Assembly: GCA_008632985.1 (NCBI GenBank)
Contig: QPGO01000081.1
Coordinates: 310,001-354,138, forward strand
Origin: Psammoneis japonica
Lineage: Eukaryota
Direction of reading: 5' to 3'
DNA: 44,138 nt
In this document: piece by piece, positions 1-44,138 of the stretch
Layout of the letters: each line of letters starts with the position of its first letter
Numbering within the stretch: position 1 is the first letter of the stretch
Notes under the pieces: model-generated
What the model was told of the DNA's origin: nothing
The model's input: only the letters and a program-made list of their open reading frames with translations
The model's database searches: none
Program-made: the position numbers and the translations under genes

Positions 1-1050
1 TCTTCCTGCACATGCTTGGCTTCTTGAATCTCAAGGTTACATTCCTCATGAATGGCAGACAGCTGGTGCTGAAGAAAATCCACTTGTTCCTCTTTCTCCT
101 TTTTCAGGGTCTCCATTTGATCCCCAACAACTGACAGCTCAGGAGCATCCTTGAGCTGGTTGAGATCTTCTGGATTTTTGCACCGACCCTTTTCCTGAAT
201 CAGCTGGCCTTCCATTGGTGAAACATGCTCTTGTTCATTTCTTTCCTTTTGCATCATTTCACACTCCATTTCACATTCAGCCAAAATCTTGCTGAGCCAT
301 CTGTGGCTCTGTTCTTGTCTCTTCCATGGACTTGGTTTGGGCAATGATTTTAACTTTCAACTTTGCAATTTCCTGTTCATGGCTCTGTTGTGTGTCCTTT
401 GATTTGTGGACTTTCTTCTTGCTCCTTGTCCATGAGCTCCTTGAGGCCTGAAAGTTCCTGATCCTTCTTGTGCATTTGGTTTTCAAGGGCTGCAATGTCA
501 GCACTTGAGAGTTGCAACTTCTTTTGTGTGCAAATGCATGTCAACTGTTCTCCACAGCCTTCCCCCAGTTCACCCCATCCCATTTGCACATCTTCTCAAC
601 TCTGCTCCAGACGTTGTTGTGCAGCCAGCACCCAGAGACTCTCTGAGTGAACAAATGTGATCTGTGTGCTCCTTGTGCGCTCTGGCATCAGCTTCTCCAA
701 CTGTCTGATGGTTTGCTTTTGTTGGCAAGCTTCATCCTGCAAAAAAATGTCATGATCTCGAACAAGCAAAATGTGTCTGTAACTTTAGAGACAGAACAGA
801 GAAACAAAGTTCACCTCTTTCTAAAATTGGGCTCTGAGTGTGGTCATCAAAGAAATGAACAGTCTCACGGGAGTTGATCTTCTCTCTCCAGACTGGGCGC
901 ATCAAGCCTGGCTGCACTCTGTGTGATCCATCTTTAGCATCAATGCCACTGTGGATGATTTTGATTTGTTCAAGTTGGTCAATCTCACGTTTCTGCAGTT
1001 TTTGCCAAACCTCATCCGAACCCTCTTTGGCGTGCAACAGAACAATCAAT
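1..1050 (-). other. TA/CG-depleted degenerate coiled-coil coding remnant of unknown identity
   Basis: Fragmented E/K/Q-rich minus-strand frames with the same mutational signature as the TE blocks. Confidence 0.3.
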
Positions 1051-1442
1051 GTCTCTCTGATGCCTGGGCCTCTGCTGCAGTGCAGAGCCGGCAGCCTGGC
1101 CCACTGCTCTCTAGCCAGCTAGAGACCTCTTCTCTAGCCACTGCCAGTTGGGCCCTCCACTCTCTAGCTAGAGGCCGCGTAGAGCCCCAGGGCCCCAGCC
1201 TGTCTATCCCAAGCAAGCGAGAGACCGACACAAATCGGACCGAAACAGCACCGACGGCCGACGGACAAGAGCGAAAGACGGGCGGTCGGTCGGACAGAAG
1301 TCGAAAGATCCTCGCTGTAGACTTCTACGTGTTTCAGTAGGAGACATCAGATTTGAAACGTCAGTCACAAAAATCTGTGGCGACTGGATTTCGACACATC
1401 ATTTCCCATTTGCAACTTCGCATTTTTCACATCATCAACAAC

Positions 1443-2546
1443 ATGAAGCTCTCTGCGTTTGCCCTTCTTGCCATTTCAGTCTCTGTGAATGGGTTTGTCG
1501 CTCCCAAGCCCACAGGAGTAACCCGTTTCACTTCGTCCTCACTTTTTGTTTCCAAAAAAGATCTCCAAACCGCTCAAGACGCGATTGATGAAATCCTCAA
1601 GGAAAAGAACTGCGGTCCCGTCCTTGTTCGGTTGGCATGGCACGATTCGGGTACCTTTGACGTCAATCTCAAGGACGAGGAATGGCCCGCAGCCGGTGGT
1701 GCCATTGCTTCGATTCGTTTCAGTCCGGAAATAGATCACGGTGCCAATGCGGGCTTGGCGGGAGCGGCCAAATTGTTGGAACCCGTCAAGGAGGCTGCTC
1801 CCGACGTGTCGTATGCTGACATTTACCAAATGGCGTCAGCTCGTGCAATTGAATTGGCGGGTGGTCCCAAGATTGATATGAAATATGGGCGTGTCGATGC
1901 CTCGTCTGCGGATTTGTGTTCTCCTGAAGGAAATCTTCCCGACGCCGAACCCGGACCCGAAGGCAAGTACGGTGGTGCTGGTGGAACCGCGTCCACCGAG
2001 GATACAACACCCAATGGACACTTGCGGAAGGTGTTTTATCGAATGGGATTAAATGACGAGGAAATTGTGGCCTTATCGGGAGCCCATACATTTGTGAGTA
2101 AAAATACTTGAACGCCATTCATTTGCAACCTTATGCAACTCCAACACAAATCTCACTTGTTATGGCATGACTATTGTGTACAACAGGGCCGAGCATACAA
2201 GGATCGTTCTGGTTTGGGTGCAGAAAAGACAAAATTCACCGACGGCTCCAAACAAACCTTGCTTGATGGCACCGAAGCCAAGTACACGCCCGGTGGGTCG
2301 TCTTGGACAGAACGTTGGCTTGTGTTTGACAATTCTTACTTTACCACAATGCCAGACGAATCGGCTGATCCTGAACTGTTGAAGTTATCAACGGACAAGA
2401 CACTTTTTGATGACGATGATTTCAAACCCTTTGCCGAAAAGTTTCGGGATTCTCAAGATGCATTCTTTGAGTCCTATGCAAAGGCACACAAAAAGCTATC
2501 CGAGCTCGGAGCAAAGTTTGAACCAGACAAGGGTGTTGCGTTTTAG
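1443..2546 (+). CDS. APX: Plastid-targeted ascorbate peroxidase (class I heme peroxidase); exons 1443-2093 and 2187-2546
   Basis: Distal RLAWHDSGTF motif; proximal ALSGAHTF|GRA joined across a GT..AG intron (2094-2186); WLVFDNSYF. N-terminus MKLSAFALLAISVSVNG-FVAP is a signal peptide followed by Phe (ASAFAP-like bipartite presequence). Confidence 0.93.
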
Positions 2547-2699
2547 ATTTTTTAGACTATGTACTTTTAACGAATGAAATATATGCTGCTACTCAATGCG
2601 AAGTCAATATGATGCAATATCATCCTTGAGCAGTAATGGGTGGGTGGCGACGAAGTAAATATCAGGGAGCAAAGCAACAGGTGCAATAAAAGCACTCGC

Positions 2700-5304
2700 T
2701 CAAAATCCGTCTGGATCAATAAGGACTCCGTTTGGAGTCACAATGACCGTATAGAGCTCATCGCCCTCCATATAAAGGACACAAGCAACCAGATGGCCAA
2801 TGAATTCACCTCCTGCATCAGATCCGTCTTCTTTATGTTTCAAATGTGCTGTTCGTTCTTCTTCCAGAATCCTTATCCCTACTGCGACGGCTTTCCGCCA
2901 CCCTTCGTCGCTAAGTTCACGTTTTCGCATCCCAGAATCTCCGTCTTCACTAAATGCCTGTGTTAGAGACTCATCGGATGATGAATCTTGTTTCGGCATG
3001 TCCTCGGACTGGGGTGACGGGGCTCTCCTTGTTGGATTTGGTGTAGGTGCTGGTGTAGGAGGAACAGACTCAAACGTTGGACTAGACGACGGACTAGTCG
3101 TGGTTGTTGGACTTGGAGTAGGAGATGGCGTTGTCGGCGGATCAGTAACGCCGGTCGGCTGCGGGGTGGGTGCTGGAGTAGTTGGAGGTGTAGGTGACGG
3201 CGTCGGCGCAGGAGTTGGACTCTGGGTAGGAGATGGCGTTGTCGGCGGATCAGTAACCCCACTGGGCTGCGGGGTGGGTGCCGGAGTAGGTGACGGCGTC
3301 GGCGCAGGAGTTGGACTCTGGGTAGGAGATGGCGTTGTCGGCGGATTGTAACGCCGGTCGGCTGTGGGGTGGGTTCTGGAGAAGGTGCAGGTGTAGGTGA
3401 CAGCGTCGGCGCAGGGGTTGGACTCGGGGTTGGAGAAGGAGTTGGAGGCTGCGTCAGCGCAGGGGTTGGACTCGGGGTAGGAGAAGGAGTTGGACTAGGG
3501 GTAGGTGGCGTTGTCGGGGGATCAGTTTCCACAGTGGGCTCCATAGTGGGCTGCGGGGTGGGAGTTGGAGTAGGTGATGGCGTGGGCGCAGGGGTTGGAC
3601 TAGGGGTAGGAGAGGGAGTTGGAGGTGGTGGAAGAGGTATTGGGGTTGGCGGCGGCGTCGGATTAGGGGTAGGGTTTGGAGTTGGCGGCGGCGTCGGAGG
3701 AGAGGTAGGACGCGGGGTCGGGCTCGGTGTCGGAGGTGGAGTTGGTGGTGATGGTTCTAGCGTCGGGCCACATACCCATCGTTGTAGCGGTTCTTCGCTT
3801 TCGTAACTAACTTGATACGTCATGTCCTCCAGCGTAGCGACTGTGGATAAAAAAGAAAGACATCGTGAGGCAAGGCATTTCTGTCGCACAGCCACTGTGA
3901 TAACTTCACTCACTGGTAATAGCACTGAGTTCGAGAAAATTTCCAGGACCAACAGCTGGTGTCATTAGCTCCGAAAAGAAATTCGGTTGATTCCAGTGCG
4001 CTCCTCCCGACTGAACTGGAGGGCAGCCACTGCAGTCTGTAATTCTTTCATACTCGCGACACGCAGCGGTACCCGGTCGATAGGGTCCAACGCGGTTCAC
4101 TCCCGTTAAATCAAAATTTCTGGCACCCCACAAAGTACCTACCCTCAATAGTTCAATAGAATTGTTTTATATTTAGCGGAAGACGAATGACAAACAAGTA
4201 AGGGCGAAAGTTCTCTTCTTCACATCTTGATTTACTTACCAATTCCGAGACCTAGCAAGTCAAAAAGAAGCGCAGTTAAAAAATTAGTGGTATTGAAAAA
4301 AGAAAATAGACACGTGAACAATCAGCAAAACTACATCGCACCGTGGCCTATCTCATGGAGGACAACCTCGAAAAGCCATCCTCTGGTTAACATAAGATCA
4401 ATGTCGTCTTCATCAATTCTTATTCGACTAGATCCGGGCAACCCTGCCCCAACAAGCCCGGTGTTACGTGGTCGAAGCCTGCCAGCGCCACCTGTCCCAA
4501 GTACCCCTCCCGGACCGTCAATGAATTCCGTCGTAGAGCAAAGAACCATATCATCCACAACTCCTGGTGGCTCAGTGCATCCACCTGGAGTGAACGTTCC
4601 AAAATCGACCGAAGGGAGGTCTCCGATGATTACCTGCTCCCAGCGTCTCGCTGCTTGGTCTACCACTGGACCGACTCGTGGATCGCCGGTGTATTGAACA
4701 TGGATGTTGTATCGTGTCGCTGAACAAACATGGTGAAAACCATGTGTGAGAAAAAAAAATTTACATCGAAATGTTCAAAAGCAGCACCAGAGCAGCCAAT
4801 CTTACGATCATCAACATCAGCCTTGTTTATGGCGGGCCCGTCAATATCTGCTACGGTGCTTCCTGCACCTTCTATTTCGTACAGGGAGAGAGGAAAGCAA
4901 GGATTAGATTTTGGTGATTTCTTATGACCAGCAGACTCTTTTCTCATACCTTTAGGTACAGATTCCGACCCTGGTTTGACGCTGCCTCTTACTCGGCCTA
5001 CATTGCTTGCTACCAAACTATCCGGATTTTCATGTGTGTCCTTTTCCTCGTTAAGTTGTTCAACAGTAGACATTTCTTCTTTGGCTATGTCCCCATTCAA
5101 TAAAACATCAACGAAAGAAACTGCTTTTTTGAGTATACCAACATTGCCCGCGACCAATTCATCTGGATCGTCATGCGTCGTGGTTTCGTCAACTACCAAA
5201 GAACGAGTTCTTAGTTGTGCAGTTTCGCTCGTGGCATTTGGAACAAATTGATACTCCGCAGTGGCCAATGCAATGCAAAGGACGGAATAAACAGTACACC
5301 TCAT
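2700..5304 (-). CDS. Secreted leishmanolysin/peptidase M8-like zinc metalloprotease, copy 1; multi-exon, Pro/Thr-rich stalk, one frameshift near 3350
   Basis: Signal peptide [45 protein letters not shown] assembled via a 12-nt exon (4240-4251); downstream GAHW and Met-turn [12 protein letters not shown]. Exon boundaries upstream of 4660 are not fully resolved. Confidence 0.8.
3040..3750 (-). repeat. Coding Pro/Thr/Ser repeats (PTPSPT-type units and three longer [26 protein letters not shown] units)
   Basis: Repeated GGAGATGGCGTTGTCGGCGGAT blocks near 3121, 3229 and 3325, and PT-rich translation. Confidence 0.9.
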
Positions 5305-5972
5305 GATGACTTTTAGTTGTCGTGAACCGCTGTTGAGCTCCCCCATGCCACGAACAAGGTCGTCGTTTTGGAGTTTCGGCGTCTTGCAGAAATGTGAGCG
5401 AGGGGATTTTCCGACGGTTTGCCGGAGAATTTAGAATTCCTTTCGAATGAGTATGATCAATGTAGTATCTGCATGACATATGAAAATGAGTATATAAGTA
5501 TCTTTATATGTTGTAAAAATCGAAAATATAACGTCTTTATGTAAAAAAAAATTCAACTGCCTGTCGATAGCCCAACGGATACCACGCGCTTGAAGCAGCA
5601 GAGGGGAAGGACAGACGCCAAACGCAACCACCACGTACGTACGCACGCACGCACACAGCCAGCCTTGAACGGACCGAATGCCGAATGCCAATGGCATGCT
5701 TGTTGCAACTCGTCGACGCCCATCGAGGCCATAGTGTCATGCACATAGCACCGGTGCGTACAGTGCCAGCAGAGGTGGTCCCGCTGACAATCTGAAATTG
5801 GCATGGTCGAAACAGCACCTCTCACCACACCCACAGTGCTGGGGGGAGCAGGAGAGGAGAGTCAGCAACTGATGTTCTGCCGTTTTCCTTTTTTGTTGCA
5901 CAGAGACAAAAGAAGTCTCACAGGACAACTCAGGTGAGAGAAACTGAGCTGCTCAACTGAGCCAGTGTGCTG

Positions 5973-6313
5973 TGAACCCACATCTCTGGCAATCACATCA
6001 AACAGACATGTTTTTTTTTGGGGGGGGGGGGGGGGTCGAACAAGACACTGGGCTGGGACAAAAGCAACAAACCCAACACTGGTGATGAAAGAAAGTGAGT
6101 GGAGGATCTGGAGAGATCTGATGTTTTTTTGGGGGGGATCAAACAAGACACTGGGCTGGGACAAAAGCAACAAACCCAACACTGGTGATGAAAGAAAGTG
6201 AGTGGAGGATCTGGAGAGATCACATCTGGCCACTGTCTGCTGTCACATTGAGTTTGCGTGTGACTGGTGCAAGACACACCTGACTCTCTGTCGGACAGCT
6301 GTTGCACCTCCCC
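5973..6313 (-). repeat. Probable 3' LTR of the Copia remnant, preceded by a polypurine tract
   Basis: On the minus strand GGGGAGG (6313-6307) is followed by TG at 6306, downstream of the RNase H remnant, and ends in CA near 5973. No partner LTR was found. Confidence 0.45.
6008..6221 (+). repeat. Tandem direct duplication of about 100-110 bp
   Basis: ATG-T(n)-G(n)..AACAAGACACTGGGCTGGGACAAAAGCAACAAACCCAACACTGGTGATGAAAGAAAGTGAGTGGAGGATCTGGAGAGATC occurs twice (6008-6118 and 6121-6221). Confidence 0.95.
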
Positions 6314-8857
6314 ACAAAGAGCAACCCACCAGTTGCCGATCAAAGACAGAGCTCCCAAAAGAGAAAGAAAGTGAGGCAGACAGAACCCGAATGTCTGCAA
6401 AGCTTTCCAACAGCAGGTGCAAAGCTGAAACAGGTGTCAACCAACTGAGTCACAGGCAGGAGTGGCCTCTCGTCAGTCAGCAAGCATGACAAGCAAAGAG
6501 AGCCCAGCCAACAAGAACCTCTTTGTGAGCACATCTGCAGCCCCAGGGTCAATGACTCCAGCATGCCCAGCGACAATGTTCCTTGCCTTCCACCAGCCTT
6601 GGACAGCAAAGTGTTGAATGCCATTGCATGATCATGACTGCTTGGCAGCCACCTGGTGGCCGCTGACCATCTTGACAGTCAACAAGTTGTCAATGCAGAG
6701 AGGAGCACAGGCTCTTCAGCCAGTTGCCGGTGCAGTGCTTGCTTGGCTTGGCTCCCATGACACCAGCGAGGAACTCAGCCTTGGTGGGACTTGTTGCCAT
6801 GGTTGTTTGGGTCATGCAATGATGCACAACAGCAGTGCACCAGTGATGACAACATGTGCATGCTGGCAGTCAAGCAATGACATTGGTGTGAAGTCATTGG
6901 CATGTGCAGCATCATCAAATCCAACAAGTTGAAACAACTCCAAGAAGTGGGAGACAATGACAAACTGGGGTCATCATCAAGCCACTCAAAAAAGGAGTGA
7001 GGCAGCAGGGGTCTTGGATTGTGACAATTTTTTTTCAGGTCAAACCCCAGCTCTTGGCACAACAAAACACTTGGCAAAACATCACTGAGAGTTGCAGCAG
7101 ACATCAGCAGGAGCCTTGAAGAACTTGGAAAGGGCCACAAAATTGGGCGTTCATTGTGAAGATAAAATGGCGGGTGAGGGACAACCTGTGTGTGCTGATG
7201 CTGGTGCTTGTCTGCCATTTCTGCCTCATGTCTGTGTTCAGCAGGATCAAACAACTTTGGAGTGCAGTCAACTGCTGCAGTTGAAACAGCCTTGGAATCC
7301 ACAGTCATTTCCTTCCATGTTGATGCTCCCCTTCACCAGCAAGTTTGCAAGACTGGCTTGAGGATGCAGCTGTGTGTGAGAGTTGATCACAATGGAGTCA
7401 CAGCTCTGAACCACACACTCAAGAGCCATTGAATTCTACACATGGACCAGGATGTGCTTGAAAGGGGTGTTTCCTCATGTGGTGGGTGCCAAGAGATTTT
7501 CCAACAAAAGCCAAAAATCTCAACAGCAACATCCTCAGATGGATTGAGCAAGTGAGAGAAATCATCAACCCCTGCCAAAGCAGGAAAACCTCAGTGCCCT
7601 TGCAGGTGCTGGAACTGGAGCATTTGTCATGAGCAGCATTGCCAAAGAACAGCTTGGCATCAGAGAGCACCAAATTGACAAAATGTGTTTGTCCCACAGA
7701 GGAGCATGCTCACTTGTTCAAGACAGCTTTTTGGAGAGCAAGGAGCACAGCAGGGAGCAGTGCACACATCATCAAAGAAGATCAGTCTCCTTTCTGAGTC
7801 ACACTGTTTGTGCCATTCACAACAAACATGACACAAAGAGATGGGGGTGGAGAATCCAGAAGAACAAGAAGCACAGGCATCTCAAATGTTGCCCACACAC
7901 ATGATGGGCCATTTTGGCACTCAGTGCAAAAAGAACAGTCATTGCATTGGTTGATCCACACAAGATGAGCATGCAGGAGGCACCAATTTGCAGATTTGCC
8001 AGAATGACGGCCTTCTTGGATTCATCACCATGCACTGTCATCTTGACTGGCATTTGCCATTGTTTCCAAAATTGTTCTGCCAATGAGGTTGCATGACATG
8101 AGCACCACACCAGGAGGAGACTGTTTTGTTGAGGTGGCCCACCAACACACCCCACTCATTCCAAGTGCACAAAAATGACCAAGCATGTGTTGCATTCACC
8201 AGCTTCCCACTCAGGCAAAATTGCTGGATTTCACTGTCAAGCCAGACCAAAGCAACAAAAAGCTCCTTCCTTTTTAGACAACAGTGTGGGAGGAGGACAT
8301 TTTGTTAATGTTGCAATGTGCACCACTGATGTCAGCAGGGCCACACAACTGCAGATGTGATCATCGGCAACCAGGTGGTTGGGCCGTGACTGAATGCCAC
8401 ATGACCCATGCACTGAGAGACATGGATCACCAGCACATTCAAGCAAAGACATCAGCAAATGGGGGTCATGCTGCTCTGATGTGACATGCACAACACCCAG
8501 ATTGCAATGGTCCTCTCTGTGTGGTGTGGGTGCCAGGATGATGTCCAAACAGGAGAGTGCAAGTGTGTGGGCAATTGTGCCCATGCTTGCAACACATGAT
8601 TGGAAAATTCAATCAAACTTGAGGGTGTCATGAAGCACCCAAGATGCAAGCAATCAATTGTGATATGATCAAATTGCAGCCAATCAAAAGGCCATGGAAG
8701 CCAAGATTGGTCCACAGCATGTCAACTTGCTTGTGAACAAGAAGCCTGATGCTCAACAGTTGGTCTTGGTTGAGTCACAAACCCACAGCACATTGGGGAG
8801 CAGTCAGTGACAAACAATGCCCTGCTGCTCCTTTATCATTGGATGGGCACTAGAGAG

Positions 8858-9140
8858 AAAAGAAGTCACAGGACAACTCAGGAGCAAAATCTGGCTGCTC
8901 AAAACTGAGATTCGCTGACTGTGAATGGCGTCAAATCATTCTTTGCGCACACAAATCTAACTGATGATAAACTCCCCGCGCGGCGTCACCAGTCGGGCAT
9001 TGTTTTAGAACGTGCTCGACTTTGAGAGGCAATCCATTGCGTCAATTCTCTGGCCACAGAACCATGAGAAATCTCATGAACAAAAAAAATGTGGCTCTCT
9101 AGCTCGTTGCCATGACAACATGGAGTGCCCCTTCCTCCAC
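8858..9140. pseudogene. Degenerate remnant of the 3' end and flank of a leishmanolysin-like gene (paralogous to 21692-21990)
   Basis: Co-linear similarity: CAGGACAAC, CTGACTGTGAATGGCG, GCATTGTTTTAGA, CATGAACAAAAAA, GCCCCTTCCTCCACA. A shorter match to its left part lies at 5907-5976. Confidence 0.75.
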
Positions 9141-9526
9141 AACGTGGCGGTGAGATCACAGGCTCAGCCCATGGTGAGATTGGCGTTGACGCCAACGCTC
9201 CACAGCCAGGACCAGAAGTGAAGTGAATGCACACAATTCTCACAAAAAAGACAATGGAACCACACTGAAAACAATGAACAAACCAGCAAGGAACATTTCC
9301 AGCAGTGGATCGCACTGCATCAAATCAGTTCATCAAGGAGATTCAACATGACAGTTCGATCATGATGATTTGTGACAGTTGTTGTTTCCGCCATAAAGAT
9401 TGAACGCAGCTGAGTCTCAAGGTGCAGTCAATCGGCAGGCAACATCAAATTCACTCCATTTGCAGTGTGACACTCTTGCATGGCATGGGCATGCCCAACA
9501 CTTCGAACTGTGTGAACGCGAGACAA

Positions 9527-10236
9527 TCACCTCATGAGTTCATGATTCGTGGTCCCGATTTTGATTGGGTCTCCTCGATTCAGCGAATTAATGCAGAGCT
9601 CAAAAAGGCACCATGCGCTCTGAAAGTGCCTCTCGTTCGTCAAACAAAGACAAGGAGAGTCCGCATAAAGTGAGTCAACATTCTCCAAAGATTGAGTGGG
9701 CATTGCTTGGTCCAAGCAACGCCAATCATAGAACACGTGGGTGAAATCTGATTCATGCTTCTTGACGCATCGTTGAATGGCCTGAAGCTGAGTCAAATTA
9801 GGGTCCGGATTGTCGACTTCTTCCCATTTATGTGACACCATCAATGCTTTGTTAATGTCAACATCACCTCTTGAAACGCCTGCACTTTCAACCTGATTCC
9901 AAGCATTGACGTTTCTGCCGTTGCTGAGAATGTTGGATGCAGGAATCAACTTGAAGTCACAACTCAATTCGGCCGGTGTGAACTCCATTCGAAGAGATTC
10001 CTGAAGAAGATCAAGATCTTCTTCATGCTCTACTTCCGCTTCTTCTTCAAAAATGAAGCTCCGAGCTTGCTCAAACGAGGCCTCATTGATCCGACTGAAG
10101 CTCGAATTGCCTTGAGCAAATTCTCTGCGTGACCATTCAATGTGAGGCATTCATGGAGCAGGGCACCAACGGCTTCAAACCGGAGCCAGATCCTTCTTTG
10201 CATCATCTCACAGGGTGAAGCCAAGCACACAAAACA
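9527..10236 (-). pseudogene. 3' half of the interrupted HET/TIR-like gene: end of HET-like domain 1 plus complete HET-like domain 2
   Basis: CLASPCEMMQRRIWLRFE, then LMVSHKWEEVDNPDP..QLQAI..VFYDWRCLDQ..SLENVDSLY..FQSAWCLFE, matching the HET pattern SH.W / D..C..Q / WC..E. Frameshift near 10150. Confidence 0.7.
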
Positions 10237-13200
10237 AAACCCAATGTCTGTGTTTTAAGTGCTGCTGCGCTTCCACCCTGCAACTCTGGCAACAAGCTAA
10301 CCCACACTCCCAGTGCACAATGTGCGGCAGGAGTGTGTGACAATTGGCCATCATCGGCATTGCCGAAAGGCGATGCCGACCCGAAGCAGCTGGCAACAGA
10401 GCGCGTGCCTGCACGGCAAGCTGTTTGGCTTCCCGTAGACTAGACTTGAACATGGGCTTTGCCACAGCCAACCAATTTCGCATCCGATGGGCAGAATGGG
10501 TAAAATGCTCTTCAACTGAATCAAGGAGTTGGAGCTTGTCTCTTGCCAAGTGCTCATCCGCCCTGGAACATGTTTCTCAGACTTTGGCCTCCGTGTCACA
10601 GCGTTGAGCAGATCTCTTTGTTTCAGAATCGTGTCCATGCACAGCATCATTGTGCATGTCCCACAATTCCCACCACTGTGACCAGATGCAACTGCCAACA
10701 GTCGCCACCCAATCAAGACGTTTCTCCCTGTCAGACAAAGCATGATGCACACCTGCAGCTAGCAGGTGCGACCGCTGGGCCACATTCCACGAAGTGGAAA
10801 ACCTGCCACTAAAAACATGTCGCCATCCAATCCTTTCTTGGGACCGAAAAAGTTGCATGTGTGCTGCAATGAAAGTCCTCAATGTGTGGCAATTCCTCAC
10901 AAAACCACCCTTCTAGAGAACCCAGGAGCATGTCCCGCAAAGCCGGGGAGGCATTTATGTCATCGCATTTCTTTCGAAGACCTTGAAAAAATTTGCATCT
11001 CCATGCCTCATTGTGAGGGCAACGAAGGATGTGATCGCAGTCCTCCATCGGATGTTGACAATGGATGCAACAGTCGGGACGAGCAGGGTTGTGCCTGTGC
11101 ACAATTTTGTTTGTTGGAAGGAGATCTTGGACCAATTTGACGGTGCTCACCTTGCACCGGATGTTCCTTGACATTGGTTTCGAATGCACTTGCCAATCGA
11201 TCGACTGATGCACAACGTCGGACCACCCATGCTTCTCTTTCATGTGTTGTGTGAGAGCTGGACTGGATGCCTCATGCCGAAGGACAGTCTTGAAGTTTGA
11301 AGTCAAGGCACCCGCTGGAATGTCAAGCAATGCAGAGCAATTGGGCATGCGGGGCACAATGGAAGTGTCACCATCATGCTGGCCTTGGAATCCGGCAGCT
11401 AGCGTGTCTGCTTGAACGTTCAATTTAGCGGGGAGAGACAAGTGTTGATGCGGAATGGTGTCGTCTTGGTGCCCTTTCACCCAGGAAAGCATCACTGGTG
11501 TGCCCTGCATGCCTTCACTCTGTGCACCTTGCAACTGTTGCAAAGAAATAAAAATTTCGTGAATGACACCCCAATCAGGAGCCAGGGCATTGGAAATGTG
11601 GTGCCTCAGGCAAAAGTCCCATTCACGGTGAGTCTCGTCCGCATCGTCGGGGTGTGGGGGCAGTGCCTCGAAGTTCTGAACGTTGCAGACCAAGGAAGAG
11701 TTGTCCAGTGACACTCTGTCCCAAGTGGAAAGGTCCGATTGCAAAATGTCACAACACGAAGAAGGAACCGCACCACTGAAAGGTGGCCATGAGCCTCTGC
11801 ACGACACGGGAAGGACGAAATCCGAAGACTGGGCCTGCACAATCCACCAGAAAAACTCCACCGACAGACAACGTCCAGCCAAAGGTGCCATTGCACTGCA
11901 CCACCGAGCCATCACTGCCGACCATTGCACGAGAGTTGGCCAATGTTTCCGCTGGTTCAAACACTGACACGTGCAGCGTCAAGTCTTGAAACAGGGCCGA
12001 TTCCCATTTGGGTGAAGAACGGACCCAAGCAACAAATTCACCCGGGACAGGGAGACTCGGAGGAATGGACACTTTAGAGAATGATGATTGAAGACGCCAC
12101 TTTCCATCGTCGGTGGTGTCAACCAAAACGGGAGATGCCAAAGGCGACAGGTCCGGAACAGTCTCTGGGTGCCTCAAAGATTCCGCGCATCCATCTCGGA
12201 CGGGGCATGCATTGCATCCGATGTCAGACCGGATGTACAAAAACTGTTCGCTCGGTTCAAAGTGAGCCGGGAATTGCGTGCGCATGTCGGCAGCAGCAAC
12301 AATCCATTGTCCCAATGGATGTTTCAGCGAAGAAGTGTCATCCTTGCAAAACAATGCACATGCTCGACGCCACTGCTTCCAAGCTCTGGGAGACGGAGAT
12401 GGCTGTTCCACTGGGTTGTTCAATGAAAAACTGCTGAGGAGGGAGCGATCACCTGCCAATTTAAATTCATCAATGGATGGACCGTCTGGAAGAGCAATGT
12501 CAGAAACCGTGAGCACGTTGAGATGCAATCGACAGCAATTAATCCAGCGGATCTCTTTGTCGGAGAATTCGCCAGACTCAAGTGCAACATCCATGATGCG
12601 CTGATCGTTGTCCCGCTGAAGGGGCAACACACCCACATCGTCCAAGTCGAGAGAGGCATTAATCCGAACCAGAAAAGATCGCAGAGACATGAACCATTTA
12701 GATTCAGAGTGGGGCAGTTTGGAGTGAACATCCACTAAAAAGCTGATGCCAGTGCCCAATTGAAACTGCACCCAAGCCACCATAACACGTGATAAAACAT
12801 GAGGTTGACCCCCGCCGCACCAGTGCCGAATAAACTGCGTGCATTGGGACATGCCTTGCTCCACATCTAACGACCGGAAACCGCCTCCACCAAGAGCACA
12901 CGGACCAAACAGCACGTCTCGTTTTGTGTTTTGGTTGTGCCCACACTTCGCAAAAATTGTCCGCATCGCTTTCCGCTGAACCTCGAACAACCCTTTGGCA
13001 AGAAGTGAGTGTTCGGGAGATTGTGAGACACAGACGACAAGTGGCAGGCGAAGCAATGCGTCCAAGCTTCATGCCTGTCAAGAGGACACGCTCCAAGGAA
13101 CAAGGCAATGTCATCACTCTTCCTCTTTAACACCAAGTGTTGCGTTTTCTGAGTGCCAGCGGGAGACTTGCAATGCCCTAAGGTCTTGTGAGATGAGCAA

Positions 13201-16200
13201 GCTGAAAGCTGGGTGCTGGACCTCTTGGCAGTGCAGTCGGCGGAGAAAATTTCAATGTCAATTTCATCGTTAAAGGGGTGCAAGCAAGGTTCACCGTCCT
13301 CCGTGAAAATCCATTCGACAGCATGAAATGAGCATTTGGGAAGCTCAAGTTCGTGGCCAGCAGCATTGAGAAGGTCACACCACATTTGGTTGTCTTCCTG
13401 CATTTTTGGAACCAGGTCCATGGCGGACGGCTGAGGGGAGGCACAAAAGTCATTGACTTGCTTCGAGGTGTCATCCACGCATCCTCTGATGAACAGTTTG
13501 AGGGACTGTTGTCGGTTGGGAGATTCGAAACAGGTGCCGTGAGCTTTCTCGTCGAACAGCCAGAACAGACTGTTGCACATTTGATTCCAGTGGAGTGGGG
13601 AATTGCCACTGCCCTGTCCCGTGCCACAGATCAGGAACTCAGAAGAGTGAGAGCATGAGGTCGCAGACAGGCCAAGAACCGTCTTTGGCCAATGCCGGGT
13701 GCCCTCCAAGGCAGCGTTAGCGGACTGTGTGATCTGCTTGGGCATGCCGTCACTTCTGCTCTCCAGTGCCGTTAAAGCAGGGACATTTCTGTCATGACAA
13801 GACGTGCAGTCATCATCACTGTGGATGGCAGTCTTCCTCGACACTCTGCCAATTTCCAGCATTAATTCCTCGAGGTAAACGGGAGTGTTGGCGTTCAAGA
13901 ATGGTCTTGTGCCATAAATGCCTGGATTGCACAAACGCTGATGCTCCATGTTCTGAGCAAGGGACCGCCATTTCACACTGGAAACAAGCTGAAAATCGGC
14001 CTCATGCATGTGGATGACGTGAAGTCGGTGAATTTTGGTGTTGCCAGGTTCCTTGAAGATCATGACGTTAACGATGTCTTTCCAACGATCATGCGAGCAC
14101 CCCCAGCGTAGGGCGTAATTGAGCAAGTTCAAACGGATTTGAATCAAGGTGCGTTGGACTTTGTCCAATGAAGCACATTCTGGAGCAGGTTCACCATCAG
14201 CAGTTTGGGAATGAGAGTGAGCATGGGAAGCATGCATTGCTTTCCAATGACCCAGATGAAGGCCTGAGAAAAGCGATGTCGATGTGGACTCTTTCCACGG
14301 CTCAATCTTGCCTTCCAAATCCTGAGCCGTTAAAACTGTGACACAGACACTGGAGAACGGCGTTGCAAATGAGTGACAAACCGAGACGCAGCTTCATTGA
14401 GCACAGACGTGTCATGCTCTCTGTCCAGAATAAGATCCGCCACAACAGTGTCCCCTGAATGACCAAGTCCACAGACAGAGGGGGAACAGTGGGAGGCGTC
14501 CCATCAGCTTGCCCAAAATGTTTCTGATTCCGTGTGTGCAGTGCCGAAGCTGCTTCATCCGGAGCATCAACAGCAATCCAATCCACACATTCCTTTGGAG
14601 GGATCGCCGGATTCAGCAGAACTTGAACACCATTGATCCCAGTGTCACGTTTAGCTCTCACGACTTGATCTTCCGGAACAGTTTGGTGGTCTCTGCTGCC
14701 TTGCGAAGGTTGCGTAGAACAGCTGCCTTTTTACGAGAAGCTGCAGTGCCCTCCATTTCTGGCCGAGCAATCTTGTTGGCAATTTCATTGTCTCGATGCT
14801 TAACGCTCTCAGCCGCGACCTGTTGACACTCGTTCTGCACTTGTCGTAAAGCTTGTTGGCACTCTTCAATGGCAGATGGGATCACAAATTTGCCACTCAG
14901 GCTGGCGCGGACATTTTGAATCTGAGCCGTGTGATCAATGCGGGCACGCATCACAGACAACACACGAGACAAGAGATGCACTCGACAACGTAAATCCGCC
15001 AACTGAGTCGACCACTCCGGTTCTCGGTGAAGGCGACACTTCTTTGCCACTGCAAGAAAACTGCAACAGATCCCTATCCAGCCTTTCTGCCAATTCATGA
15101 TCAGGAGTGATGGACTCCATGAGTGAAGTGGACCTCTCCAAAACGTTCCGACTCTCTAGCATGGGATCGATGGTTTGTAGGTGGGTGGCAACTTGAGGTT
15201 TCGAAGACGCTTGTAGGTCTGAAAGGCCGCCTTCGGAAGATCAACGGTCGGGTTGCCGAACAAAGTGACAGTGTCAAAGTCCACGAAGCAAGCGCGATGA
15301 TCCGAAGTGATGCGGCATCCAAATGCTTCACAGCCACCAAATCGTGCAGTGGCCAAAGCACCAGGGGTAGCTAAAACGAAATCCAAGCATTTTGACCCCC
15401 TTGTGCAAGCAGAAAATGCCCGTGTCTCCTGTGAGAAGAGAACATCAACATCGGAGAGATTGAACCGTTTGGGGCCAAAGTGGACAGAGAGTCCGGGTGT
15501 CAATGACGAAGTCCCGTGTTAAAGTCCCCCGGAACAAAATTAACCTCACCGGTGATGAAGGGAGTTTGTCACTGTGGAACGGCAAACCAACAAAACTGAA
15601 TGTTGGGCAGTGTCCAAACAAACCTCCGATGCACCCACAATGTCAGCCTGCATCTCGTTTGTGATCTGCCAGTGCGCAGCGAAGTCTCCTCCACGTTTGT
15701 CAAACTTGCTGCCATTTGCATTGAAAGCGTGCAGTCTGATGTGATGTGACAGCTTGGGCCCCACAGAGTCACCAACGGAAACGTTTGTCTTCAGGTGTGA
15801 GAAATCAATGTGTCGTCCGGCAGAGGATTGAAACCACCTGCCATCCAAGAGTGTCTGCCATGTGGAAGACATGTCTGTTGAAATGGCACTGCTCATGGTT
15901 GGGCCACACTCCTCCAAAGAGAAGACTGGGGCTTGCAGCGCTGCCAGCAGGTTGAACCGAAGAATGAGGGCATGGAGAAGATTGGGGCTTGTTGCGATGC
16001 AACGGGTGTGAGGCAGCATGAAAGGAGAACTTGCGACATCGAGATGTGCGTCGAAAAACGTGTGCCAAAGTGTGGGACTCTTGAAGTCGTGAGGCAATGT
16101 CAGGAGGACACCCAATCTTTTGAGGGGGTGGAGGCAGCGAAGTCCAACCCCGCTCTAAAAATCCTTCTCCTTGTCTCGATGGTCGCCAGGCCTGTCTGGT

Positions 16201-17186
16201 GTTTCGTTGTTGTTGGGACGTTTCCGTGCGACGCTCTGTGCAGGTTGGCTTGCCTGCAACAGTTGGACAATCTGATTCATCTGTGACTGCATGCCAGACA
16301 GTTGTTGCGAGTGGCGGTCCTGTGTGGCCATCACATCATTTGTGTGCTGAGTGGTGAAAGCATTGTTCAATGCTTCCATGTCCCAAGAATGTTGTGCACG
16401 TAATTCAGTGAGGGCTTTGTCATGTTTCTCTTGCATTTGGTTCATTGTCTGTTGCACTTCTGCCAACTGTGCTGCAGCAATTGACGAGCCAGCGGTCAAC
16501 TGTGTTGCCTGTGCATGAGAGTGCGGGGAAGACGTTGAGCTTCGATGTCCGGGAATGCCACAGGAAGGTGGGGAGAACTGGGAATGCTGAGTGAAAATGT
16601 GAGGAGGCACCGCCGAGCCTTGAGTTGTCCCTCGTCCAGGGTAACCTCGTCCTTCATGACCACGTCCAGCAAGTGGTTTCAAAGCAGGTTGTGTCGAACC
16701 GGGAGCCTGATTGTCAGTCAGCGGAGAAACGTCCGAAAATGTAAGAAATTTGAGACTGCAAATGCCAGCCGAAATGATGGATTTGCTTGTGTCGGATGAT
16801 TCTTCGAAGACACCTGACACTTGAGGAGGTTCCAAAAATGGGGGAGATGGGTGAGATTCTTTCGAAACAGAAGGGATCAGATTCACAACGCACGTGGAAA
16901 TGGCTGCTCGGATGGTGTCAAAGTTCCAACGGTCCACTAGAATGTTGAATCGTCCATCAACAATCGTTGATTTGAAAATGTCCTTCACTCCAGTCAGCGC
17001 TTTAAGGTGATGTTCAAAATAAAACATCATGTCCGGGGCAGTGTTCAACAGTGGTGCCACAAAGGTGTCTTCATTGTGACGAGCTTGCGTCTTGACGGCG
17101 TTGTAAAATGCAAGAGGGGAGATGTGACGAGTTTTCGCCATCACGACATGAGTTGGGAGTTTGTTCGAAGCACAGAGCAAAGCCTC
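10237..17186 (-). mobile_element. 5'-truncated non-LTR retrotransposon (ORF1 fragment; ORF2 with APE endonuclease, RT, RNase H, zinc finger), degenerate; Ambal-like architecture
   Basis: 17-bp TSD GCCAAGCACACAAAACA at 10220-10236 and 17187-17203. APE motifs FNANG..SEVCLD, PGDFN, LDFVL, SDHRA (~15760-15270). RT motifs KEPGN..HEADF, GTGQGSGNSP, GCVDD (~14300-13150). RNase H motifs SDGSV, WVKGHQD, NVQADTLA (~11930-11380). C..C..EDCDHILRC zinc finger. Confidence 0.92.
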
Positions 17187-18339
17187 GCCAAGCACACAAA
17201 ACAGTTCTTTGCAACAAAACGGAACCATTGAAGAGTGAGATAATCTGGCATGCGCTCATCACCGTAAGGGAGGCAAATCTCCCAAAGAACAAAGCCATCA
17301 AACCTGTCTCTCAAAGGAGCCGACACCTCTCTGAACTCATTGAAAGCATCCTCATTTGTCCCGGGAGTCCAATTGCGATGTGAGACAAGAACGATCCTGC
17401 TCTTGCTCTGAATTTCCTTTAGGAATTGAGGGTGCTCAGCTTCCATCTCGTCTCTTCCCTCAAACTGGAATCCATGAGAGAGAAAATCCCATGAGACAAA
17501 TCTGAAACTGCCGCATTGTCTCTGGCTGACATCAGGTGTCGACAACATGGGACCAAAGATGGAAACAAAGTCTTGGATGTTGCGACACTTTTTGATGCTC
17601 TTGAGCAGTGCATCCTGGTTGTCATTTCCCTCATCAAAGAGTTTGAATGCCGCCATGAGCTGCGTCATGGTTTTTTCCTGCTCACAGACCTTGTCGTCGT
17701 TGCCGTGGCTTGCCTTTGCTCGCAAAGCGTCTGGCTCAGCTTGGGCGCTAGCGAGTGCAGCCTTGACATTCTGGAGGTCATTGACAGCCACCATTTTTGT
17801 CAGTTCTGCCATTTGGAGATCCTTCTCTTTTGCCTTTAGCGCCGGCTTGAGTTTCTTGTGCTTGAGGAGCTCCTCCCTCCGAGCCTCTTTGAGCCGTTCC
17901 TTGTCCTGCTTGCTGTCGTTCAGTTGTTGAATTTCTCGTTGAAGGACCTCATGTTGTTCTTTGGAAAGCTTGCGTTGCCTTCATTCTGTCTGACAATGAT
18001 GGGTTGAGGTTGGACTGAATGCTCGTGATTCTCCTTGATGTTGAATCCCCAATTCCCCCTTGAAAAGGCAAAGAGCACCGTTCATCGAGTTGGCCATTTC
18101 AACCTTGTCTTTGATCTTTTTCAAATCCTTCTCAATGTCTTCAAGGAGAACTTGAATGTGTTCTTGAGAGGCAAAGTCTTCAGGGATTTGGTTCAACACG
18201 TTGCCAATGGACTCAACCTTTGGTCCAAACACTTTGACGGTCTTTTTTGTCTTGCCGCTTCATCGCACATTGTCTTGACTAGCAAAGCCATCTGGATGAG
18301 AGCCTTCATGGCTCCCACAGCTGCCAGTGGTTCAGCCAT
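17187..18339 (-). pseudogene. 5' half of the interrupted gene: helical N-terminal domain, coiled coil, start of HET-like domain 1
   Basis: ATG at 18339 (MAEPLAAVGAMKALIQMALLVKTMCDEA). Frameshift in an A-run near 18245; in-frame TGA at 17981-17983. The frame continues through a coiled coil to IVLVSHRNW..FVLWEICLP..FVAKNCFVCLA and joins in frame across the TSD to SPCEMMQRRIWLRFE. Confidence 0.7.
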
Positions 18340-20049
18340 GGTGCATTGCCGGCAGTGGGAGGAACAGGAACAACGTTGACAGTGCTGGAATGGAAGGTGG
18401 CAGCTGGATCCTCTGACATGGGGCAGAGACATGATGATGATGTGTTCTGCATGTTGCAAAGTGTGATGTGTGATGTTCGTTCGATCGCAGATGGAAATCG
18501 CAGAAATCCCACATGCTGCACATGCGGCACTGCATAGTGCCGTAGTCTACTTCGTACATGCATGCTGATGATGACAGTGGTTGAAGTTCGTCTCATCGTC
18601 TGTGCAGTCTTTTTCGGACTGGATGACCCCCCGGTCATTTTGGGATTTTGCACGGGAACAACGAGTCCTCAGTGCCCTGTGCGACTTCAGACTGGAACCA
18701 AGCGGGCATCCAGTTCATCGCGTTTGCTGTTGATCATCTGGGAGCACCAGGACACTTTGCCCACCACCTTCTGTTTGGCACCAACCAAGATCATCCTGTC
18801 CCTGCCCCGCCTGCTCCTCCTTGGGCACCGGAAAATCTTCCTTGTTTCAACACACCCAGCTGCTCATGCTGCAAGTGCCCGCACCCAGCCTTGTTTGTCT
18901 CCACAGCAGTTTTCCGTGCCACTGCTGCTGTGTGGAAGAATGCCCCAATGACACACTTCAGCCTCACTCATCATGCCGCTGCACCACCACATTGTTGGGG
19001 CCTCTGGAGCCTCAGCTTTGCCGTTGCCAAATCATCTGTGTGTGGCTGGTCAGCTGGCCCACATTGCCCCTCCAACCTGTGGCCCCACCTCACCAACCCA
19101 CTCCCCAAACCAGCACCCTTTCCTGCCTGTGTGACCCATTTTCACCCCTCTTCAGCATCCATCATCCACCCCATGTCTCCAGCTGATGCTGCACTTGTGA
19201 ACTCCTCATGAGTGCACACCAAGCAGAGAGAAAAAAACAGACTTGGGAAGCTGAGGAAACCTCAGATGACGCAGGTCAGCACATGTGGTTTTGGGGCCTG
19301 TGCCCTGTGCAACATTGGCAGCAGGAATGAAAAGCCCAGCATCGTCAATGACAAGAAACAAATGTTGTGCAGCACTGTCAAAGCAAGAGAGAGAGACAGT
19401 TGTTGCACCAACAATCAATGGCACAGCTTGCCACATTTCTCTGCCTGGGCAGCAAGTGCATGGACAAAAGGAGAAGTGCAAACACATGAAAGACACATCT
19501 GTGCTTGTTCATTTTTTTGGTGCATCAACCCCTCTGCTGCATTGTGGCTGCACTCTCGCTTTGCTGATGACTGGCAGCAGATGCCATGCTGGACATGCTC
19601 TTCATGATGTCGTCTCTCATGTGAGGAGATGCATGGCATGATTGCACAATGTTTCAAATGCACATGCAAGAAAAGTTCTCACTGCACTGAGTGCAAGCTG
19701 CCATTTGGTGAGCTGTGTCTGAACAAATGTTGTCACCAGCCGATGTCAGCTTGGGATTGTTTTTGTGCCAACAGCATCTGGGCATCATGGGATGAAGTCA
19801 GCATGTTGGAGTGCCACACATGAACAAAAATCACTGGCATGCATGACATTGTGGCACAACTTTGAGAAGACATTATGTTGTGATTGAGACCTCTGTTGTG
19901 TCAAGGAGACAAACACACACAGAGAAATGTTCTCTCACACAATTTTCAGCTGTGACAAAAAGCCTGCTGCGTTCACATTTTCATCACAGAATTTTTTTTT
20001 TCACAATGCTTTCATGCATTCTTTCTTGTGTGCACAAACAAAGTGAGAT

Positions 20050-20800
20050 TCTCATGGTTGTCAAAAAGACAAGCTAAAGAAGCTCCCTTCCAAGTGCCAG
20101 CATCCTTCATTTGGAAACTTTGTTTTGCACTTTGCTGGCACACATCACATGCCCTTACAAAGAAATTGTTGTGGACATGCCAGCTCCCTCCACAATGAGT
20201 TGGCGTGGCCCACTCACCAATGCACAGCACAGATGTGACCTTTGTTGTGCCAAGCTGTGGCAACTGCACATTGTTGTGCAGATCAGACATGCAAGCCTTC
20301 TTTCCCTCTGGCAACCCAAGCTGATTTTTTCATCTTTCTGGCAGCATTTTTTTTCAACAGAGCAAGCAGAGGTGGATTTTCTGTTCGAGCTGGGTTCAAA
20401 TGATGTGCACAGAGTGCTTCAGTGCCCCCTCCTCTGCCATGGAGCACTTCAACAAAAGCAACCAGCAATGCCAGCATCACACAAAACTCTGGAGCGGTTG
20501 CTCCAAGAAAAATCTAGTTTGGTGCATGTCACTCCTTTTGGGGCAATTTTTTTCCCAGCTCAGAGTGCTGCATGCTCTCAGAGAAGTTGTTGCCATGGTG
20601 GGCAGCCAGAAAGTTCTCACTCAGGAACTGGGGGTGCAGCTTGCCAAGTCAGTCCATCACATGATGAACTTGGTTCTTGGCATCAAATTGTTGCCAGGAT
20701 CAGGTGCACCAAACACTTCTAGATTCATCCACATTGCTTGACATTGACAGGCACTGATTGAAGAAGTCTCTTGCGGCTGTTGGTGAGTTTTGCCACATTT
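20050..20800 (-). mobile_element. Degenerate tyrosine-recombinase (Crypton-like) remnant
   Basis: Minus-strand fragments KE*HAPN*IFLGATAPEFCVMLAL, GLHV*SAQQCAVATAWHNKG and CVPAKCK resemble the stramenopile Crypton recombinase core. Heavily mutated; limits approximate. Confidence 0.55.
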
Positions 20801-21932
20801 GCAACTCACACTCAACAAGAAATGATGCAAGCAACACTGTCAAAAAGTTGGTTTGCAATCATTTCTTGATGGCATCTTGTTGGCATGGTTGCAGTTGAAA
20901 TTCTGATGGGTTGTGTTGTTGTGCAAAGACCCCAAACAAACAAAACATGCAACACATTGTCATGCCCAAATGGGGTTGCAACAGGAGTGCCTCCAATTGA
21001 ATCATGCTGCTGCTGGCAGCAGCCCCCCACAATTGCCTGTCACACAAGAAAAAAAGGGCATTGATCAGCAAGCAGCAAGCAGTGAGCAGCTGGCAAATCC
21101 ACAGGAAAATGCTGCTTTGGCTGGTTGCACAATGGGCACAATGTTGTGGCACCCATTGAGACATCTGCAAACACTTCAAATTGGTGATTCACATTTGCAG
21201 CTGCTGAGGTTGAGGTTGAAAACAATCCACAGATCACTTTCCCTTCCACCACTGGCAAAAGCAAAGCAAGCCAATCTGTGAGAGCTTGCAGACAAACAGA
21301 TGTGAGTCAAGCAAGTTGAGTGAGCCAGCCAGCTGCAGCATGTGTGTTGCAGAGCTCCGTGCATCACAGTTGGTTCTTGGAGCTGCCTTGCTCCAGTTTG
21401 AAGCTGTGAGAGCATCCTCCCATGGCTCCTTTCTTGGGTGCATCCATTGCTTGGGGCCACTGTGTCCAGTTCCTGTGCTTTCATCAGTTCCAATGTGTTC
21501 ATTGTCCAAAGCTTGGCTGTCCTTGGTGACCACCTGGTGGTGGTCCTTGTCATATGGCACACATCATTGTTGGAATCTCCTTTTTGTCCTTGACAATCAG
21601 TTGAAACATCACCTTACATCACACACACACACAGTTGGCGAGCAGTCAGTTACAAAAAATGCTCTTTTATTCCTTATCATTTAGATGTAGACAAAAGAAA
21701 ACTCAGGACAACCCAGGAGGGAAGTCGAGCTGCTCCACTGAGCGTCACTGACTGTGAATGGCGTTAATCATGCGCTACACACGAATCTAGAGCGATGCAA
21801 TCCCGGCAAGGGGTCTCCACCCGTGCATTGTTTTAGAGCTTGCTCTAATTTGAGCGGCAATGTATTGCTTTGGTTCTGTAGCTAGAACCACAAGAAATCC
21901 CATGAACAAAAAAGAATGTAGCTCCTAGCTCA

Positions 21933-23906
21933 TTAGTAGACATCGTCCGCCGTCACTGTGATAACATAGAGGGCCCCTTCCTCCACATAAAAGACACAAG
22001 TTGCAAGGTGTCCGACGAATATAGCGTCTAGTTCCCCATTTTTCTCTATTTCGGCCGCATGTGCCTCTCTGATTTGATCCAGTGTTCGCTTTCCTGCGTT
22101 AATGACGTTGTTCCGTCCTTCTTGGCTTAGTACCCGATTTCGCCTTGTAGGCCCGTCGTCTGCACCTGCATCCTCAGAAATGTTTTGATTTGGCATGTCT
22201 TCAGATGATGTGTTTCGGTTCGGCATGTCCTCTGATTGGGGTGAAGGAGCTCGTCCGGGTGTAGGAGAAAGCGTCGGTTCGAGAGTGGGACCGCATACCC
22301 AACTCTCCAATGGTTCCTCGGTTCCGTAACTAACCTCGTACGTCACTTCGTTGCAAAGAATACACACAATCCAGTGAGTTTTTGATCCTCCATTGCGGCA
22401 TCACTGTTGCTTTCATACTAACTCACGGTCTTCCAAGGTGGCAATCGTAATTGCAGAGAGTGGTGGCGTGACTGAATTTAGGAATGGTGTCATGAGCTCC
22501 GTTAAGAAACTACGTTGACTCCAGTGCGCACCCCGCACCTGCACGGGAGGACAACCTTTACAATCTGTGATTCGTTCATATTCGCGACATGCAGCGGTAC
22601 CTCGTTGATAGGGACCAACGCGGTTCACGCCTGTCAAATTGAAGTTAATTTCATTCCACAGAACTCCTACCATGCAAGAAAGAACGAAGACGAAAGTGAT
22701 TTGACGCCACTGGAACGCAATAGTGACAGGCCAATGTTTTTTCTTTATTGTTCTCTTACCGATTCCAAGAGCTTGCGACGACAAAAGTAAAATCATGAAG
22801 TTATAGTAGCGCATACACCAACACCATTTATATTGTCCATCTCGATTCACTTACCATGTCCTATCAAACAAAAACACATTGAAATTGAGTGGCACATAGT
22901 AACGCTAACCATTTCAGCGGCTCTTCGGTTCCTTTACCTATTTCATGAAGGGCGACAACATAAAGAATATTGAGATCTATCAGAGCTGAAGGTCTTCTTC
23001 ATCAAGAGTGAGTTGAGAAGAAGCCGGAAGTCCCTCCCCAGGACCACCCTTCTCGGTTCGTGGTCGAAGTTGGAGCGGTCCACCGTCCCTAATGCACCCA
23101 TCGGACCGTCAATGGGTTGTACTTTGGAACAGAGCACTAAATCATCCACGACACCCGGTGGCTTAAAACATCCAGGCGGTATCATGTCGCCAAAGTCATA
23201 CGAAGGAAGATCTCCAACAATGATTTGCTCCCAACGCGCAACGGCGTCAAGCACAGCTTGACGATCCTCCTCAAAACCTGTATGCTGCACATCTATATTG
23301 TAAAATCGTGTCGCTATTTGGTGGAAGAGAAGCCGGCTTGTTAGTGAAAAAAGAAGCTGTGGACGTGAATTCCTTTACTACGACACGCAAACTTACAATC
23401 ATCCTCGCTAAAGGCCGGTCCCCCATGGTGTGGTGTCGTGCCAGAAGAACCTTCTGTATTGTACAGAATAATGAGGTGGGTGATTGAGACAAAAAACGCT
23501 TTTTTCATAACAGCAGACTGAAATTCCTTCTCGTACCTCCCTTGGTGGTCTCCGGTGATGCTTTCATGCTCCCTCGCATCCGCCCTCCGTTGCCTGCATA
23601 AAGCGAGCCCATATTATACTCATTCATGTACCCCTGGTCTTGAACGAAATTCATCGTATAGGGATCCATTGCCATTGTATCACCATTCATTGACACCTCC
23701 ATGAACGATCCGAACGATGCCGCTCCACCATTGGCAGTTGCAACCAATTCATCTGGATCTTCATGTGTCGCGGTTTCTTCCTCATCCATCAGCAAGGACC
23801 GAGTTCTCAATTGTGTCGTCTCGCGTGTGACCTGAAAAGACGATAGAAACTCTGCGTTGGCCAGTGCAACACAAAAGAGAGAAAAATAAAGAACGAGTCT
23901 CATCAT
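21933..23906 (-). pseudogene. Leishmanolysin/M8-like metalloprotease copy 2 (short stalk); two apparent frameshifts near 23085 and 22985
   Basis: Paralogous to 2700-5304: signal peptide, THEDPDELVA, RWEQIIVGDL, HEIG-H-ALGIG via micro-exons 22855-22860 and 22760-22771, [17 protein letters not shown]. The frameshifts could be assembly indels. Confidence 0.75.
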
Positions 23907-24240
23907 GGTGAGTTTGTTTGGGGGGGAACGAAAAAAAATGTGGGAGGTTTCGAATTGACCGTTGTCGTACAGTACGTACAGTTACTGTAGTACGGTACAT
24001 ACTGTACGTTGAACGTTCTTTTCTGATAACTTAATTTGAAATATTAAGTGATTTATATATTCATTAAAAACGTACATAACGTCTCCAAAACAACATTTAA
24101 CGCTCGAAGAAGTCTCAAGGGGCAATAGAAAAAATGAGACAGACTAGCCCTACTTGGAACGAAGTCATCGACCATGTGCATGAACTACTAGAGCGGCAAG
24201 ACGAGTGCTCAGCTAATAGAGAGGAATAAAATAGATCATC

Positions 24241-25030
24241 ATGAAGATTCGACGGCAAAAACGACAGGACAATTGCACCCCATTTCGACTAGCAAAAATA
24301 GCCCTCGTCCTTGTGGTATCACTTTGGATCGTTTTCAAGTTTTTCTTTTCTTGGGGCTCAACAACAACAAACAACAGCGACAGCATCAAAAAGGAAAACA
24401 TTGTCACGATTCATATAGAAGGAGTGGATCAACCCGTTCATTTGGAATTGTACGCCAACCAGACGCCGGCCGCGGCGGAGTATATTCGCAATTGGACGCA
24501 ACAAACTCCACCCCAAAATTGCCCGCAATGCAACACGTTGTACCGCGGAGAACCGGTTCCAGAATTGTGGGGCGATCCCTCTTTGCCAGCTACGTGGGAG
24601 GGTGGGAGATGGGGTGAGTGCGAAAAAACGGTAATAGTCTTGTGTCAAACAAAAAACGAGGAGCGTCGTTGTTTCTCATTTTGCAAGTGTGCATTTCTCA
24701 TCCCCTACATGCACAGGCCCACCGTACGCCTTGATTCAAGGACAATTCGGTTCCAATCAACAGGACCCACCTCCACCCGAAGACCATCGTACCGAAATTC
24801 AACGTGGCATGGTTGCATGGGCGGGTGGAAAGGGTGGTCCACACTTTTTTGTTGCCTTGGCGGATCATCCCGAATGGGGGCACTCACACACAGTGTTTGG
24901 AAGGATTGTTGTTGGTGATTTGCAATTGTTGGAAAATCTCTTGGTGACGCACAACTTGGTCACGACGAGACCGAAACAGCCACCGATTATATCGAATTTT
25001 GAAGAACCAATCCACTTTACATTGGAATAG
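24241..25030 (+). CDS. Membrane-anchored cyclophilin-like (PPIase-fold) protein, copy A; exons 24241-24613 and 24717-25030
   Basis: N-terminal hydrophobic anchor; GT..AG intron 24614-24716 gives RWG-PPYALIQG; RGMVAWAGGKGGPHFFVALADHPEWGHSHTVFGRIV resembles the cyclophilin core. Confidence 0.8.
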
Positions 25031-25515
25031 AGTAAGCGGCTAATTACTCTGCTAGGCCAGACTCTGCAGCAGCAGTCGTAGAATGCGGGCACAGAAACTC
25101 GGCTGTTTGACAAAACTGAAGCCTAAAGTAGCGAGAGAGTTTCCATTTTTTCAAAGTCGCGTTTGATATGGCGTTCCTCTTTGCTCTTGATGAAGGATCA
25201 ACACCTTCCAAGTCGATTGAATGAAATGTAAAAAGCAAGAGAGTTGCACGATGCATATCAACCTTTTCCTACTCTTCAGGAAGATGGCGCAGATTCAACA
25301 TGGAACAGACGTAGATGTTGTAAGGGCAGACGAGCAAGAGACGGAGGAGAACACGAATAAACAAGAAATCATACAATGTGGCAAAAGAAAGGAGTGTACG
25401 GTAACCACGAACTCTCTTATGATCACCGCAACGGTCGTCTAATACTATCGTTACTTTTTGAGGTTTAACCCCAGCGTGGATGAGTTGTTCGAATTACGCT
25501 CGCAAGTAAGTAATC

Positions 25516-26950
25516 TCAAGGTGGGAGATCAAAGACGTTGACTCCTTCCGGCATATCCAAGCCGGTATTCAGTCGAATCACATCGCTGAATTTCAAATCG
25601 AAAATGTTGATGATATCAAGATATTTCAGCCTCCTGTGAAAACGCTTTCATAGCATTCAAGTAATAAAATAAGCAGTCGCCATCGCGGAGACGGGTAAAC
25701 TGGTCGCGCAGCACTGTGTCCGTCGAAATGGGTTTCAGCCAATCCTCCAACCCAAGCATCAATGTCGTCCACCGAGTTGTACAGTGTGGCTAGCCCCTGC
25801 TGGGCCTCAATCGGATCAGCAACATTGGAGAAATCTGTTGCTCGAGCAAGTCCGTAGGCCTCGCGGATATAGTCACAAGCGGGAAGCCCATGATCGCGAC
25901 CACGCTGAACATTGAGGGAGGCAAGGTCGAGACCACCAGCACCCGGTTGGCAAAAGAGAAAGTTTCGTACATCATCCACAACAAACATGTCAATTTCCTG
26001 CACCACCTGCTGACAGAATCCACCAATCAGATAATCCACATTTTCTGGGTTGTTGGACAAGAAGGTGGCATTGAAAAAGGTGTGTCATAAACCAATCGAC
26101 CCCCTTTGGATTGTCCCATCTGACAGCATCAAGATGGGCATCAGCATGGCGTGGCCCACACAAAATGCTGCCATTTCAAACTCAGCAGCAATGCCAGGGT
26201 CAACACTTCTGTCAAATCATTGGTGGAGAGAGGGTGCCATGGGCTCAAGCAGCTTGGGAAGGAATTTGTTGCACATGATTGCTTGCATCTCTGCACCAAC
26301 AATCTTGCACTCCAATTGGCACACACGGCTGTTGCTTTCTGTTGGATGTAGCTGCACAATGAACAAAGAGAGTTTGAAGAGCAGAAAGACCAACCTGTTC
26401 ATTGGCTCAAATGTCTCCTGCAAGAAAGAAATCTGTGTGGTCACTTCCTCCCTTGTTCTCAAGGCCATCAACATGAAAAGGGAGAAGCTCACACCCATTT
26501 TAATCAGACTTGTCTTGAGTTTGCCACCTTGTTGTGTGTGCAATGCAAGTGCACCAGACTTGTCAGATCTGCAAATGTTGGAATGATCAATGCATGCCAT
26601 GATTTCATTGATGGCAGGGACTCTCTGAACTTTGCCATTGGGCAGGTCAATGTTGTAAAGATGACCTCATGCCTTTTCTTGATGGGCTGAACTAGAGAGC
26701 TTGGAGAGCAGCTTTTGCATTGTCTGGCATGGCTTGCAAAGGAGCCAGAGCTTCCCCCCACTTTTTTCTTGTGGAAAGCATCTCTTCTCCATTCAATTGC
26801 AAGGTTTTGGCTCACTCACCACAAAGAAAGAATCTCGTTATTGCTGTTTTCAAAGATCAATCTTCAAATTGCATCACATGTCAACAAGTCTCCTTGCATG
26901 ACATTGGACAAGTTTTTTTTGCAGCAGCAGTGCAGCTGCTCAAAACAAAC
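25516..26950 (-). pseudogene. Animal-type heme peroxidase pseudogene, copy A; decay increases toward its 5' end
   Basis: DLASLNVQRGRDHGLP and DIDAWVGGLAE; aligns to 41696-43459 with deletions, frameshifts and many TA>CA/TG and CG>TG/CA changes. The 5' limit is approximate. Confidence 0.88.
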
Positions 26951-27743
26951 TCATCTGCCACACTCTTCCTGCATTTTTTGGGAAGTTGCTGAAACCAGAA
27001 GCAACAAAATGCTCCTCTCATCTGTGTTGGTGTCAGCCATGGCTAGATGCAACACTGTTTTGAATCAAAGGGCAGAGTTCTTTGGGCTTGACTGGTGAGT
27101 TGGTGTGCCAGTTCAGATGCAATTGACTCATCTTTGTCAGACAGAATGCACCATGCAAATCACACAATGAACACGGAGGACAGACGTGCATCAGAGGCAG
27201 CAATGTGGTGGTTTTCAATTTTCTTTGTGCGATTTTCACCAATTGATGTTAATTTTGTTGTGCCTTCAATCACAATTTTCTCATGCAAATTTAACAAACA
27301 ACACACTGCATTTGTCAAACCCGTTTTATGCCAACATTTGTGACCCATTTGTTTTCAATCATTCTCAACAATTCAATTTGATTTTCTCTTTCATTGAATT
27401 TTGCACATTTCCATTTGATCTTGTCATCACATTCATGTCAAAAAGACATCTTTGATTTTGGTTTTTAACAGCTCCACATCACACACACCCCACCGCATTG
27501 ACTGGCATGTCTTCTGCTGTTCGGTGCGCTCCAGTCTCACCCATGCACATTTCCAGTCTCATTTTTCCAGCACCTCCTGGAATTTCTGTGCATGGCTCTC
27601 TACCCGGCTTCGAGCGCTCATTCTGCATGCGCAATCATCCGCGCATTTCACAACAGCACATCCTTCCCCAAACTACATTGGACCTGAGCATGTGCTGTTG
27701 TCATCCACACACTTTCTACGCAAATCACAACTGACCTCTTGCC

Positions 27744-30700
27744 ATGGCAGTCAACGACTTCACCCCGTCCCACGACGAGGTCGACCCCGATCTTCCTTCC
27801 AATTTCCTGATGAATGTGATTTTGATGACATGGAACATTTTGCCAATGGTTTTGGAATGGAATTGTTTGGTCCCAAGCTCAACAGCACAACTTCAATGCG
27901 TGCATCCAAAAAGCAGTTTTTGGAGTCGACGAAATGGACTCCCTCTCCGCAATTTCTTGCTCTTCCCTTCCTTGCCACAAGCCAAAGTTGCATCAAATTC
28001 CACATGTCGCGGAAGTTGTCCGCGCCAACAATGTCATCAGGAAAACTCTTGGACACCCTGACATTTGGTCTTGCATCAAGACTCATGGTTGGTCCCTGAA
28101 GAAATCCCGTTCGCTGAAAGGTCAACACTACCTTCGTCATCAAAATTTGGATGAAGCTCTCCATTTCTCCAAAACACCCTGGGAGACAGTTAAAGAAGAG
28201 GAGCACAGCATGCATCTTCACCGCAACATCAAAGCCATGGCAGAATTTGTCCACATGATTGTCACCGGTGACGACCTGAATGACCCTGTTTCCGGCAAGC
28301 CTTGTTTCCGTTTTCTAAAGTGCAACCTTCTTAAATCATTGATCGACGACCATGCACAAGACCTTCATGGTGCATTTTATGTCACCAAAATTGCAACGTG
28401 TCATGTTCAGTGCAAACAAAATGACTTCGACTGCTGGTTCATGCAGATGTTTTGCCATGTCAAAACGCAAAAGGAGTGGCACCTGTTCATCAACAGCTTT
28501 CTAGTTTCATGCAATTCTAACGACCCGGGCTCCCAGGCAGACAACATTGAGGAACACCTTGCTCCGGACCAAATCGGCAACATGAAGAACAAAGTGACAT
28601 GGCTGGTGATTCCCTTGCCCGTCGGGAGGCGCACAAAGAAAAAATTAATTTCATGTTGAACCATGAATTTGGGAAGTGCTGTCCTGAGGAAAAACCTGGT
28701 GTGCGACCCAAGTGCAGCAAGTTGCTCACAATCCTTCGATGCAGAATGCGTGATCAGAGGGCTGACTGCTTGGATGATGACAACAAATGAGAGCATCAAA
28801 CCAAAACCAAACGCAAAATTGGGAGGACCCGCAAAGACGGCACCTGTTTGTACGATGGCACGTGCCCCCCCTCCCCCCCCTTGTCACTGCATGTTTCGTG
28901 TGCATCCGTCTTCTCACACATCCACATTTTGTCCTCTTGTTTGTGTTTGCTGCGTAAGAGCCTTCCTTGATCATCCCCAACAAGAAGTCCAAGACTGCAT
29001 CACGCTCTGCCAAGGCACGTCCTCCTTCATCTGGCGACCTGCCATCGTCCCGGGAGGCAAACCGCACTCTCGCCGCCAACCTTCCCACTTTGTTGGAAAC
29101 CATGGATTCCCACAAACCTTCCTCTTCCCTGGAAGGTCCTCCCTCCCAGCTGCCAGCCTCTCCACCGGTTGGCACCACGAAAGGCCCGGTTGCATCGTCT
29201 CCCCCACCACCAGACCCCACGACATGTCGTGGTTGGACAAGTCAATCTGTTGCCTCAGACAAAGTTGCTGCTCATGTGTCATGCCTTCACATCATTGACA
29301 AGGCAACCGACACGGAGCGAGTGCTGTTGTGGCTCATGTGCGACTCTTTCTGCCATGCTTTTGACAATGCACAGTCGCGACGGCAGCGCCAAAATCCTGT
29401 GGCTGTGCATGACGAGGCCTGCAAATGCCAGACAGCTGTCCTTCGACGAGCTTTGTTCTGACCGTGGGGTGCAGGCCATGGCAAACACTCAGCATCAAAG
29501 AGATGAGGCAAGGTGTCAAGTTGCGGAAAACATCTGCACGAATGCCAGCATTGAGGTGCGCACTGTCTCTCTGCAGGACGGAAGTGCCACGCACCACCTC
29601 AATTGCAACATTTCTGCAAAGGATTTTGTGTGTCGTGTGAAGTCACGATTCAGCGGGGAAATTGATTTTAAGAACAGTGGATTTATCCAGATTTGCATGG
29701 ACTGTTGCTGGATGCAACGCGGCGAGTGGAACATGACGTCTTTCGGCAATCTTCTTCCGCGAAAACCCAAAAGAGATGATGCTGTCTTGATGCATCCCAA
29801 GTTTGAAAGGTGTCGCATCACAGTCCCATGCAACCTGTGGTCCCTCTCCCAAGTTGTGCGCAACTTGGAGCAAACAGAAGAATGCGCGCTGACTCAATTG
29901 ATGACTCACGAAACGGCGATGGACGAAATTACGACACACCAAACATCGCTCGAAATTGCAGAACAAGACAGGGGGGATTGGCTGGGAAAACCATCTGACC
30001 AGGAAGCCATGTGTTTGGGAGTCACAGAACAGGAAATTCAGGAAACACTTCCAGAAACAGAAAGGGACGCTGTCTTAGACTTCATGAGAGCAGTTCCGAG
30101 TTACGATCCGAAAAAGCCATGGAAGTTTTTTTCGTTCGAAAGAAGCGTGCCAAATTGGCAGACCTGCCTTGACCCATGGCCCCGGTGGTTTCTGGACCCG
30201 CACATTGACGAATGAAGCTGACTCATTCAATTCTAATTAAATTGGGTGAGTGCTGAGGGTTGTCCTGGTTGTGTCGTCTGTTTCCAAAATTGTGCATGTT
30301 CCCAAAATGGCAGGCTCTAACACTCTTTCGAATTACAAAGTGCTGTTTGCAGTTGCCAATTTTCGATCATGCCCATCAACCGCTTTTGTGAAACTTGGCC
30401 GCCCATGTTTTTCTCCTGTCTTGAACTGCCCAAACATGCTTTGTCTTCTCGTGTGACTCGGCAATTTCCGGTTGTTCCTCGCACACCTGCAATTTTTCAC
30501 CGACCGCCTAAATTGGAGCCAAGTGCAGTTTTGGAGCATGCACAGCTTTGTTGCGTGTGGACAAATCTTGGTTTTTTACTTGATCCAATTGCCATTGACT
30601 GACAAGGTGGTGTGTTGCATGCATTCCACCATGGTGCGCTTGTCGCCTGGCAAGTGCAAGGATGCACAATTGCAAATGACTCACCATCGCTCTGTCTTTG

Positions 30701-31900
30701 AAAGAAAGAATGAAGTCGTGAAGGGAAGAACAAACCACCACGCCGAGTTCCAAAGTTTGCATTTGCCCAGTCATGAATGGCGCCTTCACTGTTGTGGTCA
30801 GGGTGTGCGCAGCAAGTGTCGACACCGTTTTTGTTGCAACACTCAGTTTTGCAAAGAAGGCTTTTGGTCTGGTTCTCTCCGTCACCAACACATTCCTTCC
30901 ACTTTTTCCCTGCAAATTTCAGGAGCACAGGGTGCACCTGGCACTGCTTTTGTTTTCCCTGGGTCGATGGTTGGGCACCGGGAGGAAGGAACCATCCAAG
31001 GACCCCTGCTTGCAAAGAGACTGCATGGACATGCATCGTTTAATTGGCTCATGCAGCAAGGTCACGTGCGGTGACTTGGGCAAAGAGCCCCTGGATGTCA
31101 AAGAGATTTGGGAGATTCATTTGAAAAACATGGAAAGAGATGAACGAACCATCAAGGAGAAATGGAAGGAACTGTGGGAAACCAAATGCAACATTGTGAG
31201 ACGGGTGCATGAGAACATGCATGGATGGACCAGGGAAGTGAGGGAACACATGCACGCTGCACAGGCCATGTTCTCCATTCACGACAAGGACGAGCGTTCA
31301 AGTTGATCATCGAGCGAGCAAGGAATGCTCACAAAACACGGCAGCATTGGAACTTGCCAGCAATGCACCCGGAGAGGCAGGGAGAACAGCATTCGGCAAG
31401 CGGTTGGTTAAACAAACCAGACGATGAGCTGCATGATGGGTTGCAGCAGGATCAAGGGATGGCAAGCTTTGTCTGGCGATTGACAAGCAAGATGTTGATT
31501 CGTTGAGAGAGGAATCAACCATCAGCTTGCCCACATGTGGAATGGACCAAAGCGGGAATTGCGGACCACTTGCATTGGACAACGGTTTGGGAGATGTGTG
31601 CAAACTGGTCATGGACAGAAAGGGCATCATGTTTGATGCCAGGAAGCTGGCGCATTTGTTCGAGCGACAAGCAGAGCGAGACGCACCTTGCAGGTTGTGG
31701 CGGTGTGACGAATTGGAGTTCTTTGAATTGACACCAAGGAAGGTCAACAGTTGGATCTTGGAAATCATCGAGAAAATGGGCTTGGGTGGGGGGTCCAATG
31801 GCCATTGTGATGATGAAAAGGACAGGAAACTGCGGAGACAACATCTAAAAATGAAGAAAGAAAAGATCCGATGTCATCACATAAGCGTTTCATTGGTTGT
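27744..31900 (+). other. Series of degenerate plus-strand coding remnants of unknown identity, probably internal genes of a large mobile element
   Basis: Protein-like stretches (28237-28800, 29400-30215, 31080-31870) with Tyr nearly absent and Cys/His enriched, in TA-depleted DNA. No family motif recognised. Confidence 0.35.
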
Positions 31901-31989
31901 GTCAGTGAGGTAACCAGCGTGTTTGATCGCATGACTGATTGCTCATGTGAGGGGAGGTGCAGCGATTTTGTCATTGTCCATTTAGAGGA

Positions 31990-33390
31990 GGATGCAATGC
32001 CACCCCATGTCGGCATGGCAAGACAACTGTGCAAGTTGACGCGCAAAGCGATTTGATGCTTGCAAACATGGGTTCGCAGACGGAGACATTGGTGGTGGCA
32101 GTGTTGGATGCGACAGATCAAAAAGCATGGGATTCTGGACATGTGACAAGCGATTGTCTGAAAGGGACATTCAAAAGTTTTCAGGAGGAGATGGCGCAAA
32201 TGATGCATTCTGAGCTGGACGGTTTCAAGACCATTTTACGGTCCTTTCCCGCGGGCGACGGCAACACGTGCACGAATGGCCACGTTGGTGCAGCTTCTGA
32301 CGATGGTCCAGTGGAAACCACCTTTTGCTGTGACAACAAAACACACATGGTTCCAAAGCAATTTCGTCTTCCATCGGGAACAACAGTCAAGGAAGGCCTG
32401 AGATTTTGGCTTTCTGGCCAAACCGCATCAGTTGATGGTGCAAGGTCATGCGACCTTTTCGAGACCTTGTGCCCTCCTCTCTCCCACCAGAGGCAAGGAA
32501 GGTTCACTCTGTTCAGTGGAGTCCTGTCTTTTGCTTTGTTGAGAATGCACTGTCAGAGCAAGATGAGTCACTCGGCGCTGACTTGGATTTTGATGATTTG
32601 CACGAAAAGTGTGTCGCGTGCTTGAAGGAGCATGCCTTGCATTGCTTTGCCAAAGGAGATCCCATGGGGTGGAGCCTTGGAACTTGGAGCAACAGGGGTG
32701 AGTTGTTCAACGATGCTAAAAAGTGGCACCGAGTCGGACAAAGGATTTTTGAAAGCTGGTGCAAGCAGAGACAAACCTCGGTGTGCTGCAACTCGAAAGC
32801 ACGGTCCTCGCAATGCGAGACATCCAGGTCACCAACGCAGATGCCTTGAGGATGAAAGCGTGGCAGAATCAAGAGTGGGAGAAGAGGATGCCTTTGCCAA
32901 AGCTTTCAGTGGTGCAGAGGACAGAATGACAGATCACATGCGTGAGCGAGACGAAGAAATCAGAGCTGAAGCAGAGCGGGAAATGGTGGCAGAACAAGCT
33001 CAGCAACAGAAAGAGTGGGCCCAAACTGGTGATGGAGTGGGCACTGATGGTGCTCTTCTTTGCGCCCATCAGACAAATGGCATTGAACAGAATTGTGGCA
33101 ACAACTCGTTTTCGGCACGAGTGTCGCATGGCGAAAAAGTTGGTCATGCGATTGACTCCGATTCTGCTGGTGCTGGTGTTGGCATGGGCAAGGCGGGGAC
33201 CAAACCAACTCAACCTGGTGTGTGTCCAATTGTTGGATGCACTTGCTTTTGCACCGTTCCTGATCACAAGTGCAAAAACAAGAGCTGCAACAAGTGCGCC
33301 CGCTGCTTGTGTGCACAACGTTGCAGCTTGACGAGTGCAAGCAATGAACTGAGCGTGCATTGTTCAATTGCATGCAAAGGCAGTGATTGG
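31990..33390 (+). mobile_element. C-terminal portion of a Crypton-like element protein followed by a Cys-rich finger, degenerate
   Basis: PPHV..RQL, KAWDSGHVT, HMVPKQFRLPSG..GLRFWLSG, RPFRDL..LP..QWSPVF and WSLGTWS resemble the C-terminal domain of stramenopile Crypton proteins. No recombinase core seen here. Confidence 0.5.
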
Positions 33391-34594
33391 ATGTTTTGTC
33401 ATTGGTCAGTGTGGTGTCATCACTGCATTTTACTTTTGTGAGAGCAGCTGAAGAAGTGGTCCAAGAGGTGTCTCAAGCAGCCCACTCTGATGCAGGTGGT
33501 GAAGCCAACGGTGATGGTGAGGGGAACGACGGTGAAGTTGGACATGCCGCTCCATCTTGTGATTGGCAGCGCTGGATGGTTTGGCAAAAGTGTTCAGTGT
33601 TGTCAAAAATGCTTTGATCGTTCATTCTGTTGTCAATGCGCCTGTCTAACTTGCCAGTTCTGAGAGTGTTTTTTGGACAAAACAGAAATCCACAATTCTC
33701 AACAACACACAACGAGACCAACCCAGTGGGATGCATTGTGCAATTGCTCCCAATGTTGAAAAAACAAGTGGAGAAATTGGTGCAAGCATCATTGAGACAT
33801 CACGTCGTAAAGTGGGACACCGGCGGCACGCATCATTGTGCTGCTGCAGTTTCTTGCGTGTGACTTTGAAACACATGTTCAACGATGCATGTCGGCAATG
33901 CAATGAACTCACTCACTCCATTGTCACAATTTTGGTTTGGACATCTTTAAAAAATGTCCAGCGGTGATTGTAAAAAAATCGCAGTCAACGGAAATTAAAC
34001 ACAACATGGTGCCTTTGCTGCAGGCAAAGGGGGAAATGCCTCTTTGACTTCGAGAAAATTTTCGAAGGACCGCCCACTTCGTGTTGGCTGCAGTCACGTG
34101 AGAGGCTTTGCATTTTACACTCATTGACGAAATTGTGGGTCTTGCAATCGAGTGAATCAATCCCATCAAGGGTGGTCAGTTGCCACTTTTTTTAGCTCGA
34201 ATTCGGCCGAATAGCTCGTGTTTTGCATGATTTTTCCTGGATTTCACCGTGCTTCACCGTGGTGAAAACAACAAGCCATGAGTCTGTGACGGAGGTGGTC
34301 CGTCCCACCAACTCTCATTTGTTTTATGTTTGTCATGCATCAAAGATTGTGTGCACATGAAAAGTTGGTAGACGGCAAACTACGTTTTTGAGAAATGTCG
34401 ATGATTGTCATCATCGTCGTGCTTCGATCGCGGTGCTGATGGTTCTCGTTTTCGTGTGCGATCGGGTGTGACTATGAACAATTCTTGTATTCAAAAATAA
34501 ACACTATAAAAAACCTTATTCAAATGCAACGGTAATTTTAGGATAAACGCGGGGATGACCCCCCTTAAAACAGGTCTGTTTTAAGGTAACGGCA

Positions 34595-37500
34595 CCCTTG
34601 AGTCCAGTCGGGCGGCTGATTGCACGTGCGCGAGCTCCCACACAGGTCAAAATTACAGTAGAAAAGTTTGTGTATTTCTACTTACACATTTCCATGTAAA
34701 TTCGTACCGCAAGTGAATCGTCATCCAGACCCTGTCCACAACACGCCACAAAAAATCCGCCACTTCATTTTTCTTCCAGATTCTCGCCATGACATCCGAT
34801 CGTTTCCGCAGCTTTGTCTGCTACAATTCATCCGACTTTTGTTACCATGTCTCCCTTCTAGCATCCACCAAGACTTTTGGTGCATGTTTTTGTTGTTATT
34901 TCATTGTTTTTGTTGGGATGCTATGAACTTATCGACAAGAGAAAGGGGTTGCGTTGTTGGAATCTGTTTTCCCGTGATTTGGTAGTATGCTTGGAGAAAA
35001 TGTTTTGGCGAATTCCAAATGACAGTTGGAGTGCAATACGGGATCGCGCGATTTTTGAATCCACGCATTTGAATTTCGAGGCATTTATATTCTCGCATTT
35101 GAATTTTGTACTGTGTCATTATCACAAGTGCTAGAGACAATGTCTCGACAACCGCTTGGAAGCTGCAATACAAGGACCGACGGCATTGGGTTTGCGAGTG
35201 TGCCGAATGCCGACCCTAAGAACCGCAACACCAAGGACACTAGTGCTCATGATGACAAAGAAAATGTGACGCCCAGGTCCAGGAAACGTGATAAACCATG
35301 CCCTGATTATGTTGATCCACCTCCGCCGCCATCGCCCCCTCGACCGCCTTCTTTTGTTATCGACTTCGACGATCTGGATTTGCGTCATCCTTTGCTACCA
35401 GGAGATGTGACAAGCCTCAGTTCAGAAAATGATAATGATTGTGACTCACAAGATAGTGATGACAATGAAATGGAGTACGAAGATGGCGACAACTACATTG
35501 GAGTAGCCGAGAACAAAGACACAGGCTACGTTGAGATCATGCGGGCGACGGGATCCAGAAAAAGAACCGACGATTGCCCGGATGAGACTGATGATATTAT
35601 TGACAATGCTTTGTCTCACACGCTGAATTACTTGAATCTCTCGTCTGATAATCCGCAACACAACGGAGACGTGCGTTTTGACTCTTATGATGAATATGAT
35701 CTTGGCTTTGACGCCGACGACGAATCCATTGACCAGAGTGGAAGCAGCAATCGCATTGATGAAGGGCACGGATCTATGAGCACGTCCACCCCTGCGGACA
35801 AGTCTCTCACTGCCTACGGTGGTGCGGAAAATACGGATGATGATGGAGGCGGCAACATGAACAAGAGCGACGCCAAAAAGAAGCAGAAGAAGAAAGCCGA
35901 GCCATGGGTTGAACCGGAGGTTTTGGAAGGTGGCAAGGCTGTATATTTTTCGTATGACATTGAACTCACTGGATCTGTGAGGAATTTTGATCGCATTGTT
36001 GAGATTGGCGCAGTTGCATTTGACGAGTCGGGAAAGATCCTCAGTAAATTCGACGAGCGCGTGAATCCGGAAGGAGTCGGCATCACAGAGAAGGCGTATG
36101 AGGTGCATAAGATATCAAACAAAGATCTCACTCAATGTGACACCTTTGATGTTGTTGGGCGAAGGTATAATCAAACAATGAAATGCAAGCCGATAAAGAG
36201 TGGTGTCAAAGAATTTTTGATTGTTGACGAAACCCATTATACTCATCGATGGTTCACGTTTCTTGGGAAAGACTCGTCCAGAAAGGGCGGCTTTGTTTTT
36301 GAGTTGATACACGACTACTTGGTGCCTACAACCTGGGACAACACAGGAAAGGTAATTTACATGGACAACTACTTCGTAAGCCCTCCTCTCTTTCGAGCCT
36401 TGCGAGAGCGAGGAATATTCTCTGTTGGACCAAGCTCGGCAACACGACCTGAGAAACTTGAAAATTGCACCAGCGACAGCATTCCTTTCCAACAGTACAA
36501 GAAGTCTGATGCTCGGTTGGTTGGTGGAAAAGGATTCATGCGGCACGCGGTACAAAAGCTCAAGACGGGAGTTCTGCACGCTACCACTTGGCTTGACAAC
36601 CGATTCCTTGTGATCTTGTCGACTGTGCACATTGTTGCTACAAAAGCTGAAGACACGGTTCTCAGATGGACAAGTACAGCCCGTGCGCGTCTTCCGATTC
36701 GAGCTCCGATGGCATTAATTCGATACGCAAAGAACATGGGATTTGTCGATAGGGTGGACAAGGCCAATGCGCTGGCAAACATAAGAATTCGTCGCTGCAT
36801 GCGACGCTACCACCGGCAGATTTTCTGGTGGCTTGTTTCCACCGTTGGTTTACTTAACAGCAAGGTTATTTGGGAAAGCTTGCTTGGGGAAGAGACAGTT
36901 GCTGAGCTCAGAAAGAAGAATCAGCGGTTTGGATATTTTCATTGGGTGCAAATATCTCTTGCGCATGGCTTGATCAGAGAAGGACTTCGGGAGGCAAAGG
37001 AGGAGTGCTTGTCAGCAGCTGGTCCAGAGGCACAATCAACTCCGTCACCGCACTTCATGCCAGCTCGTAAGCGGTTGTGTCGTGAAAGCCCGCCGGTCTC
37101 AATGTCGCCTGTGACTCACGTCCTTGTTCCTGTCAAGGACATCAAGCGTCCCGACGAGAAAAATGGCGCACTCCCAAGAAGCTACTGTGTGGTGTGCAGG
37201 GTGCAGGCTGAGCACACAGGAAAAGGACTGTACAAAATGCCCAACGGATCGGCTTGTCCAAAGCCATCTGTCGGGTGCTCCAAGTGCAAAGTTTGCCTCT
37301 GCCACAGCTGCTTTAACGATTATGACCACGAGAACAACCAGGTCAGATCCAAAGCTGTAGTGATCTTCTAACCGTTGTAACATTCTATTTTCGTGAAAAT
37401 GCTGAGTACAGTAGCGCTTTCACCGCCGCAGCACTTGTACTATAGCGCTTCAAGCAGCTCTCTACTCTCTACTCTACAGTAGCTCTCTACTAGCTATTAG

Positions 37501-37668
37501 CTTTGCCGGTAGAGAGTACGGTAGAGAAAATTTCTTGGCGTCATCATTTCTTTTTCGGCAGGCCGGAGCTCGCATGGCTGGATGTCCAACCAGTAGAATC
37601 TACATAGGTGTTGTACCAGGGACAACCCGGATGTGTGTCCAACATCTGTCCAACGCTGGACTCAAGGG
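34595..37668 (+). mobile_element. Young piggyBac-like DNA transposon with 13-bp TIRs, probably an internal-deletion derivative
   Basis: CCCTTGAGTCCAG (34595-34607) and CTGGACTCAAGGG (37656-37668) are perfect inverted repeats; subterminal TGTCCAAC repeats; normal TA and CG content; single long ORF. Confidence 0.9.
35140..37371 (+). CDS. piggyBac-family transposase with an acidic N-terminus and a partial DEDDh/DnaQ-like exonuclease domain
   Basis: YDIELTG..DRIVEIGAV..VNPE..ITEKAYEVHKIS (ExoI region); KPIKSGVK, YMDNYF, WLDNR, YAKNMGFVDRVD (piggyBac core); C-terminal CVVC..CSKCKVCLCHSCF Cys-rich domain. First ATG at 35140. Confidence 0.88.
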   Translation: MSRQPLGSCNTRTDGIGFASVPNADPKNRNTKDTSAHDDKENVTPRSRKRDKPCPDYVDPPPPPSPPRPPSFVIDFDDLDLRHPLLPGDVTSLSSENDNDCDSQDSDDNEMEYEDGDNYIGVAENKDTGYVEIMRATGSRKRTDDCPDETDDIIDNALSHTLNYLNLSSDNPQHNGDVRFDSYDEYDLGFDADDESIDQSGSSNRIDEGHGSMSTSTPADKSLTAYGGAENTDDDGGGNMNKSDAKKKQKKKAEPWVEPEVLEGGKAVYFSYDIELTGSVRNFDRIVEIGAVAFDESGKILSKFDERVNPEGVGITEKAYEVHKISNKDLTQCDTFDVVGRRYNQTMKCKPIKSGVKEFLIVDETHYTHRWFTFLGKDSSRKGGFVFELIHDYLVPTTWDNTGKVIYMDNYFVSPPLFRALRERGIFSVGPSSATRPEKLENCTSDSIPFQQYKKSDARLVGGKGFMRHAVQKLKTGVLHATTWLDNRFLVILSTVHIVATKAEDTVLRWTSTARARLPIRAPMALIRYAKNMGFVDRVDKANALANIRIRRCMRRYHRQIFWWLVSTVGLLNSKVIWESLLGEETVAELRKKNQRFGYFHWVQISLAHGLIREGLREAKEECLSAAGPEAQSTPSPHFMPARKRLCRESPPVSMSPVTHVLVPVKDIKRPDEKNGALPRSYCVVCRVQAEHTGKGLYKMPNGSACPKPSVGCSKCKVCLCHSCFNDYDHENNQVRSKAVVIF

Positions 37669-37718
37669 TACTGTAGAGGTTGGTTTGCGACATGAGATGA
37701 TTGATGCCCTGGGAGGTG

Positions 37719-37878
37719 GACATTATTTAAGCCCTACTGTATGTCTAGAGGATGATATGACTCATTGCCCCCAAAAATGCAAAATATCTGCAAGACATTA
37801 TTTAAAGGGACCCTGTGTCCTAGAGGATGACTCATCCCTCATTGCATTGCCCCCCAAAATGCAAAATGTCCGCACGAC
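37719..37878 (+). repeat. Two imperfect direct repeats of about 75-85 bp
   Basis: GACATTATTTAA..CTAGAGGATGA..CATTGCCCCC..AAAATGCAAAAT(A/G)TC(T/C)GCA(A/C)GAC occurs twice. Confidence 0.85.
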
Positions 37879-38155
37879 TTGTCTGCACGAACGAACACGC
37901 ACGGTGTTGTCACACCCACGGCACGACAAATCCCTTCTTTTCCGCACACCGTACAGACTAAAACACAGGAAAAGCAACATCCGCAATGCTTTCACAGAGT
38001 GGTCAAACAAGGTTGGTTGTTTTGCTCTGTTGTGTCACACTTTCGACCAAACACTCCAATTGGCAACACTCTGATGATGCAGTCATCAAAAAGTCCTGGG
38101 CACCACTGCACTTCCTTGCGATGGAAATCAGGGCACCAGTGGAATCCTGGCATCT

Positions 38156-38448
38156 GACGCGTTCCAGACGTAGGTGGGAATCCGTGTGACATTGGGCCCG
38201 TAGACTTCTACGTGCGAGCTCCGTAGTAAAATTATACGGTAATTAAAATGTCAATGATCGCCAACAGAAAATGAGGCAATTTTGCGAACGCACAAACTCG
38301 CACATGATTGAAGTACATCATTTTTTACTTAGCCAGTTACATTCTTCAGACATTGAAGAATGTAACTGGCGCATTATTGTTTCTATAAATTTGTTATATA
38401 AAACGTCTGGGGCTTCGCAAAACAGCGAGTCTGGACAATTTTTTTTAA
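38156..38448 (-). mobile_element. Partial MITE copy, inverted relative to 40122-40517, truncated at the N at 38449
   Basis: Near-identical reverse complement of about 40225-40517; starts with GACGCGTTCCAGACGTAGGTGGGA. Confidence 0.88.
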
Positions 38449-39691
38449 NAATCACTGTGCTCCTCCCCACCTCTGCATTGTTTTTTCTGCCATTTGTTTT
38501 GATGCATGCTGGCTCGCTGCCACTTCGCTTTTCTTTTCTGTTGTTTGCTGTGATGTGTGTGTGCTGATGGCATTTCCAAAACATGCCGTTGAGATGGAAC
38601 ATCGTCATTGTTTTTCTTTCACACTGTTGATGAATCACAACAAGAAAGAAAGTGATGCTGGCTTTCACAATTGGCGGCGAGCAGTTCTTCCACACAAATC
38701 GTGGCATGTGCATCTCACAGCCAAGCAAAGAGCAGACAACACACCAGGCCTGCAGCTCATGGGCCCCTCTTTCACACAGTGGGCTGATGGACAGTCCAAA
38801 AAGTGTCCACATGTGGGATCTGGGCAATTTGCTGGCACACCAGAAGAGTCATTGAGAGAAAACCAGGCCTGTGGGGAGCACTGGCCACTTGTCTTTCTGT
38901 GTGGGTGTGTGCCATGCATGCTGCATCACCTGTGCGCAAGTGGGGCCCTGCTGATGGGGCTGGCACTGCAGTGGCAGCACTGGTCATGCAGGTGACCATT
39001 TTGTTTGATGGCTCATGCCATTTTTGGGGCTGTGGCAAGGTGCGCGGACACTCTTTTTCCCCAGTTTGTTGCCAAAACAGTGCATCACACAAACCCACTC
39101 ATTGTTTGACATGTTTTTCCAATGCAACCTTTTTGTGCACAATCCATGACAAATTCTCTTCATGCAAAGCTGAGCACATCATTTGTCAACATGCCACACT
39201 GGCAGTCCTGATTTTGCAGCACTTTCAAACCCTTCTGAAAAACAGCTCCATGCACCCATTGCAGGGAATTCATCAATTTTTTAGATGTCCCCAAGACCAC
39301 CTCCAATGTCCTCAATGATCATTCTCTGAATCCGGGTGATTCATCTGCGCCAAACAACACATGCTGTTCCAAAATCCAAGGGACGCACTCTCAAATTCAG
39401 ACCGACTGCCCGACCCCCTGACCCCCCCAACCAATGGACACAAAAAAGTCTGCAATCACCAACTGTCGGGTGGTCAACAAAAACAAGAGCTCACACAATT
39501 TGGTTTTTTGCTTGTGCAAATCACACAGCAGGGGTGCGCAAAAGGACAAATGCGCGCGAGGCAAAACATGTGACATCAATTGATTTCACAACATCAAAAC
39601 AAAGAATCTGCATGAAAAAGTGCCAAAGAAAGCATTTGGGGAGCTTTTTATGAAAGAAAAAGGGGGGTGAGCTGAGTGCAAGGACATCACA

Positions 39692-39908
39692 ACCTTGAGT
39701 CCAGTCGAAGCCCAGATGAGCCCTCAAAATTGCTCAATCTGTCAGCACCGTGCATTTCCTGCAATTTGTGTTCACAATTCAATGTGTTTTTGTTCCCCAA
39801 ACCTTGCACTTGGGTGTCCAAAATCACTCTCCTGCACAGTTCACAGCACAAATCATGCAAGAGAAAACCTGGACATGGACACTTTTTGGACACTCCTGGA
39901 CACAAGGG
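39692..39908. mobile_element. Short non-autonomous element related to the piggyBac-like transposon
   Basis: Left end CCTTGAGTCCAGTCG is identical to 34596-34610; right end CTGGACACAAGGG differs by one base from 37656-37668; subterminal TGGACA repeats; CA on both flanks. Confidence 0.7.
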
Positions 39909-39995
39909 CAAGCCAAGTGTGCAAGACTCCAAGGCCAAGACAACTCCTCTGCAGAGAGAGAGAGAGAGAGACAAAAAAAGAATTTTTACATTGTT

Positions 39996-41172
39996 GTGAA
40001 GATATCATGGCAAAAATGACAGGGCTGGTGCCCCATGTCATGGCAAAAATGGCACTTGTCCTTTCAGCAGCACTTTGTGTCATCTTCAAGTTTCTTTTTT
40101 CTTGGGGCTCAAACAACAGCAGACGCGTTCCAGCCCTAGGTGGGAGCTCGTAGTACTGACGTGTGACAACAATAATTTTTATCATCCGTCGTATGTTTCG
40201 TACGTAGATTTCTACGTGTGATATTTAAAAAAAATTGTCCAGACTCGCTGTTTTGCGAAGCCCCAGACGTTTTATATAACAAATTTATAGAAACAATAAT
40301 GCGCCAGTTACATTCTTCAATGTCTGAAGAATGTAACTGGCTAAGTAAAAAATGATGTACTTCAATCATGTGCGAGTTTGTGCGTTCGCAAAATTGCCTC
40401 ATTTTCTGTTGGCGATCATTGACATTTTAATTACCGCATAATTTTACTACGGAGCTCGCACGTAGAAGTTTACGGGCCCAATGTCACACGGATTCCCACC
40501 TACGTCTGGAACGCGTCAGCAACAGCACACCAAAGAAAACATCATCATGAGTCACATGGAAGGCATTGAGCAATCTGTTTGTTTTGAACTGTGTGCCAAC
40601 CAGGTGCCAGCTGCTGCAGCATGTGCTCACAGTTGGATGCAACAAAGGCCACCCCAAAATTGCCCACATTGCACCATGTTGCATTGTGGAGAACGACTCA
40701 AGAATTGCGGGGCTGCTCCTCTTTGCCAGGTGTGTGGGATGGTGCTGGGAGATGGGGTGAGTGCAAAAATGCAATGGTCTTGTGTGCCACAAGAGACATG
40801 AGGAGCATCATCTTCTCTCATTTTGTAAAATTGAGCAACTCTTTCATCCTGCACAGGACCACTGTGTGCCTTGATTCAAGGACAACTTGGCTCCAAAAAC
40901 AATGACAAAACGTCCACCCGAACAAGACCCTCCCAAAATTCAGCATGGCATGGTTGCATGGGTGGGTGGAAAGGGTGGTCCACATGTTTTTGTTGCCTTG
41001 GTGGATCATCCCGAATGGCACCACTCACATCGGTGTTTGGAAGATTGTTGTCAGTGATTTGCAACCATTGGAAGATCTCTTGGTGACACACGACTTGGTC
41101 ACGATGAGACCGAAACAGCCACAGATTGCATCGAATTTCGAAACACCAATCCACTTTACATTGGAACAGTGA
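39996..41172 (+). pseudogene. Cyclophilin-like pseudogene, copy B; hypermutated and MITE-interrupted
   Basis: Aligns to 24241-25030 with frameshifts, many TA and CG transitions, and stop TAG changed to CAG (41167-41169). Confidence 0.9.
40122..40517 (+). mobile_element. Complete 396-bp MITE with ~24-bp imperfect TIRs, inserted in cyclophilin copy B
   Basis: Ends GACGCGTTCCAGCCCTAGGTGGGA and TCCCACCTACGTCTGGAACGCGTC; flanking AGCA duplication (40118-40121, 40518-40521); absent from paralog A; internal 17-bp-stem palindrome at 40303-40341. Confidence 0.9.
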
Positions 41173-41695
41173 GTGGCTCAAATGCCACATTTGGTGCAAA
41201 ACTGCAAAAGTTTTGCTCTGGCTCAGCTCCAGCAGTTGCAGAGTGCAGGCACAGAAACTCGGCTGTGTGACAAAATTGAAGACTAAAGCAGCTAGAGAGC
41301 TTCCATTTTTTTCAAAATGCGTTTGAAGAGTCATTCCTCTCAGCTCTTGATGAAGGATGAACAGCTTCAAAATTGATTGAAAGCAATGTAAAAAGCAAGA
41401 GAGTTGCACGATTCGTAGCAACCTTTTCCTACTCTAGAGTAGAGGAAAAGATTGCAGAGCCGCAAAAGCAGGAAGATGATGCAGAATCAACATGGAACAG
41501 ACGTAGATGTAGTAAGGGCAGACGAGCACGACTTAACAAGAAATGATACAATATGGCGAAAGAAAGGAATGTCCGGTAACCACGAACTCTCATTTGATCA
41601 CCGTAATGGTCGTCTAATACTATCTTTACTTTGAGGTTTAACCCCATCGTGGATGAGTTGTTCGAATTACGCTCGCAAGTAAGCAATCCGCTAAA

Positions 41696-43459
41696 TCAAG
41701 GTGGGAGATCAAAGACGTTGACTCCTTCCGGTATGTCCAAGGCAGTGTTCAGTCGAATCACATCGCTGAATTTCAAATCGAACATGTTGATGACATCACG
41801 ACATTTCAGCCTCCTGAAATCGCCATCATTCAAGCAAAAGAAGCAGTCGCCATCGCGGAGACGGGTGAACTGGTCGCGCAGCACTGTGCCGACAAGCTCG
41901 CCGACAGCCGCTCCGTCGACATGCATTTCAGCCAGTCCTCCCACCCAAGCGTTAATGTCTTCCACCGATTTGTACAAAGCGGCTAGCTCCTGCTGGGCCG
42001 CAATCGAATCAGTGACATCCGAGAAATCTGTTGCTCTGAGTTAGTCCATAGGCCTCGCGGATATCGTTATAGCCGGGAAGCCCATGATCACGACCACGCT
42101 GAATATTGAGTGAGGCAAGGTCGAGACCACCAGCTCCCGGGTGGCCAAAGAGAAAGTTTCGCACAGCGTCCACAACAAACATGTCAATTTCCTGCGACAC
42201 CTGCTGCCAGAATCCACCAATCAGATAATCCACATTTTCTGGGTTCTCGGTCAAGAAGGTGGCATTGAAAAAGGCGTCTCGTAAACCAATCGACCCCTTT
42301 CGATTGTCCCGTCTGACAGCATCAAGTTGGGCGTCAGCATGGTGTGACCCACGCGAAACGCTCCCGTCGAAAACTCAGTGGCAATGCCAGGGTCAACATT
42401 TCTGTCAAATCCTCGGTAGCGAGAGGGTGCCATGGGCCCAAGTAGCTTGGGAAGGAATTCATTGAACGTGATTACTTGCATCTCTGCACCGACAATCTTG
42501 CGAGCCAATTGGTATATATGGTCGTCGCTTTCCGTTGGATACATTTGCGCAATCTTATCGGCAAGGCGGTTGTGTTCTCGAACAAAGAGAGTATGAAGAG
42601 CGGAAAGACCGACCTGTTCGTTTGCTCGAATATCTCCGGCAAGAAAGAAATCGGTGCGGTCACTTCCTCCCTCGTTCTCGAGGCCATCAAGATTAAAAGG
42701 GAGAAGCTCATATCCGTTAATCAGACTCGTCTTGAGTTTACCACCTTGAAATGTGCGCAATGCGAGTGCACGAGACTCGTCAGATCCGTAAACGTTGGAA
42801 GCATCAATACATGCTGTAATTTCATTCACTTGCTGGCGAACGCCATGGGTAATTGAGTGGTCAAGCATGTTGGAAGCATTCGTAGCTGCTGAAGCTTTGT
42901 CAACTTGTAGGCTGCGCAATCCATCAGCCGAGCGTTCAAATTTGGATCGAGTAAAGGGGATAACTCCCGGGAAAAAGGGATCAGTAGCATCGCTTACATC
43001 AATGGGCGCAAGCCCACTCTCGGAGCTGGCAGGAGTAAAACTAATGTCATGGTCAAGAAACTGCCCCCAGGCAAAAACAAAACTGGTAATGCCATGAGAA
43101 TTTGGAATGCTGCTTGTCTGAGCAGCGCAAGTATTGCTAATGTTTCGAGCATTAGGAGCGTCGGGAGGGAGCTTCATCACCTCGCCAATTCCGTCGGGAT
43201 AATCTGCAAACGACTTTCGTAAAAGCATTACGTGAGCGGCACCTCGACCATGATTCTCCGTTTTGCCGTCGATGCTTCTTATTGCAGTTAAAGGAAATGA
43301 TCGGCAAGGTCGATTGGGTGTGCGACTGGCGCTTCCTCCGCTCCGTCGCGATCCTTTTTTAAGAGCCCTGACAGAATTGTGAGGGGCTGGAAGAACTCTT
43401 CCATCTTGGAGCATCAATAAAATCACAACCACTAGCGACTGTGCCCAAGTTAGAGTCAT
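41696..43459 (-). CDS. Secreted animal-type heme peroxidase (peroxidase-cyclooxygenase superfamily), copy B; two apparent 1-nt frameshifts near 42295 and 42040
   Basis: Signal peptide; WGQFLDHD, AGDIRANEQ..LHTLFVREHNRLA, AFRVGHT, DLASLNIQRGRDHGLPGY, DQFTRLRDGD. The ORF is split into three pieces, so it may be an incipient pseudogene or carry assembly errors. Confidence 0.85.
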
Positions 43460-44138
43460 CTTGCGTGAAATACTCGTATCTTGATGAAATGCCTTTGAAA
43501 AAAAAAATTCAAACTAGAAAATGAACAAAATCGAACAAACAGCGAAACACATCCATCACTCTTTGCTTCCTAACCCGAACCTTTCCCCCTCCCTGTTCAT
43601 GAGGTGTCCATTCAAATTTTCGAATTACGAACTCAAAAAATGTTACCATAAGCAAAGTTTAACGGTCATCCCTTGCGTTTGTAATGTCATGTATCCATGT
43701 TTATAAATAATCATTGTCTTAAATGTTAATTGATGACTAAGAAGCCGAATGTATGAATGTACATTGCATGCCCAAACCCAAATTTTCAAAATTTCGCGGT
43801 CCATCCATGCCTTGCAGCTCCTTGCAGCACTGCCTCAGGCCTCAGCTCAGGTGCTTCAAGAGCTCCTCCTTGCCTCCAACAGGCAAAGGCCTCACAGAGT
43901 CACAAGGAGCAACAGTTCGAGGGGAGGGGAAGGATGAGAGCACTGCCTGCAGTGGTCTGAGTGGGGGGGAGCAGCTTCTGCAGAGGGCCTGACAAGCTTG
44001 CCTCTTTCAAGCTGCACGCTGGGTGCCAGGCAAGAGAAGGGGCACAAGCTGTGCTCTTTTTTGACAAATGCTTGTGCACCTGGTGGCAAAAGCTGAAGCT
44101 GGGGGGGAGCACTGCAATGATGGCAGCATGACAAAGGT

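Follow-up and report, generated by a model that had tools for sequence, protein, structure and literature searches.

Introduction

TpA-specific hypermutation of chromosomal DNA has been measured directly in mutation-accumulation lines of the chlorarachniophyte Bigelowiella natans, where A:T>G:C changes in integrated viral DNA occur at TpA only (Mettrop et al., bioRxiv 10.64898/2026.01.13.699255, 2026). According to the accessible text of that preprint, 231 mutations were counted in two hypermutable regions; 230 of them were A>G or T>C, every one at TpA, and the mutations arose episodically at about 6e-7 per site per generation, about 1000 times background. The same text gives a rho of 0.45 for an NCLDV region, counts 124 clusters across about 95 Mb, and names ADAT2 as a candidate enzyme only. 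Mutation accumulation in Phaeodactylum gave the usual GC>AT bias, with no TpA effect reported in the available text of that study (PMC6604790).

Here we analyze a 44.1-kb stretch of a diatom-like genome (44,138 nucleotides, hereafter the window), in which a preliminary description had proposed a repeat-targeted TpA>TpG/CpA hypermutation of which it knew no published account. In its accessible text, the B. natans preprint (10.64898/2026.01.13.699255) does report TpA-only hypermutation, and since it measured it directly, the kind of process is already known. Our literature search for a TpA hypermutation signature, in diatoms or elsewhere, found only this preprint, and a diatom case is not in print within the literature searched. 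The new leads offered by the window are a preference for RTAY, a link to CpG-depleted domains and spreading into flanking DNA.

TA-poor blocks alternate with gene islands

Over the whole window, the observed/expected ratio (o/e) is 0.28 for TA, 0.64 for CG and 1.47 for each of TG and CA. Two-state segmentation on TA counts, with expectations taken from base composition, delimits six TA-poor blocks that together cover 27,438 bp, or 62% of the window, and hold 152 TA where about 1,767 are expected; each has a TA o/e of 0.00–0.09, and TG and CA rise to 1.5–1.9. TA-normal segments total 16,700 bp (655 TA versus about 1,152 expected), and the four gene islands have TA o/e values of 0.50–0.63. GC content is 0.46–0.58 in the TA-poor blocks as compared to 0.47–0.50 in the islands. 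A mutational TpA>TpG/CpA process is supported, rather than a quirk of composition. The limits first proposed for the blocks were correct to about 150 bp, and the change is indeed restricted to repeat-rich blocks; besides a LINE, these contain repeats whose copy numbers run from about 5 to 40 or more.

The window opens with a repeat block at 1..1100 that is poor in both TA and CpG (6 TA versus 75 expected, o/e 0.08; CG 0.17; TG 1.64, CA 1.66), followed by a gene island at 1101..5800 (TA o/e 0.63, CG 0.95). The TA-poor repeat block at 5801..21600 holds 93 TA versus 995 expected (o/e 0.09). Its flanks, 5801-8900 and 18901-21700, have a CG o/e of 0.09, while in its centre, 8901-18900, CG o/e is still 0.67 and TA o/e 0.13, which bears out the proposal that TA loss is distinct from CpG decay. 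A second gene island (21601..26100; TA o/e 0.59, CG 0.96) precedes the TA-poor block at 26101..33900 (45 TA versus 516 expected, o/e 0.09), which begins with single- or low-copy sequence, namely a 5' An_peroxidase fragment and unique DNA (26101-27334), and continues into a repeat of about 40 copies (27335-32003; word depth about 2,000 versus a baseline of about 50).

The third island (33901..38400; TA o/e 0.50, CG 0.93) is followed by a TA-poor and CpG-poor repeat block at 38401..40100 (5 TA versus 120 expected, o/e 0.04; CG 0.27) and by a TA-poor cyclophilin pseudogene at 40501..41200 (3 TA versus 47 expected, o/e 0.06). These two had been described as a single block, 38450-41250, which is mostly TA-poor but is interrupted at 40101-40500 by a TA-normal young MITE (TA o/e 0.83, CG 1.37). 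The last island (41201..43800; TA o/e 0.50, CG 1.00) gives way to a TA-free, CpG-poor block (43801..44138; 0 TA versus 15 expected, CG o/e 0.07) that continues beyond the window end. In the window segmentation, all CpG-poor segments are TA-poor as well.

Genes and mobile elements in the window

The first island carries an ascorbate-peroxidase-like gene (1341-2108, + strand; Pfam peroxidase, E 1.2e-34), and all named relatives of its product are from diatoms, at 69–81% identity. On this ground B. natans was rejected as the source of the window, and two near-length protein searches yielded no identical sequence. Within the second lie a cyclophilin gene (about 24167-25105, +; Pfam Pro_isomerase) and the surviving 3' part of a truncated An_peroxidase copy (25629-26084, −; Pfam An_peroxidase); one contig of public run X2 omits 24613-24715. 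An intact 770-aa ORF at 35059-37368 (+; depth 57-60) combines an RNase_T exonuclease with a piggyBac-type transposase domain (Pfam DDE_Tnp_1_7), and an intact An_peroxidase gene has its exons within about 41432-43513 (−; Pfam An_peroxidase, E 3.7e-82).

The repeat blocks were less amenable to annotation. The Rfam scan of the window gave 0 matches, self-BLAST of the big blocks showed no LTRs or long terminal repeats, and a Pfam search of 101 stop-to-stop ORFs from the repeat blocks yielded nothing above noise; when 12 of these ORFs were searched at E values up to 10, only zf-RVT (E 0.011) was returned. The ESM Atlas gave no usable match for the ORF at 28971-30212 in the 40-copy repeat. Long ORFs in every frame of TA-free DNA are in any case meaningless, since TGA is the sole stop codon left there.

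A near full-length, decayed LINE-like non-LTR retrotransposon was nevertheless recognized at 10388..15863 (−), through a phmmer search of a representative library followed by tblastn, in which it spans residues 13-1920 of a 1,934-aa relative (P0247). Except for zf-RVT at E 0.011, the window copy itself has no Pfam match at E up to 10; six of its relatives of about 1,934 aa were scanned, and Exo_endo_phos was found on three and a weak RVT_1 on one. Judged from sequence, the element fits the non-LTR (LINE) type, its relatives having an APE endonuclease and a reverse transcriptase in one long ORF. Such a decayed copy without a Pfam match would be missed by domain searches, so that transposon annotation would need revisiting if the signature proves genome-wide.

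The MITE (about 400 bp; 40119..40520, −) is inserted in one copy of a segmental duplication and is bounded by 27-nt terminal inverted repeats (40119-40145 and 40494-40520, 89% complementary). A partial inverted copy lies at 38154-38448 and adjoins an N at 38449; arms of 302 nt in the two window copies are 99% alike. Its word depth of 30,000–49,500 corresponds to about 600–1000 copies. The MITE region carries no such mutations despite its TA-poor surroundings, which we attribute to recent insertion, its youth being assumed from the 99% likeness of the two copies.

Direction and context of change in a paralog pair

The segmental duplication (24375-26609, copy A, +; 40517-42826, copy B) shows 79.2% identity over 2,358 columns, and copy B starts already within the block 38401-40100, where 39997-40124 matches 24242-24372 at 75%. 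The other copy of the pair serves here as a stand-in for the ancestor and is not a true outgroup. Copy A is hypermutated only at its right end, 26050-26609, where 13 of 17 TA and 31 of 37 CG sites of copy B are TG or CA; conversely, 14 of 19 TA and 31 of 42 CG sites of copy A are TG or CA in the cyclophilin pseudogene. Overall, TA of the other copy has become TG or CA at 27 of 36 sites in the hit segments (16 TG, 11 CA; 3 kept), and CG at 62 of 79. Individual changes quoted in the preliminary description are present in the alignment: CA stands in copy A at the TA sites 26320, 26322 and 26324 (copy A positions), and the TAG stop at 25028 reads CAG in copy B.

Counted per site in the paralog pair, A>G amounts to 28/72 (0.39) at TpA, as compared to 19/204 after A, 16/187 after C and 9/174 after G. 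It had been suggested that the idea would fail if A>G at TpA were no higher than at other NpA; it exceeds them 4 to 7 times. Transversions at TpA number 7/72, and C>T occurs at 62/156 CpG versus 8–9 per 119–187 sites elsewhere. In the pair, TA loss and CpG decay have common boundaries, with a sharp edge inside a pseudogene at about 26050. By contrast, both copies retain TA in the 950-bp core of the duplication, where 20 of 36 are shared. Even in this TA-normal core, A>G at TpA is the commonest class (17/133, versus 0.018–0.066 at other NpA), so that some TpA mutability may be genome-wide.

The direction from TA to TG/CA is borne out by these 27 of 36 sites together with tyrosine losses in the LINE protein. 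Against its two closest relatives, the LINE retains Tyr at 3 of 45 and 4 of 49 aligned positions, with His at 12 and 13 and Cys at 7 and 11 of the replacements, while Trp is retained at 31 of 33 and 35 of 38 positions. At 12 columns of conserved Tyr the window copy has Tyr at 2, His at 5 and Cys at 4. Of the three protein motifs originally cited for such changes, IHMHEADF (relatives IHIYEADY, thus I>M and Y>H) and INCCRLHL (H for the relatives' Y) hold, and GCVDD does not, its C replacing F and not Y. Action on both strands, also proposed at the outset, is corroborated by the 16 TG and 11 CA in the paralogs and by Tyr>His at 12–13 and Tyr>Cys at 7–11 positions in the LINE.

Within TpA, the flanking bases matter: RTAY is removed most fully and YTAR survives best. 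The surviving TA in TA-poor blocks (n=146) comprise 6 RTAY, 66 mixed and 74 YTAR, as compared to 169, 340 and 117 among island TA (n=626; chi-square P about 1e-17), although the survivor bias may partly reflect how new TA arise. The same bias is seen when the LINE is compared to 80 related loci (P about 9e-15). On the hit strand, among a small sample of 27 conversions, 22 have a pyrimidine at +1 and 18 a purine at −2, each of which holds for 48 of the 72 available sites. The RTAY preference seen among survivors is palindrome-like, which suggests that the DNA is recognized in double-stranded form.

Related elements elsewhere are not equally TA-poor, which had been named as a possible objection. 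All 80 of the 80 elements fetched from metagenomes have a TA o/e of 0.39–0.85, and none of their 1,710 1-kb windows falls below 0.25, versus 103 of 173 here. Several of these relatives have a CG o/e of 0.40–0.56 and yet a TA o/e of 0.52–0.59, indicating that CpG decay alone does not cause TA loss. Copies also differ among themselves at these sites, and 30 of 40 listed variant places (of 397) are CG or TA versus TG or CA.

Targeting and supporting sequence data

The initial proposal that repeats are targeted was not supported in the sense that duplication is sensed. Single-copy DNA adjoining repeats is hit, host-gene fragments included; the flank 26101-27334 is TA-poor at a depth of 58-104 versus a baseline of about 50, while the duplicated 950-bp core and the MITE of about 600–1000 copies are spared, and targeting thus appears to be by domain and not by homology. 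The affected regions resemble a chromatin or silencing domain extending 0.6–1.2 kb past high-copy DNA, and CpG decay and repeat content suggest a link to silent or methylated chromatin.

The CA and TG bases themselves are backed by contigs from a public run, built from 31-letter words at a depth of about 50, although the run may be from the assembly's own sample. These contigs carry the TA-poor sequence at 26022-27218 (2 other letters) and 40517-41547 (8 other letters). Contigs of run X2 leave most TA-poor bins without cover, which is not evidence of silence.

Discussion

The window probably records two separate context-specific processes acting in place in transposon-rich, apparently silenced domains of a diatom-like genome, namely CpG decay and a domain-targeted A:T>G:C change at TpA; this judgement concerns the process as described and excludes its chemistry. 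The former would be the ordinary CpG>TpG/CpA decay expected of 5-methylcytosine deamination in methylated transposons. The latter would turn TpA into TpG or CpA on both strands equally until TA is nearly gone, would cover old transposons of several families domain by domain and would spread 0.6–1.2 kb into adjoining unique DNA, host-gene fragments included, with the recently inserted high-copy MITE presumably not yet marked. At the level of sequence, the comparisons establish what the pattern is and which way it runs, that it is context-specific, regionally limited and present on both strands, and that it does not depend on an RNA intermediate. TpA is self-complementary, and sequence therefore cannot separate a hit A from a hit T. 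As to the chemistry, our best guess, held tentatively, is that an enzyme deaminates the adenine of TpA to hypoxanthine, in DNA that is double-stranded or transiently opened; some chemistry other than those considered here is somewhat less probable.

The same regional process could instead strike the thymine, if a TET/JBP-type dioxygenase or similar enzyme oxidized the T of TpA in silenced DNA to 5-hydroxymethyluracil (5hmU) or 5-formyluracil, which mispairs with G to give T>C. 5-Formyluracil is known to mispair with G, dinoflagellate 5hmU favours TpA, and our data can all be read either as T>C preceding A or as A>G following T. However, the 5hmU:A pair is not known to be strongly mutagenic, and the literature that we searched contained no thymine modification in diatoms or B. 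natans. In its available text, one study describes enzymatic 5hmU in dinoflagellates as enriched on transposons and as aiding silencing (PMC11572971). On balance, we consider oxidation of thymine to a mispairing base unlikely.

A mechanism by error-prone patch repair is less likely again. Here methylated repeats carrying mismatches or lesions (T:G after 5mC deamination, for instance) would be resynthesized by an enzyme similar to polymerase eta, with T miscopied at WA, and A:T>G:C changes would appear in the domains of CpG decay. Polymerase eta prefers WA motifs, and the common boundaries of TA loss and CpG decay in the paralog pair, as well as the TA poverty of all CpG-poor segments, would fit such synthesis. 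However, A>G after A (19/204) is not above A>G after C (16/187), so that the motif is TA and not WA, and TA is nearly gone where CG o/e remains 0.67. In B. natans, moreover, the accessible preprint text shows no gain of C>T in hypermutable regions, where A>G or T>C account for 210 of 211 (NCLDV) and 20 of 20 (virophage) mutations.

It is improbable, more so than error-prone repair, that TpA>TpG/CpA is a genome-wide bias, with genes keeping TA by purifying selection and repeats and pseudogenes representing the neutral outcome. The TA-poor parts of the duplication are dead gene copies, A changes most often in the TpA context even within the normal core (17/133), and island TA o/e is merely 0.50–0.63, all as such a bias would have it. 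Against it, island intergenic DNA (25030-25628) holds a TA o/e of 0.64, and the truncated peroxidase 3' remnant keeps its TA (20 of 36 shared) even though its dN/dS of 0.65 versus the intact copy suggests relaxed constraint. Boundaries are also sharp, one falling inside a pseudogene at about 26050, and the MITE is TA-rich.

New retrotransposon copies could have received A>G changes if an ADAR-like enzyme edited transposon RNA that was then reverse-transcribed, one affected element being a LINE; ADAR prefers U before the edited A, as stated in the accessible text of the B. natans preprint (10.64898/2026.01.13.699255). This is highly improbable, given that the two LINE strands are hit equally (Tyr>His, antisense, 12–13; Tyr>Cys, sense, 7–11), that host-gene fragments and unique flanks, which never pass through RNA, are hit, that copies vary at these very sites (30 of 40 variant places listed, of 397), and that the B. 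natans mutations, from the same text, appeared in situ in single-copy DNA. A sequencing or assembly artefact, in which a heterochromatin base modification is misread as G or C at TA, is scarcely credible, since even though the assembly resembles a long-read one (it passes through high-copy repeats with a single N at 38449), TA-poor sequence recurs in the 31-letter-word contigs of about 50 depth (e.g. 26022-27218, 2 other letters), a TA-rich MITE sits within a TA-poor domain, and Tyr>His/Cys changes lie beside well-kept Trp in the LINE protein.

We know of no natural enzyme established for A:T to G:C conversion in chromosomal DNA. The window shows the TpA signature, near saturation, in another algal group, distant from the first and ecologically dominant, and offers several handles on mechanism: coincidence with CpG-decayed, probably methylated domains, from which TA loss is yet separable; spread into unique flanks and host genes, with no homology sensing; and the palindrome-like RTAY preference. 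If the signature is genome-wide, a comparison of diatoms that have it with diatoms that lack it could be used to look for the enzyme, and transposon dating and mutation models in these genomes would also need revisiting.

It is possible, if speculative, that diatoms and chlorarachniophytes share an old dedicated defence that reads silenced chromatin and chemically edits TpA, preferably in RTAY, in resident double-stranded DNA. If so, there would be a natural A:T-to-G:C base editor of DNA, either an adenine deaminase or a thymine oxidase, acting alongside cytosine methylation and clearing transposons and integrated viruses of their stop and Tyr codons and TATA-type signals. By reaching a few nucleosomes into neighbouring genes, it would be a hidden driver of gene decay in algal genomes, and of sequence turnover that is GC-neutral.

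Among described systems, ADAR and APOBEC of animals bring about deaminase-type hypermutation of viruses and retroelements, directed at selfish nucleic acids, but they act on RNA or single-stranded replication intermediates and mark one strand, whereas here both chromosomal strands and non-mobile flanks are affected. CpG decay through 5mC deamination is present here too and supplies part of the TG/CA excess, but it cannot remove TA, and the TA loss is additional and separable. Enzymatic 5hmU in dinoflagellates, a lineage in the same supergroup, is a modification of A:T pairs aimed at repeats; it is an epigenetic mark, with no TpA>CpA mutation footprint reported in the available text (PMC11572971).

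Fungal RIP resembles the present process in that dinucleotide-specific transitions wreck transposons and can leak into unique neighbours (established features of RIP; see also PMC7296669). Ascomycete RIP changes CpA to TpA, with a rise in AT, and senses duplicated sequence, hitting every copy. Here TA is destroyed and not created, as the preliminary description had noted in calling the direction opposite, GC stays at 0.46–0.58, and the duplicated core and the MITE are spared while single-copy flanks are hit.

The closest parallel is B. natans. That host is a chlorarachniophyte and the present one a diatom-like stramenopile; as given in the accessible preprint text, B. natans shows de novo mutations in cultured lines, in single-copy viral insertions, whereas here a footprint is read from the sequence of one assembly, in high-copy transposons and their unique flanks. 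Depletion is heavier here (62% of the window at TA o/e ≤0.09, versus a rho of 0.45 for the B. natans NCLDV region), CpG decay coincides with it, while the term 'CpG' occurs 0 times in the accessible preprint text, and RTAY is preferred over YTAR, flank context being absent from the preprint's main text. In both, TpA depletion is coupled with CpA and TpG enrichment across 1-kb windows, A:T>G:C changes fall almost only at TpA to give TpG and CpA, and discrete regions of foreign or selfish DNA are affected while the rest is normal, here in the form of six sharp-edged blocks.

Dinucleotide composition of the window

The preliminary description had distinguished TA-poor, TG/CA-rich blocks beside normal gene islands, and sliding 1-kb windows bear this out: within the blocks it delimited, TA observed/expected (o/e) ratios are 0.00-0.20 and those of TG and CA reach 1.5-2.1, while TA o/e in gene islands is 0.5-0.9. 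Two-state segmentation on TA counts defined six TA-poor blocks (1-1100, 5801-21600, 26101-33900, 38401-40100, 40501-41200 and 43801-44138), which together contain 152 TA versus approximately 1,767 expected from base composition; the remaining 16.7 kb contain 655 versus approximately 1,152. CpG o/e is 0.07-0.35 in 1-1100, 5801-8900, 18901-21700, 26001-27600, 38701-40100, 40601-41400 and the last block, but is still 0.67 over 8901-18900, where TA o/e is 0.13. CpG-poor segments are all TA-poor; TA-poor segments are not all CpG-poor.

A 91-bp unit is tandemly duplicated with 98% identity at 6028-6221, within a TA-free, CpG-free block, and this duplication is younger than most of the decay. Two paralogous pairs, 8778-9108/21620-21934 (74% identity) and 3957-4111/22485-22639 (80% identity), each have one member in an island and the other in a repeat block or a different island. 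Internal repeats of approximately 100 bp (3106-3701, 72-77% identity) lie within a long minus-strand ORF (2966-3961) for which no Pfam match was found.

Direction and context of the changes

Self-BLAST of the window identified a segmental duplication (24375-26609, copy A, versus 40517-42826, copy B; 79.2% identity) that carries a cyclophilin gene on the plus strand and, on the minus strand, an animal-haem-peroxidase gene of which the 3' two-thirds are included. A further duplicated piece, 24242-24372 versus 39997-40124, indicates that copy B was split by a 400-bp insertion; synonymous divergence (pS) over 24242-26609/39997-42826 is approximately 0.16-0.17. Loss was reciprocal, copy A retaining the cyclophilin and copy B the peroxidase, and both lost parts lie within TA-poor blocks.

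The intact copy was taken as a proxy for the ancestor. Its TA sites (19 + 17) read TG in 16 cases and CA in 11 in the decayed copy, with 3 kept; the claim that TA is lost by change to TG or CA thus agrees with 27 of 36 sites. Among its CG sites (42 + 37), 62 had changed to TG/CA and 7 were kept. In the 950-bp core that is normal in both copies, 20/36 TA and 37/48 CG are shared. Strand-symmetrised A>G changes per site amounted to 28/72 after T, versus 19/204 after A, 16/187 after C and 9/174 after G, so that the rate at TpA is higher than at other NpA, the comparison on which the preliminary description had made its reading depend. C>T changes in the same pair affected 62/156 sites before G versus 0.05-0.07 elsewhere. 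None of the 36 TA sites had become CG, as expected if a single hit destroys the target.

Surviving TA in the TA-poor blocks is unevenly distributed among flank classes (RTAY 6, mixed 66, YTAR 74; n = 146), when compared with TA in the islands (169, 340 and 117; n = 626) and in 80 metagenomic loci related to the window's LINE-like element (7,317, 11,325 and 3,469; n = 22,111). With base composition as the expectation, the surviving fraction is 0.014 at RTAY, 0.075 at mixed and 0.167 at YTAR sites, and ATAC/GTAT is absent from the 152 survivors of the TA-poor blocks, versus 67/626 in islands.

The LINE-like element and its relatives

A phmmer search with a 508-aa ORF (12870-14393, minus strand) yielded 2,816 relatives, the closest being proteins of approximately 1,560-2,100 aa; a Pfam scan of six close relatives detected an APE endonuclease domain in three and a weak RVT_1 match in one. 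In tblastn, residues 13-1920 of one close relative align on 15803-10409, a stretch that is a near full-length LINE-like element. Tyr residues of the two closest relatives are kept in the window at 3/45 and 4/49 positions; His has taken their place at 12 and 13 positions, Cys at 7 and 11. Trp is kept at 31/33 and 35/38. At 12 columns with Tyr in at least 8 of 11 relatives, the window has Tyr at 2, His at 5, Cys at 4 and Phe at 1. Since Tyr>His results from a change on the antisense strand and Tyr>Cys from one on the sense strand, the two strands were used about equally, in line with the both-strand process suggested in the preliminary description.

All 80 related loci have TA o/e values of 0.39-0.85, and their 1,710 1-kb windows are all at 0.25 or above, whereas 103/173 in the window are below it. 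TA poverty is therefore not inherent in this element family, and the concern that consensus or active copies might be equally TA-poor is answered by a set that is biased to intact copies, since locus retrieval required conserved peptides. Five of these loci (L069, L071-L074) have CG o/e of 0.40-0.56, TG/CA of 1.2-1.5 and TA o/e of 0.52-0.59, indicating that TA loss is not brought about by CpG decay alone and that the two losses were rightly treated as separate; other hosts of the family show methylation-type decay with TA retained.

Base accuracy and differences between copies

A sequencing or assembly artefact is an unlikely source of the TA loss. Contigs built from 31-letter words at a depth of approximately 50, from a public DNA run that is possibly the assembly's own sample, match the TA-poor sequence, with 2 other letters over 26022-27218 and 8 over 40517-41547. 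The bases thus agree with reads, if perhaps not with independent ones as the preliminary description had asked, and base-calling error is ruled out only on the assumption that such a word depth requires accurate reads. Word depth is approximately 2,000 over 27335-32003, 285-469 over 32004-34004 and 1,600 over 38674-39340. Differences between repeat copies are A>G 82, T>C 84, C>T 72 and G>A 73, with 5-15 for each transversion; among 40 of the 397 variant places, 30 have CG or TA in one copy versus TG/CA, as expected if decay was independent after insertion.

Targeting of the process

The preliminary description considered the process repeat-targeted, a view that the window contradicts: targeting is not by homology sensing. 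Although present in one or few copies (depth 58-104), the segment 26101-27334 is TA-poor; within it lies the truncated peroxidase gene's 5' fragment. The duplicated 950-bp core is unmutated in copies A and B, as is a high-copy MITE. The boundary near 26050 lies inside the truncated peroxidase pseudogene, and that near 41200 separates the cyclophilin pseudogene from the intact peroxidase gene. The MITE (40119-40520, minus strand; ~400 bp, 27-nt terminal inverted repeats), inside a TA-poor block, has TA o/e 0.83 and CG o/e 1.37. Its word depth of 30,000-49,500 corresponds to approximately 600-1000 genomic copies, and a recent arrival would explain its state most simply. A partial, inverted copy (38154-38448) is 99% alike, one of the few differences being TA versus TG; it ends at a single N (38449), so that the sequence may have been joined at this point during assembly. 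A second young small element possibly lies at a gene-island edge (34005-34671), where a short high-copy stretch (depth approximately 6,500) has TA and CpG close to normal.

An intact single-exon ORF of 770 aa (35059-37368, plus strand), single copy by depth and in a normal island, combines an RNase_T-type exonuclease domain with a piggyBac-type transposase domain. Two relatives (P0121 and P0123) carry the same pairing, and the ORF could be a domesticated transposase; its normal TA content indicates that transposon ancestry alone is not the trigger.

A genome-wide TpA bias, masked in islands by selection, is also unlikely: intergenic 25030-25628, in an island, has TA o/e 0.64, and the peroxidase remnant keeps TA although, over 146 codons, its dN/dS versus the intact copy is 0.65. 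Island TA is not explained by selection alone.

Gene relatives and transcripts

The ascorbate-peroxidase-like ORF has named relatives in diatoms only (Fistulifera, Fragilaria, Thalassiosira, Cyclotella, Stephanodiscus, Mayamaea and a transcriptome entry 'Odontel...'; 69-81% identity). For the haem peroxidase, the best named relative comes from Seminavis. Bacillariophyta make up most of the nearest Atlas cluster. Near-length protein searches returned no near-identical proteins. One contig of the sequence run X2, recorded as 'DNA?' and with contigs mainly on gene islands, joins 24612 to 24716, skipping ~103 nt (24613-24715) that resemble a GT..AG intron; the run thus probably contains cDNA.

Discussion

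The window records a transition process specific to TpA that acted in place on both strands at the DNA level and is limited to domains. These domains may represent silent chromatin, and the simplest chemistry would be deamination of adenine to hypoxanthine at TpA. Oxidation of the thymine of TpA to a G-pairing base fits equally well, since TpA is self-complementary; enzymatic 5hmU is placed on transposons in dinoflagellates (PMC11572971). Polymerase-eta-like repair synthesis fits less well, as A>G at ApA is not raised, and RNA editing followed by retrotransposition is unlikely. Observation and process stand as first described, while repeat sensing and priority do not.

In a mutation-accumulation study (PMC6604790), the diatom Phaeodactylum has the usual GC>AT bias. 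A full-text literature search for the TpA signature found a single description, a preprint on Bigelowiella natans (bioRxiv 10.64898/2026.01.13.699255), and the kind of process was therefore already known, though only just, contrary to the initial impression of no prior description. As described there, nuclear mutations in the mutation-accumulation lines numbered 302, of which 231 lay within either an integrated giant-virus region or a virophage region; all but one of the 231 were A>G or T>C, and each of these 230 occurred at TpA. The rate was ~6e-7 per site per generation, and only some lines showed the effect. Across the genome, 124 TpA-depleted, CpA+TpG-enriched clusters were counted, and the candidate put forward was a homologue of ADAT2; CpG, heterochromatin, flank context and other species do not figure in the preprint's text. 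The strong footprint in the Psammoneis genome is material for work toward the enzyme, hence its high interest. Beyond B. natans, the window provides a second lineage, with a saturated footprint and ordinary transposons as targets, and further shows that the process overlaps CpG-decayed domains, extends into flanking DNA and prefers RTAY.

Follow-up and report, generated by a model that had tools for sequence, protein, structure and literature searches.

The window analysed here, a stretch of 44,138 nucleotides of the Psammoneis japonica genome (positions 310001-354138 of one contig in a 91-Mb assembly), contains a 5′-truncated LINE, two stretches of degraded repeat DNA, MITEs of two families, a piggyBac-like gene, and parts of a duplicated host peroxidase region (Table 1). 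For one peroxidase of the window, the nearest Atlas cluster consists mostly of Bacillariophyta (score 0.89), a hint of a diatom origin. As read from the sequence, the ends of the LINE are exact, with a 17-bp direct repeat on both sides, while about 345 bp are absent at position 15549 compared with its sisters, four copies of 87-92% identity. The element was identified as a LINE by a PF03372 endonuclease match in its relative L080 (E=1e-10); the zf-RVT match in the window LINE itself is weak (E=0.013). The sisters differ mostly by transitions, and often one copy has TG where another has CA. The reverse transcriptase motif reads GYVDD in the unedited copy L095; its second residue is H in L079 and C in the window LINE (GHVDD and GCVDD).

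The Copia label of the first degraded stretch is indirect, as it comes from distant relatives that match RVT_2 and SH3_retrovirus and not from a direct match. No close copy of this stretch was found, the best other matches being 69-86% identical over at most 235 bp, and thus it is probably old. The second stretch had been called a Crypton in the preliminary description; this name is not confirmed, there being no Pfam match at E≤0.5 in six frames. The interval 38154-40519 is not a single element with terminal inverted repeats; 38154-38455 is a second copy of MITE family 2. The family 1 MITE differs from its consensus by 11 TA changes, 2 CG changes, and 1 other change. The piggyBac-like gene is a mobile gene without editing, normal in both TA and CG; no sister copy was found, and hence there is no pair for comparison.

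Table 1. Features of the window (positions are those of the window; rho, observed over expected).
Feature	Position	Strand	Remarks
Target-site duplication, left copy	10220..10236	+	17 bp
LINE, 5′-truncated, TA-edited	10237..17186	-	endonuclease, RT, RNase H-like, zinc finger
Target-site duplication, right copy	17187..17203	+	17 bp
Copia-like remnant, end state	5973..8830	-	5 TA and 15 CG left
End-state stretch (called "Crypton", unconfirmed)	20050..20800		4 TA, 4 CG
Edited part of duplicated host haem-peroxidase gene	25990..26608	-	intact partner near 42180-42826
Edited part of other peroxidase-region duplicate	40517..41170	+	intact partner 24375-25000
MITE family 1, young, non-coding, early state	34168..34570	+	compared with family consensus
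piggyBac-like transposase frame, intact, single-copy	35059..37371	+	rho TA 0.45, rho CG 0.94
MITE family 2, second copy, truncated, unedited	38154..38455	-	
MITE family 2, unedited copy	40119..40519	+	high-copy family

It had been noticed by eye that the LINE still has many CGs but few TAs, while the two degraded stretches have lost both, and the counts agree. The LINE has 314 CGs against 457 expected from its base composition (rho 0.69) and 58 TAs against 410 (rho 0.14). In the Copia-like and "Crypton" stretches, rho CG is 0.09 and 0.09, and rho TA is 0.03 and 0.08. Three gene-rich stretches of the window have a rho CG of 0.95-1.04. Their rho TA of 0.52-0.62 compares with 0.03-0.14 in repeats, the exceptions being young MITEs and a repeat cluster on another contig, C356. 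TG and CA are enriched (rho 1.5-1.9) where TA was removed. On the plus strand, the surviving TAs of the LINE are 32 YTAR (14 TTAA, 7 CTAA, 6 CTAG, and 5 TTAG), 22 RTAR, 3 YTAY, and a single RTAY. A purine thus follows TA in 54 of 58 survivors, and RTAY is nearly gone, just as first described. RTAY makes up 1/58 in the LINE versus 121/422 in the gene regions of the window (Fisher p=5e-7), and YTAR 32/58 versus 78/422 (p=1e-8). Among 494 one-kb windows, drawn from the loci collected for this analysis and not a random sample, the RTAY share of TAs is 29% in normal and 5-7% in depleted windows, while the YTAR share is 16% and 43-57%, respectively; loss of TA with CG kept is common among them.

Rate, context, and strand of the TpA loss

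I analysed 20 LINE copies and 136 MITE copies, with an unedited sister LINE taken as the ancestor. The LINE copies belong to four families and represent 20 of 39 LINE loci retrieved, the others being without a close sister set. The change of TA to TG or CA is about 5-30 times faster than the loss of CG, and it occurs after insertion, on both strands, and whatever the effect on the codon. In edited young MITE copies, the loss is near saturation; per base, TpA was changed at 675/1947 (34.7%), CpG at 116/1747 (6.6%), ApA at 27/2365 (1.1%), other A at 49/2853 (1.7%), and other C at 24/3377. Adenines outside TA are 20-30 times slower than TpA. In the young MITE family 1, the values per base are 124/1796 (6.9%) for TpA and 24/1749 (1.4%) for CpG; these come from 36 of 41 aligned copies (five of a diverged subfamily were dropped), which were top BLAST hits and are thus biased to unedited copies. 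Together with the TA:CG rate ratio in the LINE models, which is 8-32 by copy, these counts bear out the claim that TpA loss outpaces CpG loss.

The loss depends on context. In a mixture model of the ancestral states, the survival in the window LINE is 4% for RTAY, 21-24% for YTAY, 4-21% for RTAR, and 59% for YTAR, and that of CG is 75-80% in all flanks. A uniform TA rate across contexts is rejected (LRT 188, df 7), while a uniform CG rate across flanks is not (p=0.18). The same order of contexts is found in the non-coding MITEs of family 1 (loss of RTAY 0.119, YTAY 0.065, RTAR 0.055, and YTAR 0.006), so that the dependence goes beyond codon bias. From L095 to its sister L107, 191 of 227 TAs were lost, namely 58/59 RTAY, 73/88 YTAY, 29/35 RTAR, and 31/45 YTAR, with seven sites carrying other changes put aside; in the mixed contexts, the A before a pyrimidine was changed 65 times versus 37.

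Resolved by strand, the 20 LINE copies give relative rates of A-to-G change in xT[A]y of 2.03 for RY, 1.41 for YY, 0.76 for RR, and 0.46 for YR, and the 16 contexts span 13-fold, from ATAT (3.08) down to TTAA (0.24). A log-linear fit to the LINEs gave, upstream of the edited A, factors of 1.49 for A and 0.61 for T at -3, and 1.65 for A and 0.66 for T at -2; downstream, it gave 1.87 for T, 1.59 for C, 0.70 for G, and 0.48 for A at +1, and 0.64 for A at +2. The LINE-fitted 6-mer model predicts both the site loss in MITEs (rho 0.70 over 27 contexts; 0.44 with 4-mers) and the strand changed (rho 0.78 over 25 contexts). The code is a single-strand preference, in which (A)(A)T[A]YY is best and TTT[A]AA is worst, and the RTAY/YTAR rule follows when a T[A]Y preference and the protection by A/T tracts are projected onto the two flanking bases. 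RTAY is lost first because TAY is read on both strands, and YTAR persists because TAY is on neither. Thus, the preference for RTAY and the sparing of YTAR proposed in the preliminary description hold on average but not as the code itself, whose determinants are the pyrimidine 3′ of the edited A plus the bases at -3, -2, and +2. In 35 edited MITE copies, the YTAR sites TTTAAA and TTTAAT were lost in 0/29 and 1/33 cases, while CCTAGG and GCTAAG, also YTAR, were lost in 33/35 and 34/34. The bias extends 3-4 bases out and could be due to DNA shape. Enzyme specificity, the explanation originally offered, is still the most likely reading, with DNA shape as a possible contributor.

Among the LINE survivors, the excess of RTAR over YTAY (22 versus 3, p=1.6e-4) looks like a strand bias. 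However, the ancestral LINE has TAR at codon position 1 at about 4 sites versus about 194 for TAY, and the unedited L095 has 35 RTAR versus 90 YTAY; the asymmetry results from ancestral stop-codon avoidance and Tyr codons, not from strand bias. A strand bias in a five-copy fit (p=1.4e-4) was gone with 20 copies, where the strand factor is 0.97. The loss is also neutral, as Tyr-codon TAs were lost as fully as other TAs and TA changes affected 101/253 non-synonymous and 63/143 synonymous sites. Neighbouring changes are on the same strand in a fraction of 0.49-0.52 versus 0.50 expected (52/107 in L095/L107), so strand coordination is absent; this differs from a processive single-strand deaminase. 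A co-survival of neighbouring TAs at 26-100 bp (p<0.005) is confounded with the copy-level dose and was set aside.

Host DNA is affected as well. Relative to its intact partner, the edited part of the haem-peroxidase gene lost 31/32 CG and 13/16 TA, and that of the other peroxidase-region duplicate lost 29/34 CG and 11/11 TA. Each copy of the host duplication is affected at one end only; the middle is spared in both copies, where it keeps 30/35 CG and most TA.

Separation from CpG decay and the state of individual copies

L095 and L107 are sisters of 90.5% identity. L107 lost 128/349 CGs relative to L095, whereas L095 lost 95/316 CGs but only 1/37 TAs relative to L107. The non-synonymous CG loss of L095 (41/336) equals that of its sister (50/364), and L095 has in-frame stops; thus, its CG decay is largely post-insertion. 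L095 sits within about 27 kb of repeats on C356 whose TAs are largely intact. When this cluster was compared with eight relatives elsewhere, CG loss was 71 in C356 versus 70, while TA loss was 3 versus 146. Sequencing run X1, from one study, contains 68% of the L095 words, plus the window at full depth with fixed differences, which argues against L095 and C356 being an assembly-only contaminant; run X2 has almost no coverage. Introgression from an unedited lineage is a possible source of the TA retention in C356.

These results show that TA loss and CG loss are separable both ways, the CG-lost and TA-kept state being the stronger test. The separability had been proposed from the contrast between the LINE and the Copia-like stretch, which is probably mostly a matter of age and rate. 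Across the 20 LINE copies, strict proportionality of TA and CG loss with site-rate variation is only modestly rejected (LRT 46, df 19, p=5e-4); it is L095 and C356 that break it directly. In most repeats, both losses rise together, and they correlate in MITEs (rho 0.75). At sites shared among MITEs, the dose in older copies is raised 5.5-fold for CG (4.25-6.75) but 2.0-fold for TA (1.75-2.75), where 9 TA sites and 1 CG site were omitted as subfamily variants or for lack of data and subfamily ancestry inflates both doses.

MITE family 2 has 257 exact matches in the genome to a 24-mer free of TA and CG. I analysed the first 100 of these 257 copies, of which 89 are near full length and 74 belong to young subfamilies. 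Of the 28 TAs, 33 of the 74 young copies lost three or fewer, 6 lost 4-7, 2 lost 8-15, and 33 lost at least 16. Smooth exposure models expect 18-38% of the copies in the 8-15 class, as against the observed 2/74. Edited and unedited copies co-occur in five subfamilies and are alike in private transversions (21 in 35 edited and 26 in 39 unedited copies). The CG dose is uniform among the edited copies (mean 3.3, variance 2.5) and is similar to the dose in two young families of LINEs, where survival is 0.89. The TA content of the flanks does not predict the edited state (rho 0.16, p=0.14). The all-or-none state fits a switch or episodes, and two transposition waves are possible.

Two individuals, that of run X1 and that of the window, differ in the region 8500-10256 by three TA-type and five CG-type transitions among 12 differences listed. 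In all, 26 differences were used among 40 listed of 617. Although the numbers are small, X1 and the window differ at TA sites in old repeats, and thus TA loss is still ongoing. A single burst followed by a stop was considered from the TA:CG ratio, which without rate variation is 12-16 in young versus 4-10 in older LINE families. This signal is much weaker with gamma variation, and the TA differences between individuals counter it.

Candidate mechanisms

The best explanation, to which I give a probability of roughly one half, is targeted adenine deamination on chromosomal DNA beside an independent decay of 5mC. Two processes would act on silenced repeat DNA. One would be a slow and context-flat C-to-T change at CpG, most likely from methylated cytosine; C5-methyltransferase genes are present in the genome. 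The other would be a much faster A:T-to-G:C change restricted to TpA, acting on chromosomal DNA after insertion and turned on per copy or per domain. It would strike the A of either strand independently, with a preference for 5′-(A)(A)T[A]YY-3′ and an avoidance of A/T tracts such as TTT[A]AA. As a single change makes TA into TG or CA, the target would then be gone. Most likely, a TadA/ADAT-like enzyme brought to the silenced domains would deaminate A, and the resulting inosine would be read as G. A-to-G and T-to-C chemistry look the same in sequence, so adenine rather than thymine is the probable, not the observed, altered base. The genome has deaminase-family matches, namely a dCMP deaminase, a TadA-like (L113), and an ADAT2-like (L116) sequence, which look like ordinary housekeeping genes and are not diagnostic of the editor. 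Genome searches for MT-A70 and TET/JBP gave no match, and as both controls were also blank, they are uninformative.

Much the same pattern may arise if a writer enzyme puts a modified base (methylated A or oxidised T) at TpA and this mark decays or miscodes like 5mC, the context bias being the writer's preference or DNA shape. The symmetric dinucleotide, the independent and unclustered changes on both strands, the domain-wise on/off state, the co-occurrence with CpG decay, and the continued loss of slow sites between two individuals suit such a mark. At 5-30 times the speed of CpG decay, the loss is fast for a spontaneous reaction, which counts against such a mark, and I regard a decaying mark as rather unlikely. 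Unlikely to a greater degree is that age and silencing alone suffice, with TA about 18-fold faster, wide site variation, and two transposition waves but no switch. Age would account for the LINE versus the Copia-like stretch and for the residual TA loss between individuals, and with gamma variation (alpha about 0.7), a model of proportional loss is only a little worse for the 20 LINE copies than one in which the rates are free. Nevertheless, age cannot yield L095 and C356, and it conflicts with the unequal increase of the two doses in older MITE copies and with the presence of both MITE states in five subfamilies with similar private transversions.

According to one published account (PMC7884765), the patches that pol eta leaves around a mismatch carry mutations at WA hotspots, and either strand of TA offers such a hotspot. 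Error-prone patch repair of this type, at T:G mismatches from deaminated 5mC, might thus produce A-to-G changes at TA, and the TA loss does sit mostly in CG-decaying DNA. However, WA covers AA, and yet ApA lags about 30-fold behind TpA in MITEs, and the LINE pair L095/L107 has changes at 33/1026 ApA versus 195/473 TpA. Moreover, apart from sites directly next to a CpG, the loss does not depend on how far away the nearest CpG lies, the changes are not coordinated by strand, and in C356 the CGs have decayed with hardly any loss of TA; such repair is quite improbable. Least credible, and hardly worth retaining, is an origin in RNA editing, in mistakes of the reverse transcriptase as the elements retrotranspose, or in codon bias and selection. 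The asymmetric LINE survivors and the five-copy fit spoke for it, until the asymmetry proved ancestral and the strand bias vanished with 20 copies; non-synonymous sites changed along with synonymous ones, and the editing of non-coding MITEs and of host-gene parts refutes it.

Comparison with known systems

RIP, the hypermutation of repeats in ascomycete fungi, consists of transitions at a specific dinucleotide, destroys the repeats, and reaches into their flanks; it changes C to T at CpA/TpG and thereby makes TpA. The process described here likewise ruins repeats by dinucleotide transitions and extends into flanks, but it is not RIP. TpA is destroyed and TG/CA enriched, and homology alone is no trigger, the shared middle of the host duplication being spared. 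In diatoms, CG methylation marks transposons and depends on DNMT5 (PMC9998398). This would explain the slower, context-flat change of CG to TG/CA but involves no action on A:T, and the available text of that paper mentions neither TpA nor deamination. A literature search, covering few subscription papers, found no account of TpA loss in diatoms.

TadA-derived adenine base editors act best at TAY in the available descriptions (PMC10879117; PMC10188366), and thus share with the present code the T 5′ and the pyrimidine 3′ of the edited A. They are engineered, guided, and act in a single-strand bubble, and they edit CA and GA too, unlike the process here; the likeness is functional only. A natural adenine deaminase of chromosomal DNA is at most thinly documented, and adenine base editors had to be evolved.

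The closest likeness is with Bigelowiella natans, in which TpA-only hypermutation was measured in integrated giant-virus and virophage DNA and was active in only some of the lines (Mettrop et al., bioRxiv 10.64898/2026.01.13.699255). As far as the available text of that preprint goes, both systems change TpA to TpG/CpA only, on both strands of chromosomal DNA that is foreign or repeated, and confine A:T-to-G:C changes to TpA (here 34.7%, versus 1.1% at ApA and 1.7% at other A). Both are local; here, repeats are affected and ordinary genes spared, with C356 and young MITEs as exceptions. For the on/off state across B. natans lines, the all-or-none state of MITE copies and domains here would be an analogue across loci rather than across lines. 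An adenosine deaminase was proposed there, the candidate being ADAT2-like; the ADAT2-like and TadA-like genes found here are not diagnostic of such an enzyme. Unlike in B. natans, the targets here are LINEs, MITEs, Copia-like DNA, and adjacent host gene parts, the loss is near saturation, and it occurs beside CpG decay. Affected regions of B. natans have almost no G:C-to-A:T change according to the same text, whereas CpG loss is 6.6% per base in edited MITEs, though separable. The B. natans rate was measured (about 1000-fold above background per generation), while the present rate is derived from copies. The main text of the preprint does not mention diatoms, CpG, context, or flanks; its Table S2, on the 231 hypermutations, may hold their flanks.

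More tentatively than the deamination itself, it can be proposed that a natural adenine editor of DNA is present in diatoms, recruited by chromatin and with a T[A]Y code like that of TadA, and that it is switched for each element or domain without regard to the decay of methylated CG. It would kill transposons via Tyr to Cys/His changes (YVDD to CVDD/HVDD) and, if shared with Rhizaria, would be an old SAR defence opposite to RIP, and C356 would be a natural off-domain that reveals the targeting. In such genomes, the TA loss distorts estimates of transposon age, consensus sequences, and the calling of pseudogenes. The B. natans observation becomes testable in a diatom, as to the enzyme at work, the mark by which it is recruited, and a possible sharing of the signature. 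The present data point to a defence by DNA editing of which a single unrelated alga has been the only reported case, and add to it a quantitative motif, a series of young copies, and a matched off-domain.

Repeat domains and TA survival

The Copia-like and LINE stretch on contig 356 is an off-domain for the TA process, the post-insertion change of TA to TG or CA. In the intermediate domain on contig 402, depletion of CG exceeds that of TA at the observed/expected ratios (rho) listed. Among LINE families F1-F4, it was found that 155 CpG-adjacent TAs survive versus 89 predicted by the 4-mer model; this excess may reflect a +2 base effect or methylation-based protection.

Features in the window and on other contigs (G000) of the assembly
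Position	Feature	Remarks
3060-3760	Pro/Thr-rich tandem repeat gene	- strand
24200-26610 and 39950-42830	host duplication	haem peroxidase and neighbour
35059-37371	piggyBac-like transposase with exonuclease-like domain	intact, single copy, unedited
38154-38455 and 40119-40519	two MITE copies	young, very abundant family
C356:7500-34900	Copia-like and LINE DNA, ~27 kb (L253, L095, L254)	TA kept, CG decayed
C402:1-27200	intermediate domain (L257, L109, L258)	rho CG 0.3-0.4, TA 0.2-0.35

Duplicated sequences in the window

Opposite ends are edited in the two copies of the host duplication, and in both the editing is graded toward a spared middle. The MITE pair resembles terminal inverted repeats but represents two copies of one family, for which I found 1480 candidates at first look and whose surroundings are mostly TA-depleted already. 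A region at ~22400-23900 is paralogous to the Pro/Thr-rich repeat gene.

Genes elsewhere in the assembly

Distant relatives of the piggyBac-like transposase (L164, L165, L167) have normal TA and reduced CG (0.55-0.77). Two dCMP-deaminase-like genes (L111 and L112) on separate contigs (C41 and C317) are identical, which suggests that some duplicates in the assembly are allelic. Several C5-DNA methyltransferase frames, related to one another (L125, L126, L127, L131; C301, C297), lie within TA-depleted, CG-keeping repeats, and the methyltransferases of these four loci are possibly cargo of mobile elements.
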